This document shows positions 1 to 64,000 of a stretch of DNA of 64,000 bases, piece by piece (position 1 is the first letter of the stretch; each line of letters begins with the position of its first letter). The stretch lies in the sequence record OR896832.1, one strand, 5' to 3'. Below the pieces are notes generated by a model. It was not told the DNA's origin. It was given only the letters and a program-made list of their open reading frames with translations, and ran no database searches. The position numbers and the translations under genes were made by a program. Origin of the DNA: Escherichia phage GoldenSnicker.

Positions 1-9
1 TTTTTAAAA

Positions 10-291
10 TTATTCGTGATTAGTTTCGATGTTGTACATTTTGCACCAGTTCAGCCAATCGCCCAGATCTTGATAGTTGATGCTTTTATCTGCTGCCATC
101 GTTTTTGTCTTGATACCCATATGTGCGTTATGAGTAAGCATTTTTACAGTGAACTCGATTTTATCGCCTTTAGCTTTAACATCAACCAGTTTTGTCCACT
201 GGCTACCAGCACCGCGAATGTTCATACCAACGATGTTTCCGATGTATGCTTCTTTGTTTTTCAGGATTTCGGTTGCTTTGATGAATTTCAT
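10..291 (-). CDS. hypothetical small early protein
   Basis: 93-aa ORF on minus strand in early-gene block; no recognisable motif. Confidence 0.4.
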   Translation of the reverse strand: MKFIKATEILKNKEAYIGNIVGMNIRGAGSQWTKLVDVKAKGDKIEFTVKMLTHNAHMGIKTKTMAADKSINYQDLGDWLNWCKMYNIETNHE

Positions 292-361
292 TTTTGATTC
301 TCCAGTTCGTTTCGGTATGGGTGTATTATGCTATGTTCTTACTTTGGTGTCAACAACTTTT

Positions 362-631
362 TTAGATATTTTCAGAAATAAATTTTAAAACTTGACGTAA
401 ATGTTTCTCATCTTTGATAGTCGCCGGAAGTTCTTCTTTTACTTCCTGTGCAAGATAGATATTTCCGTTCCAAGTGAAAGATCCGTCTTCGTTTACGCGA
501 TAGCTGAACATCCACTCGCAATCATTTTCGATTTCATATACACACAGAAGGGTGTAATCGTTAAAGCTATTGATTTCAAGGTCGAAGCCGTGACGTTTTG
601 CAAAGTTGGTAGTGGTTTTAGTCAGCACCAT
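362..631 (-). CDS. hypothetical small early protein
   Basis: 89-aa ORF; AGGAGA SD and early promoter cassette (672-700) immediately upstream. Confidence 0.5.
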   Translation of the reverse strand: MVLTKTTTNFAKRHGFDLEINSFNDYTLLCVYEIENDCEWMFSYRVNEDGSFTWNGNIYLAQEVKEELPATIKDEKHLRQVLKFISENI

Positions 632-671
632 TGTTTGATTCTCCTAAGTGGTATCTCGTTTCGATGGGTGT

Positions 672-700
672 ATTATGCTATAGGCGTGATCTGGTGTCAA
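672..700 (-). promoter_or_regulatory. sigma70-type early promoter (PeSL-like cassette)
   Basis: minus strand TTGACA (700..695), 17-bp spacer, CATAAT (677..672); near-identical copy at 1173-1201. Confidence 0.6.
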
Positions 701-720
701 CAACTTTTTTAAATTTTTGG

Positions 721-747
721 AAATAAAAAGCCGACACTAAGGTCGGC
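721..747 (-). terminator. rho-independent terminator
   Basis: hairpin gccgac/gtcggc followed by U-run on minus strand, directly downstream of ORF 752-1012. Confidence 0.6.
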
Positions 748-751
748 ACAT

Positions 752-1012
752 TTAAAAATTCTTGCTATATATGCAAGCCTCATAATCTAGAGGATGACCG
801 CCAATCCTACCAGGCTTAATATTCCAACCGCATCGATATTTGCTGACCATGCTAACCGTTTCGGTTCTTAGAGCATTTCTTTGCAAATCATACCCCCTAA
901 ATTCTTGTCTATAAGGACAGTCCGCTTTGCAAGTTGGTGGTTCTACGTCATTTAGCGGGTCAGAAGCAGTTGGCTTTATTATCAATTCTTTGTTTGCAAT
1001 AATCATAAGCAC
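752..1012 (-). CDS. hypothetical protein (start uncertain)
   Basis: 86-aa ORF, Cys-rich; overlaps 960-1154, so true start is probably internal. Confidence 0.3.
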   Translation of the reverse strand: MLMIIANKELIIKPTASDPLNDVEPPTCKADCPYRQEFRGYDLQRNALRTETVSMVSKYRCGWNIKPGRIGGHPLDYEACIYSKNF

Positions 1013-1154
1013 ATCTCATTGAAGGCAATTTAACATCTTCGCAATAAGTGTTGAATCCGTCAAATACAATCACTTCATATTTGACTCCATCGGCGATAGC
1101 TTTTACTTTATACCATCCATGCTTGTATAAAATCTTCATCTTCATTTCCCTCAA
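960..1154 (-). CDS. hypothetical small early protein
   Basis: 64-aa ORF downstream of promoter cassette 1173-1201; overlaps ORF 752-1012 in another frame. Confidence 0.4.
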   Translation of the reverse strand: MREMKMKILYKHGWYKVKAIADGVKYEVIVFDGFNTYCEDVKLPSMRCAYDYCKQRIDNKANCF

Positions 1155-1172
1155 TCTCGTTTCGATGTGTGT

Positions 1173-1201
1173 ATTATGCTATAGGCGTGATCTGGTGTCA
1201 A
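1173..1201 (-). promoter_or_regulatory. sigma70-type early promoter (PeSL-like cassette)
   Basis: TTGACA (1201..1196), 17 bp, CATAAT (1178..1173); part of a ~95-bp promoter+terminator repeat shared with 640-750. Confidence 0.6.
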
Positions 1202-1224
1202 TGCCTTTTTTAAAATTTTATGAA

Positions 1225-1250
1225 ATAAAAAAGCCGACACTAAGGTCGGC
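1225..1250 (-). terminator. rho-independent terminator
   Basis: same gccgac/gtcggc hairpin plus U-run as at 721-747, downstream of ORF 1259-1567. Confidence 0.6.
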
Positions 1251-1258
1251 TAATAAAA

Positions 1259-1567
1259 TCATTTAGACAAATAATCATTCTGTGCAATCCGGTCAGCATG
1301 TTCCGGCGTTACGTCAATTGCAATCACTTTAACGCGTGCTTTCTTGCGACCTGGGTTTTCTCGTAACCAGTGCTCATGACCGTGAACATTTTTATACTGC
1401 GATGCTTCTTCGAAGGTACGGATCGGACCTGGGTAATCAGCGTAAAGGATCTCTAGATCTTCAGTGATGTAAAAATATACATCGTAATTGCTGTTCTCTA
1501 GCTTAAGCAGAGACTTTCGGAACATTGGGAGATTTTCGCGGGTAAATTCAAAGATATTATCTTTCAT
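1259..1567 (-). CDS. hypothetical protein, member of HxHW/AxDV paralog family
   Basis: 102 aa; shares YxYI(T/D)EDL, HGHEHW and VIAIDV motifs with five neighbouring ORFs. Confidence 0.55.
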   Translation of the reverse strand: MKDNIFEFTRENLPMFRKSLLKLENSNYDVYFYITEDLEILYADYPGPIRTFEEASQYKNVHGHEHWLRENPGRKKARVKVIAIDVTPEHADRIAQNDYLSK

Positions 1568-1618
1568 AGTATTATCCTCAATAGTTGGATGAAAAGGGGG
1601 GGCTTAATGCCCCGTATA

Positions 1619-1906
1619 TTAAAACAGTCCTTCCTGTACACCGTAGTAGAGTTCATCGCTGATAATTTCATTAATGCGACGGTGTGCATATTCCTGATTT
1701 GCGAAGTTATCAGCAAGTTCTACTTTAGTTTCGCCGTCATGAGTCCATTTAGTGATAACTTTACCATCTGCAAATTTGAAGTTGAACTCTTTAGCTACTG
1801 CATCGCGTACCAGACGTGCGAACTTGTTGTTACGGATTGCATTATCGGTTTCGTGTGCAGCGTGAGCGAATTTGTTAACTTTCAGAGTGATAGTAATGTA
1901 TGCCAT
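1619..1906 (-). CDS. hypothetical small early protein
   Basis: 95-aa ORF; promoter cassette 1953-1981 upstream. Confidence 0.45.
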   Translation of the reverse strand: MAYITITLKVNKFAHAAHETDNAIRNNKFARLVRDAVAKEFNFKFADGKVITKWTHDGETKVELADNFANQEYAHRRINEIISDELYYGVQEGLF

Positions 1907-1952
1907 AATTTGATTCTCCTAGTTAGAAAGTGTATCTCGTTTCGATGGGTGT

Positions 1953-1981
1953 ATTATGCTATACACCCGATCTTATGTCAA
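1953..1981 (-). promoter_or_regulatory. sigma70-type early promoter (PeSL-like cassette)
   Basis: TTGACA (1981..1976), 17 bp, CATAAT (1958..1953). Confidence 0.55.
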
Positions 1982-1987
1982 CACTTT

Positions 1988-2281
1988 TTATAAAATAATT
2001 TTTTGATATTTTTCTATGATGTTCGTGTAAGTCACATCAACCGCTAGCACCGTTGCTTCGAATCCACCGTTTAGCCAATGGCTATGGTCATGGTCGTGAA
2101 AGAAACCAAGACCAGTACGAAGACCTTCTTTATATTCGGCGCGTACATTTAGATCATCATCGATAAACAGATAAAACCATGAATTTTTACTAGGATTGAT
2201 GATACAACCTTTCAGATTAGGGAGAATATCACGACTAAGAATAAACTTATCACCTACTTTGAACATAATATTAGTCCTCAC
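1988..2281 (-). CDS. hypothetical protein, HxHW/AxDV paralog family
   Basis: 97 aa; HDHDHSHW and VLAVDV motifs. Confidence 0.55.
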   Translation of the reverse strand: MRTNIMFKVGDKFILSRDILPNLKGCIINPSKNSWFYLFIDDDLNVRAEYKEGLRTGLGFFHDHDHSHWLNGGFEATVLAVDVTYTNIIEKYQKIIL

Positions 2282-2591
2282 TTATAAGGTCAAACCAATT
2301 GTTTTTCGCATAATGCTTAATGCGTGCTTGATCTGCTTCCGATGGTGATAGATTCCATGCAACCACTACAACTTCTGACGCATCGTCATCCGTTTCTGAT
2401 ACCCAATGATTGTGATTCATACAGTTATTTGCTATCGAGTGAGCAAATGATTTCATCACTGGAGACGTATAATCGTAGTAACGGATTTTCAGATTTTCAT
2501 CAACGTACAAATAGATCGTATAAGGTTTATATTCAGTAACCAGTAACAGACAGTTACGCAATTCTGGGAAAATCTTTTTAGTTAATTTCAT
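2271..2591 (-). CDS. hypothetical protein, HxHW/AxDV paralog family (start trimmed to internal Met)
   Basis: YLYVDENL and NHNHW motifs; listed ORF extends to 2672 but overlaps the next gene, so an internal start is preferred. Confidence 0.45.
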   Translation of the reverse strand: MKLTKKIFPELRNCLLLVTEYKPYTIYLYVDENLKIRYYDYTSPVMKSFAHSIANNCMNHNHWVSETDDDASEVVVVAWNLSPSEADQARIKHYAKNNWFDLISED

Positions 2592-2592
2592 T

Positions 2593-2832
2593 TTATAATC
2601 CTCGGTCTCGGCTATAGTACACGGTACGCCATACAATTTCATGTTTCGTGTCGCTCCAGCACACGATCTCATTTACTCTTAAATCTTTGTTATCAACAAA
2701 AGATGAACATTGTGACGCTTCTTTCATCATTTTATCTGCTGTTTTCTCATCAAATACAGCACAGATTTCTTTATACACTCGATAATCTTTGAATTGACTC
2801 TGGATACCCATAATTAACACCATTCCAACCAA
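2593..2832 (-). CDS. hypothetical protein, second small paralog pair
   Basis: 79 aa; SQFKDYRVYKEI...KMMKEASQC resembles neighbour 2771-3028 (SKFKDYKAYQQI...KMMEDASKC). Confidence 0.45.
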   Translation of the reverse strand: MVGMVLIMGIQSQFKDYRVYKEICAVFDEKTADKMMKEASQCSSFVDNKDLRVNEIVCWSDTKHEIVWRTVYYSRDRGL

Positions 2833-3028
2833 TTGTTTTTGAGAAAACGTTTATCCACTGTTGAGTGTAGCATGTTTCTTTCCATGATACAATACGAGTA
2901 GAATAATGGTTTTTGTTTCCAGAAAAGGACGGACATTTTGATGCATCTTCCATCATCTTTTCGGCGAACTCTGGTGCGTATACTCGCAGGATCTGTTGAT
3001 ATGCTTTATAATCTTTAAATTTGCTCAT
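2771..3028 (-). CDS. hypothetical protein, second small paralog pair
   Basis: 85 aa; paralog of 2593-2832. Confidence 0.45.
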   Translation of the reverse strand: MSKFKDYKAYQQILRVYAPEFAEKMMEDASKCPSFSGNKNHYSTRIVSWKETCYTQQWINVFSKTIGWNGVNYGYPESIQRLSSV

Positions 3029-3293
3029 AATTGTTAACTACCTTATCAGCTTCTTTTATTGTTTTTACATCAACTGCGATAATCCGTAAAGGTTCGTCGA
3101 AGGTCCACCAATGATCGTGATTATCAGCTTGTGATTTATCACCAAAGGAATCACGAATATCATTTTTACATTTATAGCTAATGTGACCGTCATAGTCAAT
3201 ATAAAGGTAATTATCGAAAATCGGCGTTTTTAAGATCATACCGAAAAATCTTTCTTTGTGTGTCTTATCCAGCGTTGCAGTAATTCGCATCAT
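3015..3293 (-). CDS. hypothetical protein, HxHW/AxDV paralog family
   Basis: 92 aa; YLYIDYDG, DNHDHWW, IIAVDV motifs. Confidence 0.55.
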   Translation of the reverse strand: MMRITATLDKTHKERFFGMILKTPIFDNYLYIDYDGHISYKCKNDIRDSFGDKSQADNHDHWWTFDEPLRIIAVDVKTIKEADKVVNNYEQI

Positions 3294-3517
3294 AATATAT
3301 TCCTCTTAGAAAGGGATGGTCATTTCTTGAGCTTGTACATTTTCGTTAGGATTAAACTTCATCCAACCGATATTGTCTACCAGTATATGCACATTTTTAT
3401 CATATCCTACGTGGGTAGTCAATACTGTATGTGCTTTACCTTCAATGATGAGTTCCATGTACTTCTGAACTTCGATAGCTTTCATTTTGATTCTCCGTTT
3501 GTTGTCTTGATGGGAGT

Positions 3518-3546
3518 ATCTTACTACTCCCTTTAATCATTGTCAA
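3518..3546 (-). promoter_or_regulatory. sigma70-type early promoter with inverted repeat
   Basis: TTGACA (3546..3541), 17 bp, TAAGAT; inverted repeat gggagta/tactccc spans the -10. Confidence 0.45.
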
Positions 3547-3549
3547 CTA

Positions 3550-3753
3550 TTATTTGTTAATTTCCGGTGCGTTGCTTGGATAGTAACCTTCTTTAACACC
3601 CAGATATTTTGCAACCATTCCGGTGATCTTCTGTGCTACTACGATATCGAATTTCAGGTAGTCTTCACCGTGGTTTGCTACAATGTATGCTTCGCATTCT
3701 GCTTTAGTCTGGAACATTTTTGATTCTCCTATATCTCGTTGGTATGTGTGCAT
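3550..3753 (-). CDS. hypothetical small early protein
   Basis: 67-aa ORF with promoter 3752-3781 upstream. Confidence 0.45.
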   Translation of the reverse strand: MHTYQRDIGESKMFQTKAECEAYIVANHGEDYLKFDIVVAQKITGMVAKYLGVKEGYYPSNAPEINK

Positions 3754-3781
3754 TATAGGGGATCACCGATCCCCTGTCAAC
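3752..3781 (-). promoter_or_regulatory. sigma70-type early promoter with palindromic spacer
   Basis: TTGACA (3781..3776), spacer containing ggggatcaccgatcccc inverted repeat, TATAAT (3757..3752). Confidence 0.55.
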
Positions 3782-3785
3782 AACT

Positions 3786-4136
3786 TTATAATGCTTTATA
3801 TGCGTATTTCATAAATTTGTCTGCCACTTCATTGGCATGTTCAGATTCTACGCCTGATTCGAGAACAATAGCTAGGTCGGTTTCGTCATTCCCGCCGTAC
3901 CAATGATTTGATGTTCGATTTTTTTCAATTGGAAATTGGTCACTTTTATCTGTGCGACAAAATACATCTAAATGCTCGTCGATGTAAAAGATCCAATCTT
4001 CATAAAGAATAACGGTATTAGCCAGATTTTTATTGCCTTCAACGAAAGGTTCGGCTACAAACAAATTAGTATGTTCCATAGTATTTTCCTCAAAATTATA
4101 CAGCTTCGTAAACTTCCCAATGTCCAACACCAGCAC
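3786..4136 (-). CDS. hypothetical protein, HxHW/AxDV paralog family (divergent)
   Basis: 116 aa; IFYIDEHL, SNHW, AIVLESGV motifs. Confidence 0.45.
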   Translation of the reverse strand: MLVLDIGKFTKLYNFEENTMEHTNLFVAEPFVEGNKNLANTVILYEDWIFYIDEHLDVFCRTDKSDQFPIEKNRTSNHWYGGNDETDLAIVLESGVESEHANEVADKFMKYAYKAL

Positions 4137-4287
4137 GCTTAACGAAAAGGTTTTCTTTTATGTTATTCATAAACGTCTGGATGGATTTAATGCGGTTTGA
4201 AGGTTTCCATTCTTCGTTGGCATTGCGTCGATACATCATAACATTACCAGTTCGCTTATATTCAGCAACCATTTTAAGACCACACAT
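4096..4287 (-). CDS. hypothetical small protein
   Basis: 63-aa ORF; overlaps 3786-4136 by about 40 nt. Confidence 0.35.
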   Translation of the reverse strand: MCGLKMVAEYKRTGNVMMYRRNANEEWKPSNRIKSIQTFMNNIKENLFVKRAGVGHWEVYEAV

Positions 4288-4343
4288 AATATTATCCTCA
4301 ATTTGTGGGAGAGTATTACCCTCCCGATTATTGTTATACTACA

Positions 4344-4646
4344 TTACGCAAAATTGCGTGTCAATGCTTCTTTTGCTGTTCCGCTAAGATTCTCGATCTC
4401 TCCTGGCATAACATCAACCGCAAGAACTTCTACAACATCCTCTGATCCTAACCAGTGAGTATGACCTTTGTAGAACTTGATATCCCATTTAACGCTATCG
4501 CTAGCCCACCACACATCACCGTCGATAAAGTTGATGTAAAGCACACTACGCCACATTGAATTAATTACTTTCAATACTGCGCCTTTCATCTCTTCCACGG
4601 TGTGGTCTTCCATTTTGAAGACCTCGCCTACCTTAACTTTTGCCAT
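4344..4646 (-). CDS. hypothetical protein, HxHW/AxDV paralog family
   Basis: 100 aa; YINFIDGD, KGHTHW, VLAVDV motifs. Confidence 0.55.
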   Translation of the reverse strand: MAKVKVGEVFKMEDHTVEEMKGAVLKVINSMWRSVLYINFIDGDVWWASDSVKWDIKFYKGHTHWLGSEDVVEVLAVDVMPGEIENLSGTAKEALTRNFA

Positions 4647-4663
4647 TTAGTCACCTCTCTTTA

Positions 4664-4843
4664 TTACATAACAATCACGCCAGCCGTTGAAAGTTGATGT
4701 TTCAACTGAGCATTTTCTGCTACCGTCAAATCAATGATTTCTTGTGACGCTGCAATCATATAGCCATTGGTGATATTGTTTTGCATCAGTTCAATGGTCT
4801 CTTCGTTGTAGCGGATTTTAGCGATGATTTCGTTGAAGTTCAT
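4664..4843 (-). CDS. hypothetical small protein (start at internal ATG)
   Basis: listed ORF 4664-4909 begins by reading through the promoter cassette; ATG at 4843..4841 follows a GGAGA SD. Confidence 0.45.
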   Translation of the reverse strand: MNFNEIIAKIRYNEETIELMQNNITNGYMIAASQEIIDLTVAENAQLKHQLSTAGVIVM

Positions 4844-4877
4844 AATTGATTCTCCTAGTTCGTTTCGGTATGTGTGT

Positions 4878-4906
4878 AGTATAGGGGATCGGTGATCCCC
4901 TGTCAA
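4878..4906 (-). promoter_or_regulatory. sigma70-type early promoter with palindromic spacer
   Basis: TTGACA (4906..4901), 17-bp spacer ggggatcggtgatcccc, TATACT (4883..4878). Confidence 0.55.
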
Positions 4907-4919
4907 CAACTTTTTTGAA

Positions 4920-5264
4920 TTATTTTTTCATGAGCTTAATGGCTTCTTCCATAGCCAACACATTTCGATAGTTAGGGTATCTTGTTAGATCGTCATACAT
5001 TCGCTTAAGGGTGGAAACTTCCTCAAACTCTGGGTTTTCAAGATACAATTGAACGAATTGTTTCTCTACCATCTCTGCTTTTAGCTTGTCTGCTTGTTCC
5101 TGTTCATATGATTTAGTTGGACCCAACACCAACAAAATGATAAAGGTGATCAACGGGCTAATGATCAACGATAGGAGAACATAACCGATAACGCTACGGT
5201 TTAAACGGCTTGCGTACATGCCTACCAGGAAAACAAAAAGGATATAGATAAACAGAAAGAACAT
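4920..5264 (-). CDS. small membrane protein
   Basis: 114 aa with two N-terminal hydrophobic segments and a charged C-terminal tail. Confidence 0.5.
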   Translation of the reverse strand: MFFLFIYILFVFLVGMYASRLNRSVIGYVLLSLIISPLITFIILLVLGPTKSYEQEQADKLKAEMVEKQFVQLYLENPEFEEVSTLKRMYDDLTRYPNYRNVLAMEEAIKLMKK

Positions 5265-5271
5265 ATAATGG

Positions 5272-5745
5272 TTACTCCTTATTTTCGCGCTCGTACTTTT
5301 CGAAATAAAATTCTACTGGCTGGTCGTGGATTGACAGCAAGCCAAAGCGTTTAGCCGCTCGCAACCCCATATTGCGCTGAATGTACTTCTGGAAGTTCTC
5401 TCGTATACACTTACGCCAGTATTCTAAGCCCATACAGCTTTTATAAAGATTGCATTGCACACACGACGGATTCATGTTATCAAGTATATCATGTTCCGGT
5501 TTATGCATTCCTACAACCTTATACTTCCACGATCCATCATCATTACGGGCAATTCGTCCCTTTTCATCATAGACTACTTTTGAGCGTCGCAATACTGGTT
5601 TGATGTGGTCTGCGTGCCAGCGATCCCCTAGTTCCTCGCCACAATAGGCACAACGTCCACCGTATTTCATTTTCAGGATCTGGCGTTGCTCTTTCTTTGA
5701 CAATTTTTTAGGTTTAGGGGCTTTCGCCCCTTCATTATCACACAT
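5272..5745 (-). CDS. HNH endonuclease (free-standing, homing-type)
   Basis: CAYCGEEL...HADHIKP...CVQCN HNH motif; overlaps 3' end of the ligase gene by 8 nt. Confidence 0.65.
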   Translation of the reverse strand: MCDNEGAKAPKPKKLSKKEQRQILKMKYGGRCAYCGEELGDRWHADHIKPVLRRSKVVYDEKGRIARNDDGSWKYKVVGMHKPEHDILDNMNPSCVQCNLYKSCMGLEYWRKCIRENFQKYIQRNMGLRAAKRFGLLSIHDQPVEFYFEKYERENKE

Positions 5746-7234
5746 CGAATACCTCTTTTACTGTATTTGCAGTGGTCTTGTCGTAGCGAATACGTTTGAT
5801 GATCGGGAGAAATAAAGAGAACTCCGGTTCATCTTCTTTACGTGATTTGCTGCGGATATACCCGTTGCATGTCATCTCAATGACTTTTCCAATCAGGTTA
5901 TGACGGTCAGCCCATAACATTTCTCGGTCAAGTTCATTTCGACGATCGAACGGAATTACACGTTCGATACCATCATCACCTTTTTCGGTTGTAGTGTCGG
6001 TTAATCCCGATCCGGTGTTAGTCATCATTCGTCCACACGCACTACGGACAGTAAAACCGCCTACCTTATTGGGGTCTTTACTATGCGGATATACATCAAC
6101 AATTTCCGCGTCGAAGTCAATCACTTCTTTAAATTTAACCTGATCTTTACTACGGCGATCTTCAAATACACCATGCAGATTTTTAAGGATAATACCTTCT
6201 AAGCCCATGTTTACATAGCGATGATATACTTCGCGAGCTTCATCGATATTGTTAACTACAGTATTTTCGATTATCTGAACACGAGGATCGTTAAGTTCTT
6301 CAACAATCTGTTTTAGTTCTTCGAATCGATCTTTATATTGCTTCGTTGCTTTCTCGTTTCCGTAATACACATCACGGTCGATAACATCCCAGACAGTGTA
6401 AACAATACATTGGGCTTCTTCTTTTGGAATAGTTCCTTTCAGTGATTTGTTGAGGATACCATTTCCGGTCTGACGATCCGCAACAACGGATTCTTTTACT
6501 GCTTCCGCTACTGGCGTTAATGGTATTTCCTCTTCTTCAAATATCCATGACAGAGTACCATCATAAACGCTCTCAACGAAGTTCTGCGCTGGTGTTTGCG
6601 AAAGGGTAGGCATATATACCAATTCGCCATCTAGAACAATTCCACGGCCTCGTAGACGCTCTAAAACAGAAAACAAATCATCCAGCCACTGGTAGGTATT
6701 ACCTGAACGGGTATAGATTGCTAATGTTTCCCCGTCAATATCAGCCATACCACGAGCGCCATCACTTTTAAGCTGTGCATATGCCGGATATTTGATATTA
6801 GCAATAGCCTTATCAGAATATGACGATGCAAGGTGGCATGGTTGCTGGGGGATCAGTTTCTTCCATACCTTGTTTGCAGTGGTAGCGGAACAACCGCATT
6901 CCAGATCACGATTCAGGACCATCATTGCAACTTTAGCATCATCTTCTGACAAGCAAGTCAGAGTATCGGTAACTAGCTGTAATGCTGCATTACCAGTTAC
7001 TTGACGCGTGGCAAGTTTATTTTTAAAGACCTGCAATGCACCGGATAAAGACAATACAGACGAATAGCGCGATGGTTTATCGTATTTCTTTACGCCAAAC
7101 GTAACCTGTTTGCAATATGCCAGATAAAAGCATTCTTTCAGCGTTTCATTGCTTGCAGATTCTTTCAGAATCTTTTCTTTCAGCGATGTTTTGTCTGTTG
7201 CTGCAAGCTGATTAATGATATTAAGAATTGACAT
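5738..7234 (-). CDS. 30: ATP-dependent DNA ligase
   Basis: colinear with T4 ligase as recalled (KLTGNAA, RDLECG, AQLKADGAR lysine motif, DGELVY). Confidence 0.85.
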   Translation of the reverse strand: MSILNIINQLAATDKTSLKEKILKESASNETLKECFYLAYCKQVTFGVKKYDKPSRYSSVLSLSGALQVFKNKLATRQVTGNAALQLVTDTLTCLSEDDAKVAMMVLNRDLECGCSATTANKVWKKLIPQQPCHLASSYSDKAIANIKYPAYAQLKSDGARGMADIDGETLAIYTRSGNTYQWLDDLFSVLERLRGRGIVLDGELVYMPTLSQTPAQNFVESVYDGTLSWIFEEEEIPLTPVAEAVKESVVADRQTGNGILNKSLKGTIPKEEAQCIVYTVWDVIDRDVYYGNEKATKQYKDRFEELKQIVEELNDPRVQIIENTVVNNIDEAREVYHRYVNMGLEGIILKNLHGVFEDRRSKDQVKFKEVIDFDAEIVDVYPHSKDPNKVGGFTVRSACGRMMTNTGSGLTDTTTEKGDDGIERVIPFDRRNELDREMLWADRHNLIGKVIEMTCNGYIRSKSRKEDEPEFSLFLPIIKRIRYDKTTANTVKEVFDV

Positions 7235-7700
7235 TTTCACCTCGTTTTGTTAAACGTTCACGAATATCATTGAGGATACTACAAAATTCCGATTCAGTCA
7301 ATATAGTCTTTAACGGATCGGTTCCACCTATACTATGACGTAATTTCTTATTTCCGGTAGAGAGTAATGCTTTACAAAATGCTGGGTTATTCCGTGCCAT
7401 CGTAACAAATGCCAGATGTACCAGTCTGTAATAATGCTCACTCATTCGATGAATCGGGCGACCCTGAAAATATAACATGTGATTCTCAATCTTTTCAGTT
7501 CTTCCGGTTCTTTTTGCTTTGCCACCGTGCATCAAAAAGATTTCTCTTTGTCTCTGAGGGTTCTTAAATCTTAGCCCCTGTAAAAATCCTTCTGTGCTGT
7601 TAATATCGCAACCAAATAGACGGAATGGTCTTTTATTGAAATTACTCAATTCACCCGATGGATAAGGTCCACCCGCATAGATATCAATTTCAGAAGTCAT
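7221..7700 (-). CDS. NADAR (DUF1768/YbiA-like) domain protein
   Basis: YAGGPY...LSNF...PF...F.S.EGFLQGLRF pattern resembling YbiA/NADAR. Confidence 0.5.
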   Translation of the reverse strand: MTSEIDIYAGGPYPSGELSNFNKRPFRLFGCDINSTEGFLQGLRFKNPQRQREIFLMHGGKAKRTGRTEKIENHMLYFQGRPIHRMSEHYYRLVHLAFVTMARNNPAFCKALLSTGNKKLRHSIGGTDPLKTILTESEFCSILNDIRERLTKRGENVNS

Positions 7701-7872
7701 TGAAACTAATCTCGCTAATCAGAGAGAACGGATCATAATCGTCATTAGGAATATCGATAGTAATCGAATGAGGATTTACCCATACACCAAACTGGTCTTC
7801 TTCGGTGAATACTTCGGTATGGATTTCGTGGATGTTTACATTCATAGTTTTCATAATAAAATTCCTTAACAA
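7690..7872 (-). CDS. hypothetical small protein
   Basis: 60-aa acidic ORF upstream of the NADAR gene. Confidence 0.35.
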   Translation of the reverse strand: MLRNFIMKTMNVNIHEIHTEVFTEEDQFGVWVNPHSITIDIPNDDYDPFSLISEISFNDF

Positions 7873-7899
7873 TCAATAACTTACAAAATCATATAGCCA

Positions 7900-7930
7900 A
7901 AATATAGGCGGGATTATTTCCCGCCGTTTA
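7900..7930 (-). terminator. rho-independent terminator
   Basis: hairpin ggcggga-ttatt-tcccgcc with U-rich flank on minus strand, downstream of gene 31. Confidence 0.55.
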
Positions 7931-7936
7931 AAATCA

Positions 7937-8260
7937 TTAACCGTAAACTACCACAATATTCTGTTTGTGCGTTACAGTCCATTTCAGGTCGATCTCTTCT
8001 TCCTTCTTAACGCCGTTAATAACGTCTGGATGAGGAACTTTATTCATCTTGCCATGTGGCAGTAAAACAGTTTTACCCAGCAATTCTTTATCTACCGTTT
8101 CACCGATATCAATAATCTTACCTACCAGCGGAATCTCGCCCATAGTGCGCTTTTGCTCAATAATGATCCCCATAGAGCTTTTTACTTCTGTCCCTGCGCT
8201 TTCTGCTTTAGCTTCAATGATCACATAGTCACCAAGTGCTTTAGGAGTTTTAACGGTCAT
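7937..8260 (-). CDS. 31: co-chaperonin GroES-like
   Basis: 107 aa; GDYVII, VPHPDV and size/position match T4 gp31. Confidence 0.7.
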   Translation of the reverse strand: MTVKTPKALGDYVIIEAKAESAGTEVKSSMGIIIEQKRTMGEIPLVGKIIDIGETVDKELLGKTVLLPHGKMNKVPHPDVINGVKKEEEIDLKWTVTHKQNIVVVYG

Positions 8261-8301
8261 AATTTTATTACCTCTTCAAATCAATACAGTTTAATGATGA
8301 A

Positions 8302-8622
8302 TTATTTATAAATTTCGACGATCTGCGCTGGAGTCAGCCCGTCTACATTAATCAGACTATCAAGCCCAAAACTACGGAAACCTTCAACTGCAATTTCATA
8401 TACTGGCAAAGATGTTTCTGATTCTTTACGCGGTTTTTCAACATTAGGAACTAACCACTTTTCGTATGTTTCGAAAGGCATCAGTGCCGGATCTCGCGTG
8501 GCGATCATCTCACGGACAGCACCATCTTTCTTAGTAAACTGCAAAGAGTGAGTACCGACCGAAAACATTTTCTTTAGTGCTTCACGAAGTGCGATATTAT
8601 CAACTTGTTCAGTCATTATCAA
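8302..8622 (-). CDS. hypothetical protein
   Basis: 106-aa ORF between gp31 and cd. Confidence 0.4.
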   Translation of the reverse strand: MIMTEQVDNIALREALKKMFSVGTHSLQFTKKDGAVREMIATRDPALMPFETYEKWLVPNVEKPRKESETSLPVYEIAVEGFRSFGLDSLINVDGLTPAQIVEIYK

Positions 8623-9115
8623 TACCCTTCAAATCAGTCAATAATGCTTTTGGAATACGCGTGATTGTAATATCTGCATTATTCAGAATATCAGCCCAAT
8701 CACGCCCACCATTTCGATCATATGTGTCGCAATAGTATAGATGTTTAATACCACTGTTTGCAATTGCTTTAGCGCAATCTGGACACGGTGAAGCAGTACA
8801 CCACATACTAGCGCCTTCAATCGATACACCGCTACGGGCAGCAAACAAAATAGCATTTAATTCAGCATGGATCTCGTTTTTCTGTGACCATGCACTATGC
8901 TCTGGTCGTTTTTCTGGGATCATTTTGCCGTCATCATCCAGCCAACCGTTTTTATGTGCATGACAGCTACAATTTACTTGCCCTGCTGGAGTTCCGTTAA
9001 ATCCAGTAGAAATGATTCGCCCGTCTTTTTCGATCAGTGCGCCTACCTTCCACGAAACACATTTAGAGTTCTTTGCGATCAGATAGGCGATCTGCATGTA
9101 AGTTTGTGACAACAT
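8609..9115 (-). CDS. cd: dCMP deaminase
   Basis: HAELNAI and PCPDCA zinc-binding deaminase motifs; 168 aa. Confidence 0.85.
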   Translation of the reverse strand: MLSQTYMQIAYLIAKNSKCVSWKVGALIEKDGRIISTGFNGTPAGQVNCSCHAHKNGWLDDDGKMIPEKRPEHSAWSQKNEIHAELNAILFAARSGVSIEGASMWCTASPCPDCAKAIANSGIKHLYYCDTYDRNGGRDWADILNNADITITRIPKALLTDLKGIDND

Positions 9116-9136
9116 AATATAATCCTCACATAGTAA

Positions 9137-9340
9137 TTAACCGTATACGCGAAAGTATTCTACTGATCCGTCGCTATACTGTTTTACATTGAATGTATTC
9201 ACACCATGATTATTTCTCATGATGACATATACACTGCGACGTTCATCGCTAAACGGCATAACTGGCGCTGGTTCAATATCAACACTAAAACCACGTTTAG
9301 CAAGTGCTTCGCCTAATTGCTTGAGTTTATCGGTAAACAT
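9137..9340 (-). CDS. hypothetical small protein
   Basis: 67-aa ORF. Confidence 0.4.
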   Translation of the reverse strand: MFTDKLKQLGEALAKRGFSVDIEPAPVMPFSDERRSVYVIMRNNHGVNTFNVKQYSDGSVEYFRVYG

Positions 9341-10218
9341 TAAAAGTCTCCGTAGTTAACCTGAAAACATTCTACACCAATTGAGCGGTACATGTCAACC
9401 ACTTGATCACGGTCATCTACTGCCAAAACAACATGATAACGCGGTGCAATTTCAGAGAAGAAAATCTCTTTCTTTACTTCATGATCGGGACGACGATCAT
9501 TAGTTTCACGTTGAAAGTGATCACTAGGTTCAATACCCTGTTCACGCAGCCATTGCAGAGTATCTTCTTCGCAAACATCCTCACGCCCTGAGCATGTAAT
9601 GATACGATAGCCATTATCACGATACAGTTTAAGCATTTCGATCACTTGCGGACGAGGTTTATCTTCTTTGACCTTTGTCCAGTCAAACGGATGACGACCG
9701 CCCTTATCCGCTAATGTCCCATCAATATCAAAGATCACTGCCTTTGGCAGCATGGTATTCGGTTTGTATACTTCTTGACCCATATATTCCTGCATCAGAT
9801 AAAATTGGTTGCGCAAATGAGAAAGTGGAATTGCTTTCTCGCCGCGATAGAAATTACGTTTCTTTAGTGTCTCAAATGATTCATTGAACACTTGTTCAGT
9901 ATACACCGCGTTAAATTCTTTTGCAAGTTCTTTGTAGAATACACGATGTTTTTCTTTCAGGTTGGTATCAGAGATAATGATACTCAATCCGCGTGATAGA
10001 GTCTCACGAGCAATCATTCTCTGAATAGACTCTACCAGCTTTTCTTTTTCCTTAGTATACTTGTATTTCAAATGCGAGTCAACACCAAACAACATAAGAC
10101 GAAGATCATCACGATTCACATTACGATAATTGCTAAACCGTTTACATGTTTCCATCGCCCATGTAGTTTTACCAGACCCAGAACAACCAACGGTTAAAAT
10201 CACTTCACATTTCGGCAT
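9340..10218 (-). CDS. pseT: polynucleotide 5'-kinase/3'-phosphatase
   Basis: P-loop GCSGSGKTTWA, HAD motif FDIDGTLA, C-terminal VECFQV...GDF as in T4 PseT; start at ATG overlapping the o-spanin stop (TAATG). Confidence 0.85.
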   Translation of the reverse strand: MPKCEVILTVGCSGSGKTTWAMETCKRFSNYRNVNRDDLRLMLFGVDSHLKYKYTKEKEKLVESIQRMIARETLSRGLSIIISDTNLKEKHRVFYKELAKEFNAVYTEQVFNESFETLKKRNFYRGEKAIPLSHLRNQFYLMQEYMGQEVYKPNTMLPKAVIFDIDGTLADKGGRHPFDWTKVKEDKPRPQVIEMLKLYRDNGYRIITCSGREDVCEEDTLQWLREQGIEPSDHFQRETNDRRPDHEVKKEIFFSEIAPRYHVVLAVDDRDQVVDMYRSIGVECFQVNYGDF

Positions 10219-10550
10219 TATTTCTCCTTCGGTTTGCACCGTTCCTCATTAAGTTCTTTTCGATAATAACACATGATCAACTTACTTTCAAGTGTATATC
10301 TCTTAATATCCGCAAGCCAGACTCTGAATTTTTGGGAGTCCTCCCACGACATAGAAACTCTAGGTTTACCGTCTATTGTATCCACTTTCAGGTCAATGTC
10401 AACTTTTTCTATTGGTGCTGGTAGTGGAGGATGTAATTTCGGTTCCTGTGAATAATGGTCCATTGTACACGAAGAAAGCGCAAATACAATAGGCAAAGCG
10501 AAGACATGGATTATGGAGGTGTGAAAATTCTTATGTGCTTTCTTAAACAT
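10218..10550 (-). CDS. o-spanin (outer-membrane lipoprotein lysis protein)
   Basis: signal peptide with lipobox LSSC, Pro-rich mature region; adjacent to the i-spanin and pseT as for T4 pseT.2. Confidence 0.55.
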   Translation of the reverse strand: MFKKAHKNFHTSIIHVFALPIVFALSSCTMDHYSQEPKLHPPLPAPIEKVDIDLKVDTIDGKPRVSMSWEDSQKFRVWLADIKRYTLESKLIMCYYRKELNEERCKPKEK

Positions 10551-10666
10551 CCAGTGTATCACGAAAATTGAAAACACCATCAGGATAATAATGCTTGCAC
10601 CTATCCACAGATAATCAACCAGATTAAAATTGCTTATCTGCTCTTGTGTAGGCAATATTTCTATGC

Positions 10667-10990
10667 TCATTTAGTAGCCTCCTTTAATTCTTCGGTAAAC
10701 TCCTTAAATGAGTCATTAAGCTGTTTCTCTACCAACTTGGGTTTTTGTGCTACTACATAGCCTCGTGTAGCGTCTTTCATTGCTTTGTTTTGTTCTTCTG
10801 CAAACTTAGTTCTTATTCCGTACATCTCCTTTTGTAGTGAGTCTACGACCTTCATCTTTTCATCGGTCTTTTTCTTATACTCTGTAAATTCCCGATTCAG
10901 TCGATCTACCTCCTTTTTATTTTCCCACCACATATTGCCACCTACCCCTAGCAACACAGAGATGATAACAATGTATATCAGCTTTGACAT
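10667..10990 (-). CDS. i-spanin (Rz-like)
   Basis: N-terminal TM helix, coiled-coil-like charged remainder; GGGGGG SD before ATG; listed ORF start at 11008 is a TTG. Confidence 0.55.
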   Translation of the reverse strand: MSKLIYIVIISVLLGVGGNMWWENKKEVDRLNREFTEYKKKTDEKMKVVDSLQKEMYGIRTKFAEEQNKAMKDATRGYVVAQKPKLVEKQLNDSFKEFTEELKEATK

Positions 10991-11011
10991 ATTACCCCCC
11001 AACGACAAAAG

Positions 11012-11035
11012 GCGGGGAACTAGCCCCGCTTATTA
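11012..11035 (-). terminator. rho-independent terminator
   Basis: hairpin gcgggg-aactag-ccccgc plus U-run on minus strand, downstream of rnlA. Confidence 0.55.
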
Positions 11036-12205
11036 TTACCAATCAATCTTATCAGCCGGAATCAGTTTCTTATAATTCCGTAGATAGTAAGTTTTCATTG
11101 AATCCAGAATACGGTCATAATCAAGACCATCAAATGCAATCATCAGACACATGAAAATATATGCTTGTGCATCACCATGTTTACGTGATTCGATAGTCGC
11201 ATTTGATGCATATGTCTTTCTGTCTTCTCCCGCGTGTGCGTTATAAAATTCTGTTGCTGTCGTGAAGGCATTGCGAAGAATAGACCTGAATGCTTCCTCG
11301 AATAGCTCGATTCGTTCCAGTGCTTCCGGTTCGCCTTCATATGCAGCACGCAAATCATCGGTTTCGCTTTCTACGACATAGTAGATCAGGTTATTAGGAA
11401 ACATCGATGTGTTTTTAATGTTATGCACACCAATATACCATTCACTCTTCACCTTGAACATTTGACCGTCTTTAGTGCGTGCAACAATTCCTTCGATACC
11501 TTCTGCGATCCGAACTTCATCAAGAATATTGCTAAAACGCGCTGAATCAACCTGTAACGCATTTACCAGATGAGGACGTAGGATTGCGTCAGAAAATAGC
11601 ATTTGATGCGGTACGTACTCTCCTGTGACGTTATGGCGTACATTCAGAAGTGTTAGCGACGGTTCAGAATATTCTACAACAATTCGGTTGCTGGGCGCTG
11701 TATATTCAAAGTTGAAAGTATAATCAGACCCAATATCAGCAATCTTAGCGCGTAGATCCGCATACTTCTCTGAATACAGAAGACCGTTTGCTCTCTCTGC
11801 CTGGCTTGAGTACAAGGCCGCTTTAGACTTCAACTGAACATAGCCATTATCAATGTATGTGCTTACTAGACTACCGTCCATTTTGTCCATGACCATTTCC
11901 ACATCTTCCGGCTTAAAGCGAGCGCGATCATTCTCGCCTAAATTAAAAAACTTCTCCATAGGACGAGATGCAATGCGGACCGGACGACCTTTATCGTCAA
12001 TTTCAAACATGATCCCGCGACACTCTAACGCATCTGGTTTATTCCACATTTCCGGTTTGCTCAAGTACAGATAACTAAAAATGCGCATACGGGTTTGCAT
12101 CGCCGTAATTTCATCTTTGTAATAGAACGTATCAGATCCGTCACATAGTGCCATCAGATTTTTGAACAATGCTAAAACTTTTTTGTTGTTTTCTTTTGTT
12201 GACAT
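11036..12205 (-). CDS. rnlA: RNA ligase 1
   Basis: PDALECRGIMFE, ASRPMEKFFNLGEN, KMDGSLVSTY (active-site Lys), KDRKTYA as in T4 Rnl1 (gene 63). Confidence 0.85.
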   Translation of the reverse strand: MSTKENNKKVLALFKNLMALCDGSDTFYYKDEITAMQTRMRIFSYLYLSKPEMWNKPDALECRGIMFEIDDKGRPVRIASRPMEKFFNLGENDRARFKPEDVEMVMDKMDGSLVSTYIDNGYVQLKSKAALYSSQAERANGLLYSEKYADLRAKIADIGSDYTFNFEYTAPSNRIVVEYSEPSLTLLNVRHNVTGEYVPHQMLFSDAILRPHLVNALQVDSARFSNILDEVRIAEGIEGIVARTKDGQMFKVKSEWYIGVHNIKNTSMFPNNLIYYVVESETDDLRAAYEGEPEALERIELFEEAFRSILRNAFTTATEFYNAHAGEDRKTYASNATIESRKHGDAQAYIFMCLMIAFDGLDYDRILDSMKTYYLRNYKKLIPADKIDW

Positions 12206-12602
12206 AATTTGTGTTCCATTCTGGTTTAAATTTGGTGATCAAAACAGGTTCTTCGATATCGGCAGTGCTTATAATATCTTTACCCGTTGGATTCTCGATG
12301 TACAACTCAAAACACTGGCGGTAATAGAATGTTACTGTCTTACCTTCCTCTAGCGCCTTATGAATATTCTTACTCTTGCGAGTATCCGCTGTTGGTGTTT
12401 GTCTGTTAATGCTAGTCCGGTAATAATTGATCCGCTTTCTGAGATTAACAGTCTGACCAATGTATACCAGTTCATCATCAACCACAATAGCGTAAAGAAC
12501 ATTTAAACGGTTTTTCTGAGGCGGTAGAATCACATCACCATCTTTACACTCTAAACATGAATATTTAACGAATCCATAGTTTTCTATTAGCTCATTAATC
12601 AT
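12141..12602 (-). CDS. denA: GIY-YIG nuclease, endonuclease II-like
   Basis: VLYAI...VYIGQT...RKRINYYR GIY-YIG core; sits between rnlA and nrdB like T4 denA; could instead be a Seg-type homing enzyme. Confidence 0.55.
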   Translation of the reverse strand: MINELIENYGFVKYSCLECKDGDVILPPQKNRLNVLYAIVVDDELVYIGQTVNLRKRINYYRTSINRQTPTADTRKSKNIHKALEEGKTVTFYYRQCFELYIENPTGKDIISTADIEEPVLITKFKPEWNTNYVNKRKQQKSFSIVQKSDGTM

Positions 12603-12626
12603 TATCCTTTCCTCACGTCACAACAA

Positions 12627-12650
12627 AGGCGGGATTTCTCCCGCCCACCT
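12627..12650 (-). terminator. rho-independent terminator
   Basis: hairpin ggcggga-tttc-tcccgcc plus U-run on minus strand. Confidence 0.5.
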
Positions 12651-12652
12651 TA

Positions 12653-13051
12653 TTAACTTTCCAGAATATCGCGAGCTTCGTTACGCTCCTTGATGATTTT
12701 CAGGACAAATTCCAGTTTTTCTTTGTTCAGCGTTCCATTTTCCATTGCTTCTTTGACGGTAAACACTCCGCCACCTTGCCCGTATACAGTGACAGTGATT
12801 TCACCTAACATCGTGGTATGAAAACCGCCAATTTTCGGTGATTCGAAAGAAACAATTACCTCGCGAACAGTATTACCGTCGTTGATTTCTGAGAGGGTAA
12901 TGTCGTTTTTGTAGGCGGTTGCTTTAACCATACGGATCAGCATAGTCTGATCTGGGGAGATGGTCATTTTGTCCATTGCATGTTGCAATGCAGCGTAACC
13001 GAAAACTTTAACGAAGTCCAGAACATCTTTGCGAGTTTGAAATTTAATCAT
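12653..13051 (-). CDS. hypothetical protein
   Basis: 132-aa ORF. Confidence 0.45.
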   Translation of the reverse strand: MIKFQTRKDVLDFVKVFGYAALQHAMDKMTISPDQTMLIRMVKATAYKNDITLSEINDGNTVREVIVSFESPKIGGFHTTMLGEITVTVYGQGGGVFTVKEAMENGTLNKEKLEFVLKIIKERNEARDILES

Positions 13052-13084
13052 CTTGATACTCCTTAGTTGTTTTGGTATGGGAGT

Positions 13085-13114
13085 ATCTTACTACTCCCGT
13101 GATATGCTGTCAAC
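13085..13114 (-). promoter_or_regulatory. early promoter cassette
   Basis: TTGACA (13114..13109) and TAAGAT with gggagta/tactccc inverted repeat. Confidence 0.45.
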
Positions 13115-13310
13115 TGCTTTTTTATGCAACCGCAAACATCAACATTTGAACATTCTTGGCTGTCTGGCTTTCAAAGTTCTGACATTCTTTGATAATGTCC
13201 TCTACTTTCTCGCCGGAGATCTCCGCGTAAGTTTCGATTGCCATTTTCAGTACCGCGTCAAAGTTGTTCATTTGATTCTCCTTAAAGTGTATTTCGTTTC
13301 GATGGGGGTA

Positions 13311-13339
13311 TATTACTACCCCCGTTTCATGCTGTCAAC
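13311..13339 (-). promoter_or_regulatory. early promoter cassette
   Basis: TTGACA (13339..13334), 17 bp, TAATAT; inverted repeat gggggta/tacccc(c). Confidence 0.5.
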
Positions 13340-13557
13340 TACTTTTTAATGACAAGTTCGAATTTTGCTACCTTGCGTCCTCGTTTATTGAAAGCAACCC
13401 ACGGACGGTTTTCAATGTAGAACAATTCTTCACCAATAATGAATACTGGCTGATTGTAAAGGCAACCCATCAGGTCACGCTGGCGAATGGTAGTAGATTC
13501 GTATACTTCGCCTACTACAAAGTGTTTGCTGATAGAGTCGGTGCAAGTAAATTTCAT
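13339..13557 (-). CDS. hypothetical small protein (internal start)
   Basis: listed ORF reads through a promoter; Met at MKFTCTD is the likely start. Confidence 0.4.
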   Translation of the reverse strand: MKFTCTDSISKHFVVGEVYESTTIRQRDLMGCLYNQPVFIIGEELFYIENRPWVAFNKRGRKVAKFELVIKK

Positions 13558-13624
13558 TTTGATTCTCCTTTGTTTTCTTGATGGGAGTATCTTACTACCC
13601 CCGTTATTCAGTGTCAACTACTTT

Positions 13625-13843
13625 TTACTTGTTGTATTCATTCCACCACTGGGTGAGCTTATCAATTATTTTTGTGTTTCTATCCAACTTCTCCCACCGT
13701 TTTCTAGGGTTTATCAACCGGAATAGGTAAGGTGTACTTGTTAAGTGAACTCGGTCAATGTAGTGATTGATGTACTGCTTTTCGATTCTAAGTTTCATCT
13801 TTTTACGATGAAAATATGCAATGACTTGTTCTTCTGTTTCCAT
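13625..13843 (-). CDS. hypothetical small protein
   Basis: 72-aa basic ORF with promoter 13868-13896 upstream. Confidence 0.4.
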   Translation of the reverse strand: METEEQVIAYFHRKKMKLRIEKQYINHYIDRVHLTSTPYLFRLINPRKRWEKLDRNTKIIDKLTQWWNEYNK

Positions 13844-13867
13844 ATGTTCCTCCGTTTCGATGGGTGC

Positions 13868-13896
13868 ATTATGCTATACCCCGATCCGATTGTCAA
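13868..13896 (-). promoter_or_regulatory. sigma70-type early promoter
   Basis: TTGACA (13896..13891), 17 bp, CATAAT (13873..13868). Confidence 0.55.
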
Positions 13897-13902
13897 CACC
13901 CA

Positions 13903-13928
13903 ATAACAAAAAAGTCGCCACTATGGGC
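13903..13928 (-). terminator. rho-independent terminator
   Basis: hairpin gtcgcc-catagt-ggcgac plus U-run on minus strand. Confidence 0.55.
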
Positions 13929-13943
13929 GACTTTGAACAAACA

Positions 13944-14420
13944 TTAATCATGACCGTGATTTGCAATATCCGCTCGCGTCTTATCTTTGTGATTTCCTAC
14001 GTCAAAGACACGATAACCATTTTCACGCAAAACTTTAATCACTTCTGGGTTATCCTCAAAGACTCCGACAACTTCATCTTTATCAAAGGATTTAATTACC
14101 TCTAATTTTATGTGATAGTCTTTACGGGAATCGGTACGGCCTCTCATAAAGATTTTATCAAAACACACCCCGTTAGAAATTAACCAATCAATTGTTTCCA
14201 TGTAAGCATGTGAACTTCGTCCGGTGAGGATGTAAATCAAATGCCCGTTGTCGGAAAGAGCATTAATAACACGAATTACATCGTAAATGGGGGAATCACC
14301 CCCACATGCCTTGTTATATTCGATCCATGACTCGACTTTATCAAGATTTTCAGTTGGCATCTTTGCTAGTCGATGCGTTGGATCTGTGATCGTAAAATCT
14401 AAATCGACAAAATATATCAT
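13944..14420 (-). CDS. HAD-family phosphatase (PseT phosphatase-domain-like)
   Basis: N-terminal DLDFTIT (DxDxT), TGR, K and DN motifs of HAD fold; 158 aa. Confidence 0.6.
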   Translation of the reverse strand: MIYFVDLDFTITDPTHRLAKMPTENLDKVESWIEYNKACGGDSPIYDVIRVINALSDNGHLIYILTGRSSHAYMETIDWLISNGVCFDKIFMRGRTDSRKDYHIKLEVIKSFDKDEVVGVFEDNPEVIKVLRENGYRVFDVGNHKDKTRADIANHGHD

Positions 14421-15577
14421 AGATATTTCCCGAATCGGTTGTAGTCATCGTCTGTTAAATCGGTATTAACCTGAGATACCAGATACATAATCTCTACTTC
14501 TTGCGCCGCGTTTTGAACTTCGTCAGAGTTCAACCATTTACGCATCCACGGTAACGGATGACGACGAACACTAAACGGGCTTTTCAGTCCGGCAGCGCGC
14601 ATACGGGAATCTGCCAGGTATTCTACATAGGTTTTCAGAATTTCCGGTGACAGGTTAGGAATTGCCCCCATTGCGAATAGGTGGTCTACCCATTCTTTTT
14701 CTTGCTCGACAACATCCAGAAAGATTTTCGTTGCTTCGCCTTCAAGTTCTTCCGCAATCTGTTTCCACTCATCACCATCAACCCCCGTTTGCCATTGACG
14801 AATAATGTATTGTGTTCCTTTTAAGTGAAGTTGTTCATCACGCGCAATAAATTTCATGATCTTCGCGTTACCTTCCAGTAAACCACGTTCGGCAAAGCTG
14901 AAAGTACATGCAAAGGACACATAAAAACGGATTGCTTCCAGTGCATTTACGCAGTGTGCACACAGATAAATCGAAGCCATCAGATCTCGTTTTGTATCTT
15001 CAAAAAATCTTCTTGCATCATCTAATGCTGTCTGGTCGTCTCGTTCTTCCCAATAGCGGAGATCTTCTTTTGCATTCTCATACTTACGAATCCAATAAAG
15101 AACATCATCATAATATTTCCCGATAGATTCCGCTCGCTTCATGATAGCAGGGTTATCGATGATCTGGTCGAACTCACTAGCCGGATCAATGAAACAGTTA
15201 CGCATAATGTGTGTATAGCTTCGGCTATGAATTGTTTCGCTGAATGTCCATGTTTGCAACCATGTATCGAGAGTTGGATCAGATACAATTGGACCAAATG
15301 CTGCGGACGGTGCGCGACCTTGAATAGAATCAAGTAATGTCTGATACTTCAAGTTTTCAGTAAAGAAACGCTTTTCAACGTCACCCATATTAAGATATTG
15401 AATACGGTCGGTTGCAAGTGAAATTTCTTCGGGTCGCCAAAAAAATGACAATTGCTTTTCGATCAGTTCTTCAAATACTTGATGACGCTGAATATCATAG
15501 CGAGCGATACCCAACCCACTACCCAGAAACATTGGTTCGTTCATAATATCAACATGTTCGCGGTTAAATACGCTCAT
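14417..15577 (-). CDS. nrdB: ribonucleotide reductase small subunit
   Basis: 386-aa uninterrupted ORF with class Ia R2 features, position and size as T4 NrdB. Confidence 0.85.
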   Translation of the reverse strand: MSVFNREHVDIMNEPMFLGSGLGIARYDIQRHQVFEELIEKQLSFFWRPEEISLATDRIQYLNMGDVEKRFFTENLKYQTLLDSIQGRAPSAAFGPIVSDPTLDTWLQTWTFSETIHSRSYTHIMRNCFIDPASEFDQIIDNPAIMKRAESIGKYYDDVLYWIRKYENAKEDLRYWEERDDQTALDDARRFFEDTKRDLMASIYLCAHCVNALEAIRFYVSFACTFSFAERGLLEGNAKIMKFIARDEQLHLKGTQYIIRQWQTGVDGDEWKQIAEELEGEATKIFLDVVEQEKEWVDHLFAMGAIPNLSPEILKTYVEYLADSRMRAAGLKSPFSVRRHPLPWMRKWLNSDEVQNAAQEVEIMYLVSQVNTDLTDDDYNRFGKYL

Positions 15578-15592
15578 TAATTCACCTCACTA

Positions 15593-15760
15593 TCACTTTT
15601 TAACACAAAAGAACTTAGTATTTCTGTTTATTTCGCTATCCTGCTGCAATTCCTGCACAGCTTCAAAACAATTTTGATATGATGAAAACTCTACGCTGGT
15701 AACAGTTCCTTTATTATATACGCCTACGCTAACGGAAAGCAATAACCATAATGTAGCCAT
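15593..15760 (-). CDS. small hypothetical protein, nrdA-nrdB intergenic paralog 1
   Basis: 55 aa, translated codon by codon: MATLWLLLSVSVGVYNKG...FFCVKK; start overlaps upstream stop (TAATG). Confidence 0.45.
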   Translation of the reverse strand: MATLWLLLSVSVGVYNKGTVTSVEFSSYQNCFEAVQELQQDSEINRNTKFFCVKK

Positions 15761-15933
15761 TAGTTCACCTTTTGTTTTTCAACGCAATATAGATTCATAA
15801 AGCGTTTATTGTCTTCGCGGATAATCTCGCGAACTTTAACGCAATCCTGCTTTGTTGCAAACTCAATGCTTGACATATTTCCGTAATTATACATTGAATT
15901 GCTGATTGCAATCAATAACCATACAGTAGCCAT
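15760..15933 (-). CDS. small hypothetical protein, nrdA-nrdB intergenic paralog 2
   Basis: 57 aa: MATVWLLIAISNSMYNYG...LYCVEKQKVN; TAATG coupling at both ends. Confidence 0.45.
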   Translation of the reverse strand: MATVWLLIAISNSMYNYGNMSSIEFATKQDCVKVREIIREDNKRFMNLYCVEKQKVN

Positions 15934-16100
15934 TATCCTACAACCTCAAAACATTTATCATCAGGAAGAATCGCCCATTCTACACCGTATTCATCCTCGA
16001 CGTAGTAGCAAGTCCCATCATGTCGAGCATCATATTCATCACCAACAACAAAGCTATCAGCTAGCTCAAAATCTACAGCAACACATTTTAATTTGGTCAT
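15933..16100 (-). CDS. small hypothetical acidic protein
   Basis: 55 aa from internal ATG after GAGGA SD; listed ORF start reads through the promoter. Confidence 0.4.
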   Translation of the reverse strand: MTKLKCVAVDFELADSFVVGDEYDARHDGTCYYVEDEYGVEWAILPDDKCFEVVG

Positions 16101-16131
16101 AATAAAATCCTCACTTGTTTTTGATGGTTGT

Positions 16132-16160
16132 ATTATAGCGGGGATTTCTCCCCGCGTCAA
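16132..16160 (-). promoter_or_regulatory. sigma70-type early promoter
   Basis: TTGACG (16160..16155), 17 bp, TATAAT (16137..16132); inverted repeat ggggagaaatcccc nearby. Confidence 0.5.
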
Positions 16161-16168
16161 CACTTATT

Positions 16169-18412
16169 TTACAGCTTGCAAGATGAGCACTCGCTAGCGT
16201 CTTCCGTACCATCAGCACCGTCGCGAACGTTCGCATAATACAGGGTTTTCAGACCGTAATATTGAGCAAACAACATATCATCTAACACATCAGCAATATC
16301 GACTTTACCAGTCTTATAAGTGCTTGGATCGTAGGATGTGTTGGAACTAATCGCCTGATCCACAAACTTCTGCATGATCGCTGCCAGTGTCAGATAAGGC
16401 TTGTTACCTTTCTTGATCAGTGTCCAAAGCAGGTCAATAACATCAGCATTATTCTCTACGTTCGGAATAACCTGATTAAATTGCCCTTCTTTCGATCCTT
16501 TAACCGATACAATCCCGCGAGGCGGTTCAATACCATTTGTGCTGTTAGACACCTGAGAGGACGACTCACAAGGCATCAGCGCCGACAGTGTACTGTTACG
16601 AATGCCATATTTTTTCAGGTCTTCGCGCAGTTCTTCCCAATCCATCTCATACACCGGATCAACCAGTTCATCTACTGTCTTTTTGTACCAGTCGATAGGA
16701 AGTTCACCGCGACCATAGCGTGTTTCGTGCATCAGTTCGCAAGCACCCTTCTCTTTAGCCAGTTGCACACTAGCCTTAATCAGAGCATATTGCAAGCGTT
16801 CAAACGTTTTATGCGTAAACTCGTTAGCGTCTTCATATGTGAAGAAATTATCTGCTAGATATGATGCAAAGTTAGTCACACCAACACCCAGAGAGCGACG
16901 TTTTTTGGCTGTCAGAGCTTGTTCTACAGGATAATCCTGATAATCTAACAGGTTGTCAAGTGCACGCACCATAACCATAGCAATGCGTTCTACTTCTTCC
17001 ATATTTTCGATATCGAAATTACCTAAAACATATGCTGCCAAAGTACATAGGCTAATTTCTGAATCATCACGACCCATCGGTTTTGTAGGCAGAGCAATTT
17101 CACAACACAGGTTAGATTGTTTAATCGGTGCTACATTACGAATAAACGCCCCGTGATTGTTCATGTTGTCTGTGAACGCTGGGTAGATTCGACCAGTGTT
17201 AAAACGTTCAATTGCCACCGCTAAAAACAGGTCTTCGGCTTTAACACGAGTTTTACGAACACTCGGATCTTTTTCCAGTTTTTCGTAAAGCTGGCGGAAA
17301 CCTTCCTCATCTCGGAAGTATAGATCCCACAACAAGCCACCCGCAACATCTGGACTAAACAGAGTAATGTAATCCCGTTTAAGGAATCGCTCTACCATCA
17401 GGTTATTAATCTGTACGCCGTAATCAAGATGACGAATGCGGTTATCTTCCACCCCCTTATTGTTCTTTAACACAATCAGACTTTCAAACTCTAAATGCCA
17501 CATTGGGTAATAGAGAGTCGCTGCCCCGCCACGAATACCGCCTTGTGAGCATGACTTAACGGCAGTCTGAAAATGTTTCCAGAATGGGATAACGCCAGTA
17601 TGACGAACTTCACCATGCCCGATCTTAGACCCTTCCGCGCGAATCATGCCAGCGTTGATACCGATACCAGCACGCTTGCTAATATACTTAATGATTGCAT
17701 TTGCGGTTTCATTAATACCCTGCAATGAGTCATCACTTTCAATCACCACACACGAACTAAATTGGCGTGTTGGGGTACGCACACCTGCCATAATCGGAGT
17801 AGGCAGAGAGATTTGCTTATTCGCAACAGCATTATAAAAATCAATCACATGTTCAAGTCGATTTTCTGTCTCTTCTTGATGCAAGCACATACCGATCAGC
17901 ATATACGCAAATTGCGGTGTTTCGATGATTTTCTTAGTGCTGCGATCCTGAACAAGATATTTCTCTTTTAACTGCATCGCACCAGCATAGGTCATTTTAA
18001 AATCAAGTTTATGGTCGATGAATTTCTCCAGATATTCCACTTCTTCACGGGAATACTTTTGTAGAATTTCGCGATCATATTTTCCGGTTGCAATATTACG
18101 CTCAATATGGCTATAAAAATCAATAGGTTGGAATTGACCGTATACTGATTTACGAAGCGCGAACATTGCAAGGTTACTTGCTACATATTGATAATCAGGC
18201 GTTTCTACAGTGATGTTATCTGCGGCGACCTTAATCAATACTTTCTGGATATCATTGGTAGACATACCTTCTGTCAGAAGTGGTTCAACCATATCAAACA
18301 ATTCATATGGATCAACGTTATGACCTTCGGCTGCCGCTTCCAGAATTTTCATTACTTTTTCTTTTTCAAACGGAACAGTCAGACCGGAAGACTTAACAAC
18401 ATTTTTAATCAT
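16169..18412 (-). CDS. nrdA: ribonucleotide reductase large subunit
   Basis: 747 aa; near-colinear with T4/E. coli NrdA (PTRQFSSCVVIE, NLCCEIA, SALMPCESSSQVSNSTNG, C-terminal CSSCKL). Confidence 0.9.
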   Translation of the reverse strand: MIKNVVKSSGLTVPFEKEKVMKILEAAAEGHNVDPYELFDMVEPLLTEGMSTNDIQKVLIKVAADNITVETPDYQYVASNLAMFALRKSVYGQFQPIDFYSHIERNIATGKYDREILQKYSREEVEYLEKFIDHKLDFKMTYAGAMQLKEKYLVQDRSTKKIIETPQFAYMLIGMCLHQEETENRLEHVIDFYNAVANKQISLPTPIMAGVRTPTRQFSSCVVIESDDSLQGINETANAIIKYISKRAGIGINAGMIRAEGSKIGHGEVRHTGVIPFWKHFQTAVKSCSQGGIRGGAATLYYPMWHLEFESLIVLKNNKGVEDNRIRHLDYGVQINNLMVERFLKRDYITLFSPDVAGGLLWDLYFRDEEGFRQLYEKLEKDPSVRKTRVKAEDLFLAVAIERFNTGRIYPAFTDNMNNHGAFIRNVAPIKQSNLCCEIALPTKPMGRDDSEISLCTLAAYVLGNFDIENMEEVERIAMVMVRALDNLLDYQDYPVEQALTAKKRRSLGVGVTNFASYLADNFFTYEDANEFTHKTFERLQYALIKASVQLAKEKGACELMHETRYGRGELPIDWYKKTVDELVDPVYEMDWEELREDLKKYGIRNSTLSALMPCESSSQVSNSTNGIEPPRGIVSVKGSKEGQFNQVIPNVENNADVIDLLWTLIKKGNKPYLTLAAIMQKFVDQAISSNTSYDPSTYKTGKVDIADVLDDMLFAQYYGLKTLYYANVRDGADGTEDASECSSCKL

Positions 18413-18479
18413 ATTACCTCACTTCATATTTTAGCAGGAACAAGTTTATCCTCCATATTGGGGGCTTTCGCCCCCTTTG

Positions 18480-19700
18480 TTATACTGCCATTTGAGCGGT
18501 GATCGCTGGATGGCTTTGATAGTTGTGAATTTTAAAATCTTTCGGAGTCTTTGTCAATACCTCATCTAAAGATTTAAATTCCGGCAACTCAATTGTTGGT
18601 TTATCAAACGGAACACGGCTTAACTGTTCCATAACTTGATCAAAATGGTTTTTATAAATGTGAGTATCTCCACCAGAGAAAATCAGTTCTCCTACCTCAA
18701 GATCACACATTTTCGCTATGATGTGAGTTAACAGCGCATAGCTGGCGACGTTAAAGGGCAAGCCTAAAAAGCTGTCTACGCTTCGCTGAAACCACATACA
18801 AGACAGTTTACCTTCATTGACGTAGAATTGCACGAAAGGATGACATACACCTAACACAGCATTATGCGTTTCCTGTACGTTCCATGAATCAATGATAATA
18901 CGACGACTATATGGATCATTCTTGATCATGTCAATAACTTTTTGTAACTGGTCTTCCCAAATCTTCGGGCGATAGACATATTCTTCATCGTCTTTAGTGC
19001 TTGATGTGTCTACGTCCATACTAACAAACATCGTGGTATCCGGTGCTATAATATCCCCACCCAGATAATCACTATCAAGCAGATAACCGAAATAACCATC
19101 ATCTACCCATTCCTGGAATCCCCACAAGCAATATGCATCATTAACAAAATTAGATTGAGTCTTCCAGTGGTCTGCTACCAGAATATAATCAAACTCTTCA
19201 TAACGCATACCACGCCAGATAGCACATAAACGGTCTTCTGTTTCATTGGTTGGCGTAAAGTCTTCTACCCACGGGTGTTTAAATGTATGTGTATATTTGC
19301 TCTTAACGCGCTTAATTTTGATTTCACCGTGTGGATGAATCGGTTTGCGTCGCCACGCCATACCATACATATTGCCGACATTATAACCATTGAATCGCAA
19401 AGGATTCTTTTCTTTCATATCAAGGCAGTTTCCGCGCCAAATATCAAAGGCTTCCTCGTCAAACTTGCCGCGTGTAATTTCCTGTAAGCGACGGCGGTCA
19501 AGTGACCCCTCCATAAACCATAGCAACTCGCCAATTATAGAGGCTGTAGCCATCTTTTTAGTGGTCAGTAATGGAAAACCCTTACTTAAATCAATTCGCA
19601 TCTCTGCGCCGAATTTAGAGAGCGTACCTACCCCAGTTCGGTCTTCACGAGGCCAGCCATTATCAAGAACATCACGCAACAGTTTCAAATATTCTTTCAT
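18480..19700 (-). CDS. td: thymidylate synthase with ~110-aa internal insertion
   Basis: ThyA motifs (DRTGTG-like, DSWNV, CHPFVQFY, FLGLPFNVASYALL, GDTHIY); extra segment between the GxxWR and DPxSRR motifs; no intron. Confidence 0.85.
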   Translation of the reverse strand: MKEYLKLLRDVLDNGWPREDRTGVGTLSKFGAEMRIDLSKGFPLLTTKKMATASIIGELLWFMEGSLDRRRLQEITRGKFDEEAFDIWRGNCLDMKEKNPLRFNGYNVGNMYGMAWRRKPIHPHGEIKIKRVKSKYTHTFKHPWVEDFTPTNETEDRLCAIWRGMRYEEFDYILVADHWKTQSNFVNDAYCLWGFQEWVDDGYFGYLLDSDYLGGDIIAPDTTMFVSMDVDTSSTKDDEEYVYRPKIWEDQLQKVIDMIKNDPYSRRIIIDSWNVQETHNAVLGVCHPFVQFYVNEGKLSCMWFQRSVDSFLGLPFNVASYALLTHIIAKMCDLEVGELIFSGGDTHIYKNHFDQVMEQLSRVPFDKPTIELPEFKSLDEVLTKTPKDFKIHNYQSHPAITAQMAV

Positions 19701-19935
19701 CCCACTTCCCCTTTTTCTTTGCTTTCTTACGCAGTTTTGCTACTGTCTCGCTAATGTTAATAAAAATATCGTCTGGACCGAATACAGTAACAGGTCTTGA
19801 TATATCGCTATTTTCTTGTACAGGAAACCATGACGCTTTCGATTCATCATAGAGATATTGCAACCCGTAAAGATCTTCTGCTACTGCGTAGTTTTCATTG
19901 GTTGCCGACCATAATCGAATAATACTGATTTTCAT
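19672..19935 (-). CDS. hypothetical protein
   Basis: 87 aa from ATG overlapping the upstream stop; Lys-rich C-terminus. Confidence 0.4.
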   Translation of the reverse strand: MKISIIRLWSATNENYAVAEDLYGLQYLYDESKASWFPVQENSDISRPVTVFGPDDIFINISETVAKLRKKAKKKGKWDERIFETVA

Positions 19936-20027
19936 TATTGTTCCCGTCCGCAGTGTAAACACCGACTACCAACAAACATCAAAGATTCACCGCAATGTTT
20001 GCACTCATAATCTGTCAGAATTTTCAT
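19935..20027 (-). CDS. 30-aa zinc-ribbon peptide
   Basis: MKILTDYECKHCGESLMFVGSRCLHCGREQ, two CxxC pairs, translated by hand; below the ORF-track size cutoff. Confidence 0.4.
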   Translation of the reverse strand: MKILTDYECKHCGESLMFVGSRCLHCGREQ

Positions 20028-20028
20028 G

Positions 20029-20610
20029 TTACGCCTTCTTACGTTCTAAAATTTGCTCACTGATCAGGTAATTATCAAGGAAGTAATTATGTTCTTCTTT
20101 TGCTGCAAAGTCAAAATATAATTCCTGAATCATTTCCTTAGATATACCAACATCATATTCGAACGGATCATTAATTCCTGCTCGTTGAACATACGTTAAC
20201 ACAATACGGTCCGCAAAGTCAACCGCTTTTTCAATCAGGGAAGGTCCGCCAATAACGCTTACCAAACCTTGCAATTTCTCTATGACTTCTAATAATTCCT
20301 TCAATCCACCATCATTAGTAATCGCGGTATACACATCTGGTTGGTCGCCGTTTTTTGCTTTCGGTGCTGGCTTACTGGTATCGGTGCTAACAACCACATT
20401 CACACGACCTTCCAGTGCTTTAGGGAGACTTTCAAAGGTATTACGTCCCATTACAACCGCCGCAAGTTCAACATCTCCCATAGTGCGCATTTTAAAGTTT
20501 TCCATGTCCTTTTTAATTGGACGCCCCCAGGGTAAACCGCCTTTAAAACCAAAAGCCCAATTTTCATCTGACATTTTAGTGTCACCAATAGCAAATACAC
20601 ATTGAATCAT
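20029..20610 (-). CDS. frd: dihydrofolate reductase
   Basis: AFGxxGGLPWGRPIKKDMENFK and VIGGP motifs; size and position as T4 frd. Confidence 0.8.
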   Translation of the reverse strand: MIQCVFAIGDTKMSDENWAFGFKGGLPWGRPIKKDMENFKMRTMGDVELAAVVMGRNTFESLPKALEGRVNVVVSTDTSKPAPKAKNGDQPDVYTAITNDGGLKELLEVIEKLQGLVSVIGGPSLIEKAVDFADRIVLTYVQRAGINDPFEYDVGISKEMIQELYFDFAAKEEHNYFLDNYLISEQILERKKA

Positions 20611-20625
20611 AATATAAATCTCCCA

Positions 20626-20955
20626 TCAAATCAGTTTGAAATAGTTTTCGTTTACATTTTCTTCTGTGATTGCTGTCTTAAATTCTTGACCGTTATCCGG
20701 TGTGATGAAATAACGGTCAGAATAATCACGAAAACGTTTTAAGTGAGATACCCCAACATTAACACCATTTTCCCAAAAACGAAAGGTAATCATTTTTGGT
20801 TCATATCGATAGTCGCTGGTTAACACAGTACCATCCCCGCGACGGGCTTCATAAACCGTAATACATTCACGATTAGCGGCTTTAAGGCATTCTTCAATAG
20901 TGCCGCACGAGATAATACTTACTTTTTCATCTACGATTTGTTCTACAGTCCACAT
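20626..20955 (-). CDS. hypothetical protein
   Basis: about 110 aa from the internal Met. Confidence 0.4.
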   Translation of the reverse strand: MWTVEQIVDEKVSIISCGTIEECLKAANRECITVYEARRGDGTVLTSDYRYEPKMITFRFWENGVNVGVSHLKRFRDYSDRYFITPDNGQEFKTAITEENVNENYFKLI

Positions 20956-21002
20956 AATATAATCCTCTCTTTGTTTCGATATGTGCATTATACACTATTG
21001 CG

Positions 21003-22181
21003 TTACGCTGTCAACTCTTTTTCAAAAGATTTTACGATATACATGATGGTGCTCAATTCGGACGGCGCTACTGTCTCTGTGTAGCCATCCGGCATATCTT
21101 CTTTCGAGATATAGGAAGTTTTACCTTTCATTACTTCCTTGATTTTGTTCTCTAATTCTAAGATCTTTTGACCGTCTTGTAAAGTCAATTCATAAAAGAT
21201 CTCATGATCGAACTTTGAAACACGAGATTGGTTTCTCATGCGCTCATGTGTTTCTTTGTTTGTTATTCCAAATTTCACGCCAACAAAGGAATCATTGTTG
21301 GTTAATTTCTGTATATAAAGAGTTCCTGTCTTTAATGCCTGATAACCATGCTTAGAACACAACGGGCAGCGTGTTCCGCGATTAACAAAATTATCAATAG
21401 TTACATCCCATTCATGGTTACGTTCGCATGTCAGAAGTATTCTTGTTAATGCACCTTTCCACTTTCCTGAAATCCCAATAAATTTTAGTCTGTTGGTTTC
21501 GCATATTTTTTCAATTTGTTTTAATCGGTCACTTTTTGTTATTGGTGCTGTTCCGCTACATTTGCGACACCGACGACCTAGTTTGAACTTATCATAACTT
21601 TGTTCGTAAATGTGATTATTAGGACACTCAAATTTAAGTTTAGTTTTTGTTCCTCTCCATTCCCCAATTATACCCAAAAATTTATAATCTCCTTTATTTT
21701 CATTTATATAAGATAAGGAATCTTCTTTATCATGCATCTTGCCCCCGTTACATAAAGGACATCTTGTTTTTTGATGAATGAAATCTGTATATGTTGGTTG
21801 GTATGTGTGTCCGTTTGTACAGTTCATAATGAGTCTTGTTCTGCTATTTTTATACTCCCCACCAACAAAACCAACAAATACATCGTTTGTTTCTTGTTTT
21901 ATTCTTTCTATCACATTGTTTGGGTTTAATCTTTGAGAATCAACCACACATTTCTTACACGAAACGTTTTTCCTGATATTTGCTAGAGTTGATGTGTATT
22001 CATGCTTGTTATTACATAATATAAGAGCTTTTGTTTTGAGACCAGACCATTCTCCAACAAACCCCATGAAAGAATAACCAACTTCCAAACATGAATTTTT
22101 TACAACATTTTCCCAATAGAAGGGAGTTTTCGTGTTTCCTTTTATTTCTATACTAATCTCATGTGCTTGACGTACTAACAT
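21003..22181 (-). CDS. protein with four tandem C-H-C-C zinc-ribbon repeats and a GIY-YIG-like C-terminal domain
   Basis: four ~66-aa repeats (F[VI]GxxGxWxGxxT...C..NxH...F...RCxxC); C-terminus LYIQKL...GVKFGIT...R resembles the T5orf172/GIY-YIG family. Confidence 0.6.
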   Translation of the reverse strand: MLVRQAHEISIEIKGNTKTPFYWENVVKNSCLEVGYSFMGFVGEWSGLKTKALILCNNKHEYTSTLANIRKNVSCKKCVVDSQRLNPNNVIERIKQETNDVFVGFVGGEYKNSRTRLIMNCTNGHTYQPTYTDFIHQKTRCPLCNGGKMHDKEDSLSYINENKGDYKFLGIIGEWRGTKTKLKFECPNNHIYEQSYDKFKLGRRCRKCSGTAPITKSDRLKQIEKICETNRLKFIGISGKWKGALTRILLTCERNHEWDVTIDNFVNRGTRCPLCSKHGYQALKTGTLYIQKLTNNDSFVGVKFGITNKETHERMRNQSRVSKFDHEIFYELTLQDGQKILELENKIKEVMKGKTSYISKEDMPDGYTETVAPSELSTIMYIVKSFEKELTA

Positions 22182-22213
22182 ATTTTTATCCTCCGTTGTT
22201 TCGATGATTGTGT

Positions 22214-22241
22214 ATTATACATTACCACATCAGCATGTCAA
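22214..22241 (-). promoter_or_regulatory. sigma70-type early promoter
   Basis: TTGACA (22241..22236), 16 bp, TATAAT (22219..22214). Confidence 0.5.
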
Positions 22242-22271
22242 TACATTTTCATAAAATTTTAGGCAATAAAA

Positions 22272-22295
22272 AAAGCCTTCCCGAAGGAAGGCTTT
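22272..22295 (-). terminator. rho-independent terminator
   Basis: hairpin gccttcc-cgaa-ggaaggc flanked by A-run and T-run, downstream of gene 32. Confidence 0.65.
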
Positions 22296-22303
22296 AAAAT
22301 TCA

Positions 22304-23272
22304 TTACATCCCTAACAGAGCGTCAAGATCATCCAGATCAGAAGCGGAGGAAGTACCGCCACCCAGGTCCAGAGATGCCATCAGGTCATCAGCGGAAGAA
22401 TCTAACGCCGTGCTAGCTGCGTTAATACCAACTACAGTGCTAGCTGCGGTAGTACCAGCGTCGAATGCATTCATCTGTGCGTCAAAATCATCAAGCTGGC
22501 TGTTAATCGCTGCCGCAGCACTGGAAGCCGCAGCACCAGCTACCATAGAAACGCCCATAGTTTTCTTAAATTTGGTTTCCAGTTCATCGAACGGTTTAAA
22601 CTGGCTAGGAGCTACAATCTCACTCAGATCAACCATGTTTTCCATCAGATATTTCTGATATTCTTCGTCTTCAATTTTCGGAAGCTGTGATTGCTGCATG
22701 AAACGAGAATCATCATAGTTCTGGTGTTTATCAACCTTCTTAGCTTTCAGGAGGAAGTTAGCACCGGAGAACACACAAGTTACATCTACCGGAACTTCGC
22801 CCATGTCGGTATTCACGTTCACCATTGCAACGATCTTATCATAAATTTTCTGACCGAATCGGAATTTGAATACCTTACCTTCATTTTCTGGTGCTTGAGG
22901 ATCTTTCAGTACCAGAATATTTGCGTAGTAAGAGGCTTTACGCTTAATCAGTTGCCATTCTGTTTTATCGGTATTGTACAGATCTTTTTCGTTAATATAT
23001 TTGCACACAGGACAAGAATCAAAATCACCGTGGGTGCTGGAGCAGTTTTCCCAATACCATTTGCCATTAACTTTGAAGGAATGGTTTACCAGTTTCACAA
23101 TCGGCAGACCGTCTTCTGTCTTAGACGGCAGGAAGCGAATCAGGGCTTCACCGTTACCTGCTGCATCAGTCTTAATCTTCCACTCTTTCGGATCTTCTTT
23201 GGAGAAACCGTTGCCACCTTTCAGTGCGGCCAGTTGAGCTTGAAGTTTGGAAGAATCTTGGCGTTTAAACAT
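22304..23272 (-). CDS. 32: single-stranded DNA-binding protein
   Basis: strong colinearity with T4 gp32 (MFKR, FLPSK, NHxFKxNGKWY, [30 protein letters not shown]). Confidence 0.9.
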
Positions 23273-23332
23273 ATTCACTATTCCTTCTTTTGATTGATTT
23301 ACTAGACTATTATACAGATTTAAGTTTACTTG

Positions 23333-24013
23333 TCAACTATTTGTTTCTGCTTTTAATTGAGATATTTCTTTACACTCTTTAACTACTTTAACAAATAATG
23401 CTCTTGCTTTTGCGGCGTCAATAACAAGTAGTTTCTTGTACGCCTTCATTTTAACACTATAAGTTTGCCAAATCAAGTCTTTGGCTACCTTGTCGTGTTC
23501 GTCGATTATATTTAGAAAGCTATCTAACAACATAAACGACTCAAACGATATAATCCGATTTTGCAGTAGTTTAAAAATACCGCTTGTTTCGGTTGCGGGA
23601 TTATATGTAATTAGCTCTTTAAGAGTAACCCCGCGTTTCTCTGAGAAGTATACAAGACTTTTAATGTCATCGTCAAATCTTGTTGCTGCATCGGTTATCT
23701 TTCCTATGTATTCCATATAAAAGCCGTATGCGTCAACATCAGTGATTTCACCTACCCATGCATCGGTATTAGCTACCAGATTGCTTAGGAATAGGAAGTA
23801 TAATTCTCTTAGATTGTACTTTTCCGCTAATTTTGCGAAATAATACTTATCTCTGCGTTTATTGAATGCGGCATCAGACAACCGCATCCTCCAATTGTAT
23901 TTTACGCAATCATAACGCCCGTTCATGTGAGCTTTCATCATGCAATATAACATATACACAGATTTAGCATTAATTCGCATATCTGGATCTGGAGGAAGAC
24001 GGTTTCTGATCAT
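23333..24013 (-). CDS. 59: helicase loader gp59
   Basis: GKSVYMLY...HMNGRYD...KYNW...RRDKYYF...LVANTDAW match T4 gp59. Confidence 0.85.
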   Translation of the reverse strand: MIRNRLPPDPDMRINAKSVYMLYCMMKAHMNGRYDCVKYNWRMRLSDAAFNKRRDKYYFAKLAEKYNLRELYFLFLSNLVANTDAWVGEITDVDAYGFYMEYIGKITDAATRFDDDIKSLVYFSEKRGVTLKELITYNPATETSGIFKLLQNRIISFESFMLLDSFLNIIDEHDKVAKDLIWQTYSVKMKAYKKLLVIDAAKARALFVKVVKECKEISQLKAETNS

Positions 24014-24022
24014 ACATACCCC

Positions 24023-24292
24023 TTAAATATCGAGAGTGTTGGTCGGTTCGTCGATCACTCCCTTCCTGAGCGTTCTATTTACTATACATTCTTGTGTGAT
24101 CTTGTCAATAATGGACACCGGAATATACTTCTGATAGTGACCATATTCGATAGAGTTTTCCTCTACAAACTGCGTTGTCGCTTCAAGATAAGTCAATCCC
24201 TCTTCAACAACCAGTTTTTCGATTGCAAGACCGTTTGCTGTTTTATTCGCGGCTTTTACCGCATGTTCATTAAGCATTGAACACCCGATCAT
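24023..24292 (-). CDS. 33: late transcription co-activator gp33-like
   Basis: 89-aa acidic protein in the T4 gene 33 position; assigned by synteny only. Confidence 0.45.
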   Translation of the reverse strand: MIGCSMLNEHAVKAANKTANGLAIEKLVVEEGLTYLEATTQFVEENSIEYGHYQKYIPVSIIDKITQECIVNRTLRKGVIDEPTNTLDI

Positions 24293-24545
24293 AGAGTTCT
24301 ACCGCTTCGTCGCGTTCTGCTTCGAAGGTTTCGCGCTGTTGCTGGTGATACAGTTTAAACAGAATGCCCCACATTTTACCATCTACGCCTAATTCTTCTT
24401 TAGCACGCTGTTTGATCTCTTTGATCTTATCGCCATATGCTTCTTGAATGGTTTTCTGATCGCTGGCTTCTTTAATCAGTTGTGCCAGGGTATTTCCGTG
24501 TACATTTTCATCGAATACTACTTTTTCTTTTTTCTGTTCAGTCAT
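24270..24545 (-). CDS. dsbA: dsDNA-binding protein DsbA-like
   Basis: 91-aa charged protein in the T4 dsbA position; synteny only. Confidence 0.45.
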   Translation of the reverse strand: MTEQKKEKVVFDENVHGNTLAQLIKEASDQKTIQEAYGDKIKEIKQRAKEELGVDGKMWGILFKLYHQQQRETFEAERDEAVELYDRVFNA

Positions 24546-24550
24546 AATAT

Positions 24551-25150
24551 TTAACCCTCTTTCGTCATTAATTGAAAACCACGTTCAGCTTTTGAAATTT
24601 CGCTAGGACTTAAATCGTCACCAACATATTCTAGCATCATTTCTCGGATAATGTCAAGTGCTTTTTCATCACCTGATTTTAACTCGAACTCAAGTTCATA
24701 ATGAGCAGTGTTTCCCAATCCTTCGCCTACTTTGCCATAATAGAAAGTGTCTTTGCACATTTCCACTATACCACAACCCATATCTAGAGTCAATGACTTG
24801 CGATATGTCATTACTTGCATTATTGCAGTGATATAGTCGGAGTTTACCCCTAGACTATCAATAAAATGGACGAACTCATCCCAATTTGAAAATGTCATTT
24901 CCTCGCGGTTGAATAGTCCAGATTCATTATCACCCATTTTGACCATGATCTCTGATTTTCTACAGTCAAGTCGTGCATAAATTCCTTTTTGACGTAGCGC
25001 ATGATCTTCGGTATCATAATAAAATTCGTGTTTTAATATGTTATCTCGGTCTAAGAGATTGTACCCGTCATACATTGCCACCCACAAATCACAGATGGTT
25101 TCGACGCCAATTTGTGAGTGTGCATAGTATTTTAATTCAAGTTCTTTCAT
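24551..25150 (-). CDS. CYTH-domain (triphosphate tunnel metalloenzyme / class IV adenylate cyclase-like) protein
   Basis: N-terminal ELELKYY (ExExK) and C-terminal YELEFELK acidic strands typical of the CYTH fold; 199 aa. Confidence 0.5.
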   Translation of the reverse strand: MKELELKYYAHSQIGVETICDLWVAMYDGYNLLDRDNILKHEFYYDTEDHALRQKGIYARLDCRKSEIMVKMGDNESGLFNREEMTFSNWDEFVHFIDSLGVNSDYITAIMQVMTYRKSLTLDMGCGIVEMCKDTFYYGKVGEGLGNTAHYELEFELKSGDEKALDIIREMMLEYVGDDLSPSEISKAERGFQLMTKEG

Positions 25151-25160
25151 GTGTCAACCC

Positions 25161-26108
25161 TTAGAACTCACCAATTTTCTGTAACATTTTAACTAACGCA
25201 TTTGTTACAAAATAGTTATAAATTTTACCGCGTGGTGCTGGTTTAGATTTTTCCCATGCTAACAAAATTTCATATTCGATGTTATCAGGAATAAATTCAA
25301 AATCAATAAGTTCGCGGTTTTCGTCAAAGCGTCGTGCTTCTTCCTCTGTCATCAAAGACTTTGGATCTTCGGCATCGAAAATTTGCTCTAACCATTTGGT
25401 TGCAATTGGTTTAGCTCGTTCTCCTTCCAGTCGTGAGATAATGAAATCACTACGGCACTTGATAGAAGCTACACCGTCTTTTGCGTCACCCTTAACACAT
25501 TTTACCATAAGGTCTTTGTAAGGGCTACCATATTTGCATTTCTTCCACGCTTTCTGTACTGGCGACCACTGTTTCACGTTTTTGTATTTGTGCAACTGTG
25601 TGTAGTCACCATCGCCTGAGTTGATCAGCACCTGGCGACCTTCGACAGAAAACTTTTTAGTTAACACAGCGATTATATCATCCGCTTCAACTTTGTCAAC
25701 CTTAATAACGTGATAAGGCATGTTCTCTTTAAACTCTTCGGTGATCTTATTGATCGCAGCAAAGATCATCTCCCAATCACGCGGATCTGCGTCTCGTTTT
25801 TCCTTACGGTTGCGTTTATAGTAAGGGGCGATATCACGTCGCCAGTAACCTTTACTTGAATCAAAGGCAAGTACCGTAATTGGGTATTGCTCTTTGAATT
25901 TTGTCATATTATAACGCATGGTGTCAAGAATAAGATGACGAATCATGCCTTCATTAATAGGATCTTCCGGTTTAAAGGTATGCGAGATAGTAGCAATCAT
26001 AAGCTGCGACATATCAATCAAATGCACACCTTCCGGCAGTTTATCTTCTGGATCATCGAAGAAATCATTAAGTGTAGCGGTAGTTTTTGTAAACGGGTTA
26101 TACGTCAT
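25161..26108 (-). CDS. rnh: RNase H / 5'-3' flap exonuclease
   Basis: close match to T4 RNase H (KGYWRRD, YYKRNR, DKVEADDIIAVL, NSGDGDYTQLHKY, NVKQWSP, PRGKIY). Confidence 0.9.
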   Translation of the reverse strand: MTYNPFTKTTATLNDFFDDPEDKLPEGVHLIDMSQLMIATISHTFKPEDPINEGMIRHLILDTMRYNMTKFKEQYPITVLAFDSSKGYWRRDIAPYYKRNRKEKRDADPRDWEMIFAAINKITEEFKENMPYHVIKVDKVEADDIIAVLTKKFSVEGRQVLINSGDGDYTQLHKYKNVKQWSPVQKAWKKCKYGSPYKDLMVKCVKGDAKDGVASIKCRSDFIISRLEGERAKPIATKWLEQIFDAEDPKSLMTEEEARRFDENRELIDFEFIPDNIEYEILLAWEKSKPAPRGKIYNYFVTNALVKMLQKIGEF

Positions 26109-26110
26109 AA

Positions 26111-26296
26111 TTAAGTTCTCTCCACTCTCACAACAACATATTCGCCAAACGAGTTAGATACTTCACGATCATACCCGTATTTCTCCATAACTCGCAGAAT
26201 TGCATTGTTTAATTCGGCACGGAAATAATTGTAATCCTTATCAGGGATTCTGTCAACTACCCATTTTGCACCTTCTGACAAATCAACTTTAACCAT
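26111..26296 (-). CDS. hypothetical small protein
   Basis: 61-aa ORF abutting the rnh start. Confidence 0.35.
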   Translation of the reverse strand: MVKVDLSEGAKWVVDRIPDKDYNYFRAELNNAILRVMEKYGYDREVSNSFGEYVVVRVERT

Positions 26297-26324
26297 AATA
26301 TATCATCCTCTTTTGTTTCTATCA

Positions 26325-26332
26325 AGCCTTAT
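26325..26332 (+). promoter_or_regulatory. T4-type late promoter
   Basis: exact TATAAATA followed by AAGGAGA SD and ATG of gene 34. Confidence 0.65.
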
Positions 26333-26370
26333 TTTATAAATATGAACATACTATAAAAGGAGACCCAATA

Positions 26371-29300
26371 ATGGCAGATTTTTCTCAACATTTCAAGGCC
26401 ACATTTGGCTTTGACGCTGGTAATGAAAAGGTCGTCAATGTAGCATTGGCTGATAAGAATGTCAACACCGATGCGGTCAACGTTGAATTTTTCAATTACC
26501 ATAATGGTATTACTCAGTATGACACAACTCGCGGTTATGATCAATACGGAACTACAATCTATCAAAACCGTCCGTATTATGCAAAAGAAGATATCACAAA
26601 GCCAGCAGGTGATTTTGACCCGACTAAATGGCAAGCACTGCGCACGGACCCACGTTGGGATTATATTGCAGCAACTTCCGGTGATACTCCTTTAAAGTCT
26701 GGTGATTATATCGCAGCAGATGGTCAATTTGCAAACTTGACTTTCTCTATGCCAACTAAACCAGCAGAGGGAGACACTATAACAGTAAAAGATATCGGTG
26801 GCAAGTGTGGTGTTAACGAATTATCGTTCTTGAGTACAGGACATGAGTTTTACCATAATGGTAATGTATATAACAGAAAATGGTATTGCACTACCCCGTA
26901 TGCAATGAACTATTTCATCTTTGTTCGGAATCGTTGGCATGTTTATCAGACAGGAACAGAGCCACGCGGTGTGTACGCACAGCCAGCGATTGATGCTATT
27001 CAAATGCAGAATGGTGATCAGGTATTTCGTCGTAGTTCGTTGGGTAATATTACCTTAGTGCTTCCTAAGTTTGCCAACAATGGCGACATGATCCAGACTA
27101 CAGACCTTGACGGATTAACCGCAACCAACCACGTTACGGTTAAAGTTCATGAGCACGCAGAAGAACAATCAATTGGCACGTCCGGTCTAAAAGAGATTAT
27201 CGGTAAGCGTAGCGGTCATGGTGTATTCATCTTTGACAAGACGGAAAACTTATGGCGTTTGTGGGATGGTGATCAGTCTGTTCGTCTTAAACCGATCATC
27301 AATGACACTCGCTTGCAACCTAATAGCTATGTTGCTGTATTTGGTGGTCGTGATGTTACTCTGACGCTGCCGACCAATGTCGAGCTGGGTGATCGTATTC
27401 AAGTTTCTATGCAGTATATGCACGGAAACCAGACTTGCCGAATCATTACCTCAGAAGAGGATACAAAAATCCTTATGCAGAAAAACATGGTTCAGTTTCC
27501 TAAGCGTAGCGAGTACCCATTCAATGGGACCGATACATGGACTGGAGTGTCTGAATTGTCTTTCAACGCTGCAAATGATTATGTACCTTATCTGGAGTTC
27601 TCTTATTCAGAAGGTGATGATGGTAAGAAATACTGGTTGGTGGCACATGCTCACCCGATTGTAGAACGAGTAGATCCGACTCGTAAAGATCGTGTTGGTG
27701 TAATTGCACTGGCTACCCAGACTGAAACGAATAAAAACCATGAAGAGAATCCTAGCGACGAAGTTGCTGTAACACCAAAAATGCTGGCTAATAAAACAGC
27801 CAACGAAACTCGACGCGGTATTGCTCGCATTGCGACTCAAGCGGAAACGCATCAAGATACTGGTTCCAACTTCCTGGATGATGTTATCGTTACACCCAAA
27901 AAGTTAAATGACTGTGTTGCTACCGAAGCCCGTCGTGGTGTGATGGAAATTGCAACCCAGCACGAAACCAATGAAGGTTTAGACGATACCCGCGCTATTA
28001 CTCCTAAGAAATTAGAAGAACGTCGCGCTTCCGAAGATCTAGCTGGTATTGCTGAAATTGTTCAGGCTGGCGGTAGTGCTGCCGCTCGACGTGGCGAAGC
28101 TGGTACAGGGATCTATAACATCAACGACCATGCTAAAATTGTTACGCCACAAAACATCAACGAAGTCAAGGCGACCGAAACTTCCCGTGGTGTTGGCTAT
28201 CTGGCAACTGACGCGGAAGTGCAAGGGGCTACAGAATCAACCCCGCAAGATGCTTTACTAATCACGACTCGCACGCTAACGAAACGTACTGCTACCGAAT
28301 CTCGCACTGGTATCGCTGAAATTGCAACTCAGGAAGAAACAAACTTAGGTCAAAGTGATAACCATATCATCACGCCTAAAAAGCTGCATACTCGCCGCGC
28401 AACGGAAACTTTACACGGTTTAGCAGAAATTGCAACTCAGTCGGAATTTGACGCAGGTCTTGACGATGCTCGCATTTCTACCCCATTGAAGATTAAAACC
28501 TTCTTTGAGAATGCACAGCGTTTGAAAGTAGATCCGACTCAGGGGCTTAACCTTACTGGTGATTTGTGGCAAGGTATCATGATCAGCGGTCTGGATGCAA
28601 CCGAAGACACAAAAGGTGTCTCTAAAGTTGCTACTACTCAGCTTACGGATGCTGGTCAAGATGATACTACAATCATCACGCCTAAAAAGCTGCAAGGCAA
28701 AAAAGCCACCGAAGGTAAAGAAGGTATTATCCGCGTTGGTACTCAAGCCGAAACCGTGGCTGGTACACTGGCTAATGTAGCAATTTCTCCGAAGAACTTC
28801 AAATATGTTGTTCAGACAGAGGATACATGGAAAGCAACCGAAGCGCGTCGTGGATTCTTGAAAGTTGCTACTCAGGAAAACTGTTTTGTTGGTGATAATC
28901 TGCAAGGTTCTACTCAAGAACTAGGAAACTACCAGCATGACGGAATTGCTGTTACCCCTAAAGGATTAAACTACGCACTTGCTAATTTCTTACCTAAGAT
29001 GGCAACCGCTCAGAATAGTTTGAAATTGGGTAACGTAGAGGCCGCTAAATGGGCGCGTAGAGACATTGACCAGACCATAGAGAGCAATTACACGTTTAAT
29101 AAAAACGTTAACGTGAAGGGCGATTTAGAGTGCTTAAAATCAGGTTCCTTTGAAACTCTGTCTGTGACTAAGAACTCGACCGATGTTCCGAGTAATGGTC
29201 ATCTGGTGTTGGGTGAGCGTGGAGTTGACGGTCACACCGGAATTACTCTGCATGGCACAACCGCATCGGAAGGCATGAAAAACTCGTGGTCTATTATCGT

Positions 29301-30111
29301 TGGTGGTACTGGAACAGCGCAAGTTGTTGATAGTGATGCTATCGCTTTCGGTAAAATCAATGATGGTGGAGTCGTTGAGCATTACGCCTTTGCTATGAAA
29401 CACAATGGCGACGCGACAGCATATAGAGACTTTATTGCAGGTCGTAACCTGTATGCGAAACAAGGCGGTTTATACATTGTTGACCAGTCTAATCCGGCAA
29501 TGACTCGTTCCCCAGATGGTATGCTGAATATCGGTCACGGTGGAAGTGTTAACATCAAGGCAGGTCATCAAACGTTAACTACAGAGATCGCCGGACAGAA
29601 ATATCAGATCGTACACGCAGGAAACGCTGACGAAGTTCTTAACCGTCAGTTTGTTAAGAATGCTGGCGATACAATGGTCGGTAAGCTGACTATGGATAAT
29701 GCGCCTATTGTTTCTGTTAAGCATGAAGCTAGCGCGGCAACCGCTCCGGCAATCGGTAACATCGGTTTCTGGAATATGCGAGTTACTACCCAGAACATCA
29801 AAGAAACTTATCCAGAGAAGAAAAACGGTACTCTGATGCAATGGGGTACTGACGCGGACGGGCTTACCCAGCTTTGGTCCCCTGATGGTACTCATAAACA
29901 TTATATCCGTTCCGGTACTGGTGGTCAATGGACCGCATGGGGTGAAATTTACACCAAACAGAATAAGCCTACCGCTCAGGAAATCGGGGCAGTAGTTGCA
30001 GAAGGTGGTTTAATGAACTCTATGACGGTTCGTGATTGGATCAAAGTTGGTAATGTTAAAATCATCGCCAATAATCTGACTCGTACCGTAGACTTTATCT
30101 GGGAAGACTAA
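26371..30111 (+). CDS. 34: long tail fibre proximal subunit
   Basis: 1246 aa; MAD N-terminus shared with 36/37; about ten internal TE.RRG.A.IATQ.E...ITPKKL repeats; position after rnh. Confidence 0.85.
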   Translation: MADFSQHFKATFGFDAGNEKVVNVALADKNVNTDAVNVEFFNYHNGITQYDTTRGYDQYGTTIYQNRPYYAKEDITKPAGDFDPTKWQALRTDPRWDYIAATSGDTPLKSGDYIAADGQFANLTFSMPTKPAEGDTITVKDIGGKCGVNELSFLSTGHEFYHNGNVYNRKWYCTTPYAMNYFIFVRNRWHVYQTGTEPRGVYAQPAIDAIQMQNGDQVFRRSSLGNITLVLPKFANNGDMIQTTDLDGLTATNHVTVKVHEHAEEQSIGTSGLKEIIGKRSGHGVFIFDKTENLWRLWDGDQSVRLKPIINDTRLQPNSYVAVFGGRDVTLTLPTNVELGDRIQVSMQYMHGNQTCRIITSEEDTKILMQKNMVQFPKRSEYPFNGTDTWTGVSELSFNAANDYVPYLEFSYSEGDDGKKYWLVAHAHPIVERVDPTRKDRVGVIALATQTETNKNHEENPSDEVAVTPKMLANKTANETRRGIARIATQAETHQDTGSNFLDDVIVTPKKLNDCVATEARRGVMEIATQHETNEGLDDTRAITPKKLEERRASEDLAGIAEIVQAGGSAAARRGEAGTGIYNINDHAKIVTPQNINEVKATETSRGVGYLATDAEVQGATESTPQDALLITTRTLTKRTATESRTGIAEIATQEETNLGQSDNHIITPKKLHTRRATETLHGLAEIATQSEFDAGLDDARISTPLKIKTFFENAQRLKVDPTQGLNLTGDLWQGIMISGLDATEDTKGVSKVATTQLTDAGQDDTTIITPKKLQGKKATEGKEGIIRVGTQAETVAGTLANVAISPKNFKYVVQTEDTWKATEARRGFLKVATQENCFVGDNLQGSTQELGNYQHDGIAVTPKGLNYALANFLPKMATAQNSLKLGNVEAAKWARRDIDQTIESNYTFNKNVNVKGDLECLKSGSFETLSVTKNSTDVPSNGHLVLGERGVDGHTGITLHGTTASEGMKNSWSIIVGGTGTAQVVDSDAIAFGKINDGGVVEHYAFAMKHNGDATAYRDFIAGRNLYAKQGGLYIVDQSNPAMTRSPDGMLNIGHGGSVNIKAGHQTLTTEIAGQKYQIVHAGNADEVLNRQFVKNAGDTMVGKLTMDNAPIVSVKHEASAATAPAIGNIGFWNMRVTTQNIKETYPEKKNGTLMQWGTDADGLTQLWSPDGTHKHYIRSGTGGQWTAWGEIYTKQNKPTAQEIGAVVAEGGLMNSMTVRDWIKVGNVKIIANNLTRTVDFIWED
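27690..28975 (+). repeat. tandem ~40-codon coding repeats inside gene 34
   Basis: repeated peptide module ATExRRGxAEIATQxE...DDxxIITPKKL seen about ten times. Confidence 0.6.
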
Positions 30112-30116
30112 TTAAA

Positions 30117-30132
30117 GGGGGCGAAAGCCCCC
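30117..30132 (+). other. GNRA-tetraloop RNA hairpin GGGGGC-GAAA-GCCCCC
   Basis: perfect 6-bp GC stem with GAAA loop between genes 34 and 35; identical sense-strand hairpin at 18460-18475. Confidence 0.5.
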
Positions 30133-30144
30133 TATGGGGTTATT

Positions 30145-31284
30145 ATGACACAAGATATAGAATTACGCAACACTGGAATTAGGTTTGCGCATTTCGACGA
30201 AGACTCTGCGACATTTACCAGCATTTCAGAAAATAACTCTGTGATGTATAAGCTGGAAGTGCGCGGATCTAATGCGGATTCTACCAAACCAGCAAGGATT
30301 AGATTTAATGGAGTGGAGATCGTTGGCACTGGCTATGAAAATGGCCTAAATTTTAAAGTTCTTACTCCAACTGGACAACTACACGAAGAAAAGGTATTCT
30401 ATGGTCGCGGTGCTGTTTTGGCAATGCGTGATTATCTTTCTTTGCTGAAAGGTGACTATATCATTGCGATGGCAACGCATGGAGAGTTGTTTGCAGACCC
30501 GATAAGTGATGTTGTATTTTCTAAGATGGGATCTGTATCATTCCCGAATCACATTTTGCTACAGCAAATGCCTCGTGTATCCTATGCAGCAATTTATTCT
30601 ACTAAAATGGGTAAAATTGTGTGCGAAGGGATGCAAGCGTCCAACGGGGAAGGACAAGATTCATCTATACAAATTGAGAAGGTTTATGATACTATAGATG
30701 ATCTTGCTATAACAGGAACACCACAACGATTTTTAGATTATCCGGTTGAGTATGTTAGCGAAGATGCCGAACATTTCGAGCTAATACAATGGCCTCATGA
30801 TGAGACCAGCGCCCCACTTGAGGATTTTAACATAAAGGCAGGTGACAAACTATCAATATCCTTTGAATTGTTCCGTGATAGTGCCGCAGCCGCAGCCAAC
30901 GTAACAGCGCGTTTCTATCACAACTACTTCACCGATGGACAATATCAAACTGGTGTTCGATACAATGCCAGCAAAAAAGACCAATGGGAAAAGTTTGAAG
31001 CCGTCTATACCGTACCGGAAGGAGTTGATAGTGTAGTAACTGGTTGTATCAGATATCCAACCAACTCCAATGAAGGTATTGTTAAAATTAGAAACATACT
31101 AATAACGCCGATCAGTGGAGTCGTCAAAACTACTGGTCCTACTTCATTTGGTGTTAATGGTGTTAGAACAACTCATATTCAGGATAACGGTGATTTTACT
31201 AACCCTGTAATGAGTCTTCTTAAACTACCCAGAGATAATAAACACATCACATCCAACAACTTTAAAGAGTTCGATGTTGATTAA
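30145..31284 (+). CDS. 35: long tail fibre hinge protein
   Basis: ENNSVMYKLEVRGS, VSYAAIYST, RFYHNY, FGVNGVR resemble T4 gp35. Confidence 0.8.
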   Translation: MTQDIELRNTGIRFAHFDEDSATFTSISENNSVMYKLEVRGSNADSTKPARIRFNGVEIVGTGYENGLNFKVLTPTGQLHEEKVFYGRGAVLAMRDYLSLLKGDYIIAMATHGELFADPISDVVFSKMGSVSFPNHILLQQMPRVSYAAIYSTKMGKIVCEGMQASNGEGQDSSIQIEKVYDTIDDLAITGTPQRFLDYPVEYVSEDAEHFELIQWPHDETSAPLEDFNIKAGDKLSISFELFRDSAAAAANVTARFYHNYFTDGQYQTGVRYNASKKDQWEKFEAVYTVPEGVDSVVTGCIRYPTNSNEGIVKIRNILITPISGVVKTTGPTSFGVNGVRTTHIQDNGDFTNPVMSLLKLPRDNKHITSNNFKEFDVD

Positions 31285-31290
31285 CATTTT

Positions 31291-31315
31291 TAACAAGCCG
31301 ATCCATGTGGTCGGC
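31291..31315 (+). terminator. rho-independent terminator
   Basis: hairpin gccga-tccatgtgg-tcggc followed by TTTATTTTT after gene 35. Confidence 0.6.
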
Positions 31316-31445
31316 TTTATTTTTATACAGTTGGTTAAATTGTAACCAAAACGAAGAAAGATCTTTAGAATAATAGAAAATTTGTTTCGGTTAAAAATTA
31401 GTCAGTGCCTACGGCACGTCGCGAAGCGATATTTTGTTAACATTC

Positions 31446-31453
31446 TATAAATA
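31446..31453 (+). promoter_or_regulatory. T4-type late promoter
   Basis: exact TATAAATA about 33 nt upstream of the gene 36 ATG. Confidence 0.65.
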
Positions 31454-31486
31454 CTCGGAACTATAACTAATTTTTGAGGTTACTTT

Positions 31487-32977
31487 ATGGCAGATTTGAA
31501 ATATGGATCTACTGTAGGCGGATCTCCCATTTGGACGCAAGGAAACTTGACGATCCAGCCAGCGGGGGATCAGCTTTTCTACAAAGGTCATAAAATCTAT
31601 ACCGCTTTTGATAGACCTTCGGCTACCGATTTTGATGCTGTTAGCGCATCCGAAGGTGGCACATTTCAAAAGCAAGTTCATTTCGAGGAAGGTTTAAGCG
31701 TAGGTAGCGCATCGGCTGGAGAAACCAAAAAGAATGGTATCTTTAAAGGTCAGAGCGACGCTGCTAATTTTGACGGCGTAAGCTGGGGTTTGCATTCATG
31801 GAAGTCAATAGGCTTTGTTAATGCCCGTGATGGCGTTATTATGGCGTATATTGACACCACAACGGGCGAATTTAAGTCTAAAGGGACTATCGAAGGGACA
31901 ACCATTAAAGACACAGGTCAACGCGTCTATAGCCCTGTTAATAAACCAACGAATAATGATTTAGATTTGGTGTCTCGTCGCGGTGATACTCTCACAGGAA
32001 CATATAATTTAAACACTGTCACTGTTAAACTATCGGTTGATTCGAAATTAATTGCAAGGGAACGTGATTTAATTAATTTTGATGCGACTAAGATCTATTA
32101 TGGTAACGTTCTTGATACGTTGGTCTTCCGAAGTAAAGATGAGCCTACCATTTTTGTTAATGGCAGAGAAGGTCGTTTTTATCACACCAACAATAAACCA
32201 ACTAAAGCCGATGTTGGACTAGGTAATGTCACCAATGATGCGCAGGTTAAACGTGCTGGTGATATTATGGAAGGTAACTTGCAAGCGCCTAGAATGTTGG
32301 CGACAAACGATCCTGCTGGTCCTAATGAATTGGTTCGTTTGAGCTACTTTGAGAGAAAATCAATGGTAGCAAATCCAACCATCATTGGAAACGTTGATTG
32401 GAACACTCTTATTAATCGCGGTATCTATCGTGTGGAAAATGCTGGGTCGGGTACTAATAAACCGTCTGATAGCTATTATAACGGCGTTTTGATGGTATAT
32501 CGCCCAGAAGATGCGGTCGGTACTCGTCGAATTGTTCAGGTGTATTATCCTGAATCTATTGACCATCCGATGTGCTGGCGTTCGTGTTCTAATGAATCAT
32601 GGACTGCATGGAACTATGTAGATCACCGTAAATTGGCTGATATTCGCTATGTTAACGTAACTGGCGATACCATGACAGGACCGTTAACTGTTCCGGCTGC
32701 AAATGGCGTTAGAACAGCTAAAACTAACTATAACGGGGATAACTGTTATGCGGCGTTAAGCGGTGCTGATGGTACTGCTATGATTCACCGCATTAGTGAT
32801 ATTAAAGGGACCGAAAAGCTGGGGATCACCCACGACTCAAAGGTCGTGTTTTTCCGTTCTAGAAACAATACTCAAACCGTGGACCGCTATCAGCTTTATC
32901 ATGAAGGTAATAAACCTACTCCGGCTGATGTTGGCGCGGTTCCACTTAATGCGGTGATTGATTTTGGTACTTTCTAA
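31487..32977 (+). CDS. 36: long tail fibre distal connector
   Basis: N-terminus MADLKYGSTVGGSPIWTQGN matches T4 gp36; 496 aa versus 221 in T4, with repeated NKPTxADVG and GDTMTGxL modules. Confidence 0.8.
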   Translation: MADLKYGSTVGGSPIWTQGNLTIQPAGDQLFYKGHKIYTAFDRPSATDFDAVSASEGGTFQKQVHFEEGLSVGSASAGETKKNGIFKGQSDAANFDGVSWGLHSWKSIGFVNARDGVIMAYIDTTTGEFKSKGTIEGTTIKDTGQRVYSPVNKPTNNDLDLVSRRGDTLTGTYNLNTVTVKLSVDSKLIARERDLINFDATKIYYGNVLDTLVFRSKDEPTIFVNGREGRFYHTNNKPTKADVGLGNVTNDAQVKRAGDIMEGNLQAPRMLATNDPAGPNELVRLSYFERKSMVANPTIIGNVDWNTLINRGIYRVENAGSGTNKPSDSYYNGVLMVYRPEDAVGTRRIVQVYYPESIDHPMCWRSCSNESWTAWNYVDHRKLADIRYVNVTGDTMTGPLTVPAANGVRTAKTNYNGDNCYAALSGADGTAMIHRISDIKGTEKLGITHDSKVVFFRSRNNTQTVDRYQLYHEGNKPTPADVGAVPLNAVIDFGTF

Positions 32978-32982
32978 TTTTA

Positions 32983-33004
32983 GCGGGGATTATCTCCCCG
33001 CTTT
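32983..33004 (+). terminator. rho-independent terminator (weak)
   Basis: hairpin gcgggga-ttat-ctccccgc followed by TTTTC after gene 36. Confidence 0.45.
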
Positions 33005-33047
33005 TCTAAATAATATTATTCTAATAACCGTTTAAGGATTTTATAAA

Positions 33048-35951
33048 ATGGCAGATTTAAGCAGAATCCAATTTAAACGTACTAGCACTAAAGGCCGTCG
33101 ACCTGATGCTGGTACGATGAATCCGGGGGAATTGGCAATCAACCTTGCGGATCAATATCTTCTTACTAAAAATGATTCCGGTGCTATTATCAATTTAAGT
33201 TGTCCTCCGGTTTATGACAGCGATGTTACAATGGCGGGTAAGGTTAAAGGAAATAATTATATTTTAAGTAAAACCGCTAATTATTTTGAAGACCAAACCG
33301 CGCGAGATCTTAATTATTTTGGTGCGTTTCGACCGAATAATGCTGATGGTTGGTCTAACTTGATTCTGAACATTCCTCATCCCAGCGGTAAAGCACACGG
33401 TCGCGGGTTTGAATTTGAATATGGTTCTAGTTCCTCTCAGGTTAAAACCTATGGCTTTGATAAGGATGGTAACAAGAGATTCAGCTTTCGCATGTATCAC
33501 GAAGGTGATAAACCTACTCCCTCAGAATTGAACGTCTATAGCAAACAAGAAATTGACCGTATGTTTGTTAAGAACGTTAAAATGTCCACTCCTTCCGGTG
33601 AAGCAACCCGTGGTTATTTTAAAATTGCATCCGCAATGATCCCGCAGAGTGGTCGGATGGCGTTTCTGCGAATCTATGGTGGGAACGGATTTAATGTTAA
33701 CTCCTACGATCAGGTGGATTTCCTTGAAATTGTGATTCGTAGTGGTAATAATAACCCTAAAGGCGTTAGTATTGCTGCATATCGTCGAAATTCTTTGAAC
33801 GTCCATGAAGTATTTGCAATTAATACTTCCGGTGATAACTATGACATTTATGTTAACTATGGTCGCTTCACCGATAACGTTATTGTAGAGTTTGGAAAAA
33901 CTGTTGATGTTGCATTGACTGTTCACGATGTTCCTGAATTTTCGGCGACTAAACCAGAAACCGGAACTAAATTTGATGCTCGTGTTATTACCATGTTCAA
34001 CACCGAAAACAAAGCAGGAACGTTGATGTTTGATAATAACTCACAAGCAACCTATGATATTGTGAGCCTTAGCAATGCACCTGATAATAGCCGAAATTAT
34101 CTGCGTAAATTCCGTAGCAAAGCGAATGAAACAATATGGCATGAAACTGTTCAAGGTGATGTGTATCGTTTGGCTACTGGTTCCACCGACCAAAAAGAAG
34201 TATTAAAAATTGTTGGTAGTGATGGTTTATTTGTCAATAGACTTCATCTGCAAGGCAATAACGCGATTCGTATGTGGCGTCCTACTGGTTGTAGTAACTA
34301 TTTTGAATATATGGATCAGCGAGACGGGGCTAATAAACGTCAAGGGTGGTTTGGTTTTGGTTCTACAGAAACCAACGATTTTCAATGGTATAGTGACGAA
34401 GGTAAAAACTTTGTTAAGCTAGAAGCAAGTGGTCAAGTATCTTTAAGCGCAGGTGCAACCAAAATTGTATACACTAATGGTCAATATGTAGCTGCCAATT
34501 CTGATGCATACCGTATGATCTTTGGTAATTATGGTGCATTCTGGCGTAATGACGGCACTAAAGTTTATCTTATGTCTACTGCCGAAAATGATAGATTTGG
34601 TGGCTGGAATGCCTATCGTCCATTCATTTATGATTTAACTTCCGGTAACGTTCAATTAGGCGGTGATGGTAACGAAGATGCATTAACGTTAGAAAGTGCT
34701 TCTCGTGCCGCTCGCTTTAGTAATGACGTTTACATTAAGAAAGGGCTTTTGACTTTCGACGCTGGACGATTAGGATCTCGTGATTTCTTTAAAATCAACC
34801 ATTGGGGTGATAGCAATAACGCCCGTGATAACATTTTGCAGTTTGAAGACAGTCAGGGCGCACATTTTACCACTGAACGTGCTATGGGTACTGGTAACAT
34901 AACAGCACGTTTTAAAGGCTTTGTTCGTGTAGAATCTGGCGAAATTGCATTTGATGCTAATCGGGGGTCGCAGTCTCAATTTACCTTACACACATGGGGT
35001 AACGAGCAACGCAAACAGGTTTTTGAATGTAAGGATGCTACAAGTTATCACTGGTATACTGAACGTACTCAGGGTGGCACTGGACCTATTCTGTTCTGTA
35101 TGGCTGGTAGTCTAAACGTTGGTAGCAATATCACAACAACTGGTGCTGATATTACGTTTAAACGCGCTGGCAATAAGCACATCTGGTTTAGAGATCCAGA
35201 CGGTTTAGAGTTGGGCTTGATGTATTGCGATGACGCTGGTGTTATTCGCTTCCGTGGTCAGAAACAAGCCCAGGCGTGGAAATTTGCAGATAAAATGATC
35301 CAGTTGGAATCTGGTACTGTATCTGGTGGCGGTAATGGCCTGATTCGTGGTGAAGTTGCTGGCGGTAGTTGGGCTAGCTGGCGTGACCGTGCTGCTGGCC
35401 TTATGGTTGGGTGTCCTCAATCAACCGATTCCGCTCATAACATCTGGAAAGCTACTCATTGGGGTAAATATCACATCGCAGCAATGGGTGTACACGTTCC
35501 TAGCGGTACTATCGGTAATGCTATAGCTCGCCTAAACGTTCATGACGCCAACTTTGAATTTAGCGCCTCCGGTGACATGTCGGCAGGGCGTAACGGTTCG
35601 TTTAACGATGTTTATATTCGTTCTGATACTCGCCTTAAAATCAATAAGGAAGAGTATAAGGAGAATGCCACCGATAAAGTTAATCGCTTGACGGTATACA
35701 CCTATGACAAGGTTAAATCTTTAACCGACCGTACTGTCATTGCTCATGAAGTTGGTATTATTGCTCAGGATCTTGAAAAAGAATTGCCGGAAGCCGTAAC
35801 AACTTCTAAGATCGGCGATCCTGATAAGCCAGAAGAGATCTTAACAATTTCTAACTCTGCTGTCAACGCTCTTTTAATTAAGGCGTTTCAGGAAATGAGC
35901 GAAGAACTTAAAGCCGTTAAAGCTGAACTAGCGGAACTTAAAAAGAATTAA
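33048..35951 (+). CDS. 37: long tail fibre distal subunit with C-terminal intramolecular chaperone domain
   Basis: N-terminus MADLSRIQFKRTSTKGRRPDAG...GELAINL matches T4 gp37; C-terminal ~110 aa begin with SDTRLK and end in a coiled-coil-like tail. Confidence 0.85.
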   Translation: MADLSRIQFKRTSTKGRRPDAGTMNPGELAINLADQYLLTKNDSGAIINLSCPPVYDSDVTMAGKVKGNNYILSKTANYFEDQTARDLNYFGAFRPNNADGWSNLILNIPHPSGKAHGRGFEFEYGSSSSQVKTYGFDKDGNKRFSFRMYHEGDKPTPSELNVYSKQEIDRMFVKNVKMSTPSGEATRGYFKIASAMIPQSGRMAFLRIYGGNGFNVNSYDQVDFLEIVIRSGNNNPKGVSIAAYRRNSLNVHEVFAINTSGDNYDIYVNYGRFTDNVIVEFGKTVDVALTVHDVPEFSATKPETGTKFDARVITMFNTENKAGTLMFDNNSQATYDIVSLSNAPDNSRNYLRKFRSKANETIWHETVQGDVYRLATGSTDQKEVLKIVGSDGLFVNRLHLQGNNAIRMWRPTGCSNYFEYMDQRDGANKRQGWFGFGSTETNDFQWYSDEGKNFVKLEASGQVSLSAGATKIVYTNGQYVAANSDAYRMIFGNYGAFWRNDGTKVYLMSTAENDRFGGWNAYRPFIYDLTSGNVQLGGDGNEDALTLESASRAARFSNDVYIKKGLLTFDAGRLGSRDFFKINHWGDSNNARDNILQFEDSQGAHFTTERAMGTGNITARFKGFVRVESGEIAFDANRGSQSQFTLHTWGNEQRKQVFECKDATSYHWYTERTQGGTGPILFCMAGSLNVGSNITTTGADITFKRAGNKHIWFRDPDGLELGLMYCDDAGVIRFRGQKQAQAWKFADKMIQLESGTVSGGGNGLIRGEVAGGSWASWRDRAAGLMVGCPQSTDSAHNIWKATHWGKYHIAAMGVHVPSGTIGNAIARLNVHDANFEFSASGDMSAGRNGSFNDVYIRSDTRLKINKEEYKENATDKVNRLTVYTYDKVKSLTDRTVIAHEVGIIAQDLEKELPEAVTTSKIGDPDKPEEILTISNSAVNALLIKAFQEMSEELKAVKAELAELKKN

Positions 35952-35992
35952 GGAAACTCCCAGGGAAGGGGAACTACTAAGGAGAAACGGCT

Positions 35993-36232
35993 ATGGTCTA
36001 TAATATCGTCATTGGTGCTTTGTCTAATTTCGGAATGAAATTATTGTCAAAGTTAATTAGTGAAAAGATGCTCACTAAAATTTTCTTCTATTGCGCTCGT
36101 CGTCTTGCGGCTTATACCAATACGCCAATTGATGATCGTTTTGTGGAAGAACTTTATAAGGAGTTTAATAAAGATCAGTCAGAAGATAGTAACGAGCAAG
36201 ATAAACCTAGTGATAGTCAACTACCTAAATAA
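35993..36232 (+). CDS. hypothetical small protein
   Basis: 79 aa, amphipathic N-terminus and acidic tail; occupies the slot where T4 has gene 38. Confidence 0.4.
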   Translation: MVYNIVIGALSNFGMKLLSKLISEKMLTKIFFYCARRLAAYTNTPIDDRFVEELYKEFNKDQSEDSNEQDKPSDSQLPK

Positions 36233-36265
36233 GAGTACACTGTCATAGTTATCTTAGGGCATTAT

Positions 36266-36922
36266 ATGCAAGTTTCTGAAAAAGGGAAAGACTTTGCTAT
36301 CTCAAATGTCCTGCGCGCTATTTTCACAACTAAAAGCACGGAGTTGCTCGTACTTCGTGTTTTTGCTGCCGTCGTGTTGTCCATATTGGCATTTGTCGTT
36401 TATAGTAAAAACGAGTTATTTGCGCTTTATAAAGAGACTCGTTATGAGACTTATGCTCACATTCTCCAGGTAGAGAAAGACCGCAATTTTGATAATGCAG
36501 CACAGGAGCAGTTACAGATAGTTCATGTGTCGGCTGATGCCGATTTTTCTGCTGTTTTTAGTTTTCGTCCGAAAAACCTAAACTATTTTGTTGATTTGGT
36601 GGCATATGAAGGAAAGCTACCACACACAATCGATGAAAAAAATTTAGGCGGATTCCCTATCAATAAAACGAGTGAAGAATATCGTAGGCATCTTTTAGGT
36701 AAATCATATTTTACCGATAAAGATTTCCAGTATATTCCATCAAGAGAAAAGAAATTAGAGAATATCGATATAGGTTTCATGTATTCTTGTCCTATATTCA
36801 ATCTCGATAATGTCTATTCTGGTAGTATCGCCATTTCATGGAAGAATAAACCGGATATTGACATTGAGAATTTAGATACTCTTTGCAATCAATCTGCCAG
36901 AATCCTCGGAAGGATTAGATAA
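36266..36922 (+). CDS. t: holin
   Basis: 218 aa, same length as T4 T; LQIVHVSADADFSAVFSFRPKNLNYFVDLVAYEGKLP and MYSCPIFNLDNVYSG match. Confidence 0.85.
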   Translation: MQVSEKGKDFAISNVLRAIFTTKSTELLVLRVFAAVVLSILAFVVYSKNELFALYKETRYETYAHILQVEKDRNFDNAAQEQLQIVHVSADADFSAVFSFRPKNLNYFVDLVAYEGKLPHTIDEKNLGGFPINKTSEEYRRHLLGKSYFTDKDFQYIPSREKKLENIDIGFMYSCPIFNLDNVYSGSIAISWKNKPDIDIENLDTLCNQSARILGRIR

Positions 36923-36925
36923 CTT

Positions 36926-36956
36926 AAAGGGGAAGCCTTTCGGCCTCCCCTTCTTT
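36926..36956 (+). terminator. terminator hairpin
   Basis: ggggaagcc-tttc-ggcctcccc followed by TTCTTTTT at the convergent t / minus-strand gene junction. Confidence 0.5.
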
Positions 36957-37205
36957 TTATTGGCGCATAGACGCGCCTGAATCGCATTTTGACGCTGTAT
37001 GATGAAAACAGGTAGCGTACCAGTCATTGGCTTGTTTGTCTTCGTCAGAAAACGCGTAATTGCGTTGTATGCCGTTTTCTACTTTGACCAGTGCAATAGC
37101 TGTTTCTGGAAGATCAATCAATCGGACAAAATCACCATCTTCCCACTCTACACGAGCAATATCATAGCCCATCTCAAAGTATACAATCGCTTGTTCTAAT
37201 TTCAT
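36957..37205 (-). CDS. hypothetical protein
   Basis: 82-aa ORF. Confidence 0.4.
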   Translation of the reverse strand: MKLEQAIVYFEMGYDIARVEWEDGDFVRLIDLPETAIALVKVENGIQRNYAFSDEDKQANDWYATCFHHTASKCDSGASMRQ

Positions 37206-37531
37206 TCTGGAAACTTCCCGTAAACATTCTCTGCCAGCTTACGTGCATCTTTTACAATATCTTTCATGTAATGACTATAATTTTTAGCTAGATCAATGAT
37301 GCAGTCAACAAAGAAGTAATAGCGTCGCAGTGCTACCAGCTCAACATCTTCAAGATGACCATTTTCTCCAATCGCTGAAATATGTTTAAATTCCTTTTGG
37401 ATCGCGTCCATCGCTACATTAACTTCTTTTATAATATCTTTCGTATTATATGCACCTCGACTAATCAAAATTTTGGTTAGGTCTTCTGCTTTTTCGTGAA
37501 AGTTGTCAATTTCAAACTCGATCATAATCAC
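37202..37531 (-). CDS. hypothetical protein, paralog pair A
   Basis: 109 aa; C-terminus ...ARKLAENVYGKFPE resembles the neighbour's ...ARIMTENIFGKF. Confidence 0.45.
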   Translation of the reverse strand: MIMIEFEIDNFHEKAEDLTKILISRGAYNTKDIIKEVNVAMDAIQKEFKHISAIGENGHLEDVELVALRRYYFFVDCIIDLAKNYSHYMKDIVKDARKLAENVYGKFPE

Positions 37532-37639
37532 CTCTCATAATTTCACGCTGTTGTTTCAACATTTTTTCGTGGTTTGCTAATTCTATACCTTGTAATAGCA
37601 TAACCAGTGCAATTTTCAATGATTCATCATCTTTCATAA

Positions 37640-37972
37640 TCAAAATTTACCGAAAATATTCTCTGTCATAATTCTTGCTTCGTCGATTATTTTCGTCATG
37701 TTCATGGTGTAGTTATGATCATTTAGTGCCTTAATGACAACGAGCAAGGAATCTAAAAACACTCGATACCGGGTATATTCTACGCTATTTGTGAATACCG
37801 ATGTTTTCTCTACTTTATCGATCAGATAGCCTAAAACCGATAGCGCCTCGTTTACTTCCCTTGTTACTTTATCTGCGCTAAACAACACCGGATAAAGACG
37901 CGGTGTGATTAACCGCGCTGCCTCTTTCAATTCTGTCGCTTTCCATGATTCATATTTGTCATAGTTAAACAT
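37640..37972 (-). CDS. hypothetical protein, paralog pair A
   Basis: 110 aa; paralog of 37202-37531. Confidence 0.45.
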   Translation of the reverse strand: MFNYDKYESWKATELKEAARLITPRLYPVLFSADKVTREVNEALSVLGYLIDKVEKTSVFTNSVEYTRYRVFLDSLLVVIKALNDHNYTMNMTKIIDEARIMTENIFGKF

Positions 37973-37984
37973 TGTATAATCTCC

Positions 37985-38317
37985 TTACAGATGAAAACCT
38001 GTTACGATCACCGCATCGATCATACCGCTAGGAATAAACGGTTCACCCTCTTTTATTTCAACTTTGAATTGATGCCATTTCGCTAATACTTCTTCCGGTA
38101 CACCCAGCGATTCGGCGTCTGCTTTAGTTTCATCCATAATCCAACTAGGCTGCATGAGAGCATAGTTTACATAGTCCATTTCTGGGGTCATGTCATCAAT
38201 GTTAATATATTTGCAGTTGACGCGTTTCAGAATTTCAAATTCTTTATTGTCAACCTGTACCATGTATAATTCAGTAGTTTCTGGAATCAGTTCCCACACA
38301 ATCAGTACATTTTTCAT
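37985..38317 (-). CDS. hypothetical protein
   Basis: 110-aa ORF. Confidence 0.4.
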   Translation of the reverse strand: MKNVLIVWELIPETTELYMVQVDNKEFEILKRVNCKYINIDDMTPEMDYVNYALMQPSWIMDETKADAESLGVPEEVLAKWHQFKVEIKEGEPFIPSGMIDAVIVTGFHL

Positions 38318-38325
38318 AGTTCACC

Positions 38326-38694
38326 TCACTTAACAAAGATTTTCTTTAATGCTTTCAGGATCGTTGCTTCCGGCGCTTCTTCCGGTGGAGGAAGCAATTC
38401 TACCACTTCCTCTTCCAACTCGATATAGTCTACCAGATATTCTACATAGAATGCAAGTGCTTCCATGAAATTAAATGCTACATCCGATTCACCACAAGCG
38501 CCTACATGCATTGTATAAACATCACTGCGATCAAGTTTGTGGATGCTTCCCAGATAGTTCCGGTTATACCAGACTTCCCACACTTTCAGCTTTCCGGTTT
38601 TGGTTGCTGTTTTATAATCGGTTTCGTAATGATGCAATTGACGTTGCAGATCATTGATAATAACACATTTTTCGTAATTATTTTGAATTTCCAT
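38326..38694 (-). CDS. hypothetical protein
   Basis: 122-aa ORF with acidic C-terminus. Confidence 0.4.
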   Translation of the reverse strand: MEIQNNYEKCVIINDLQRQLHHYETDYKTATKTGKLKVWEVWYNRNYLGSIHKLDRSDVYTMHVGACGESDVAFNFMEALAFYVEYLVDYIELEEEVVELLPPPEEAPEATILKALKKIFVK

Positions 38695-38704
38695 GATGTA
38701 ATCC

Positions 38705-38896
38705 TCACTTATCGTTAAGAAGTTCTAAAACTTTCTGTCGTACTTTGTCAATATTAGTTGATTCAAAAACTGTACGGTATCCCCAGCTTTGACCGTATGA
38801 GCGGTTGCAATCTCCATATCCCCATTGTTCAACCTGATAGTATTCAAGGAATGGGTGCTGCCGAACTATGATACCATCGCGATTAAAAATTACCAT
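38705..38896 (-). CDS. hypothetical small protein
   Basis: 63-aa ORF. Confidence 0.35.
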   Translation of the reverse strand: MVIFNRDGIIVRQHPFLEYYQVEQWGYGDCNRSYGQSWGYRTVFESTNIDKVRQKVLELLNDK

Positions 38897-38919
38897 AATA
38901 TAATCCTCACGTCAACAAC

Positions 38920-39207
38920 TTATTTTCGGTTGTGGTCGCGATATGTTTTAAAATATCCCTCGTACCACGGTAAAATATCTGGATTTTTACCACTATACAG
39001 ACCTTTAACCATCATGTCAATAAGGCCATCTGGTGTTTGATAGTTTCCAGCTTTTATAAGCTCTCTGATTAAAATCTCTCTGTATATGTCTTTCGGATCT
39101 TCGTAATCAACTTGTATTGTGGTTGTGGTCTCATTCAATTTGGTTTCTGGAGTATCTCGCATTGCATCCCACCAATCTTTTGTGACCTTCATGTTATTGA
39201 ATTGCAT
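38920..39207 (-). CDS. hypothetical protein
   Basis: 95-aa ORF. Confidence 0.4.
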   Translation of the reverse strand: MQFNNMKVTKDWWDAMRDTPETKLNETTTTIQVDYEDPKDIYREILIRELIKAGNYQTPDGLIDMMVKGLYSGKNPDILPWYEGYFKTYRDHNRK

Positions 39208-39218
39208 AATTTAACCTC

Positions 39219-39977
39219 TTACTTGCAAACGTATTGATCTACATCAATTGCGCCACCGAATGTAGGGTGACGTTTTTCAAATCGAATAGTTCCGTCGTTT
39301 GGTTCGAAAACGGAGTATTCATATAGATCTTTCTTGCCAACATTCTTATAAAACCCGCCTTTAGTCATAACGGTTTCTTGTACGTTTGCTTTGTGTACGT
39401 TGTATTCATCAATGTATACAAAATCAACCATCTTCCCATTTTTAATGGTTACTTTAAGATCCCCTGGCTTGTTTCCATATTTTGCATACAGTGGAGCTTC
39501 TTTAATTTTGGTGGAAATTCCATCTTTCATACTCCACTCATAACGAACGGTGCATTGATAGGTAAAAGTTTCGACCTTCTGTTCTTCCACCATTTTTTCT
39601 TCCTGTTTCGGTTGTTCTTCGTCAACCTTCACAGAAGTCTCTGAATCGCTTTCTGACGCGGTTTCTTCTTTAGGTAATACATTCATCAAGTTTTGGATTT
39701 GAGCGTTGTATACAGCCTCCAGTGGCTGAATCTGCCCGATATTGATCATTGTATCACGAACAGTTTTATTCCAGTTGCGTTGCTCTTGTTTCAGAGACGG
39801 ATCAATCTTAACAGCCTTAACATATACTTCATGAAGTTTAGAATCCAGTGCGGAGATTGACTCATTAGCACAAATAAACTTCTCTGATTTTGTAGTGGCT
39901 TTAGCGCAATCAAAGGACGCAGCATTAGCACCGAAAGCAGTAGCGGAAAGAACGATAGCAGCGATAATGTTTTTCAT
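39219..39977 (-). CDS. secreted protein with DUF1311/LprI-like N-domain and Cys-bracketed C-domain (possible lysozyme inhibitor)
   Basis: signal peptide MKNIIAAIVLSATAFGANA; DCAKATTKSEKFIC...LD..LHEVY...QRNWNKTVRD pattern; acidic linker; C-domain with TKG motif and terminal Cys. Confidence 0.5.
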   Translation of the reverse strand: MKNIIAAIVLSATAFGANAASFDCAKATTKSEKFICANESISALDSKLHEVYVKAVKIDPSLKQEQRNWNKTVRDTMINIGQIQPLEAVYNAQIQNLMNVLPKEETASESDSETSVKVDEEQPKQEEKMVEEQKVETFTYQCTVRYEWSMKDGISTKIKEAPLYAKYGNKPGDLKVTIKNGKMVDFVYIDEYNVHKANVQETVMTKGGFYKNVGKKDLYEYSVFEPNDGTIRFEKRHPTFGGAIDVDQYVCK

Positions 39978-40049
39978 AATATATTCCTCAGTGTTTTTTG
40001 TCTTGATGGGAGTATCTTACTACTCCCTTAATCCGGTGTCAACTACTTT

Positions 40050-40205
40050 TTAAATTTCTTCTACAGTAAAGTCTTCAATGTTGTTGTGCTCGGAGAACGT
40101 TGCCAGACCAGCATTCCATGCATCATCCTCAGAGAAGAATACACCGTAACGTTCATATCCTTTAGCGCCTTCAAATTTAATCATTAATTTGTGAGTATGT
40201 TTCAT
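40050..40205 (-). CDS. hypothetical small protein (internal start)
   Basis: 51 aa from ATG after the promoter cassette. Confidence 0.35.
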   Translation of the reverse strand: MKHTHKLMIKFEGAKGYERYGVFFSEDDAWNAGLATFSEHNNIEDFTVEEI

Positions 40206-40236
40206 TTTGATTCTCCTTCGTTGTCTTGATGGGTTT

Positions 40237-40265
40237 AGTATAGGGGATCGCCGATCCCCTGTCAA
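40237..40265 (-). promoter_or_regulatory. sigma70-type early promoter with palindromic spacer
   Basis: TTGACA (40265..40260), spacer ggggatcggcgatcccc, TATACT (40242..40237). Confidence 0.55.
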
Positions 40266-40275
40266 CAACTATTTT

Positions 40276-40488
40276 TTAATTTTTACCCGCTCGTGCATTA
40301 ATACGCATTTTCTGCATAGCCATGATCTGGCTTACTGCTTCTTCTTTACGTTCTTGCGTGATAACGTGACCAGATTCCGCAAACTCTCCCGCAACTTCTT
40401 CTACGATCTCGCGAACTTGAGAACGTCCAAAGATGCGGTTTCCTTCGTAGCTCATAAATTCAGTCACTACTTGCTCAATAGATTTCAT
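40276..40488 (-). CDS. hypothetical small protein
   Basis: 70-aa ORF. Confidence 0.4.
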   Translation of the reverse strand: MKSIEQVVTEFMSYEGNRIFGRSQVREIVEEVAGEFAESGHVITQERKEEAVSQIMAMQKMRINARAGKN

Positions 40489-40549
40489 GTGATTCTCCTT
40501 TCGTTTGGTATGGGAGTATGTTACTACTCCCTTATCTTTACGTCAACAA

Positions 40550-40711
40550 CTATTTTAAATTATTTTCGACCTTCACCCATTCCGCGTATTCTTGCGCGGC
40601 TACTTTCGGATTTAGTCCGTCTTCGTACATTGCATCAAGTAATTCTTTGTCGGTGGGCTTATACCCTAGATAAGCCTCCACCTGATTTTTCCAAATTTTA
40701 TACCAGTTCAT
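40550..40711 (-). CDS. hypothetical small protein (internal start)
   Basis: about 53 aa from MNWYKIW. Confidence 0.35.
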   Translation of the reverse strand: MNWYKIWKNQVEAYLGYKPTDKELLDAMYEDGLNPKVAAQEYAEWVKVENNLK

Positions 40712-40715
40712 ATTA

Positions 40716-40988
40716 TCACCAGTCAAGAGCGCGTGTCTCTGCGTCTTCCCATGCTTGATCCATAACAGCCTTGAAAACATATTCTAGAGTATCATCTTTA
40801 GAGAATCCGAAGACTTTAGACGGAATATCTTCGATTGCTACTCCCGCAACTTCTGCATTACGCGCTTGGCAATAATGCAACTCTAAGTTATCGAGATAGC
40901 GACCGCCTAATTTCTCCATATCATCCCAACATTTCCAGTAACCTACTTTATCTGCAATTGCCAACACTTTGCTGTTTTCGTTGTTCAT
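40716..40988 (-). CDS. hypothetical protein (internal start)
   Basis: about 90 aa from MNNENSK; promoter 41020-41049 upstream. Confidence 0.4.
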   Translation of the reverse strand: MNNENSKVLAIADKVGYWKCWDDMEKLGGRYLDNLELHYCQARNAEVAGVAIEDIPSKVFGFSKDDTLEYVFKAVMDQAWEDAETRALDW

Positions 40989-41019
40989 CTTTGATTCTCC
41001 TTTTGTTTGGTATGGGTGT

Positions 41020-41049
41020 ATTATGCAATGCTGGATTATGGAAGTCAAA
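41020..41049 (-). promoter_or_regulatory. sigma70-type early promoter
   Basis: TTGACT (41049..41044), 18 bp, CATAAT (41025..41020). Confidence 0.5.
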
Positions 41050-41065
41050 CAACTTTTCAAATAAA

Positions 41066-41090
41066 AAAAGCCGACCACAAGGATCGGCTT
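41066..41090 (-). terminator. rho-independent terminator
   Basis: hairpin agccga-...-tcggct plus U-run on minus strand. Confidence 0.5.
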
Positions 41091-41099
41091 AATAGTCAG

Positions 41100-41495
41100 T
41101 TACTTACTAAATTTCTTTTTGGCTTCGTCTACTGCATGAGATGCCAGCACCGCTGCCGCATGTGCACTTTTATCTGTGTTGCATAGAACACCCAGATAAA
41201 CATCACGCCAAAGTTTAATCATCTCGTAGATCATATCAATATCATTTTCTTGTTTGTTGGCGATGCTATTCGTCGTTATCTGGTAAGGCAACGGCTTGAT
41301 CTGTACTGGTTCCGCCATCGGGCTAATCGGTTTCGGATCAGTCATAATAGGTGCTGTTGTTGGTGGTGTTTTCCATACATCATTATTCCACGGTTTAATC
41401 GTTGTATCGTAAAGTTTATAAGGATTTTTGTCTGGATTAACCATCCAGGCATGATGAGTACCCAAACCATTTGAAGTAATGCGTCGTTCAGTCAT
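41100..41495 (-). CDS. hypothetical Pro-rich protein
   Basis: 131-aa ORF. Confidence 0.4.
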   Translation of the reverse strand: MTERRITSNGLGTHHAWMVNPDKNPYKLYDTTIKPWNNDVWKTPPTTAPIMTDPKPISPMAEPVQIKPLPYQITTNSIANKQENDIDMIYEMIKLWRDVYLGVLCNTDKSAHAAAVLASHAVDEAKKKFSK

Positions 41496-41697
41496 ACTTT
41501 CCCTCCAAAAATTCTTTCATCAAATAGTCTATCGTTGCTCTGTGTTCTGGTGTGTTTGTTATCTCTGCTAACTTGTTCAGAGATTCAATAGTGATCCGGT
41601 TGGCTTCTTCCATAGTCTCAAAGACCATCGGTACAATCTTTTTATTGTTGTACACGAAAGCCACATAACCGCCTTCTGGATATTCTTTCATAATCAA
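41488..41697 (-). CDS. hypothetical small protein
   Basis: 69-aa ORF between gene 52 and downstream genes. Confidence 0.4.
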   Translation of the reverse strand: MIMKEYPEGGYVAFVYNNKKIVPMVFETMEEANRITIESLNKLAEITNTPEHRATIDYLMKEFLEGKYD

Positions 41698-43055
41698 CCC
41701 TTCTTAAGTTCTTTAAGATCTTTCTTATATTCCTTCATTGCGGTCGTCTTTGTCCAATACTCATATTCACTATGATGTTTATCGGCATCTTTGACCAGTC
41801 GATCATACTCTTCTTGAGTAACGCTATACAATGGCATAGAAACTAGCTTATCGGCGTATGGACGCAGTTTTTCATGTCCATTGATGGATTGCATTACCTC
41901 GGCCTTTTTCTTTCCCTGTAGCTCGATTTCTCCCTTAATTACGCGATCGATAAATTCGGCTTTAGCCATTGCATAATTGTATGCTTCCAGCGTTTCCGCT
42001 TGCATCAATTCAATGCGTTTATCGACATACCCTAAGCGAATTTCGACGAATCGACGGATCAGATCGCTCGCTTTCTCGAATACTTCAACTAAACCACGTT
42101 CATTAACCACTACGATATTCTGGGCTACTAACTGCGTTAGTTTAAAATCCTTCATGATTTGCTCATGTCGAGCGGATTCATCTTCACTTTTGAAATAATC
42201 GCGTTTCAGTGTTACTTCAAATCTGAATCCATCCTTAGAGCAACGGTCATTATATGAGACAATCAGATCTTTTTCTTCCAGTGCATCCAGTACCGCTACA
42301 TATTCTTCACGGTCGAACTTATAAGGAACTTCTGATATTGTCAGTTTAGTCTTGCCGTTTAGTTCATATGTACCCTCAAGAATCACACCATCGCGATCAT
42401 CTCGCGGGATAACTTTACCCGTGAATTTCGGGAATTGAACACTAGGTTCTTTATCCAGTTTTCCGGCAAGTGCTAGCTCTGTGCATTCAATAAGGCTTTC
42501 CAGTGAATGCGGTAAAATGTCAGTTTTATACCCTGTAGCAATACCACTAATACCATTAGCCAATACCATTGGCACAACTGGCAAGTAGAACGCTGGCGGG
42601 ATGTGTTCCAGATCTTCGTGCTTGGGTGCGCAATTCATATCTTTATAGATTTTAAAGAAGTTTTCATGCACGCGAGCAAAGATATAACGTGCCGCACCTG
42701 CTTTCTGGACTAAACGCGATCCGAAGTTACCTTGACCGTCAAGCAGTGGAGTATTATTGCTCCATGTATTCGCCATGAGTGATCCGGCTTCTACGGCATT
42801 AGTTTCCCCGTGGTGATAACCCAACTCAGCAACACCAGATCCAATATCTGCCATCTTACGGAATTTCTTACGGTCGCCTTTACTCTTTTGTAAAGCACAT
42901 TCCATAACAAAGCGTTGCACTGGTTTAAGCCCATCCACTAATTGAGGAATCCCGCGTTCCTCGGCAGAATAGATCGCATATTCCTTAGCTTCATTATGTA
43001 CAATGCTTTCAAGGCTGCGGTAAGTAACTGATTTATTCATCTTCACCTCATACAC
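41694..43055 (-). CDS. 52: DNA topoisomerase II medium subunit (GyrA-like)
   Basis: 453 aa; GLKPVQRFVM, active-site region ARYIFAR; size and position as T4 gp52. Confidence 0.85.
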   Translation of the reverse strand: MYEVKMNKSVTYRSLESIVHNEAKEYAIYSAEERGIPQLVDGLKPVQRFVMECALQKSKGDRKKFRKMADIGSGVAELGYHHGETNAVEAGSLMANTWSNNTPLLDGQGNFGSRLVQKAGAARYIFARVHENFFKIYKDMNCAPKHEDLEHIPPAFYLPVVPMVLANGISGIATGYKTDILPHSLESLIECTELALAGKLDKEPSVQFPKFTGKVIPRDDRDGVILEGTYELNGKTKLTISEVPYKFDREEYVAVLDALEEKDLIVSYNDRCSKDGFRFEVTLKRDYFKSEDESARHEQIMKDFKLTQLVAQNIVVVNERGLVEVFEKASDLIRRFVEIRLGYVDKRIELMQAETLEAYNYAMAKAEFIDRVIKGEIELQGKKKAEVMQSINGHEKLRPYADKLVSMPLYSVTQEEYDRLVKDADKHHSEYEYWTKTTAMKEYKKDLKELKKG

Positions 43056-43410
43056 GCTTACAAATCACATTCTTTACTTTATCAGATTTATCAGCCCAAT
43101 CCAATAGCCATTTTAACGGAAGGATTGACACAATAAACGGGGCAGCAATCAAAGCAAACATGATACACCTGATAATCAGGAAAACGCAAGTGACAAAACT
43201 AGCGATAGTGATCCCGACAAAACAAAATACCATAGAAAACAGAGTAATGATATAGAAAGGCCAGAATACCCACTCCCGCATCTTAACGCCTTTGTATTCT
43301 CTGAATTGCTTAAAATCTACAAACAACTCTCGGATAGACGCGTACAGGACCGAAAAATCATCTTTCATTGCTCTGAATGAGCAATCTTCTATTTTAGAAT
43401 GACCTAGCAT
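43048..43410 (-). CDS. membrane protein
   Basis: 120 aa with two or three hydrophobic helices. Confidence 0.45.
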   Translation of the reverse strand: MLGHSKIEDCSFRAMKDDFSVLYASIRELFVDFKQFREYKGVKMREWVFWPFYIITLFSMVFCFVGITIASFVTCVFLIIRCIMFALIAAPFIVSILPLKWLLDWADKSDKVKNVICKRV

Positions 43411-43412
43411 TA

Positions 43413-43706
43413 TTAACCGCCTTTCATCATTGATACTGGAATTGTTTTCTGATTTGTGTATAACTGGCCTACTTCAATTTTTTCTTGAATCAACACGACG
43501 TTACAATATCCACTGTCTTTAAGTTTTCTGATAATGACTCGCTTTTGTTCGTCGGTGATAGGATTGACTGTTCTCACCAATTCACCGCAAATAATAGCAC
43601 CATCTTTACAATTGCCAGTAACTTTCATGCTACGACCGTGAACAACAACCACATCACCGTAAATCACATTTTCGTCGTCGTATTTGGTAATAACCGTGAC
43701 CGTCAT
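43413..43706 (-). CDS. hypothetical protein
   Basis: 97-aa ORF. Confidence 0.4.
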   Translation of the reverse strand: MTVTVITKYDDENVIYGDVVVVHGRSMKVTGNCKDGAIICGELVRTVNPITDEQKRVIIRKLKDSGYCNVVLIQEKIEVGQLYTNQKTIPVSMMKGG

Positions 43707-43726
43707 AATGTATTCCCTCTAAGAAA

Positions 43727-43748
43727 GGCCGCGCAAAGCGGCCTATGT
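43727..43748 (-). terminator. hairpin terminator
   Basis: ggccgc-tttgc-gcggcc followed by a U-rich stretch on minus strand. Confidence 0.45.
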
Positions 43749-43751
43749 TTA

Positions 43752-44078
43752 TTATTGTTCTACAGTATAACTGTTGTTTTCAAGCCATGCAATAACAATC
43801 TTTTCGCCAATTTCATCGAGCATTTCATCAGAGCCATATTCTTTGATGAAAATCGATGGATCGTTATTGCTTACTACGTGCTGGATCACAACATGTTCAG
43901 GAATTGCGTCTAGCAGTTCGCTATGATCATACTCATTAACGATATCTTCAACACTAACATTATTAACCAAATCAACATCATCCATAGTCACAGTAACGCG
44001 ACCGGACGGACGCAATGAATATTGGCTACTTTCAACTTCAACATGTGCACTTTCGCAAGTAACTTTCATATCAACCAT
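43752..44078 (-). CDS. hypothetical acidic protein
   Basis: 108-aa ORF. Confidence 0.4.
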   Translation of the reverse strand: MVDMKVTCESAHVEVESSQYSLRPSGRVTVTMDDVDLVNNVSVEDIVNEYDHSELLDAIPEHVVIQHVVSNNDPSIFIKEYGSDEMLDEIGEKIVIAWLENNSYTVEQ

Positions 44079-44092
44079 AATTAATTCCTCTG

Positions 44093-45094
44093 TTAGTAAT
44101 GGCTAAAACCTTCGGTTACATCTTCAACCACATAGTAACGATGACAGCGCATTTTGGCATTCGCATAATCTTTCGGGATACTTACAACGTGACGCGGATC
44201 AACTTTACATTTAATGATTCGGCCTCGTCCACCGCCATAGTGCGGAATATAGTGTTTCGCTGCAACGTGGAGGCCATTAGAGCAAGTGCGATCATCATCT
44301 GGGTCCACGTCTTTACGCTTCATTTTAACCGTGCGCCCTGGGCTATTATCAAACGTATGCGTAAAGAAATCTTTATAATCAACATCAACACGTTTCCATG
44401 CATAGAAGCAACCATCTTCCCCGATCTCAATGTCGTTGTGCTCTAAGAAGTCAAATAGACGATCTACGGCCTTACGGCTAGGGTTTTTCTTGCACTTCTC
44501 AAAGAAGTTCAGATAGTGCGTATATGGCTTATTCTCTTTAATCGACTCCACAACTCGACGAGTCAGATTATTATCAAGAACAATATTATGATAATACACA
44601 ATACCATTTTCGATACGGAAAGCGCCGTGATAATATACTTCAACCGCTTTCTTAATGTCAATCAGCGTAATTGCTTTAATAAAATCATTCTGCTTAACTG
44701 CTTCCAGTGCTTCATTAAAGTTAACATGTGATGGATCAGCAGTATAAACAATGTCACCACATGTAATAGTAATAAACTTAGTTGAGGCTATGGCTACGAT
44801 TTTTGAGGAAGTAGTCACGGGCTTTTTTGCGCGTTCACCGCCTTTTCCTTTACTGGTTTTACGGCGTGCTTTACGTTTTTCTAGTGCCTTGCGGCCTTCC
44901 GCTACTGCGTCTTTCTGAATCAGTAATACACGGGAAGCAGTGCGACGAGATACACCAAATGCTGCCGCAAGTGCTTCGCGGGTAGTAAACTTACCTTCAC
45001 CCCACTGTTTAGCCAGTTTGATTTGTTTCGCAGAATCCAGGCATTGAACGTTACGGTCAGAGACGGTGATTTTTGCTTTAGTCATAGTATTCAT
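44093..45094 (-). CDS. rIIB: rIIB protein
   Basis: 333 aa adjacent to rIIA; N-terminal HTH-like segment; assigned by size and synteny. Confidence 0.6.
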   Translation of the reverse strand: MNTMTKAKITVSDRNVQCLDSAKQIKLAKQWGEGKFTTREALAAAFGVSRRTASRVLLIQKDAVAEGRKALEKRKARRKTSKGKGGERAKKPVTTSSKIVAIASTKFITITCGDIVYTADPSHVNFNEALEAVKQNDFIKAITLIDIKKAVEVYYHGAFRIENGIVYYHNIVLDNNLTRRVVESIKENKPYTHYLNFFEKCKKNPSRKAVDRLFDFLEHNDIEIGEDGCFYAWKRVDVDYKDFFTHTFDNSPGRTVKMKRKDVDPDDDRTCSNGLHVAAKHYIPHYGGGRGRIIKCKVDPRHVVSIPKDYANAKMRCHRYYVVEDVTEGFSHY

Positions 45095-45147
45095 TCCTCT
45101 ATTAGTTGGGCGACTCTCGCCGCCCGATTCACATCATTATACCAGAA

Positions 45148-45279
45148 TTATTTTGCTTCTACAACCTTGCGGATTGTGCGGTCTGATACATTATAGATTC
45201 GTGCCAGTTCGCCTTTAGTCAAGCCGCGAGCGTATTGTTTACGGATGGTTTCTTTCTGGATATCGGTCAGTTTAGTCAT
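45148..45279 (-). CDS. 43-aa helix-turn-helix peptide
   Basis: hand translation MTKLTDIQKETIRKQYARGLTKGELARIYNVSDRTIRKVVEAK with AGGTGA SD; HTH-like LTKGELARIYNVSDRTIRK. Confidence 0.45.
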   Translation of the reverse strand: MTKLTDIQKETIRKQYARGLTKGELARIYNVSDRTIRKVVEAK

Positions 45280-45290
45280 AATATCACCTC

Positions 45291-47399
45291 TTAAAATTTA
45301 ACATTCTTAACCAGTTTCATAAAGTCTTGTGCGCGTTTGTCATTATGCAGAATACGATACCAGTTATCTACAATATCATACAGTAACGGGCTATTCTCTT
45401 TAAACTTCGCACAAACTGCTTTAATTCGTTCGTTTGCTGCCGTGAATTTTTCATCACAGATCTTTTTAGTTTCTTCGTCCATAATCCAACGAGTACGAAG
45501 GAGTAACTTGGAAACCTCTTTATTATAATGACGACCGTACAGTCTGTCAATAAATTCTGGAACACAGCGTTCTAGTTCATCGTCATGAAACAACATAGTG
45601 ATCACACCAAGATATTCGCCATACCCCAGATGATTGGTCTTAACCTTCTTAGCCAGACCAGCCAGCTTACCGCGAACAAATTCTAGCGCACATTCCAATT
45701 GTTCGTCAACGAGATATTTTTGTGTCTCGTTACGAGTAATAATATACTTTGTTACCCCGAAGTAGTCAAGCGCCGTGTGTAATGTATTTTCACTATGGAT
45801 CGATTTACGACTACGGCTTTCGAATGCATCACCTACGCGGAACATGTGCAAGCCTGATAACTCGCGAATCTCTGCCGCTTTCATGTGATGGCTGGTTTTA
45901 TGCCAACTGTCACCAATCTTTTCCATGATATACACGTTAGGCAGCTTAGGAGTCGCTTCACGTTGTGTACGCTCGGTCTTCTCCGGTTTAACTGCTTTAG
46001 CACGCAGATCATCGGCCTCAGACACTTTAATCACGGTCATTTCAGAATCATCATAATACTGTTTGATGTACTCGAAAGTCTCCATATGTTTTTCGTTGCG
46101 CTGACGGAACACAAGTACCTTTTTATTGATGCCGTATTCCTGGACCATGCCGTTAAGAGTCAGTGCACGCAGTTTCGGTTTATCGGTATCATCAATAAGA
46201 CACGTAATATCTTCTTTATGCATCCATACAAAATGCGTAATGTTGTATTGACTGCTAACGAAAGCAGGGCGCAATTTACTTATTGTGTGACGAGTACGAT
46301 ACAGAGTATACACCTGACCTTCTACGTCATTAGGCGAATCTTTACCCGCATTCACAAACTTATTATAGATTGCTACCGGATCATCCCACTTCCCGATCTT
46401 ACCCATCTTGCTAATAATATTGCGTTGAGTCGATGAATACTCGCTCATAAATTGCGCAAGTTTACGCTCTGTTTTAATGTTGGCGATCTTCTCTTTAACC
46501 TTTTCCAACATCATTTCATTGATTTCTGCAATGCGTTTTTCGATGTTCGCTTTAGTCTCAATTGACAAGTGAACTTCTTCACGCGATGGCATCAGGTCCA
46601 GATCACCCAACTCAAAATTAATGTAAATGGTCTGGTGCTGGCGGTTTACAGCTTCTAACCATGTTCCGCGAACATATTCATACGGGATCGGATACTGGAT
46701 CTTACCCATGATTGCATATACTACATAGGAATCGTTATCACGCCCATTACAAACATAATAATTATCAAAGCTAGGGAAATAATTAATTTCGATTGCATTG
46801 ATATTAGGTTTGTGTTCCCCAAAATGACGCAGTACAAATTGCGCTTCTCGATGCCATGTCTGAATATCTTTTTCTTTCACTGGAATAGTGATTTTCAGAC
46901 CATTGTCTTCATCAGTCGGTTCGTCGAAAATCTGCACCATTTTCGGCATCGAGTTTTGCACAAATGCCGTAAAGCCATAAGCGCGACCATTGTAATAGTT
47001 TACGATTGTAAAGGTGTCGGTATAGCTATAAGCAGACTTCGCACCCAAACCAAAAGACCCGATATAGTCATTAGTCTGGTCTTTTGTTGATTCAAAGTAA
47101 ACCGTAAACAGTTGTTCTAATTCTTTCTTAGACGGAATACCAGTACCATAATCACGCACAGAAAAATACGGTTCGATTGCAGTCGGTAAATGAATATCAA
47201 ACGGACGATCTAAGGTTCCGGCTTCTTTGTGAGTGTCGGTAGCATTGCACGAATACTCACGGACGCAAGCACGCTCACAATATTGATAAGTGTTCTTAGA
47301 AAGCACCATAAAAGCCTTGCTACTTGCTTTCAGTGAAAAATCAACCGCACCGCTCAAGTCACTGCCAAATACTTCTTCATTATCAATATGCATTTTCAT
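45291..47399 (-). CDS. rIIA: rIIA protein
   Basis: 702 aa; N-terminal GHKL-ATPase-like region (DYGTGIP, GSFGLGAKSAY); size and position as T4 rIIA. Confidence 0.7.
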   Translation of the reverse strand: MKMHIDNEEVFGSDLSGAVDFSLKASSKAFMVLSKNTYQYCERACVREYSCNATDTHKEAGTLDRPFDIHLPTAIEPYFSVRDYGTGIPSKKELEQLFTVYFESTKDQTNDYIGSFGLGAKSAYSYTDTFTIVNYYNGRAYGFTAFVQNSMPKMVQIFDEPTDEDNGLKITIPVKEKDIQTWHREAQFVLRHFGEHKPNINAIEINYFPSFDNYYVCNGRDNDSYVVYAIMGKIQYPIPYEYVRGTWLEAVNRQHQTIYINFELGDLDLMPSREEVHLSIETKANIEKRIAEINEMMLEKVKEKIANIKTERKLAQFMSEYSSTQRNIISKMGKIGKWDDPVAIYNKFVNAGKDSPNDVEGQVYTLYRTRHTISKLRPAFVSSQYNITHFVWMHKEDITCLIDDTDKPKLRALTLNGMVQEYGINKKVLVFRQRNEKHMETFEYIKQYYDDSEMTVIKVSEADDLRAKAVKPEKTERTQREATPKLPNVYIMEKIGDSWHKTSHHMKAAEIRELSGLHMFRVGDAFESRSRKSIHSENTLHTALDYFGVTKYIITRNETQKYLVDEQLECALEFVRGKLAGLAKKVKTNHLGYGEYLGVITMLFHDDELERCVPEFIDRLYGRHYNKEVSKLLLRTRWIMDEETKKICDEKFTAANERIKAVCAKFKENSPLLYDIVDNWYRILHNDKRAQDFMKLVKNVKF

Positions 47400-47413
47400 A
47401 ATATAATCCTCAC

Positions 47414-47671
47414 TTAATTAAAATCTTCTTTGTCCATCTCTGCGTAGATTACATCCCACGCCCATAAATCAATAAACGCATTATATGTCACGGTGCAATC
47501 GTTGTCAATCACTTCTTTCGCATATTTCTTGATGTTTTCGTAGGAAACTTGCGGGTCAATTTTGTGTTTACGAAGGTGCGCATATTCATATCTCAGACAT
47601 TTCATAAATAGGTCCATCGATTTCTTTTCTCGATGACACTTGGCGATCATAAAATCAAAACTTCGACTCAT
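47414..47671 (-). CDS. hypothetical protein
   Basis: 85-aa ORF downstream of rIIA. Confidence 0.4.
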   Translation of the reverse strand: MSRSFDFMIAKCHREKKSMDLFMKCLRYEYAHLRKHKIDPQVSYENIKKYAKEVIDNDCTVTYNAFIDLWAWDVIYAEMDKEDFN

Positions 47672-47682
47672 TTTTCTACTCC

Positions 47683-47877
47683 TTATACATTTTCAATTAC
47701 CCATTGCAGATGGGCTTCTGCGTCAACCAGTTCAGCGCGGCTTTTCTCTAAGCACTTGCTGTATTCTTTACGTTCCCACTCGGCAATTTCGTTTTTCAGG
47801 ACTTCTTCATAGTAAGCAATTACGCCTTTCAGGTCTGAAACTTTACGGCTTGCCAATTCGATGTAATGGTTACGCAT
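47683..47877 (-). CDS. hypothetical small protein
   Basis: 64-aa ORF. Confidence 0.35.
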   Translation of the reverse strand: MRNHYIELASRKVSDLKGVIAYYEEVLKNEIAEWERKEYSKCLEKSRAELVDAEAHLQWVIENV

Positions 47878-48073
47878 TTTGATTCTCCTTTGTTACTAGA
47901 TAACGAATTTGGTCTTGCATTGCGATCAGTTCCCAGCGTGCTACTTTCATCATGGAAACTGACTCTTTGAACATAATATTAGCTTTTTCCTTATCCCCTG
48001 TCAAGTAGATTTCTGCAATTTTTTCACAAAATTTTTGAGTTTCTTCATTCTTAAACGGTTTCATATAAGTCAA
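47870..48073 (-). CDS. hypothetical small protein
   Basis: 67-aa ORF with promoter 48095-48123 upstream. Confidence 0.4.
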   Translation of the reverse strand: MTYMKPFKNEETQKFCEKIAEIYLTGDKEKANIMFKESVSMMKVARWELIAMQDQIRYLVTKENQNA

Positions 48074-48094
48074 CCTTTTGTTTTCTATGGGGAT

Positions 48095-48123
48095 ATTATG
48101 ATATATCCCCGATCCAGTGTCAA
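48095..48123 (-). promoter_or_regulatory. sigma70-type early promoter with stem-loop
   Basis: TTGACA (48123..48118), 17 bp, CATAAT (48100..48095); inverted repeat ggggatat/atatcccc spans the -10. Confidence 0.55.
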
Positions 48124-48131
48124 CGGATTTT

Positions 48132-48431
48132 TTAATCTTTTTTCAGTGCATCCATTACTCGCTCTGCGATCAGTTCTCTTAAGCACTGATAACCATGATA
48201 TTTGATGGCAATGTCACGCAGATCATTAACCAGTTCCCGTACTTCATGGTCTTTCAGATCGTCTCTGTATTTCGATTTAATCGTATCTTTAGGTGGATTG
48301 CGGATAACCTGAAAACCTTGTTCTGCAATCACTGCGGCTTCGCGCTGGCGTTCATGTTGTACTGTATTTTTGATCAGGTCTGCTTCCATGAACTTTGCCA
48401 TACTCATCATCATGTTATTCTTTTTGCTCAT
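48132..48431 (-). CDS. hypothetical protein (internal start)
   Basis: about 99 aa from MSKKNN; promoter 48466-48494 upstream. Confidence 0.4.
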   Translation of the reverse strand: MSKKNNMMMSMAKFMEADLIKNTVQHERQREAAVIAEQGFQVIRNPPKDTIKSKYRDDLKDHEVRELVNDLRDIAIKYHGYQCLRELIAERVMDALKKD

Positions 48432-48465
48432 TATTAAATCCTCATAAAAGAAAAGGGAGACTCCC

Positions 48466-48494
48466 ATTATAGAGAATCTCCCTTGTATGTCAAG
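48466..48494 (-). promoter_or_regulatory. sigma70-type early promoter
   Basis: TTGACA (48494..48489), 17 bp, TATAAT (48471..48466). Confidence 0.5.
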
Positions 48495-48496
48495 TG

Positions 48497-50320
48497 TTAT
48501 GATTGCATCCAAATTTTGCGCTGATCTGCATCTTCACTATAGAGCAAATCGAATAGCTCTTTATAGTTTTCCGGTAACGTGATGATCTCCATGACAGGAT
48601 CGTTGATCACGCGATGATAGTCTGATTCTGTGAGCGATGCTAAACCTTTTATATATCGAATGTTGTAACCTTTGATATTATCTCGGTCGTTCTCGAAATC
48701 TTCTAGGTCATAATACCATCGAACATCATCACCTTTCTTTGGTTCAGCAATGATAATAGGTGTTTTGATAAACCGGATTCGTCCATCTTCGAACAATTCA
48801 GGCCAACGTGCAAAGAAAGAGATCAGACTAGGCTTAATAGACCCGATCCCGTCGGTATCAGCGTCTGTCATAATCGCAATATTTTTGTATTGCATAACTT
48901 CCAATGCATCAACACCAAATTGCAAACCAGTGATCGCCATGATGTTAAAAATTTCGGCGTTCTTAACGATCTTTGCCTCTGGTTGCTCCCACGTTGTAAG
49001 AGTTTTACCTCGCAACGGGAAACCTCCATGTAAATCTTGATCACGTACAGAGATCAGATAGTTGATCGCGGAATCACCTTCCGTCAAAAACAGGGTAGTT
49101 TCTGCGTCAGTTCCAATAAGGTTAGCTTTAACGTGTTTTGCTACCTTAGCCCGTTTTGCTGCCTTTGCTGCCTTAGTCGCTGCCGCTTTATCTGCTGCCT
49201 CTTTGCGTGCCAGGACTACAGCAATAATAGGCATGATAATGTTTTCTTTCTTCGCAATGACTTTAGCCAGTTTTTTAAAGTCCAGATCAATGTGTCGCTT
49301 GATATCACCAGTTGGATTAGTCAAGCGTTCTTTTGTCTGTGAATCAAAGCGCAAGTTAGGCAATTCACGAACAATAAGAATACAGGTCAATCCAGACTTA
49401 ACCGCAGCTTTAGTAACATCAACCTTATATTCTTTCTTGATTCGTTTTACAATCTCTTCACAAAGATCATCTGTCACGTAGTCTACGTGTGTTCCCCCGT
49501 TTTTGGTAAACAGACCATTAGCAAAGGATACTGATTTAAAACCTTCTCCCTCGACCGCCGGAACTAGAGCAAGTGAAAAGTTTTTATCTTCAATGACAAA
49601 CGGATCATCATTGTATAGTTTAGCATAATCCTTGAACTTACTAACAATACGTTTACCATTAAACTTAAACGTGATCTTAGGAAAGATTACGCTCAATGAT
49701 TGCAGACGATCATGAACAATATCTAAAACAGAGTTGTCCATCATATAACCTTCGAAGTGGTCGAAGTCTGGGCAAAATGTAACCTTTGTTCCCTTCAATT
49801 TTGATGGTTTTGACGACCATGTGATATTTTCAGCGCCGTTTGTGCACTGTACGGTCATTTCTGTTTCGCCGTCACATGTTACACCAGTAAACCAATCGCT
49901 AAAGAAATTTGACAACGACGACCCCACACCGTTCATCCCTTGCGTTAATCGATTGGTATCATCAAAGTTAGACCCTGCTTTTGTTCGTGTCCATGCGGCT
50001 ACAGGTTGCGGAATCTGCGTACCCTCTGGGGTAGTAACCATATGTTGAGGAATACCGCGACCATTGTCTGTTACCGTAACAATATTGTTTTGGATATCGA
50101 CGCTAATCACATTGGCAAATTCAAAGTTAGTGCGGATCGCCTCGTCTACAGAGTTGTCGATGATCTCATCAATGATTTTAACCAGTCCAGGAACATATGA
50201 AATTTTTGTCCACTTACCGAACAGGAAACGTTGATGTTCTTCGTAAGTTGTTGATCCTATATACATTCCTGCACGCTTAAGGACATGTTCACGATCAGAT
50301 AAAATGCGAAACTCACTCAT
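48497..50320 (-). CDS. 39: DNA topoisomerase II large subunit (GyrB-like), fused 39+60 type
   Basis: 607 aa single ORF; N-terminal ATPase region LKRAGMYIGS; length equals gp39 plus gp60 of T4. Confidence 0.85.
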   Translation of the reverse strand: MSEFRILSDREHVLKRAGMYIGSTTYEEHQRFLFGKWTKISYVPGLVKIIDEIIDNSVDEAIRTNFEFANVISVDIQNNIVTVTDNGRGIPQHMVTTPEGTQIPQPVAAWTRTKAGSNFDDTNRLTQGMNGVGSSLSNFFSDWFTGVTCDGETEMTVQCTNGAENITWSSKPSKLKGTKVTFCPDFDHFEGYMMDNSVLDIVHDRLQSLSVIFPKITFKFNGKRIVSKFKDYAKLYNDDPFVIEDKNFSLALVPAVEGEGFKSVSFANGLFTKNGGTHVDYVTDDLCEEIVKRIKKEYKVDVTKAAVKSGLTCILIVRELPNLRFDSQTKERLTNPTGDIKRHIDLDFKKLAKVIAKKENIIMPIIAVVLARKEAADKAAATKAAKAAKRAKVAKHVKANLIGTDAETTLFLTEGDSAINYLISVRDQDLHGGFPLRGKTLTTWEQPEAKIVKNAEIFNIMAITGLQFGVDALEVMQYKNIAIMTDADTDGIGSIKPSLISFFARWPELFEDGRIRFIKTPIIIAEPKKGDDVRWYYDLEDFENDRDNIKGYNIRYIKGLASLTESDYHRVINDPVMEIITLPENYKELFDLLYSEDADQRKIWMQS

Positions 50321-50419
50321 TATTAAACCTCTTCATAACATAACCATAACTTACTGCAACCGCCACAAAGACGGCTGCAACAATCATATTAAAAATTGAG
50401 TGATTGTCAAGTATATGAC

Positions 50420-50593
50420 TCATGACACGCGCACATTTTTATCGTAATACCCGCCATTAATCCCGCGCGGGGCAGTCAATCCCTGTTTGCATTCTTTACC
50501 GCATTCAGGGCATTCTGCCTTTTCACGCTCGGAAATTTTGCGGATTTTCTGAAATTGACCGTGTTCTTCACAAGAATAATCGTATAATGGCAT
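50420..50593 (-). CDS. FmdB-like zinc-ribbon protein
   Basis: MPLYDYSCEEHG...CPECG; about 57 aa from the internal ATG. Confidence 0.5.
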   Translation of the reverse strand: MPLYDYSCEEHGQFQKIRKISEREKAECPECGKECKQGLTAPRGINGGYYDKNVRVS

Positions 50594-50594
50594 A

Positions 50595-51263
50595 TTATCC
50601 CCTTTGTTTCTTAACTGAATTTGGATCTGGATTTTCTGGTAGGTCTTCCAGACCCATAGCATAACGTTGTGCATAGATTAGCATAAGAATATCGCGAGCG
50701 CAATCATGAATTGCATCATGTGCGATAAAACCATCTAGCGTACCCATTGGTAACGGACACTCACACATCCCGCGATGCATCAATGTACGCTCAATGGCGG
50801 TGCGAACATCTCGGATATTCCAGAATCGCACAGGTTCAAGGCTGAACGTCTCTCGTGTATTGTGTGCACGGCGGATCATATCAACTAGTAACGGAATATC
50901 AAACGCATTACCGCGTGACCACAATACGGATTTAACCGGATCTACTCCTACGGCTTCACAGAATGCGTTAAAACGCGCTAAACCTTCTTTAGTTGATACT
51001 TCCGTACCATTTGTGATTAATTGCTTTCTCATGCCTTCTGAGGCGGTATTCTTCCACCATTCAACCACACCATGATCAAACACCCTTACACCTTTCTGGG
51101 AAGGAATATCAAATTTTACCAGAAAGGAATTGTCAACCAGTTCTTTAAATGTAGGTGGATTGTGCGGATCTTCTTTAAATCCGATTGCCGCCATATTGAT
51201 AACCGCCCCATCAGGCGGATAACCTAAACTTTCAAAGTCAATCATTAAATCCACTGGAAGCAT
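50595..51263 (-). CDS. dexA: 3'-5' exonuclease, DexA-like (DnaQ fold)
   Basis: Exo I motif MIDFESLG and Exo III motif HDAIHD; 222 aa; sits before dda as in T4. Confidence 0.7.
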   Translation of the reverse strand: MLPVDLMIDFESLGYPPDGAVINMAAIGFKEDPHNPPTFKELVDNSFLVKFDIPSQKGVRVFDHGVVEWWKNTASEGMRKQLITNGTEVSTKEGLARFNAFCEAVGVDPVKSVLWSRGNAFDIPLLVDMIRRAHNTRETFSLEPVRFWNIRDVRTAIERTLMHRGMCECPLPMGTLDGFIAHDAIHDCARDILMLIYAQRYAMGLEDLPENPDPNSVKKQRG

Positions 51264-51264
51264 T

Positions 51265-51504
51265 TTAAATATCCTCCGCGATATGCCGGAACAACTCCAG
51301 ATCGTTTTTATCTAACACTAGATTGCATTTGGTTGACCGATAATTGCAAACATTAATCAGTAAACTTTCCATCGCCTGTACCGACTGTACTTTATGTCGA
51401 AAAGACATTACATGTTGTGCATAATCAGCGTGAATTTTATCACGATGGAATGTTACGATGGCATCTAAACATAACAGTTTATCAAGTTCATCAATAATCA
51501 TCAT
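51265..51504 (-). CDS. hypothetical protein
   Basis: 79-aa ORF. Confidence 0.4.
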   Translation of the reverse strand: MMIIDELDKLLCLDAIVTFHRDKIHADYAQHVMSFRHKVQSVQAMESLLINVCNYRSTKCNLVLDKNDLELFRHIAEDI

Positions 51505-51505
51505 A

Positions 51506-51688
51506 TCAGTAACCCCGCTTAGTGAAGTGATCTATCATGGAATTAATACAATCGGCCTCGCTGATTCCAGATATACCCCATCCGTAGTTACCCCACCTGA
51601 AATGCATGTATACACATTCGCCATGATACGATACTTTCACTTCGTCAAATTCTGGGATACTTCGCATAATCATAATAATATTCCTCAA
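51506..51688 (-). CDS. hypothetical small protein
   Basis: 60-aa ORF. Confidence 0.35.
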   Translation of the reverse strand: MRNIIMIMRSIPEFDEVKVSYHGECVYMHFRWGNYGWGISGISEADCINSMIDHFTKRGY

Positions 51689-53076
51689 ATATAGTCTACA
51701 CGATACCGTGCACGGGTAACACCCACATATAATAACTGCATTGCCAATTCAAAGTCAACATTATCTGTACACATGCAAGGGGTATACAGGAACACGCGGT
51801 CTACGCTGATTCCTTGTGACTTATGAATAGTGCAAGCTGGTAATGCTTTTACATTCAAGAACATACGCTTCATCGTCCAGAAAGAATCCCAATCCGGTTT
51901 AAATTTTGGATTCTCTTTCTTCATTTCGCGATATTGTCCGGCGACCGTATTCAGATAGATAGAGAAAATGTTCTTCTGACGTTGTTCTGTCAGAATGTTG
52001 ATTTCTACTAAATCTGGTTTATCTGTAGTGATTCCGACTGCATCTAACCCTACTTTCTGATTTAGGATTTCTTTGTCTTCGTCATCATCGACGCTTTCCA
52101 CTTTCAGAGTATATCCTAAAACTGGTTGCGGATCTACCCCCGTGCAACGTAATGTAAATTCACGCGGGATGACCTCTTTAACTCGGATCATCTCACCATT
52201 GTTAAAAATAACATTGGGAATCTTCTTCCCGCGTTCATCTCGCAGATATTCGATCAATGGTTCCTGAGTAACCAGAATTTCATCTACAATCACTGGTTCA
52301 TCGGTGTTATAAACGCGCTTACGTACAATTTCATTGAGTTTTTCGACGCTCTTGTTAGTGTAAGCCAGAATACGGTTTTCTAGAAGGTCTTCCGGCGTTT
52401 TAACGGTTTCGAAATAATGCTTCATAAACTCCGGCAGAGTTGAGCTATGGAATACACCCTCGTTACCGCACTGCTTTTCGAATACCCATTTACCATTACG
52501 GACAGCGGTTGCAACGTCAATTATTGGTGCATTGGACCGTTTAATCTCTGTGAGTTCTACATTCTGGAAATTTTCATCCGTGAAGAAAGGAGAGATCGAC
52601 GTTGCACCGCTCGGATCAACTGGTCGTAACTGGTGAGGATCGCCAACTGCAATAACAACAATTCGACCGTTGATACTCTTCATGAGAATATCAAATAGTT
52701 TCTTATCGACCATACTCGCTTCATCAACAATGATGATCTGAACATCATCTAGCTTAGGAGTATCTTTTTGCTCAAATACTTGAGTATCTTCATAGTTGGT
52801 CGGGTTAAGACGCAATAAAGCATGTAAAGTAAATGCTTGACGACCTACCGCTTTACTCAAAACTTTTTTAGCCTGGTGGGTAGGCGTTGCCAAAACCACA
52901 CCAGTTACACCACGGCGGACCATTTCCTGAACAATGAATTTCATCATTGCGGTTTTACCAGTACCCGCCGCACCACGGACAGTTGTATGCTTCTTTTGTT
53001 CAATGCGTTTCATTAGAACATCAAAAGCATGTTTTTGCCCGTCTGTTAACATATCGAAAGTTAATACTCTGCTCAT
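51685..53076 (-). CDS. dda: SF1 DNA helicase Dda
   Basis: Walker A GAAGTGKT, FDxLTDGQKHAF N-terminus, C-terminal YVGVTRAR; colinear with T4 Dda. Confidence 0.85.
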   Translation of the reverse strand: MSRVLTFDMLTDGQKHAFDVLMKRIEQKKHTTVRGAAGTGKTAMMKFIVQEMVRRGVTGVVLATPTHQAKKVLSKAVGRQAFTLHALLRLNPTNYEDTQVFEQKDTPKLDDVQIIIVDEASMVDKKLFDILMKSINGRIVVIAVGDPHQLRPVDPSGATSISPFFTDENFQNVELTEIKRSNAPIIDVATAVRNGKWVFEKQCGNEGVFHSSTLPEFMKHYFETVKTPEDLLENRILAYTNKSVEKLNEIVRKRVYNTDEPVIVDEILVTQEPLIEYLRDERGKKIPNVIFNNGEMIRVKEVIPREFTLRCTGVDPQPVLGYTLKVESVDDDEDKEILNQKVGLDAVGITTDKPDLVEINILTEQRQKNIFSIYLNTVAGQYREMKKENPKFKPDWDSFWTMKRMFLNVKALPACTIHKSQGISVDRVFLYTPCMCTDNVDFELAMQLLYVGVTRARYRVDYI

Positions 53077-53390
53077 TATCCTAAAATCCTCACCTTGCGA
53101 ACACAGATAGTATTGAGTTCTCGCCGTACCCGTTCTTTCTCATATTCAGGAATTTTGTATTCTATACCATCCCGAACAATTTCAGAAGACCGGATTATAC
53201 CAAATTTTCGTTTAGGCACAACCTTGTATTTCGGTTCACCTGCCAATAGACTCTCACAATAATCTATCTGATCACACATTGACGCTAACGCAGCATCATG
53301 TGTTTCGCAAGTTAGGACGCGACCCTTCGCGTCCACTGAGTATTGAAAGAATCCGTCTTTATCACGATAACATACAGCAAATACATGCAT
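53076..53390 (-). CDS. hypothetical protein
   Basis: 104-aa ORF. Confidence 0.4.
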   Translation of the reverse strand: MHVFAVCYRDKDGFFQYSVDAKGRVLTCETHDAALASMCDQIDYCESLLAGEPKYKVVPKRKFGIIRSSEIVRDGIEYKIPEYEKERVRRELNTICVRKVRILG

Positions 53391-54145
53391 TATAAACCTA
53401 CCTTCGCTTTCATCAATTCAATCCACGACGCATCAATCGGAAGCCCGTATTTCACGCGTTCTTTTTGTGCTGGCGTTAAGTTCTCATACTTAGAAAGAGA
53501 TTCAATCAAAACGCTGGTATATTTTAGCACGATTTCGGTATTGTTTGCAATAGCCTTAAGTTTTTCTTCTTTCTTGTTGATTTCGCTAAGGGCTTGCTTG
53601 AGATCTGCAATTTTCTGATAACGTTCTTCCATACGGAAGAGAGTATTTTTAATCGCTCGCTCGGCTGCCTCTGCTTTCTCCGGTTCGTTGTGCTTTTTGT
53701 GGCGCTCGATTGCTAATTTCTTTTCTTCGATTGCCATTTCCTGATTTTTGATGCGATTCTCGTTAAGTTCGATCCACTCGATGTACTTCGCACGTAGGGC
53801 AATTTCATCATCAGAAAGTTTACCGTTAGTTCCTAGTTCCTGGATCTCTTTAAGAGATTCGATAGTGTGATTGCCACGGAAAGAATTGTATTTCAGTTTA
53901 ACCGGAATTACATTGCCATCAACATATCCCAGATTGCAATCAATGCGCTCTAAGGAGAGTCCGTCATCACCTTCACCGAAAGCCTCACCTGAATAGGCAC
54001 AATGAGTCTGGCGGTAAATGTTACGAACAGTGACTAAGCTCATAGAGAAGTCTTTGTTGCGACGTGAAGCACCAGCCATGATAGAGTTCAGCCGGAAAAC
54101 AACCAGCGCCAATTCTTCGTTAGATTTAAAAGCAAACAGTTTCAT
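53390..54145 (-). CDS. hypothetical protein with coiled-coil C-terminal half
   Basis: 251 aa; N-terminal Cys/His-containing region then a long charged helical region; no confident family assignment. Confidence 0.4.
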   Translation of the reverse strand: MKLFAFKSNEELALVVFRLNSIMAGASRRNKDFSMSLVTVRNIYRQTHCAYSGEAFGEGDDGLSLERIDCNLGYVDGNVIPVKLKYNSFRGNHTIESLKEIQELGTNGKLSDDEIALRAKYIEWIELNENRIKNQEMAIEEKKLAIERHKKHNEPEKAEAAERAIKNTLFRMEERYQKIADLKQALSEINKKEEKLKAIANNTEIVLKYTSVLIESLSKYENLTPAQKERVKYGLPIDASWIELMKAKVGL

Positions 54146-54206
54146 AATTGATTCTCCTTAGTTGGCATGTGTGTATTATTGTCTATCTGGTTTGTGCTGT
54201 CAACAC

Positions 54207-54710
54207 TTAAATTAAAGAAAATTTGTAAATCTCTATCAGATCGCCGTTACACGCGTAAACTTCCTCGATCTCATCAAGGATCATGGTCGTCCCTGTCTTG
54301 TATATGCACTCGCGCTCATCTGCCAACATAGCATACAAAGACAGTCGAGTAGTCGGATTGTCATACTCTTTAGACACCACTCGGTCAATAGCATGTTCGT
54401 AATAATTCATGCAAGGCTTGGTAGGTTTTATTGCAATAATCTTTCCTGTTGCATAAACATCGGTTGCAAAGTCCTCTGCTGTTGATTGTAGTGGCGTAAA
54501 GCTCATAGGACGCTCTACAACGAAAGAATCACCCACAATTAAGGTATCCAGCTTACGGCCTTCTCTTTTGCTCACACCGCGATACAAGGCTTCATGATGC
54601 ACTAACCGTTCAGTCTTTTCGATCAATCCATTAAGGATCGACATATCGATATTTTCTTTAGAGTTCATCACTTCATCAATGATGTTAAGTTCTTCTGGTG
54701 TAAATTGCAT
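54207..54710 (-). CDS. ADP-ribosyltransferase, ModA/ModB-like
   Basis: candidate R-S-E triad: YRG, STAED, ERE; start at ATG after GGAGG SD (listed ORF start lies inside the promoter). Confidence 0.5.
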   Translation of the reverse strand: MQFTPEELNIIDEVMNSKENIDMSILNGLIEKTERLVHHEALYRGVSKREGRKLDTLIVGDSFVVERPMSFTPLQSTAEDFATDVYATGKIIAIKPTKPCMNYYEHAIDRVVSKEYDNPTTRLSLYAMLADERECIYKTGTTMILDEIEEVYACNGDLIEIYKFSLI

Positions 54711-54742
54711 AATAAAAAGCCTCCAATCTTTCGACGGGAGGC

Positions 54743-54771
54743 ATAATAAAACCATTATAGAGTAGTGTCAA
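54743..54771 (-). promoter_or_regulatory. sigma70-type early promoter
   Basis: TTGACA (54771..54766), 17 bp, TATTAT (54748..54743). Confidence 0.5.
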
Positions 54772-54778
54772 CTAATTT

Positions 54779-55303
54779 TTAGTAGCCGCGTTCTTGACGG
54801 GCGAAGTTTTCAGCATTTTTCAGATAGTACAGAATAAAGAGTTCTTGAGCGTCAATACCCAGCGGGATCATCTTTGACAGAATGAAGTGGATCGCGTCCA
54901 CAAATTCAAATTTCACTTCAAGCTGATCTTCTGGTGACAGTTCAGAGAATTTACGCGCTCGCGCTTCCCCGTGGTTCTTTTTCCACATTTTCCAGATTGC
55001 ACTTGCATCTTTACCATTGGACATTCCACCCAGCGATGTGTAAAGCTCTCGTGTTTCGTCTGCGATAGCGTCATCCATCCGTTGCATCCAATCCAGCATT
55101 TCACCGCAAGTCTCTAGCTTAGTTGGATTTGGGACCCAATCAAATTTTTCGGATAATGCAACCTGCAAACCAGTTTGCATTTCGAGCATCACCTGAAACG
55201 GATCTTTACCTTCTGCAATAGCGTGATGATATGCGGCGATAGCCGCGTTAATATCTTTTTCGTTAACCAGACCAGCACAAGAATTAAATTCTGACATATT
55301 CAC
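54779..55303 (-). CDS. 56: dCTP pyrophosphatase (dCTPase/dUTPase)
   Basis: 174 aa; position before gene 61 and size as T4 gp56. Confidence 0.7.
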   Translation of the reverse strand: MNMSEFNSCAGLVNEKDINAAIAAYHHAIAEGKDPFQVMLEMQTGLQVALSEKFDWVPNPTKLETCGEMLDWMQRMDDAIADETRELYTSLGGMSNGKDASAIWKMWKKNHGEARARKFSELSPEDQLEVKFEFVDAIHFILSKMIPLGIDAQELFILYYLKNAENFARQERGY

Positions 55304-55311
55304 CTCATTAA

Positions 55312-56340
55312 TTAAAATTTACAATATTTCATAAACCGCATTTTAGCCATCAGACCTTGTACGGTGTTCTCTTTGATGTATTCCATGATCTGGTCGCGTG
55401 TAGCGCCCTCGTCCTGAATCATGGCGTTAACGTCTTTAGAATGCCACGGGCAGCGATCCCACAAAACAATCTTTTCCCCTGCATTGATAAACTTTTCCAG
55501 TCGGTGCATTGTATCGGCAGACCGTGGTTCCGCATCAAGTACAAACACTCGCTGATCAGGGAAAGGAATTTCATCTAATCCCAAAGTACCGCCAGTAATT
55601 GCACACCCGTTATCAATAAACAATGAATCGATCGGACCTTCTAAGAAATACACTGGCCTACTCGGATCGGCGCGTTCAAGACCATAGACCTTACTCGCTA
55701 ACTCATGAGTTTTAATCGTCATATATTTGGTCTTTCCGTAATCCTTTCTCAATGCTCGCCCCTGAATGGATTCTATCTTGTTCTCGCGGTTAAAGATAGG
55801 AATCACTAAACGCGGTTCAGGTTGTGGATTCTTGAAAGTATCAGCCTTAATGTGATTTGCTACCTTTTGCCATTCTCTCGTGAAATACAGAAGATCCCAT
55901 TTATCGTGGGGAATGCAACGATCACTGACATACTTTATTATAGGATGATTAGCCGGAAGAGTATCTAATCTCTCGCAGAAAGGCAATGTTTGCACTTTCT
56001 TAATCTCCGGCTTTTCTACCTTTTTCAGTGGCTTGAACGTGGTGTTCTTGTGGTCGCCTTGTTCCTTCCGTCGTTCCATAAGCCATTCCCTGAATAGGTC
56101 CGGCTTATATTGTTTAAGAAATTCACCTAACGGCTGATTGTAGTTACAGTTGAAACAACCACAACGCAAACTATCCTTATAGGTATAGATACGGAATCGC
56201 GCTTGAGTATGATTTTTCTTTGAGTCACCGCAGATCGGACAACTACAGACCAGCGTAAATGAGCTAGTATGCAACCGTTTAAAATTTCGTTCGCCGTATA
56301 TGGCTTTTTCCGCTATTTCATAATCTGCGTAGTAAATCAT
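55312..56340 (-). CDS. 61: DNA primase
   Basis: 342 aa, same as T4 gp61; zinc-binding CPICGDS...CFNCN and TOPRIM-like region. Confidence 0.85.
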   Translation of the reverse strand: MIYYADYEIAEKAIYGERNFKRLHTSSFTLVCSCPICGDSKKNHTQARFRIYTYKDSLRCGCFNCNYNQPLGEFLKQYKPDLFREWLMERRKEQGDHKNTTFKPLKKVEKPEIKKVQTLPFCERLDTLPANHPIIKYVSDRCIPHDKWDLLYFTREWQKVANHIKADTFKNPQPEPRLVIPIFNRENKIESIQGRALRKDYGKTKYMTIKTHELASKVYGLERADPSRPVYFLEGPIDSLFIDNGCAITGGTLGLDEIPFPDQRVFVLDAEPRSADTMHRLEKFINAGEKIVLWDRCPWHSKDVNAMIQDEGATRDQIMEYIKENTVQGLMAKMRFMKYCKF

Positions 56341-56349
56341 AATAACCTC

Positions 56350-56553
56350 TTATAGCTCAAATTTCATGAAAGTTCCTACACTTTCATTTTCATTCTCTCC
56401 GTTTTCATCTAAGCCAAATTTATAGACACTACCATCTGGCGATGTGTAAGAGAATACACGAAAACGGCCTACCGGGTCAAGTTCTGTAAATTCATATTCT
56501 TTTCCGGCTTCAAAAAGTGCATATGTGCTTTTAAGACATTTCATCGTAATCAT
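56350..56553 (-). CDS. hypothetical small protein
   Basis: 67-aa ORF; start overlaps upstream stop (ATGA). Confidence 0.4.
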   Translation of the reverse strand: MITMKCLKSTYALFEAGKEYEFTELDPVGRFRVFSYTSPDGSVYKFGLDENGENENESVGTFMKFEL

Positions 56554-56693
56554 TTAAGTGCCACCGACAACAGAATGAGAACTACACCAACATACATTGT
56601 GATCTCGGATAACTTTTCTGTTTTTGTTTTGTGTCCAGATAATCCGAAAACAACAACACCGACAATAGCGGACAGCAAGCCAACGATAAACAT
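56550..56693 (-). CDS. small two-helix membrane protein
   Basis: hand translation MFIVGLLSAIVGVVVFGLSGHKTKTEKLSEITMYVGVVLILLSVALK (47 aa); possible GTG start at 56708. Confidence 0.45.
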   Translation of the reverse strand: MFIVGLLSAIVGVVVFGLSGHKTKTEKLSEITMYVGVVLILLSVALK

Positions 56694-56700
56694 GATGATA

Positions 56701-56877
56701 CTAAGCACCGTCTTTCTCCTTTTTGCGTTTTTCTTTACCCGCTACACTAGGTCCACGATTGGTAATAGATCCGCTCGTTTCACCTGCTGCGATCTTCTCA
56801 GGATTGCCGCCAGCATCGCCAGCGGTCATATCTTCTTTGAGTTTATTTTCTTCAACAAACTGTTTAAATCCAATCAT
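56701..56877 (-). CDS. hypothetical small protein
   Basis: 58 aa, hand translated, Gly/Lys-rich; start overlaps upstream stop (ATGA). Confidence 0.4.
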   Translation of the reverse strand: MIGFKQFVEENKLKEDMTAGDAGGNPEKIAAGETSGSITNRGPSVAGKEKRKKEKDGA

Positions 56878-57251
56878 AGAATAATCTCTTTCAGTAAGTC
56901 AACAATCTGGTCTTTCGTCAGTTTATCCTGATTCTCTACAATCTTGATAACACAAGCGTTAACATCTTTGCGAGTCACTCGGGAGATCGTTTTAATACGA
57001 TGAAACGGTTCGTAGAAATATACTGCTTCATTATAGAGCGCAGCAATTTTTCGACGCATTTGATCTTTATCTGACAAGAAAACAAGTGCTGTTTTATGAC
57101 CTTCTACACCCGCCACGTTATATAGTTCAGCAACACCCCAGCGACCTTCCGGTTCAATCATTCCGGCGTGTTTACCGTCGATAAAAATAAGAATATCTCC
57201 GTTGAATGCGGTTTTGAATGCTACATCTTCCGGCGTAATCATATTTTTCAT
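56874..57251 (-). CDS. hypothetical protein
   Basis: 125-aa ORF. Confidence 0.45.
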   Translation of the reverse strand: MKNMITPEDVAFKTAFNGDILIFIDGKHAGMIEPEGRWGVAELYNVAGVEGHKTALVFLSDKDQMRRKIAALYNEAVYFYEPFHRIKTISRVTRKDVNACVIKIVENQDKLTKDQIVDLLKEIIL

Positions 57252-57281
57252 AATATCGTCTCCTTAGAGTTTCATTATAGA

Positions 57282-57917
57282 TCAAGCGAATGTAGAAAGC
57301 AAACGTTTTGTTTCTTTCAGTTGTCGTTCAAGATCTTTGCGTTTCTCTTTAAGTTGCATTTTAGCATTATTTCGCTGTTTTTCAACATCTTTATCAATGC
57401 TCTTATTCCAGTTATCAATATCAGAATAAGTTGGTATACCCAATTCTAGACCTAATGCGGTTGGATACAGGGTAACAGTCCATAAACCGCTAATCTTCTT
57501 AAATAGGTCGGGGTGTAGTGTACTATCTACATCTTCCGGTGTCAACTCTTTTTCTTCTTTCAGTGGTGGGATCTCGTCATATGGTTCCAGTGCATTTACT
57601 TTAATATCAGATACCTCATCAAAGAATCCGCGTACATCCGCAGGAAATACACAAGCAATTTCCCAACCGTGATCACGCAGAGAAGTAATATTTTTCACTC
57701 CCCCACCATGTGTGATGATTGATGTGACATTGCCATCAAGGTCCACCGAATTTACGAGAAATGGCTTATCGTCTGTCAGATCATTATAAAACTGTGCTTC
57801 GGCTGTAGTCATCTCCAGAAACAGATCTCGGATCGGACGACCATCAGGTGCGTTACCTTCCTTGAGAGTATAAAAGCGACTTACGATCCATTTTGGCGGT
57901 AAAGCATTAGCGATCAT
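57282..57917 (-). CDS. hypothetical protein
   Basis: 211-aa ORF between genes 61 and 41; similar in size to T4 61.2. Confidence 0.45.
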   Translation of the reverse strand: MIANALPPKWIVSRFYTLKEGNAPDGRPIRDLFLEMTTAEAQFYNDLTDDKPFLVNSVDLDGNVTSIITHGGGVKNITSLRDHGWEIACVFPADVRGFFDEVSDIKVNALEPYDEIPPLKEEKELTPEDVDSTLHPDLFKKISGLWTVTLYPTALGLELGIPTYSDIDNWNKSIDKDVEKQRNNAKMQLKEKRKDLERQLKETKRLLSTFA

Positions 57918-57967
57918 GTTATATCTCCTATCAAATCATTCACCAGCGCCCCGCAGGGCGCATTTTA

Positions 57968-59380
57968 TTAGAAAGTCATGTTATTTGCTAGCTCGTCGAG
58001 TTTTTCTCGTTTCTCGGCTTGCTGTGCGCTTTGTGGTTTAACTTGTGCATTCTCCTGATCTGCGATCTGGTTTGGTACTTCATACCAACGCTGATTGCCT
58101 TTTTTCACACCAACGTTAAACCGTGAATAATAGTTCTTATCACCGTAACGAGACTTGATCTGCTTCATGAGTTGGACGCCCATTTTAGCCAGGTCTTCGG
58201 TTTCGATAACACCCAACATAAAGTCGGCAGTAGCCGGAAGACCTGCTGATTCAGCGGTATCACTCATGTTAAGGTCGGAAGCATCCCAACCCGCGCGGGT
58301 AGTCTGTGCCGCAGTCCAACCAACAACATCCCACTTAACAAAAAATCCTCGCAGTTCTTCCGCAATCGCCTTAACTAGTGTGTAACTATTTTCAGAGTAT
58401 ACACGCAAGCGAGACGATGCGCAAATCCCCAGATAGTCAACAATCACAACATCAGGTTTAAACTGTTTCTTGAGTCGCAATTCATTCATTAACGCCTCAA
58501 AGTGATTGGAGTTCGCGCCACCAGTCGGATACTGCTTGATCATCAATTTTCCAACCGGACGATCTCCGATCTTCTTATTCTTAACACGCTTCATACGTGC
58601 GGAATATTCCGCAAAAGAAACATTACCATTATCCAATTCATCTAATGTAATGTCAAGCAAGTTTGCGTCGATACGTTTGGCTACGACATGCTCTGCCATC
58701 TCCATTGAGATATACAATACATCATAACCACATTCCATATAATCCGCAGCAAGAGAACATAATCCAAGCGATTTACCAACATTTACACCAGCAAGCAACA
58801 CATTTAGCGTTTTTCTTTCCGCACCTCCTTTCGTGATTTTATTCAACATCGGCAGCTTAAACGGGATCTTATTCGCCTTAGTCTGATATAGCAAGAATCG
58901 TTTTTCAAAGTCATTAAACCAGTCATGACCTACATCAGAATCAAACGTAATGGATAGTGCTTCCTGCATGATCTCAGGAATAGCACCCTCACTCGGCAAT
59001 TTCTTATTCTGTTTCTCTTTTGGTAGTTGTGCGTTCGCCTGAATCTCTAGCGCCCGTGACATTGCATTATACATGGCACGGTCACGAATAAATTTTTCGG
59101 TTTCCTTCATTAACCAATCAAGGTCTTCCGGTGTATTCTCAAGCGAATCAAGAAGAGTTTTAGCCCCTTCATATGTTGTCTGATTGCCTCTCTCCTTGTC
59201 TAAAGCAATCTGTAATGCAGTTGGCGTAGGAATGTTGGAATATTCGTCTACGTGCTTTTTAATCAGCTTATAAATCAGTTTTTCTTCGTCTTCGGTGAAG
59301 TAGTCCGCTTTAAGGTGAGGCCATACATTCGTAAAGAATGCGCCATTGTAAATCAACTGTGAAAAGATAGTTTTAATCAT
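57968..59380 (-). CDS. 41: replicative DNA helicase (DnaB-like)
   Basis: 470 aa; Walker A GVNVGKS; position and size as T4 gp41. Confidence 0.85.
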   Translation of the reverse strand: MIKTIFSQLIYNGAFFTNVWPHLKADYFTEDEEKLIYKLIKKHVDEYSNIPTPTALQIALDKERGNQTTYEGAKTLLDSLENTPEDLDWLMKETEKFIRDRAMYNAMSRALEIQANAQLPKEKQNKKLPSEGAIPEIMQEALSITFDSDVGHDWFNDFEKRFLLYQTKANKIPFKLPMLNKITKGGAERKTLNVLLAGVNVGKSLGLCSLAADYMECGYDVLYISMEMAEHVVAKRIDANLLDITLDELDNGNVSFAEYSARMKRVKNKKIGDRPVGKLMIKQYPTGGANSNHFEALMNELRLKKQFKPDVVIVDYLGICASSRLRVYSENSYTLVKAIAEELRGFFVKWDVVGWTAAQTTRAGWDASDLNMSDTAESAGLPATADFMLGVIETEDLAKMGVQLMKQIKSRYGDKNYYSRFNVGVKKGNQRWYEVPNQIADQENAQVKPQSAQQAEKREKLDELANNMTF

Positions 59381-59694
59381 ACATAGCCCCCAACTACACG
59401 CATAACAAAGGTCTTGAGTTTATACCAGAAAGTTTCTTTTTTCAACTTTTCTTCTGCTTCTTTGATCTGCGCGGTTAACGCCTTAATGACGTGTGGATAT
59501 ACCACATCACGATCTGACGGCGTGGAGTAGTCGACCACAATACCTTTAGTGTCTGGATCGTATTCAACATTATGAATATAGACAATATGATGCTCTCCCT
59601 CTTCATCAACAATTATCAATTCCTGAATAACTGTCTTCATTGCTTCTTGAATCAAGCCGTGTGCTTCTTCTAAACTTGTTGGTTTCTTATCCAT
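59377..59694 (-). CDS. gp40-like protein (head vertex assembly chaperone)
   Basis: 105 aa between 41 and uvsX; hydrophobic C-terminus; assigned by synteny. Confidence 0.4.
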   Translation of the reverse strand: MDKKPTSLEEAHGLIQEAMKTVIQELIIVDEEGEHHIVYIHNVEYDPDTKGIVVDYSTPSDRDVVYPHVIKALTAQIKEAEEKLKKETFWYKLKTFVMRVVGGYV

Positions 59695-59718
59695 AATATA
59701 ATCCTCTCTAGATATGAA

Positions 59719-59745
59719 AAAGGGGCACGTAGCCCCTTTACTACC
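59719..59745 (-). terminator. rho-independent terminator
   Basis: hairpin ggggc-tacgt-gcccc followed by UUUUU on minus strand, after uvsX. Confidence 0.55.
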
Positions 59746-59749
59746 ATTG

Positions 59750-60820
59750 TTATGCTAACATATCTTCGATTTCTTTGTCAACTGCTTCGTCGCTGATCAC
59801 TTGCCCCAGCTTATAATGATCGTTGATTGCTTCGTTAAACTTATCGTTTGTCAGAAGCGGTTTCCAGAACTCAATGCTATTGGTTTCTTTAGCACGGAAC
59901 TTGCGTTCTTCGGTTTCCATCTCTCCGGTCTCAGTATTCAGGATTGAACGAGAATACCAGCCGTTTGACGGTTTCACTACCCAACCTAACTCTACAGCCA
60001 ACTCCAGCAAACCGGAATAAGGATCGATGCCACCGCTAAATGTTACGCTAATCGGGAACTTAGATTTTTCTTTAACGGTTCGTGATTTTTCCGCATTCAG
60101 GATAAAATCATAACCAGTAATTTCGGTTCCTTCTTTCTGCTGACGACGACCAATAATGAAAACTTCATTGGCTGAATACATCGCGCCCGTACCGCCGGAC
60201 ATAACGGTCTTACTAAACATTTCTTGTGTTTCGTAAGTGTGGTTAATAGCGATGCACGGGATATCATTCATAGTCAGATATGGCGTCACCATACGGAACA
60301 AGCCTTTAAGTGCTTTAGCTCGCGTCATATCCTGTGCAGATTTCTCATTAATCGCGTCTTCAACTTCTTTTTTACTTGCTAAGTTACCGATTGAGTCAAT
60401 AAAGATGATCACTTTATCTTCACGGGTAATTTGCTCAAGCTGGTTCATGATTTCAAATTTAAGTTCTTCGATGTTCTTGATTGGAACATGCACCACGCGA
60501 TCAGGGTCTACACCCATAGACTCCAGATATGCGGAAGTAATACCAAACTCAGAATCAAAGAACAAGCACGCCGCATCAGGATTCTGTTTCATGTATGCAC
60601 TAACGCAAGTTAATCCCATGTTTGATTTAAAGTGCTTAGACGGACCAGCAAAGAAAATCAGACCAGATTGAAAGCCTTTTTTAAGATCACCTGAAAACGC
60701 AATATTCAGCATCGGGATCTTAGTGCGAGTATTTGTTTTTTCGTTAAAGAAGCTGGATTTAGACAGTACCGCAGTAGTTTTCAGGGTAGAGTTCTTTTTC
60801 AGTTTTTCCAGTACAGACAT
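59750..60820 (-). CDS. uvsX: RecA-like recombinase UvsX
   Basis: 356 aa; Walker A GPSKHFKS; colinear with T4 UvsX. Confidence 0.85.
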   Translation of the reverse strand: MSVLEKLKKNSTLKTTAVLSKSSFFNEKTNTRTKIPMLNIAFSGDLKKGFQSGLIFFAGPSKHFKSNMGLTCVSAYMKQNPDAACLFFDSEFGITSAYLESMGVDPDRVVHVPIKNIEELKFEIMNQLEQITREDKVIIFIDSIGNLASKKEVEDAINEKSAQDMTRAKALKGLFRMVTPYLTMNDIPCIAINHTYETQEMFSKTVMSGGTGAMYSANEVFIIGRRQQKEGTEITGYDFILNAEKSRTVKEKSKFPISVTFSGGIDPYSGLLELAVELGWVVKPSNGWYSRSILNTETGEMETEERKFRAKETNSIEFWKPLLTNDKFNEAINDHYKLGQVISDEAVDKEIEDMLA

Positions 60821-60831
60821 TATTAATACCT

Positions 60832-61020
60832 CTATTCAGTTAATCCGTAATACTTTAATTGCTTCATTGTTATTCGATCTTTGTAGTGCTCTTGAATTAA
60901 CTTTTTCATCGCATCAACATCGATCGTCACAAATACTTCGTTGCTGTGATTTCCGTGAACTTTCTTGAAATGCTCTATGCCTTCCTCACGTTCACGTTTA
61001 ATCTTTTCAATGTCTCTCAT
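60832..61020 (-). CDS. hypothetical small protein
   Basis: 62 aa from internal ATG; the only ORF between uvsX and gene 43. Confidence 0.4.
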   Translation of the reverse strand: MRDIEKIKREREEGIEHFKKVHGNHSNEVFVTIDVDAMKKLIQEHYKDRITMKQLKYYGLTE

Positions 61021-61081
61021 CGTATATTTCTCACGTTGGCGGGTATCGTCACCCAACACCCGCCATTATACACACTTTATC

Positions 61082-63760
61082 TTAAATGTCAAACAGGTCA
61101 GTCAGAGAAGCAACTTTCTCATATTGCAGCTTTGCAGCCGTGGTAATGTTCTCCAGTGGTTTGACGAAAGTCTTATTAAACAACAAAGGCCAGTCTAACC
61201 ACTTTAACACCTCTGATTCAATTTCTGGTGGAATACGAGTACCGGACAACCAACCAAAACAGATTTCTCCAAACGGATTTCGATCTTTCAGCGGTACAAT
61301 CATAACCTTCTCGCCCTCACGAATCGGATCTAGTCCAAATTTTCGAGCATTACGATTATAACACAATACACTCTTAACCGCATACGGACAACCCTTAATC
61401 GGATACCCGTTTGAATCGCTGTATTTCTGTAGGTTGTTTGCAGATGATACCGCAGCAACATCAAGATAGTCAAGTTTTCTAAATTCTTGCTCAAAAATAC
61501 CGTAGTATTCCTGCAATGACTCTTCCCCTTCCTGCAACATACGGCGAATACATTCTTTCAGTGATTTCTGACATGCTTTAGGGGTGGAGCTACGTTGCGT
61601 TTCCAAGCCCATGATTTTTAGCTTAGGTTCAGCAAAGCGCGTTCCTTCCATATCCCAAACATTAAGAGCATAACGTTTTTTGCCAGTCCAGAATCCACCG
61701 ATACCCGCAGATTTCAACGGAGGACCAGCAATTGCCTCGCGGTCCATAAACATCAAGTGCTCATAGTTGTTCATGTACTCGCATAACTCGCGATATCCCT
61801 TGTCGATAATAGGTTCCATTCGATGTTTACCGAAATTATCAAGGAAGTCAACAAGTTTTTCGGTATCGTCGAAACGGTCTTCCCCGCCAACCTTATCAAC
61901 AACATTGTTAACCAGCACATAAACGGAGTCAGTATCACAATAACGAACATATGCAAAATCGGTTGTTCCGCAAAGCTCGTTTAAGTATTCGTTAATCTTA
62001 CGCTCAATCCACTGAATTGCAAGCTGACCAAACAAGGTGATCGCACTAGCGTTACGGAGATCATAAAAACGGAATTTAGGATTCCCCAACGCACCATAAA
62101 GGGAGTTGATCAAAACTTTACGAGAAAGCTGGTTTGTATTGCACAAGATCGACTCGTCTTTACATTCTTCCAGCAATTTCTCTAAGGCATCTTTACTTAA
62201 TTCAGAAAGCATCGATTTAAACGCTTCATCAAAGTCGTGACGCACTTCAACGCTATAGCTAATGGTCCCCCCATAAACATGATTTTCATCGTGTAGAATC
62301 GCTTTACATAGTTCAGCATTGCGATCACATGCCAACATCATGTTTTTGTACTGCTTACGCTGATCGAATACCTTTTTAATCTCAATCGGTACGATACCAT
62401 GAATATCTTTTCGATACATCCATCCGTTAGGCGAGCAAGAATACTCATCACTCGGACGTGGTGCAGTTTTATTGATATACTCGTGCATCGGTGCAGCATC
62501 AAAAGATCCGGCGATTGTTTCCGGCGAAATATTAACCTGTCGAATAATAGATGGATACAGACTTGTTAAGTCAAAGCTCATCATCCAACGGTAAGCATTA
62601 GGTACTGGCTCTTTTACAAATGCGCCCGGATAAGTCTGCTTAGGCTGTATCTTGTTCTCCGGTACTACTTTACCCTCAGCTTTCAGAGATCCGAAAATAA
62701 TAGCATCCCATACTTTCATCGGGTTATAAACATGGTTAAATTTAATCTTTGCATAGAAACATAGACTATACACAAGATCGATAAATCCACGCTTTTTATC
62801 AATCGCCAGCACACGATCAACGTCGCCGATGTTATAATCGATGTAAAGTTGATGGTTATCATCACGCAATTTCTTTAACGGACCATCATAATCAACCTTA
62901 CCGATTCCTGTCTCATATTCAGCAACATAATCTAATGCATATGTTGGTTGAGTAGTAAAGCTAAATTTCTTGTACAGGTCAATATAATCAAGGCTTTCGA
63001 TCCCCATGATCGTAAATGCTTCACGCTCGTTGCCAAAATCATCCTGTGAGATTCGGGATTTAATCTTACCGCACGGGCTTAGACGGTTAGCGGTTCTACT
63101 TCCGAACTTATTGCTGATACGTTTAATGATATATGGAATATCGAATGTTTCTGTGTTCCAGCCAGTGAAACCAACTGGTCGGTTTTCCTCAAAGAATCGG
63201 ATGTATTCTAACAGCAATTCATCTTCTGTGTCATAGACGTTATAAACAACGCGCTCTACAATATCAGGTCGAAGAATAGACTTGCTTGCTTCCCAGATTT
63301 CACCGTTTTTTCCTTTCAAATCAAATACAAAGAAACGATCATGTACGGAATCATAATGCGTAATTGCATCGATAGGATATTTCGCTTCTTCTGGTTTAGG
63401 AAATTCCGGTGCAGTGACCTCGATATCAACCCATGCTACACGGATTTTATTTCGGTCATATCGAATCTCGCCTTTATATGTATCGGACAGATAGGAGATG
63501 ATAAAATCATCCATCCCTAGTGCCTCCTGCCCCATTTCTCCCATCTTTTTACGCCATTTGTTGGCCTCGTTCATAGATGGGAATTTTTTAGCAATGCAAG
63601 GCTTGCCGTAGATATCTTTATAATTCGTAACCATACCAGGCGCGGCATGATGAAATAAAGTTGGCGTATATTCAACGTAACGCTCTTGTTCTTGTCCAGC
63701 ATCATCAATATAACGCTCGTAGATCTTATCACCCACTCGCTCACATGACAGAAAATACAT
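61082..63760 (-). CDS. 43: DNA polymerase (family B)
   Basis: near-colinear with T4/RB69 gp43 (YGKPC, DAITHYDS exo motif, SLYPSII, YCDTDS); start set at MYFLSCE after GAAGGAG SD. Confidence 0.9.
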   Translation of the reverse strand: MYFLSCERVGDKIYERYIDDAGQEQERYVEYTPTLFHHAAPGMVTNYKDIYGKPCIAKKFPSMNEANKWRKKMGEMGQEALGMDDFIISYLSDTYKGEIRYDRNKIRVAWVDIEVTAPEFPKPEEAKYPIDAITHYDSVHDRFFVFDLKGKNGEIWEASKSILRPDIVERVVYNVYDTEDELLLEYIRFFEENRPVGFTGWNTETFDIPYIIKRISNKFGSRTANRLSPCGKIKSRISQDDFGNEREAFTIMGIESLDYIDLYKKFSFTTQPTYALDYVAEYETGIGKVDYDGPLKKLRDDNHQLYIDYNIGDVDRVLAIDKKRGFIDLVYSLCFYAKIKFNHVYNPMKVWDAIIFGSLKAEGKVVPENKIQPKQTYPGAFVKEPVPNAYRWMMSFDLTSLYPSIIRQVNISPETIAGSFDAAPMHEYINKTAPRPSDEYSCSPNGWMYRKDIHGIVPIEIKKVFDQRKQYKNMMLACDRNAELCKAILHDENHVYGGTISYSVEVRHDFDEAFKSMLSELSKDALEKLLEECKDESILCNTNQLSRKVLINSLYGALGNPKFRFYDLRNASAITLFGQLAIQWIERKINEYLNELCGTTDFAYVRYCDTDSVYVLVNNVVDKVGGEDRFDDTEKLVDFLDNFGKHRMEPIIDKGYRELCEYMNNYEHLMFMDREAIAGPPLKSAGIGGFWTGKKRYALNVWDMEGTRFAEPKLKIMGLETQRSSTPKACQKSLKECIRRMLQEGEESLQEYYGIFEQEFRKLDYLDVAAVSSANNLQKYSDSNGYPIKGCPYAVKSVLCYNRNARKFGLDPIREGEKVMIVPLKDRNPFGEICFGWLSGTRIPPEIESEVLKWLDWPLLFNKTFVKPLENITTAAKLQYEKVASLTDLFDI

Positions 63761-63842
63761 AATATAAACTCCTTCACTTACGAAAGACACTCATTATAGG
63801 GGAATCGACTTAGTTTGTCAATACCCCTATCCCATCAGTATC

Positions 63843-64000
63843 TTAGCGTCCGATCTGATATTTCTCGATCAGAGTCCACTCTTCTTTCTGTTTGAAAGAC
63901 AGTACACGGAAATTATTAACTTCGGTAGTTTCAAAATCACTATCAATCAGGGTACACAGATTCCACTGCGCCAGAAGTTTTGCAATGTTATTACGGCGTA
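63843..64000 (-). CDS. regA: translational repressor RegA, C-terminal part (5' end outside window)
   Basis: hand translation ends NNFRVLSFKQKEEWTLIEKYQIGR, matching the T4 RegA C-terminus NNFRVISFKQKHEWKLVPKYTIGN. Confidence 0.75.
   Translation of the reverse strand, partial: RRNNIAKLLAQWNLCTLIDSDFETTEVNNFRVLSFKQKEEWTLIEKYQIGR

Follow-up and report, generated by a model that had tools for sequence, protein, structure and literature searches.

Repeated early promoter/stem-loop cassettes of probable PeSL type before small genes of the Krischvirus GoldenSnicker

Results

Locus and cassettes

The window, i.e., the whole 64,000-nucleotide stretch of Escherichia phage GoldenSnicker (OR896832.1) analysed here, belongs to an RB49-like T4-like coliphage of the genus Krischvirus. 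It was 95–98% identical to Krischvirus genomes (best identity to any deposited genome ≤98.3% for the two stretches searched), and its gene order was collinear with that of RB49 from ORF193 to gene 43, with uvsX at 59750–60820. In these same loci of RB49 and phi1, promoter-early stem-loops (PeSLs) were defined by Arbiol et al. (2010; PMC2839356). The promoter-bearing intergenic features of the window, all on the minus strand (−), were as follows:

292–361 (−): cassette upstream of ORF 10–291 (RB49 ORF193 homologue); promoter 353–325, TTGACA-17-CATAAT; no stem-loop (fold unstructured, z = +0.2)
632–751 (−): cassette upstream of ORF 362–631; promoter 700–672; terminator hairpin 730–747 + T-run; A-tract, ACACCCAT leader, and GGAGAATCA as ribosome-binding site; this cassette is one of the two repeats on either side of the ORF195/196 unit and lies at the junction of a 406-bp indel
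1140–1258 (−): sister cassette of 632–751, upstream of ORF 960–1139; promoter 1201–1173; terminator hairpin 1232–1251 + T-run
1907–1987 (−): cassette upstream of ORF 1619–1906; promoter 1981–1953; 8-bp stem GGGTGTAT/ATACACCC across −10 (−13.8 kcal/mol, z = −3.9)
3486–3549 (−): cassette upstream of ORF 3306–3485; promoter 3546–3518; stem GGGAGTA/TACTCCC across −10
3718–3785 (−): cassette upstream of ORF 3550–3717; promoter 3780–3752, 12/12 consensus; spacer filled by palindrome GGGGATC-ggt-GATCCCC
4288–4370 (−): probable weaker cassette upstream of ORF 4096–4287; promoter 4364–4336, TTGACA-17-TAGTAT; −35 overlaps the preceding ORF's end; short stem over −35
4844–4919 (−): chimeric cassette upstream of ORF 4664–4843 (ORF209 homologue); promoter 4906–4878; spacer palindrome GGGGATC-acc-GATCCCC
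13052–13121 (−): cassette upstream of ORF 12653–13051; promoter 13113–13085; stem GGGAGTA/TACTCCC across −10; with 13272–13338, flanks a unit absent from two relatives (junction overlap 95 nt)
13272–13338 (−): cassette upstream of ORF 13122–13271; promoter 13338–13310; compensated stem GGGGGTA/TACCCCC across −10
13558–13624 (−): cassette upstream of ORF 13339–13557; promoter 13617–13589; stem GGGGGTA/TACTCCC (one G-T pair) across −10
13844–13943 (−): cassette upstream of ORF 13625–13843; promoter 13896–13868; terminator hairpin 13911–13934 + T-run
16101–16168 (−): cassette between nrdA and ORF 15933–16100; promoter 16160–16132, TTGACG-17-TATAAT; stem GCGGGGA/TCCCCGC from the last −35 base through the spacer (−19 kcal/mol, z = −5.2)
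20956–21020 (−): early promoter upstream of ORF 20626–20955; 21014–20987, 12/12, 16-nt spacer; without stem-loop
22182–22303 (−): cassette upstream of ORF 21003–22181; promoter 22241–22214; terminator hairpin 22272–22295 + T-run; right boundary of a gene-segment replacement vs. RB49 and Phi1
23273–23340 (−): early promoter upstream of gene 32 (22304–23272); 23336–23309, 12/12; without stem-loop; counterpart of the early promoter annotated at gene 32 in the RB49 record
39978–40049 (−): cassette upstream of ORF 39219–39977; promoter 40042–40014; stem GGGAGTA/TACTCCC across −10; boundary of the ORF261 indel
40206–40275 (−): cassette upstream of ORF 40050–40205; promoter 40265–40237; spacer palindrome GGGGATC-ggc-GATCCCC
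40489–40549 (−): cassette upstream of ORF 40276–40488; promoter 40546–40518, TTGACG-17-TAACAT; stem GGGAGTA/TACTCCC across −10; ~500-bp insertion immediately upstream in four relatives
40989–41099 (−): cassette upstream of ORF 40716–40988; promoter 41048–41020 (TTGACT-17-CATAAT); terminator hairpin 41068–41090 + T-run; 235-bp insertion in two relatives, with a 38-nt overlap in the leader
48065–48131 (−): cassette upstream of ORF 47870–48064; promoter 48123–48095; stem GGGGATAT/ATATCCCC across −10
48432–48496 (−): cassette upstream of the RB49 ORF005 homologue; promoter 48493–48466, 12/12; 13-bp stem across −10 (−21.3 kcal/mol, z = −5.3); 589-bp insertion at the −35 edge in one relative
54146–54206 (−): cassette upstream of the srd homologue (53390–54145); promoter 54203–54175, TTGACA-17-AATAAT; without stem-loop; ribosome-binding site GGAGAATCA
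54711–54778 (−): cassette upstream of the modB homologue (54207–54710); promoter 54771–54743; leader hairpin GCCUCC..GGAGGC + U-run downstream of −10
61021–61095 (−): cassette just downstream of gene 43; promoter 61092–61065, 12/12; 12-bp hairpin downstream of −10 (−24.2 kcal/mol)
63761–63830 (−): promoter upstream of gene 43; 63821–63793, 12/12; with 61021–61095 brackets the DNA polymerase gene, as in RB49 and phi1 (PMC2839356)

A scan for TTGACA-N17-TANNNT returned 22 matches, 22/22 on the minus strand, vs. a shuffle mean of 1.07 and a shuffle maximum of 5; when at least 10 of 12 positions had to match, 68–69 minus-strand and 10 plus-strand matches were obtained. About half of the strict matches were intergenic, the remainder being intragenic and devoid of the extended cassette signature. 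After CATAAT/AATAAT −10 variants, 16-nt spacers, and TTGACG/T variants were added to the strict pattern, approximately 26 intergenic cassettes were counted, in line with the minimum of 16 minus-strand intergenic promoter sites proposed in the initial annotation; three (292–361, 61021–61095, and 63761–63830) lay beyond the span 640–54771 given there. Their common layout consisted of a stop codon, AAAAAGTTG, TTGACA, a 16–17 nt spacer, and (T/C)ATAAT, followed by an ACaCCCAT leader, GGAGAATCA, and ATG. The distance from the end of the −10 to the start codon was 24–48 nt, after correction of one mis-called start at 48493. GGAGAATCA was found upstream of 12/26 cassette-preceded genes vs. 1/81 others, and a repeat finder independently recovered the cassette families as D1–D5 and D7–D10.

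The inverted repeats quoted previously were located as described: the spacer repeat ggggatcNNNgatcccc at 3780, 4906, and 40265, gggagta..tactccc at 3546, 13113, 40042, and 40546, and ggggatat..atatcccc at 48123. The shared pseudo-N-termini MLTGD(H/R)RSPIL, attributed earlier to the conserved sequence, were indeed the promoter read in frame (ORFs 4664–4909 and 40050–40268), since TTG TTG ACA GGG GAT C(A/G)C CGA TCC CCT ATA CT translates to (M)LTGD(H/R)RSPIL; the third palindrome copy contains an in-frame TGA. The repeat pair at 640–750 and 1150–1255 was real, but the reported 95% identity over ~95 bp was slightly high: 89/97 positions (92%) agreed from hairpin to leader, with 96/110 aligned columns identical overall and 47/48 in the promoter core. 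Relative to transcription, its terminator hairpin, described as downstream, actually precedes the promoter (its plus-strand coordinates are higher), and therefore terminates the preceding gene.

Hairpins and stem covariation

A G-tract/C-tract hairpin was present in about 20 cassettes (−9 to −24 kcal/mol), whereas five or six of the ~26 had no convincing hairpin. For stable cassette folds, energies of −10 to −24 kcal/mol were obtained, with z-scores between −1.9 and −5.5. The hairpin could sit in the spacer, span the −10, follow the −10, or precede the promoter as a T-run-bearing terminator; this last arrangement often occurred in cassettes without a spacer or across-the-−10 hairpin. Among 23 distinct hairpin variants, 138/138 cells were paired, with three Watson-Crick pair types at stem position 4 and two each at positions 5 and 6; 0/10,000 shuffles reached the observed value. 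The pairing of the stem thus appears to be under selection.

The palindromes GGGGATC-N3-GATCCCC, each with two GATC sites, could alternatively be operators for a dimeric DNA-binding protein or methylation-sensitive switches of early promoters, instead of forming RNA or DNA hairpins, as suggested by their perfect dyad symmetry, their exact positioning in the promoter spacer, and the annotation of a Dam methyltransferase in relatives. TTGACA-N3-GATC also occurred at 7/51 minus-strand TTGACA sites vs. ~0.3 expected at one offset (a rough estimate from GATC density), but the GATC-bearing copies derive from few related families, so this count is not independent. Compensatory stem substitutions (e.g., GGGGATC/GATCCCC to GGGGAG/CTCCCC), unrelated stem sequences at shifted positions in other cassettes, and loops free to vary and even to be inverted fit selection on pairing instead of a protein recognition sequence, making an operator function improbable. 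As a separate observation, the spacer palindrome's 3-nt loop was inverted in place between orthologues identical elsewhere.

Where the hairpin lies in the spacer or across the −10, its 3′ arm ended at or before −1, and it is consequently absent from the cassette's own transcript. Hairpins across the −10 were followed by a CAUCAAGA-type sequence, not by a U-run; they may also terminate transcription, efficient intrinsic termination at them being putative.

Indels and chimeric cassettes

Early regions were compared across 17 loci, drawn from 16 related genomes or contigs, and the repeats were present at orthologous positions in related genomes. Sixteen insertion, deletion, or replacement events were recorded, and in 11/16 a cassette (+15 nt) lay at one boundary or more, this zone making up 6% of the compared DNA (P ~1e-7). 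Both ends were in cassettes in 6/16 events, with a duplicated junction of 0–97 nt (at least 11 nt in five), and 5/16 events involved no cassette.

It is possible, though we consider it rather unlikely, that the cassettes are ordinary early promoters and terminators, alike because selection favours the same strong signals, with recombination incidental, as at any repeat, and not a gene-shuffling function. Of the intergenic DNA in the early regions compared, cassettes constituted ~66%, so that gene-avoiding indels would often land there; enrichment was not significant against a null in which indels fall between genes (6/7 non-coding boundaries were in cassettes). The cassette-free events also suit such an explanation, as does the conservation of orthologous cassettes (93–95%), no better than that of flanking ORFs (93–97.5%), and most copies are mutually only 60–88% identical and hence lend themselves poorly to efficient homologous exchange. 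Against it stand the six cassette-to-cassette events, five with duplicated junctions of 11–97 nt, and two single-copy cassettes with the expected chimeric parentage. The 5′ half of 4844–4919 matched RB49 PeSL211/210 and its 3′ half PeSL210/209, the cassettes flanking ORF210 in RB49, and ORF210 was missing from GoldenSnicker; 4844–4919 is the recombinant expected from a PeSL211/210 × PeSL210/209 crossover with loss of ORF210. The other was the 194/197 cassette of Phi1. The similarity, moreover, well exceeds promoter needs, continuing into the leader and up to GGAGAATCA, an exact 9-mer, which points to common descent or whole-cassette copying, and mini-circles with cassette junctions have been sequenced in RB49/phi1 (PMC2839356). 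In any case, the objection concerns the significance of the elements and not their identity.

Small ORFs between structured repeats, excisable as circles (PMC2839356), also recall integrons, and Comeau et al. (2014) left "homologous or site-specific" open. Targeting by a site-specific recombinase is nevertheless extremely improbable: crossover sites differed among events (A-tract/−35 for ORF210 and ORF261, promoter core for ORF195/196, leader for the 235-bp insertion), junction overlaps ranged from 0 to 97 nt, and no integrase or recombinase is annotated in the homologous regions of RB49, Phi1, and GEC-3S. Crossovers spread over sub-regions are what homology-driven exchange predicts.

Discussion

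In RB49 and phi1, a PeSL combines a σ70-like early promoter (TTGACA-N17-TATAAT), preceded by AT-rich sequence, with a G(n)-loop-C(n) stem-loop that can occupy any of five positions, and its 3′ end comprises a Shine-Dalgarno sequence and the ATG of a small ORF; PeSLs cluster in hyperplastic regions and are associated with indels (PMC2839356; PMC4122927). All of these sequence features recur in the cassettes of the window, and 3718–3785 was identical to RB49 PeSL206/205 (86/86), a strong promoter in vivo (~13,000 Miller units; PMC2839356). The RB49 early consensus is consistent with 5′-end mapping (PMC1524935), and the RB49 PeSL211/210 stem-loop was about as efficient a terminator as rrnB T1 (PMC2839356). 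The cassettes are thus very probably PeSLs of an RB49-type T4-like coliphage, as their resemblance had led the initial annotation to suggest. Activity as promoters and terminators, like the formation of mini-circles, is presumed here by analogy with RB49/phi1. Since PeSLs of RB49-type coliphages were published in 2010, the repeats represent a correct rediscovery and not a novelty, the in-place loop inversion being one small addition to the known picture.

Each cassette would constitute a self-contained expression unit before a small early gene. Its A-rich tract and near-consensus σ70 promoter would be recognized by the host RNA polymerase in its unmodified form immediately after infection, and the G-tract/C-tract hairpin, conserved A/C-rich leader, and strong GGAGAATCA ribosome-binding site would complete the unit. 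Hairpins in the spacer or across the −10 would form only in read-through RNA from upstream, which they may terminate, attenuate, or cap. The ~26 copies had the same orientation and shared 47–110 nt. The homologous-recombination machinery of the phage, presumably in a UvsX-dependent manner, could cross over between copies, either excising the gene between them as a circle or inserting a gene. In agreement with the earlier proposal that cassettes act as recombination substrates, small genes would in this way be shuffled with their reading frames and expression signals intact.

Cassettes and their promoters

Megablast of positions 1-6000 and 36000-50000 matched about 60 genomes of Krischvirus (RB49-like, T4-type) coliphages at 90-98% identity, with vB_Eco_SAP and TB34 as the best matches (98.3%) and no identical genome. 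The window is collinear with RB49 117,965-164,018 over positions 10-45290 (ORF193 to ORF272) and with RB49 1-18,711 over 45291-64000 (rIIA to gene 43). Its gene map, in which a RecA-like uvsX gene was located, runs on the minus strand throughout, save for a late block at 26371-36922 with tail-fibre genes 34-37 and the holin gene.

The pattern TTGACA-N17-TANNNT was matched 22 times in the window, all on the minus strand (22/22), and on average 1.07 times (maximum 5) in shuffled sequences. This excess and the complete strand bias rule out a chance origin of the matches. A looser scan (at least 10 of 12 matching positions) gave 68-69 minus-strand vs. 10 plus-strand matches. At a permissive threshold (at least 9 of 12), positions 1-20000 were not enriched in promoter matches (69 vs. 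57.6 ± 5.9 in shuffles) or in terminator-like sites (18 vs. 13.4 ± 3.6), and the signal is therefore carried by the high-scoring tier and the strict pattern only.

From the gene map, 34 minus-strand intergenic gaps of at least 40 nt were extracted, of which approximately 26 contained a near-consensus promoter with 24-48 nt between the end of the -10 and the start codon. These 26 promoters scored 9-12 out of 12 (25 of them at least 10), and all were on the coding (minus) strand. The initial annotation had counted at least 16 intergenic sites, a number that was reached once CATAAT variants and 16-nt spacers were included (approximately 26); "intergenic" is true of only some of the 22 strict matches, since about half of them lie inside genes and are devoid of the extended cassette signature. 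Such intragenic TTGACA-N17 sites (e.g., 18557, 18934, 39020, 45550, 47508, and 57545) were rejected as cassettes because they have no A-tract, leader, or ribosome-binding site (RBS) signature, and some may function as early promoters within genes. Sites 2293 and 26325, where the -10 abuts or overlaps the start codon, were also dropped. A further site, TTGACA-N17-TAAGAT at 35866-35838 on the minus strand, lies antisense to tail-fibre gene 37, within its 3' end; an A-rich tract precedes it, the cassette leader and RBS are lacking, and it may be either an early promoter in antisense orientation or a product of chance.

Alignment of the intergenic regions, the route to a consensus suggested initially, revealed a shared anatomy reaching far beyond the two promoter hexamers: a stop codon, taAAAaAgttG, TTGACA, a spacer of 16-17 nt, (T/C)ATAAT, ACaCCCAT..aaA, GGAGAATCA, and ATG. 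The taAAAaAgttG tract abuts the 5' side of TTGACA, and the stop codons fall within it. The exact 9-mer GGAGAATCA precedes 12 of the 26 cassette genes (e.g., at 292-310, 632-650, 3718-3735, and 4844-4862) vs. 1 of 81 other genes, and GGAG was found in 18 of the 26 cassettes. The T4 endoribonuclease RegB cleaves at GGAG in Shine-Dalgarno sequences, and the GGAG-bearing early mRNAs of cassette genes may be shut off together. The same cassette families were recovered by a repeat finder used without a promoter model.

Cassettes are clustered at 292-4919, 13052-13943, 39978-41099, and 48065-48496, and two of them (61021-61095 and 63761-63830) bracket gene 43. This siting, in hyperplastic regions and next to plastic genes (gene 43 being one), is the one preferred by promoter-early stem-loops (PeSLs). 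The late tail-fibre block at 26371-36922 contained no cassette.

Two copies had been described as about 95% identical over about 95 bp (640-750 and 1150-1255). The repeat pair is real, with 92% identity from hairpin to leader (89 of 97 columns); over the whole alignment of 632-751 with 1140-1258, 96 of 110 columns were identical, and in the promoter core 47 of 48. The terminator hairpin, placed downstream in that description, and its T-run actually precede the promoter when read in the direction of transcription. The shared MLTGD(H/R)RSPIL pseudo-N-termini were correctly attributed to the cassettes: they are TTG-TTGACA-GGGGATC... read in frame, where the ORF lister runs the mechanical ORFs 4664..4909 and 40050..40268 up through the promoter, starting at the TTG just before TTGACA. 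The true starts are likely the ATGs further downstream, at 4843 and 40205, each preceded by GGAGAATCA. For annotation, ORFs beginning with MLTGD(H/R)RSPIL result from translating promoter sequence, and their start should be moved to the ATG downstream.

Stem-loops

A hairpin was present in approximately 20 of the 26 cassettes, and a convincing stem was missing from five or six. Inverted repeats in the spacer or over the -10, as first noticed, were borne out in four and nine cassettes, respectively.

Hairpin positions in the cassettes
Across the -10, nine cassettes, minus strand: G-tract in the 3' half of the spacer paired with a C-tract just after the -10; stems include GGGAGTA/TACTCCC, GGGGGTA/TACCCCC, GGGTGTAT/ATACACCC, GGGGATAT/ATATCCCC, and a 13-bp stem at 48493
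Spacer palindrome, four cassettes, minus strand: three are GGGGATC-N3-GATCCCC filling the spacer; the fourth, at 16160, is GCGGGGA/TCCCCGC from the last base of the -35
Upstream terminator, five cassettes, minus strand: canonical hairpin and T-run 5' of the A-tract
Leader hairpin, two cassettes, minus strand: downstream of the promoter

Folding energies predicted for the cassettes lay between -10 and -24 kcal/mol (z-scores between -1.9 and -5.5); for cassette 292-361, no structure was predicted. Covariation was assessed on hairpins from the window and related loci, 23 distinct variants in all, in which all stem cells were paired (138/138), with three Watson-Crick pair types at stem position 4 and two each at positions 5 and 6. 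The observed pairing was not reached in any of 10,000 partner shuffles; as the 23 sequences are related to one another, this counts as support and not as a strict probability. A search of Rfam 15 gave no family at gathering score anywhere in the window.

In RB49 early promoters, C residues fill positions -3 to -1 (PMC1524935), so that +1 falls on the A of CCCAT. Hairpins of the spacer and across -10 classes consequently have a 3' arm that ends at or before -1, and are thereby excluded from the transcript of their own cassette. With the start so predicted from sequence, they can act solely at the level of RNA arriving from upstream, or of single-stranded DNA.

Correspondence with published PeSLs

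PeSLs were defined in coliphages RB49 and phi1 (Arbiol, Comeau, Kutateladze, Adamia & Krisch 2010, Genome Biol Evol 2:140; PMC2839356), with 51-52 per genome, mainly in hyperplastic regions and before ORFans, and also flanking gene 43. There, the promoter of PeSL206/205 yielded approximately 13,000 Miller units of lacZ, and the PeSL211/210 stem-loop terminated transcription about as well as rrnB T1 (PMC2839356). The window cassettes share with these elements the genus, the loci, TTGACA-N17-TATAAT, the AT-rich tract, the positions of the G(n)-loop-C(n) stem, the Shine-Dalgarno sequence and ATG at the 3' end, the hyperplastic clustering, and the association with indels; cassette 3718-3785 is identical to RB49 PeSL206/205 (86/86). 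No difference of kind was found, only another complement of cassette-flanked ORFs, as ORF195/196 and ORF211 are kept in this isolate and ORF210 is absent. The assignment to PeSLs in the initial annotation is thus supported by the sequence tests of promoter, A-tract, stem-loop, Shine-Dalgarno sequence and ATG, location, and indel association.

The early consensus of RB49, with T or C at -12, agrees with the mapped 5' ends of early transcripts (Nolan et al. 2006; PMC1524935), and this -12 and the C residues at -3 to -1 match (T/C)ATAAT-ACaCCC in the window. T4-type early promoters likewise are strong, depend on host sigma-70, and have an A-rich upstream element (PMC1524935), a description that alone leaves out the hairpin, the shared leader and RBS, and the role in recombination. 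Comeau et al. 2014 restated the RB49-type consensus as TTGACA-N17-TATAAT with G(n)-loop-C(n) and described variants in other T4-like groups (PMC4122927). The PeSL/PmSL elements of T4/PST and KVP40/nt-1 are also promoter-terminator composites before small variable genes and are implicated in indels between close relatives (PMC4122927). Their consensus is TTTACW-N17-TAYWAT or TTGYVH-N17-TAWWAT with stems AGNA/TCNT or A3-4G3/C3T3-4 (PMC4122927), whereas the window has the near-perfect sigma-70 boxes and G(n)/C(n) stems of the RB49 type.

Regarding their spread, an IMG/VR search anchored on DNA ligase gave two close relatives, and GenBank phage records were used for comparison. The exact spacer-palindrome pattern occurred in IMG/VR only in these two Krischvirus contigs. 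The across -10 stem pattern was found in three extra small contigs, one of which (L029) comes from a different genome region of a diverged Krischvirus-like phage; the other two share no more than the 22-mer with the cassettes. The IMG/VR pattern searches thus gave no evidence for spread of the cassettes outside the genus.

Indels and recombination at cassettes

BLAST alignments of the window with 17 loci from 16 related genomes or contigs were chained, and 16 distinct insertion, deletion, or replacement events were found in the early regions. A cassette was touched by 11 of these, with both ends in cassettes in six and one end in five; the remaining five touched none. Such a comparison of cassette-flanked ORF content had been proposed at the outset; between RB49 and phi1, 10 of the 14 differing genes adjoin a PeSL (PMC2839356). 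Overlaps in the six events with both ends in cassettes were 0-97 nt, and duplicated junction sequence was present in five of them.

Events with both ends in cassettes
748-1153, ORF195/196 unit of 406 bp: missing from nine relatives, overlap 95-97 nt
ORF210 unit: present in RB49, FL15, and G2248, missing from the window, 75 nt of duplicated cassette
13127-13259, ORF226 unit: missing from two relatives, overlap 95 nt
40058-40265, ORF261 unit: missing from three relatives, overlap 18-29 nt
Leader of 40989-41099, 235-bp insertion: overlap 38 nt
A-tract edge of 40206-40275, 272-bp insertion in Phi1: no overlap

Cassettes extended by 15 nt account for 6% of the compared DNA, corresponding to P ~1e-7 for 11 of 16 events. 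Against an intergenic-only null, enrichment of the 16 events in the compared early regions was not significant; as cassettes constitute 66% of all intergenic DNA, the null that indels merely avoid genes is not rejected. The stronger argument for recombination at cassettes is qualitative and is supported by duplicated junction sequence and chimeric parentage. Cassette 4844-4919 has the upstream flank of RB49 PeSL211/210 but, from the loop through the 3' arm and leader to the RBS, corresponds to PeSL210/209, with the switch point within 25 nt common to both parents, AAAAAAGTTGTTGACAGGGGATCAC. Conversely, the single 194/197 cassette of phi1 is a chimera of the two copies in the window. Circles bounded by chimeric PeSLs form during RB49/phi1 infection, as established by inverse PCR and sequencing (PMC2839356); the window shows the genomic products of cassette exchanges, namely chimeric cassettes and indel junctions. 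Better conservation of cassettes than of flanking genes was unsupported (orthologues 93-95% vs. 93-97.5%).

Small genes that lie between structured repeats, leave as circles, and re-insert are also typical of integron gene cassettes with their attC sites, a likeness in how the system works only. A PeSL unit, by contrast, brings its own promoter, and its crossover points are variable rather than fixed. Membership of the integron type was rejected, given that the crossover sub-region varies between events (overlaps of 0-97 nt) and that no integrase is present in the annotation of the homologous regions of RB49, Phi1, and GEC-3S. Because crossover points differ between events, homology-driven over site-specific exchange is favoured, and PeSL exchange appears to be driven by homology.

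Other variable sites were also observed. The 392-aa ORF at 21003-22181, a homologue of RB49 ORF239, has a C-terminal part common to RB49 and Phi1, and approximately 860 bp at its 5' end are replaced relative to both; the boundary lies exactly at the start codon, adjoining cassette 22182-22303, and GEC-3S has the allele of the window. The stretch 34189-35388, in distal tail-fibre gene 37, is replaced by unrelated sequence in each of RB49, Phi1, and GEC-3S; it is the region usually variable with host range and is unconnected with the cassettes. Relatives carry extra DNA at 4644-4646 (265 bp in FL15 and G2248, junction without a cassette), at 8283-8309 (640 bp between genes 31 and 31.1 in ECD7, junction without a cassette), and at 48493-48525 (589 bp in LF73P4), one possibility being that these inserts carry homing-endonuclease genes.

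Apparent loop inversion and GATC sites

Palindrome loops were compared at 3718-3785, 4844-4919, and 40206-40275 and at orthologous sites in related loci L001, L003-L010, and L016-L021. Orthologues of 3718-3785 have identical 42 nt upstream and 45 nt downstream, and the 3-nt loop of the palindrome alone differs. In pairs, the loop variants are reverse complements of each other, ggt (window, RB49) with acc (W115) and tgt (Whisky) with aca (SFHK24); the pair ggc/gcc occurs at another palindrome site. Judged from these sequences, the variation looks like in-place inversion by template switching within the palindrome.

TTGACA-N3-GATC occurs at 7 of 51 minus-strand TTGACA sites, a count that is not independent because the copies fall into a few related families.

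GATC sites following the -35
700, 1201, 1981, 3780, 4906, 40265, and 48123, minus strand: GATC at offset 4 after the -35
13896, minus strand: GATC at offset 5 after the -35

Genome-wide avoidance of GATC was not detected (353 observed vs. 343 expected), and a dam methyltransferase is annotated in related phage genomes. Neither in-place loop inversion nor positional GATC was found in the accessible portion of the text of the 2010 PeSL paper (PMC2839356). In view of loop inversion, fixed GATC, and a phage-encoded Dam methylase, the palindromes might, beyond a role as RNA terminators, be strand-exchange hotspots or methylation-sensitive modulators of early promoter strength, and the stem-loops might also form single-stranded DNA hairpins in vivo and actively create early-promoter variation. 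This reading as a whole seems to us rather improbable, and loop inversion constitutes a minor lead on whether the palindromes fold at the DNA level.

Implications for T4-type phages

PeSLs are the published account of how T4-type phages swap small accessory genes with expression signals undamaged. The cassettes described here are already known, since a published element was rediscovered in the phage group where PeSLs were defined. GoldenSnicker is one more isolate in which the predicted products are legible in the sequence, both as single chimeric cassettes where relatives have two and as cassette-bounded units present or absent among relatives, and it supports the published PeSL model without extending it.

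What the first reader, a model, noticed from the sequence alone, without database searches (positions are those of the whole stretch)
1259..4646. Tandem array of six divergent ~100-aa paralogs sharing a His-rich H-x-H-W motif
ORFs 1259-1567, 1988-2281, 2271-2591, 3015-3293, 3786-4136 and 4344-4646 share an aromatic-rich YxYIDEDL-like segment, a His cluster ending in HW (HGHEHW, HDHDHSHW, NHNHW, DNHDHWW, SNHW, KGHTHW) and a hydrophobic A[VI]DV segment about 15 residues later. Several have their own promoter cassette. The layout suggests repeated duplication and divergence; the His cluster could bind a metal.
Basis: seen in the sequence. Interest (0 to 1): 0.55.

Follow-up and report, generated by a model that had tools for sequence, protein, structure and literature searches.

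The report
Six-copy orphan gene family in RB49-like phage
An RB49-like E. coli phage carries six ancient, diverged copies of one small early gene; all keep a His-x-His-Trp motif, they match no known protein or fold, and their function is still unknown.

Summary
The window is a Krischvirus (RB49-like T4-type coliphage). The six minus-strand ORFs are RB49p197, 199, 200, 203, 206 and 208, all annotated as hypothetical.

- **One family.** Leave-one-out profiles, profile-profile comparison and a confident AlphaFold model (pLDDT 84) show one family with 17-31% identity between copies. His-x-His-Trp is nearly invariant, and YxYID, AxDV and EAD segments are conserved.
- **Real genes.** Each copy has a Shine-Dalgarno site and dN/dS of 0.04-0.28 against RB49.
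- **Early expression likely.** The copies sit inside short operons driven by sigma-70 promoter/stem-loop cassettes (PeSLs). One of these cassettes was shown experimentally to be very strong.
- **Dispensable.** Natural relatives carry 2, 4 or 6 copies. The block holding four copies is flanked by direct repeats, and Cognac carries a chimeric repeat at the deletion junction.
- **Narrow range.** The family occurs in 58 of 50,697 phage records, all Krischvirus, plus an uncultured sister lineage. Only 20 representatives match among 1.84 billion proteins.
- **No known relative.** There is no Pfam, NCBIfam or PDB match and no fold match.

Function is inferred, not shown. The most likely reading is small acidic cytoplasmic accessory proteins that share a conserved metal or ligand site flanked by paralogue-specific loops. 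Metal binding is untested. The finding is moderately interesting.

The parts
4344..4646 (-). p6, 100 aa, family member (orthologue of RB49p208); motif KGHTHW; second cistron after ORF 4664-4843
   Evidence: (phrog_16486); SD GAGAGGTGA; dN/dS 0.06 vs RB49
3786..4079 (-). p5, 97 aa, family member (RB49p206); motif SNHW (HNHW in orthologues); most acidic copy (pI 4.5); the subfamily most widespread outside Krischvirus
   Evidence: phrog_15965, profile starts at M20 of the long ORF; p1-p5 E 3.7e-7; dN/dS 0.09
3015..3293 (-). p4, 92 aa, family member (RB49p203); motif NHDHWW
   Evidence: (phrog_15972 plus weak 9345); dN/dS 0.28
2271..2591 (-). p3, 106 aa, family member (RB49p200); motif NHNHW; closest paralogue of p1
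   Evidence: phrog_9345; p1-p3 E 2.4e-13; dN/dS 0.06
1988..2266 (-). p2, 92 aa from ATG 2266, family member (RB49p199); motif HDHDHSHW; its SD lies within the last codons of p3 and its ATG is 4 nt after the p3 stop (close-coupled)
   Evidence: (phrog_17255, profile starts at M6 of the long ORF); dN/dS 0.04
1259..1567 (-). p1, 102 aa, family member (RB49p197); motif HGHEHW; the copy that was modelled
   Evidence: phrog_9345; pLDDT 84.4, pTM 0.80; dN/dS 0.17
4841..4913 (-). PeSL cassette: TTGACA-17-TATACT with an 8-bp GGGGATC stem-loop in the spacer; drives ORF 4664-4843 then p6
   Evidence: (D2); cassette type described in PMC2839356
4306..4364 (-). PeSL-type cassette: TTGACA-17-TAGTAT overlapping the p6 stop, followed by a GGGAGGGT stem-loop; drives ORF 4096-4287 then p5
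   Evidence: z -4.3
3715..3787 (-). PeSL cassette with perfect TTGACA-17-TATAAT consensus, immediately after the p5 stop; counterpart of RB49 'PeSL206/205'; drives ORF 3550-3717
   Evidence: about 13,000 Miller units in a lacZ fusion for the RB49 cassette (PMC2839356)
3510..3546 (-). PeSL-type cassette: TTGACA-17-TAAGAT with a stem-loop overlapping the -10 box; drives ORF 3306-3485, p4, 2771-3028, 2593-2811, p3 and p2
1934..2010 (-). PeSL cassette: TTGACA-17-CATAAT plus stem-loop, immediately after the p2 stop; drives ORF 1619-1906 then p1
   Evidence: (D1)
1599..1613 (-). GC stem-loop followed by a T-rich tail, between ORF 1619-1906 and p1; possible attenuator
1232..1251 (-). Intrinsic-terminator-like hairpin with a T run, 8 nt after the p1 stop; marks the end of the array
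   Evidence: z -4.7
1154..1230 (-). Next PeSL cassette (TTGACA-17-CATAAT), bounding the array on the downstream side
   Evidence: D1, D2, D3
3550..3717 (-). 55-aa ORF (RB49p205-like). In RB49 this gene, its paralogue RB49p191 and their cassettes form direct repeats flanking the 4.3 kb block that holds p4-p1. The second repeat lies beyond the left end of the window.
   Evidence: 172 nt, 86%; chimeric junction in Cognac
1619..4843 (-). Interleaved unrelated small ORFs that lead or separate the family members: 4664-4843, 4096-4287, 3306-3485, 2771-3028, 2593-2811 and 1619-1906
   Evidence: no similarity to each other except the 2593-2811 / 2771-3028 pair

Best explanation
**What is shown.**
- The six ORFs are anciently diverged paralogues of one orphan family specific to Krischvirus. 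The proteins are 92-106 aa, acidic and soluble, with a small alpha/beta domain.
- They sit in the hyperplastic region (RB49 'HPR3') between DNA ligase gene 30 and the Alt ADP-ribosyltransferase.
- They are real genes under purifying selection.
- They lie inside short operons started by sigma-70-type promoter/stem-loop cassettes (PeSLs), so they should be made early by host RNA polymerase.
- They are dispensable. The array shrinks by recombination between repeated cassettes and a pair of paralogous 168-bp genes, giving natural phages with 2, 4 or 6 copies.

**What is inferred.**
- Each protein is a small cytoplasmic binding module.
- A conserved beta-scaffold (YxYID, VLAxDV and a C-terminal EAD helix) presents an invariant His-x-His-Trp element. 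Together with the conserved Asp residues, this element forms the common functional site, either a metal site or a small-ligand site.
- The two loops flanking the motif differ in length and sequence between paralogues, and I take them to set target specificity.
- The most likely role is host takeover or counter-defence. The six copies would be retained because each handles a different variant of one class of host target.
For: - **Family membership and significance:**
- **Same predicted fold in paralogues:** BFVD matches are to Krischvirus proteins only, TM 0.67-0.74. The p1 model has pLDDT 84.
- **Real genes:** SD sites and dN/dS 0.04-0.28.
- **Early promoters:**. The RB49 equivalent of the cassette at 3715-3787 gave about 13,000 Miller units, and a neighbouring stem-loop terminates transcription (PMC2839356). 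There is no late-promoter motif nearer than position 8303.
- **Accessory status and loss mechanism:** copy numbers are 2 in Cognac and FL04, 4 in G5211 and 6 in most genomes. In RB49 a 172-nt direct repeat (86%) plus a PeSL flanks the p4-p1 block, and Cognac has a chimeric junction.
- **Ancient subfamilies:** distant members from an uncultured sister lineage fall into the same subfamilies.
- **Conserved site and variable loops:** H64, H66, W67, A83, D85, V86, A91 and D92 are conserved across subfamilies. Indels and variation concentrate at p1 residues 45-63 and 69-77. Loop pN/pS is 0.29-0.45 against scaffold 0.09-0.23 in four of six subfamilies.
- **Physical properties:** acidic (pI 4.5-6.1), soluble, no conserved Cys.
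Against: - No functional data exist, and no homologue or fold match of known function was found.
- pN/pS never exceeds 1, so there is no sign of an ongoing arms race within subfamilies.
- The His motif lies in the least confident part of the model (pLDDT 65-70). The coordinates could not be inspected, so the clustering of His and Asp is not verified.
- In the window's own p5 the first His is replaced by Ser.
- Early expression is inferred from promoter sequences and from one reporter assay in RB49. No transcriptome was found.
Confidence: 0.5

Rival explanations
1. The proteins are small metal-dependent enzymes or metal-handling proteins. The His-x-His plus Asp/Asp cluster would bind Zn, Fe, Ni or Mn and act catalytically, for example by hydrolysing a nucleotide-type signal or modifying a host molecule, rather than by stoichiometric binding.
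Against: - No Pfam, NCBIfam or PDB sequence match to any metalloenzyme family, and only one stray Cupin_2 hit at E 0.2 among 44 members.
- About 95 aa is small for an enzyme.
- The first His is replaced by Ser or Asp in some members.
- Six retained paralogues with different loops fit a set of binders better than one catalytic activity.
Confidence: 0.2
2. The HxHW element is purely structural, with Trp in the core and His capping a turn. In this reading the paralogues share a scaffold but no common active site. They would be a generic small domain reused for unrelated functions, or they would be largely redundant.
For: Trp and the hydrophobic strand residues are the best conserved positions. 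There is no positive-selection signal. Phages with only two or four copies are viable.
Against: Polar His residues that stay invariant at 17-31% overall identity, and across a sister lineage, usually mark function. The motif lies in a low-confidence loop, not in a core strand. All six copies are kept under purifying selection in most genomes.
Confidence: 0.15
3. The paralogues are subunits that assemble with each other into homo- or hetero-oligomers, and the functional site forms between chains.
For: A natural 203-aa protein (P0089) fuses two family domains in tandem, a 'Rosetta stone' hint of domain-domain interaction. Copies are lost in blocks, p6+p5 or p4-p1, not singly.
Against: Block loss is explained by the positions of the flanking repeats. 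The fusion could not be modelled (pLDDT 34). A sister lineage makes do with two p5-type copies.
Confidence: 0.1
4. They are packaged internal proteins, like T4 IPI-IPIII: polymorphic small proteins injected with the DNA to block host restriction.
For: T4 internal-protein loci are also highly polymorphic and flanked by PeSL-like sequences (PMC2839356 discussion). p5 begins MEHTNLFVAE, which loosely recalls the T4 capsid-targeting leader as I remember it.
Against: - The N-termini are not conserved between paralogues.
- The first strand of the fold starts at residue 5 with pLDDT about 89, so there is no detachable leader.
- Only early sigma-70-type promoters are present, and no late-promoter motif lies in the array.
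- The proteins are acidic, whereas the T4 internal proteins, from my own knowledge, are mostly basic.
Confidence: 0.04
5. The resemblance is due to chance or composition, and some of the ORFs are not genes.
For: p5 alone reaches only E 0.042 in the leave-one-out test.
Against: Orthologues of every copy are conserved across 58 genomes.
Confidence: 0.01

Closest known systems
PeSL-associated ORFans of T4-type hyperplastic regions (Arbiol et al. 2010, PMC2839356; Comeau et al. 2014, PMC4122927)
   Same: - Same genome region (RB49 HPR3).
- Same promoter/stem-loop cassettes, and the same kind of small non-essential genes of unknown function.
- The copy-number changes seen here fit the recombination-between-cassettes model in those papers.
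   Different: - Those papers treat the genes as unrelated orphans and do not describe a paralogous family. The 2010 paper's text contains no 'paralog', and its only 'duplicat' hit refers to duplicate cultures.
- The family members are not the cistrons directly behind a cassette.
- The 4.3 kb deletion also uses a pair of paralogous 168-bp genes as repeats.
Segmental amplification of counter-defence genes in T-even phages (tifA/toxIN, PMC9391042; SegB-driven amplification, PMC13096335)
   Same: Tandem multiplication of a small early accessory gene in a T4-type phage, which is a plausible origin for such an array. A homing-type HNH endonuclease gene lies next to the region (5272-5745).
   Different: Those amplifications are recent, with identical copies selected in the laboratory. 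The copies here are only 17-31% identical and predate the divergence of Krischvirus from a sister lineage. No link to any defence system has been shown.
T4 internal proteins IPI/IPII/IPIII
   Same: A polymorphic small-protein family in a hyperplastic region flanked by PeSL-like sequences, with an accessory anti-host role.
   Different: There is no conserved N-terminal targeting leader and no late promoter. The proteins are acidic, and there is no sequence or fold similarity.
Histidine-triad (HIT) motif proteins
   Same: p1 and p2 show alternating His (HxHxH), superficially like the HIT signature.
   Different: - In HIT proteins the residues between the His are hydrophobic, which is my own knowledge of the motif. 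Here they are polar.
- Only two His are conserved in this family.
PHROG families 9345, 17255, 15972, 15965 and 16486 (all 'unknown function')
   Same: Each window protein matches its PHROG at E 1e-48 to 1e-64.
   Different: PHROGs splits the family into five groups. Only p1 and p3 share one group, and p2 and p4 touch it weakly. The unity of the six is therefore not captured there.

Membership tests
HxHW family defined here (six Krischvirus subfamilies) | Significant match to a profile built from the other members | tested here: met
   Leave-one-out E values run from 2.5e-13 to 1.2e-5 for five copies. p5 scores 0.042 there but hhalign to p1 gives E 3.7e-7.
HxHW family defined here (six Krischvirus subfamilies) | H-x-H-W motif followed about 15 residues later by a hydrophobic strand ending A-x-D-V, and preceded by Y-x-Y-I-D | tested here: met
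   HW is invariant in 44 of 44 sequences and in all 14 distant sequences or domains. The first His is present in at least 90%. p3 (AWNL) and the window's p5 (SNHW, ESGV) deviate in part.
HxHW family defined here (six Krischvirus subfamilies) | Location in the gene 30 (ligase) to alt interval of a T4-type genome | tested here: met
   True in the window, in RB49, in ten other Krischvirus records and in two metagenomic lineages.
PeSL-ORFan cassette (Arbiol et al. 2010) | Sigma-70 consensus promoter plus stem-loop plus SD immediately upstream of the ORF | tested here: not met
   Six such cassettes lie within or bound the array, eight in the first ~5 kb of the window. All of them sit directly upstream of other ORFs. 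The six family members are second or later cistrons.
PeSL-ORFan cassette (Arbiol et al. 2010) | Non-essential gene in a hyperplastic region, gained or lost by recombination between cassettes | tested here: met
   Natural variants have 2, 4 or 6 copies. Direct repeats flank the lost block, and Cognac has a chimeric junction.
Histidine-triad (HIT) superfamily | Match to the Pfam HIT profile, the HIT alpha+beta fold, and H-phi-H-phi-H-phi-phi with hydrophobic phi | tested here: not met
KOW / SH3-like barrel (the label 'KOW2-KOW3 of Spt5' that one source gives to P0070) | Match to the KOW profile, or a fold match to SH3-like barrels | tested here: not met
Metallo-beta-lactamase and cupin HxH metalloproteins | Profile match and the corresponding fold | tested here: not met
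T4 internal proteins | Conserved N-terminal capsid-targeting leader with a prohead-protease site, and expression compatible with packaging | tested here: not met
   N-termini are not conserved and are part of the folded domain. No late-promoter motif is present. The leader consensus is recalled from my own knowledge, and virion content is not testable here.
Metal-binding protein (generic) | Stoichiometric metal bound by the His/Asp cluster | not testable with these tools
   This needs purified protein.

The most novel reading that the evidence does not exclude
The six proteins would be a previously unrecognised fold that works as a panel of counter-defence or host-takeover inhibitors. All copies would use the same His-His-Trp(-Asp) site to hold a metal or a nucleotide-type ligand. 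Paralogue-specific loops would direct each copy to a different host immune or housekeeping target. That would make the array a built-in multi-target toolkit in a T4-type phage.
Probability: 0.2. Interest if true: 0.7.

Novelty: new member of a known kind. Interest (0 to 1): 0.42.

Why it matters
Hyperplastic regions of T4-type phages are where host-range and counter-defence genes accumulate, and most of their genes are still blank.

This array has several features that make it a good experimental target:
- It is an unusually clean case of one orphan domain kept in six ancient versions.
- It has a sharply defined conserved site to mutate.
- It has strong early promoters.
- Natural isolates with two, four and six copies can be compared directly.

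If the function turns out to be counter-defence or a new ligand-binding fold, the family would add a new class of small phage effectors. It would also give a worked example of how promoter/terminator cassettes build and prune gene arrays. If the proteins prove redundant or host-neutral, the array remains an ordinary example of orphan-gene turnover.

Tried and rejected
**Searches for a known relative, all negative**
- Pfam, NCBIfam and PDB-sequence searches, with single proteins and with all 44 members, gave nothing consistent. PROCT appears only in p2-type proteins and below threshold.
- The 'KOW2-KOW3 of Spt5' label on P0070 is not supported by any test.
- A low-stringency HMM scan of 28 kb of T4 around genes 30 and alt found no homologue. 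T4 has only alt.1 in that interval.
- Rfam and tRNA scans of the region found nothing.

**Searches for more family members**
- The single-sequence AlphaFold model of the two-domain fusion P0089 failed, with pLDDT 34.
- P0089 was not found in IMG/VR.
- Viral and metagenome scans with p5-type patterns returned only Krischvirus-like loci.

**Hypotheses tested and dropped**
- A duplicated two-gene module (leader ORF plus family member) is rejected. The leader ORFs are unrelated to each other, and the pairing is not kept in the sister lineage.
- Positive selection in the loops is not seen, since pN/pS stays below 1.
- The promoter-like site at 2293-2265 is rejected as a promoter for p2 because its -10 box abuts the p2 ATG.

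**Literature**
- Searches by accession number and for Krischvirus expression or virion proteomics found nothing on these genes.

Full report
**Identity of the window.** Bases 1000-5000 match 58 phage records at 90-98% identity. All are Krischvirus, the RB49-like T4-type coliphages. In RB49 the finding corresponds to RB49p197, p199, p200, p203, p206 and p208, all 'hypothetical protein'. They lie on the minus strand downstream of DNA ligase gene 30 and an HNH endonuclease gene.

**Checking the observation.** All six ORFs and the quoted motifs are present. The six proteins are 17-31% identical to p1.
- Leave-one-out profiles were searched against every window ORF of 40 aa or more plus 12,000 shuffled decoys. 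They recover p1 (2.5e-13), p3 (3e-10), p2 (1.9e-6), p4 (4e-6) and p6 (1.2e-5). p5 is top-ranked but marginal at 0.042.
- I enriched each copy with its orthologues and compared the subfamily profiles. All 15 pairs align co-linearly, and p5 links to p1 at E 3.7e-7.
- A family HMM finds exactly six members in the 64 kb window.
- H.HW occurs five times in 53,287 aa of six-frame ORFs, always at the homologous site of a family member.

- p2 most likely starts at ATG 2266 and p5 at ATG 4079, based on SD sites, the RB49 annotation and PHROG coverage.
- The window's p5 has SNHW, whereas its orthologues have HNHW.
- p3 and p5 deviate in the AxDV segment.

**Are they genes?** Each has a GAGGA-type Shine-Dalgarno sequence at the right distance. 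dN/dS against RB49 is 0.04-0.28 for all six.

**Transcription anatomy.** The repeated 'promoter cassettes' are the PeSLs of Arbiol et al., a near-consensus sigma-70 promoter with a 7-8 bp GC stem-loop inside or next to it.
- The cassettes lie at about 4913-4841, 4364-4306, 3787-3715, 3546-3510, 2010-1934 and 1230-1154.
- None sits directly in front of a family member. The units read as follows:
  - cassette, ORF 4664-4843, p6
  - cassette, ORF 4096-4287, p5
  - cassette, ORF 3550-3717
  - cassette, ORF 3306-3485, p4, two small ORFs, p3, p2
  - cassette, ORF 1619-1906, a hairpin, p1, terminator 1251-1232
- The leader ORFs are unrelated to each other.
- For RB49, the cassette between ORF206 and ORF205 (window about 3787-3715) gave about 13,000 Miller units in a lacZ fusion. 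A neighbouring PeSL stem-loop terminated as well as rrnB T1 (PMC2839356).
- No T4-type late-promoter motif lies nearer than position 8303.
- Early expression is therefore well grounded but not directly shown. I found no transcriptome.

**Distribution.**
- A profile search of the 5.8-billion-protein collection returned 88 clusters. Every one is at least 69% identical to one of the six copies, so there is no seventh subfamily.
- The exhaustive HMM search of 1.84 billion representatives found only 20 proteins at E of 1e-3 or below. These include about 13 more distant members and a 203-aa natural tandem fusion of two domains.
- The distant members fall into the same subfamilies, with the p5 type the most widespread.
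- tblastn finds the family in 58 of 50,697 phage records, all Krischvirus. A gp30-type ligase is found in 2,274 records.
- A 20 kb metagenomic contig carries two p5-type copies in the same ligase-to-alt interval. Its ligase is only about 72% identical to Krischvirus ligases, so it represents an uncultured sister lineage.
- In T4 that interval contains only alt.1, and no T4 ORF in 28 kb resembles the family even at low stringency.

**Copy-number dynamics.**
- RB49, Phi1, E26, PHB13, UPWr_E1 and a divergent 169 kb metagenomic phage have six copies.
- Cognac and FL04 keep only p6 and p5. G5211 keeps only p4-p1.
- Apparent seventh copies in JSE, TB34 and KMB43 are split ORFs.
- Alleles are replaced in place. 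p5 exists as types about 99% and about 70% identical to the window's copy. JSE, KMB43 and the 169 kb phage have two p3-like genes where p3 and p2 normally sit. Phi1's p4 is 56% identical.
- In RB49 the 4.3 kb block with p4-p1 is flanked by a 172-nt direct repeat (86% identical) plus its PeSL. The repeat is formed by the paralogous 168-bp genes p205 and p191.
- Cognac's single junction copy joins a p205-type cassette to a p191-type gene body. This is the expected product of recombination between the repeats.
- The left repeat lies beyond the left edge of the window.

**The protein.**
- AlphaFold2 with the 44-sequence alignment gives pLDDT 84.4 and pTM 0.80 for p1. The order of elements is strand, short helix, three strands, a long partly helical loop carrying HxHW, a fifth strand and a C-terminal helix. 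The loop is the least confident part at pLDDT 65-70.
- In BFVD only Krischvirus proteins match, at TM 0.67-0.74, which supports a shared fold among the paralogues.
- Across subfamilies the conserved positions are Y31, Y33, I34, D35/D37, H64, H66, W67, V81, A83, D85, V86, A91 and D92.
- Indels and variation concentrate in the two loops flanking HxHW, p1 residues 45-63 and 69-77. This includes a 6-residue insertion polymorphism among p6 orthologues.
- Loop pN/pS is 0.29-0.45 against 0.09-0.23 for the scaffold in four of six subfamilies, and it never exceeds 1.
- The proteins are acidic (pI 4.5-6.1) and hydrophilic, and they have no conserved Cys.

**Interpretation.** Shown: this is one ancient orphan family in a dispensable, early-promoter-driven array that is remodelled by repeat-mediated recombination. 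Inferred: the proteins are small cytoplasmic binding modules with a common His-His-Trp/Asp site, for a metal or a small ligand, and paralogue-specific loops. The most plausible role is host takeover or counter-defence.

The main rivals are:
- a small metal-dependent enzyme
- a purely structural motif
- inter-paralogue oligomers, hinted at by the tandem fusion, whose model failed
- packaged internal proteins, which is unlikely given the non-conserved N-termini that are part of the fold and the lack of late promoters

**Comparison with known systems.**
- The setting matches the PeSL/ORFan hyperplastic regions described for RB49 and phi1 (PMC2839356, PMC4122927). Those papers do not describe this paralogy.
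- PHROGs splits the family into five groups of unknown function.
- Tandem amplification of counter-defence genes in T-even phages (PMC9391042, PMC13096335) is a plausible origin. Those copies are recent and identical, whereas these are ancient and diverged.
- The HIT, KOW, cupin/metallo-beta-lactamase and internal-protein labels all fail their defining tests.

**Verdict.** This is a real and cleanly delimited orphan gene family of a known general kind, with no function assigned. It is moderately interesting, mainly because it is well suited to experiments.

Noticed in passing
window 2593-2811 and 2771-3028 (minus strand): A second, unrelated tandem paralogue pair lies between p4 and p3. The proteins are 72 and 85 aa, they match at phmmer E 1e-14, and the ORFs overlap by about 40 nt. 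They share a KDYxxYxxI...KMMxxASxCxSF segment. The 169 kb relative and the sister lineage each have one copy.
   Followed up: partly
window 3550-3717; L001 73-244 and 4399-4570: The 55-aa gene after p5 (RB49p205-like) has a paralogue (RB49p191) 4.3 kb downstream in RB49. Together with their cassettes the two genes form direct repeats (172 nt, 86%) around the p4-p1 block. Cognac and FL04 have lost exactly that block, and Cognac's junction is chimeric.
   Followed up: yes
window 3757-3775 and 4883-4901: The stem-loops of two promoter cassettes are exact reverse complements of each other over 19 nt. The stem is the same and the loop is flipped (ACC versus GGT), as if the hairpin had been inverted.
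   Followed up: no
window 1565-1582, 4077-4094, 4285-4302: A conserved 18-nt ribosome-binding cassette (TTGAGGATAATAyTATG) is reused in front of p1, p5 and the unrelated ORF 4096-4287.
   Followed up: no
window 5272-5745 (minus strand): An HNH endonuclease gene sits between ligase gene 30 and the hyperplastic region. A 2026 paper reports that a homing endonuclease (SegB) promotes segmental amplification of anti-defence loci in T6 (PMC13096335). Whether this HNH gene affects array dynamics is unknown.
   Followed up: no
window 4920-5264 (minus strand): A 114-aa ORF (RB49p211-like) has a strongly hydrophobic N-terminal half and is a probable membrane protein. No counterpart is annotated in Phi1, FL04 or TB34.
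   Followed up: no
L009 (JSE) 8933-9240; L013 (TB34) about 8398-8700; L008 (KMB43) about 6587-6895: Individual family copies (JSE p1, TB34 p2, KMB43 p5) are split into two ORFs. This reflects either pseudogenisation or sequencing frameshifts.
   Followed up: partly
P0089 (metagenomic protein, 203 aa): This is a natural tandem fusion of two family domains, each with its own HNHW motif. Its genomic context could not be retrieved, and its single-sequence model failed.
   Followed up: partly
L004 about 14003-14521; L010 10634-11152; L013 11469-12185: Beyond the left edge of the window, the same hyperplastic region in relatives carries a DUF262/GmrSD_N-domain gene and a gene annotated as a C-5 cytosine methyltransferase. 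Both are candidates for restriction-related functions near the array.
   Followed up: no

Follow-up and report, generated by a model that had tools for sequence, protein, structure and literature searches.

A ligase-linked HNH endonuclease gene in Escherichia phage GoldenSnicker and its Krischvirus relatives

The free-standing homing endonuclease genes of bacteriophage T4, as exemplified by mobE, are promoter-less cassettes whose start codon overlaps the stop codon of an essential gene and whose 5' coding end carries a GC-rich hairpin; the overlap and the 5' internal terminator are thought to limit the expression of mobE and segF (Edgell review, PMC2988022). A second system of direct relevance is the promoter/stem-loop cassette (PeSL) of phages RB49 and phi1 and the hyperplastic region described by Arbiol et al. 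(PMC2839356), in whose reporter assays RB49 GGGG...CCCC stem-loops without U-tracts terminated transcription, lowering downstream reporter expression. The RB49 counterpart of the gene analyzed here, RB49ORF212c, appears as an HNH endonuclease in the category 'Putative mobile DNA elements' of Nolan et al. (2006; PMC1524935), and apart from such listings in genome papers no literature on the ligase-linked HNH was found.

The DNA analyzed here, referred to as the window, is a stretch of 64,000 nucleotides from Escherichia phage GoldenSnicker (sequence record OR896832.1). An earlier note, made from the sequence alone, had described in it a 157-aa ORF at 5272-5745 with an HNH motif, an 8-nt overlap with the ligase gene and a GGGGC-GAAA-GCCCC hairpin in the 5' region. 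These three observations hold: the motif is confirmed by Pfam, by phrog_2118 and by invariant residues, the overlap lies at 5738-5745, and the hairpin occupies codons 6-10. The note's further proposal, a homing endonuclease inserted beside a conserved gene, is taken up below. The explanation preferred here as a whole, with a probability of about 0.55, is a fixed, vertically inherited and selected HNH gene that was formerly a homing gene and has low expression coupled to that of ligase.

The HNH gene at the 3' end of gene 30

The features of the ligase/HNH junction are as follows.

5272..5745, minus strand: HNH endonuclease ORF of 157 aa with an ATG start (ORF list and sequence)
5738..7240, minus strand: gp30, ATP-dependent DNA ligase of 500 aa, the cistron upstream of HNH in one shared transcription unit
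5738..5745, minus strand: 8-nt ligase/HNH overlap, ATGTGTGA, comprising the ATG of HNH and the TGA that ends ligase
5752..5755, minus strand: HNH Shine-Dalgarno sequence GAGG, in the final ligase codons, 6 nt 5' of the ATG

The ligase is identified by Pfam DNA_ligase_A_M (PF01068, 1.5e-21) and by phrog_114 (3.4e-142), and the window gene order pseT, cd, 31, 30.3, 30, HNH is a compressed T4-type arrangement. HNH is the orthologue of RB49ORF212c (RB49p212, NP_891783), which is annotated 'HNH endonuclease' in RB49 and has the same overlap with gene 30; the window protein shares 98.7% amino-acid identity, position and overlap with RB49ORF212c and with phi1 ORF212 (ABR24722). The window allele differs from that of most relatives at two residues, K62 and S94, and otherwise in nothing of substance. 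Gene and annotation are already known, and the product is a routine phage HNH endonuclease; the new details are its fixation, its deep synteny and the origin of its hairpin.

The overlap is unchanged in the window and in 13 fetched relatives, and the GAGG preceding HNH is annotated as a ribosome binding site in the record of phage Makalu_002; the Shine-Dalgarno sequence is good, and independent initiation at HNH is therefore possible. Alternative starts at M26 or at a TTG at L15, either of which would leave the hairpin in an untranslated leader, were rejected because family homology begins at residues 13-15, because neither has a Shine-Dalgarno sequence, and because the MC start is shared by a sister lineage (contig L037, below). 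Between ligase and HNH neither a sigma-70-like site nor a late promoter (TATAAATA) was found.

The layout thus far described closely resembles that of T4 mobE and SegF (at nrdA and gene 56, respectively): a nuclease gene that is small, encodes a single domain and lacks its own promoter follows directly on a conserved essential gene, with a start/stop overlap that is UAAUGA in T4 nrdA/mobE and ATGTGTGA in ligase/HNH of the window, and with a GC-rich hairpin with a 4-nt loop in the 5' coding end. The promoter-less cassette beside a conserved gene that is typical of mob/seg-type genes is accordingly present here, with its 8-nt overlap and with no promoter-like site. As in mobE, HNH would be read from the transcript of the upstream gene, in this case ligase mRNA, its AUG overlapping the ligase stop. 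The two hairpins differ in that the mobE terminator has a poly(U) tract and the window hairpin has none.

Motif and fold of the HNH protein

The ORF matches Pfam PF01844 at 25.5 bits (cut-off 21.4, E 1.4e-5), in an alignment that covers the N-terminal half of the profile only because of an insert in the phage protein, and it matches phrog_2118 'HNH endonuclease' at 5.8e-54. The residues concerned fall within one segment.

5449..5652, minus strand: catalytic zinc-finger HNH core, codons 32-99 (C32, C35, D46-H47, N90, C95, C98, N99)

In a 64-sequence family alignment C32, C35, D46, H47, N90, C95, C98, N99 and K102 are invariant, as are R21, R111, F146, F148 and E149. They include the D-H pair of the general base, the structural Asn and metal-ligand positions and the CxxC...CxxC zinc site by which the HNH superfamily is recognized. 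The predicted core is a CxxC...DH...N...CxxCN (H-N-N) variant of the zinc-finger motif, and the AlphaFold2 model (mean pLDDT 93.2) has the beta-beta-alpha fold around it, residues 44-47 and 52-57 forming strands and residues 96-102 a helix.

A search of the PDB with the single HNH sequence gave no significant match; the family profile matched 4H9D, the Gme HNH nicking endonuclease (Geobacter metallireducens Gmet_0936), with an E-value of 1.6e-6, making this protein, which shares the CxxC...DH...N...CxxCN core, the best solved relative by profile. In the fold search the best matches were all HNH domains (Cas9, 4H9D, Cap5) and all weak (E 0.02-0.2, TM no higher than 0.38 when normalized to query length), such that with E-values of 0.02 or more the structure gave no assignment to a functional subclass; 4H9D is among these top matches, and its match over the whole protein is poor (TM 0.29-0.44). 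Unlike 4H9D, the phage protein has an insert of ~25 residues between DH and N, modelled as a beta hairpin, and a conserved C-terminal helical domain (W110, R111, RFGL, F146, F148, E149), the latter with no solved counterpart. The HNH core is therefore certain, while the complete architecture is without a solved counterpart. Fold and residues together point to nuclease activity, and the ORF would encode a small DNA endonuclease of the zinc-finger HNH (beta-beta-alpha-metal) type, whose activity is most likely nicking or cleavage of double-stranded DNA.

Two other functional assignments draw on these same matches. A packaging-associated role of the HK97 gp74 type, in which HNH would assist terminase cleavage, could appeal to the match of the family profile to 4H9D, a protein that has presumably been compared with gp74-type packaging proteins, and to one homologue, in Bas77, that lies about 0.8 kb upstream of the large terminase gene. 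It is nevertheless very improbable: the terminase or genome-end adjacency characteristic of gp74-type genes is absent in the window, in RB49 and in the sister lineages, where the gene belongs to the early pseT-cd-31-30.3-30 cluster of nucleotide-metabolism and ligase genes, as in all ligase-linked relatives, far from terminase, and most homologues examined do not adjoin terminase. T4-type phages, moreover, package DNA by a headful mechanism with the gp17 nuclease.

As little weight is given to HNH being a phage Holliday-junction resolvase (an endonuclease VII analogue) or, failing that, a decaying remnant without function. The CCCC zinc and D-H...N architecture is common to HNH and endonuclease VII, and there are weak PHROG matches to families labelled 'endonuclease VII' (3.9e-9 and 5.4e-7). 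Against this, T4 endonuclease VII is a marginal match in sequence and fold: T4 gp49 matches the window at an E-value of 0.49 only, and Pfam Endonuclease_7 gave no match to the HNH ORF at E <=0.01. Krischvirus genomes have a separate full-length gp49 orthologue elsewhere (44.6% identical to T4 gp49, E 3e-40), and HNH was on these grounds rejected as the gp49 orthologue or sole resolvase. The remnant is excluded by the selection data given below.

The 5' hairpin, its insertion and the downstream border

The hairpin and the insertion that carries it occupy the first codons of HNH.

5716..5731, minus strand: hairpin AGGGGC-GAAA-GCCCCU, with a 6-bp stem and the GNRA loop GAAA, about -12.6 kcal/mol
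5716..5739, minus strand: 24-nt in-frame insertion GATAATGAAGGGGCGAAAGCCCCT, amino acids 3-10 (DNEGAKAP), in Krischvirus-type sequences only

The core of the hairpin is the 14-mer GGGGCGAAAGCCCC (5717-5730, minus strand), which encodes G-A-K-A-P at codons 6-10, and a flanking A/U pair completes the 6-bp stem; the whole lies at +15..+30 from the HNH AUG and 7 nt past the ligase stop. The origin of the hairpin is indicated by comparison of N-termini, which read MC-KPKKLTKK in the L037 sister lineage and MC-DNEGAKAP-KPKKLSKK in the window, other family members starting with M-x-LSK and more distant lineages with MA(S)LSK. The hairpin is thus carried within the clean 24-nt Krischvirus insertion, which in addition contributes the GA of the TGA that ends ligase and thereby created the 8-nt overlap.

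The hairpin is invariant in 13 of 14 aligned Krischvirus sequences (window included) and in four further Krischvirus-type metagenome fragments, the exception being phage Cognac, in which one change breaks the stem. This is the only polymorphic site between -25 and +62, against the 8.7 or so predicted by the gene-wide density, and such low polymorphism points to a constraint beyond protein sequence.

The 14-mer occurs three times in the window (0.01 expected). The other two copies, between td and nrdA and between a 1246-aa ORF and the next ORF, have one extra G-C pair and are intergenic, 4-5 nt after a stop codon and without a U-tract. The terminator scan did not call the HNH hairpin as an intrinsic terminator, because it is followed by no T-run or U-tract.

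In the sister lineages HNH is followed by a canonical terminator and then an early promoter, and in Phi1-type Krischvirus genomes by a PeSL immediately past the HNH stop codon; these signals place HNH as the last conserved cistron of the ligase unit, the early 30.3-30 unit, bordering the hyperplastic region. In the window, two elements follow.

4920..5264, minus strand: ORF211-type cassette, a 114-aa predicted membrane protein (phrog_25625), a variable neighbour
4878..4906, minus strand: first PeSL cassette (PeSL211/210), an early promoter with a stem-loop, TTGACA, GGGGATCACCGATCCCC, TATACT (promoter scan 11/12)

ORF211, described as RB49-specific by Arbiol et al. (PMC2839356), is present in 21 of 58 records, the window and 20 others, as an inserted gene that brings its own Shine-Dalgarno sequence AAGGAG (5275-5280, within the final HNH codons) and takes the place of the last four codons of HNH, whose protein then ends in ...ENKE. 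The remaining 37 records lose similarity near window position 5285, and in them the protein ends in ...EHQEK. The PeSL211/210 stem-loop (4884-4900) terminated transcription in the reporter assay (PMC2839356), and with this cassette, the one that adjoins the HNH stop in Phi1-type relatives, the ligase-HNH(-ORF211) unit ends and the hyperplastic region begins.

The PeSL stem-loops (Arbiol et al. 2010) resemble the HNH hairpin in having the form GGGG...CCCC and in lying just past a stop codon. Unlike a PeSL, however, the GGGGCGAAAGCCCC hairpin has no sigma-70 promoter and lies within a coding region, and its two other copies lie outside the ORFan region. The first true PeSL (211/210) is found 370 nt downstream.

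A mechanism consistent with this anatomy is that the Krischvirus insertion, by putting a stable GNRA hairpin just inside the HNH gene, would attenuate transcription or hinder independent initiation, such that HNH would be scarce and would come mostly from ribosomes that had terminated on ligase immediately before. The insertion, then, probably limits HNH expression, and from the arrangement of these signals we infer that this expression is low and coupled to that of ligase.

Distribution, selection and the question of homing

Window positions 4000-8000 match 59 phage records at 95-99% identity, all of them RB49-like Krischvirus coliphages (Straboviridae). The ligase matches 59 records and HNH 58; the apparent HNH-less record, AJ550428.1, was set aside as a 1,491-bp RB49 fragment that ends inside ligase. 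At the ligase junction HNH is present in every one of the 58 Krischvirus records that reach it, at 96.3-98.7% DNA identity. The full 157 aa are aligned by tblastn in all 22 Krischvirus records among the matches listed, where no Tequatrovirus (T4-type) record appears, and the ORF is intact in the window and all 13 fetched relatives.

Within these 14 genomes (the window and the 13 relatives), dN/dS is 0.026 for HNH and 0.040 for ligase, with pS values of 0.124 and 0.107, respectively. Polymorphic sites make up 10% of HNH and likewise 10% of ligase, and 41 of the 46 variable sites in HNH are at codon position 3. Purifying selection on HNH is as strong as that on ligase, and within the genus HNH is of the same age as ligase and constrained at least equally. 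Since its synonymous divergence equals that of ligase, there has been no recent sweep; in a selfish element that had swept recently or was decaying, neither ligase-like age nor such constraint would be seen. The decaying remnant mentioned above is excluded by the dN/dS of HNH and by the intact ORFs. Disrupted alleles do occur in a few metagenomic fragments: L122 has an amber codon at W110, L043 carries 1-nt deletions at three positions, and the 3' end of L123 is chimeric. They represent either mutations or sequencing/assembly errors; if real, they would make HNH dispensable.

Beyond the genus, a protein search revealed intermediate HNH relatives at 71, 60 and 59% identity, all three beside ligase. 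Each of these sister lineages is represented by a few metagenomic contigs.

L030/L031: 168-169 kb T4-type contigs; ligase 51% and HNH 60% identical; 23-nt overlap
L034: 7.8 kb contig; ligase 60% and HNH 59% identical; 16-nt gap
L037: 1.3 kb contig; ligase 71% (C-terminal 246 aa) and HNH 71% identical; TAATG overlap (1 nt)

In L030/L031 the gene order is rnlA, pseT, cd, 30.3, 30 and then HNH, and in L030 the neighbours 30.3, cd and pseT are 49-56% identical to those of the window. Judged by these alignments, three uncultivated T4-like lineages keep ligase followed by HNH, and HNH has diverged in step with its neighbours.

More distant homologues (30-50% identity) are found at unrelated loci: in a Morganella T4-like phage at a different locus, the td-regB region; in the lambdoid phage HK225 in the nin region; in the siphovirus eiAU in the replication module; in Bas77 as described above; and in various metagenomic contexts. 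In a metagenome scan with the ligase-linked HNH alignment as query, in which the best 80 loci were kept, ligase adjoined HNH in 2 of the 80, both Krischvirus-type (many of the contigs are short). IMG/VR, searched with ligase and HNH, yielded only two Krischvirus contigs and distant Aeromonas-phage ligases without HNH. No HNH-less allele of the window-type ligase was found in phage records, IMG/VR or the metagenome scan, and no homing is therefore possible within the sampled clade. In other T4-type phages, of which more than 1,300 records have ligase, this HNH did not turn up beside it; in Pseudotevenvirus and Slopekvirus a different, (AP2-)HNH gene lies on the other side of ligase.

The conserved adjacency raises the possibility that HNH is a DNA-repair or DNA-processing nuclease forming a cut-and-seal pair with ligase, translational coupling fixing their relative amounts. 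Four lineages keep the pairing and the co-translation geometry, HNH is conserved as strongly as ligase, and the closest solved relative is a nicking enzyme. The geometry itself nonetheless varies from a 16-nt gap through 1-nt and 8-nt to 23-nt overlaps, this HNH did not turn up beside ligase in the other T4-type records just cited, other family members have no ligase nearby, and possible knockout alleles exist; the pairing is on balance improbable. Equally doubtful is its evolutionary version, according to which HNH and gp30 would be a conserved co-translated cut-and-seal pair in one T4-type clade, a former homing endonuclease having been recruited. If this were true, HNH might for example act as a nickase, its breaks being made and resealed in controlled proportion to serve recombination priming, genome processing or evasion of a host defence, and the Krischvirus hairpin insertion would be a later device for tuning the HNH:ligase ratio.

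A more serious, though still rather unlikely, alternative is that HNH is an active selfish Mob-type homing endonuclease, which cuts in or near gene 30 of phages without HNH and is copied in by repair. Fixation would then be apparent only, the sampled clade being saturated and selection for activity being sustained as the gene goes on invading HNH-less relatives outside the sample; an endonuclease of this kind, fixed yet wholly selfish, would yield the identical selection signal. The layout matches that of T4 nrdA/mobE, the family is scattered over unrelated loci in other phages, one of them a Straboviridae phage with the gene elsewhere, and HNH sits at the edge of a recombination-prone variable region; the (AP2-)HNH gene on the other side of ligase suggests that gene 30 attracts such elements. 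What stands against it is the absence of any presence/absence polymorphism, the synteny kept where ligase is only 51-71% identical with HNH diverged in parallel, the ligase-like synonymous divergence and the lack of an empty-site allele of the window-type ligase in any of the three collections searched.

The first of these points bears directly on the earlier note, which had named presence/absence polymorphism at this junction in related phages as a check on its homing interpretation and presence of the gene in all relatives as grounds for giving it up; no such polymorphism exists, as all 58 relatives carry HNH. T4 homing genes, by comparison, are variable among T-even phages and exhibit homing or marker exclusion (PMC2988022), and the sporadic presence among close relatives that marks mob/seg-type genes is replaced here by presence throughout Krischvirus and in three sister lineages. 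Occurrence of the family at different loci in different genomes, also a mob/seg-type feature, is observed, and indicates past mobility. The homing interpretation accordingly survives in part, as a free-standing HNH gene with a mob-like layout and scattered homologues, and has to be amended in that the gene is fixed, old and selected.

The preferred reading, a fixed and selected former homing gene, accommodates both sets of observations. The simplest history suggested by the alignments is one acquisition, by which a mobile HNH gene settled at the end of gene 30, followed by vertical inheritance. The 3' end of gene 30 would probably have received the gene as a free-standing homing endonuclease in an ancestor shared by Krischvirus and three or more uncultivated sister lineages, an origin by homing being suggested by layout and family distribution; thereafter it would have been inherited vertically with ligase, under purifying selection and without movement within the clade, as a fixed accessory gene. 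Its present benefit would most plausibly lie in cutting the DNA of co-infecting relatives without HNH (marker exclusion) or other foreign DNA. Candidate roles are the exclusion of HNH-less co-infecting phages, another DNA-directed function, and a functional pairing with ligase.

HNH thus departs from presence/absence variation, a standard expectation for homing genes, and the fitting description is of an HNH nuclease that is fixed and has probably been domesticated or is maintained by competition, not of a recently inserted homing element. Its hairpin illustrates on a small scale how a stem-loop can in nature come to be inserted, in frame, within coding sequence where two genes meet. Annotations of therapeutic Krischvirus phages may usefully mention the gene, without its being a priority target, and it is a reasonable candidate for studying the fate of homing endonucleases after fixation, be it domestication or continued competitive use.

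Disrupted alleles and the 3' end of the HNH gene

The HNH gene is disrupted in some metagenomic fragments of Krischvirus type:

L122, 2501-2830: TGG-to-TAG change at codon 110, with the codons after it otherwise conserved
L043, 435-1029: three deletions of 1 nt each in homopolymers, spread over the catalytic core
L123, 2501-3224: unrelated sequence from after nt 227 on

In L043 a downstream segment is inverted in addition to the three deletions. These alleles represent either real loss of function or artefacts of assembly or sequencing. The 3' end of the gene also varies with ORF211 (window 4920-5285 including the insertion point, minus strand; 114 aa with a hydrophobic N-terminus; phrog_25625), which is carried by 21 of the 58 Krischvirus records and whose insertion point falls within the final 13 nt of the HNH gene, thus giving rise to two HNH C-termini, ...ENKE and ...EHQEK.

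Small ORFs of the hyperplastic region

Translation of the small ORFs located 3' of HNH (window 1259-4646, minus strand) reveals at least six apparent paralogues, which have in common a motif near the C-terminus, H-x-H-W ... (V/I)-x-A-V-D-V:

1259-1567, minus strand
1988-2281, minus strand
2271-2672, minus strand
3015-3293, minus strand
3786-4136, minus strand
4344-4646, minus strand

Judged by these translations, the ORFs are a putative tandem ORFan family within the hyperplastic region.

Further hairpin copies and the thymidylate synthase ORF

Two additional copies of the GAAA-loop hairpin, both with the sequence GGGGGCGAAAGCCCCC and a stability of ~ -15 kcal/mol, are present in the window:

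18460-18475, minus strand, td-to-nrdA junction
30117-30132, plus strand, between the 1246-aa ORF and the next ORF

Each is preceded by a stop codon 4-5 nt to its 5' side and followed directly by the ribosome binding site of the next gene, and neither has a U-tract; the two look like a small repeated class of post-stop stem-loops, separate from the promoter-bearing PeSLs. The 406-aa thymidylate synthase ORF (window 18480-19700, minus strand) matches the Pfam domain in two stretches; the in-frame insert between them, ~130 residues long (about aa 115-245), itself has no Pfam match.

HNH genes at the other end of gene 30

The ligase gene of Pseudotevenvirus and Slopekvirus shares 20 nt at its start with an HNH gene, as exemplified by two records:

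Citrobacter phage Miller (L035), 1969-2517: annotated as containing an AP2/ERF domain
Klebsiella phage KLB1 (L036), 1969-2517: annotated as HNH endonuclease, nothing more

Both adjoin gene 30 on the side opposite to that of the Krischvirus HNH, where other Slopekvirus records list a HAD hydrolase alone beside the ligase. HNH genes seem to have been attracted to gene 30 repeatedly.
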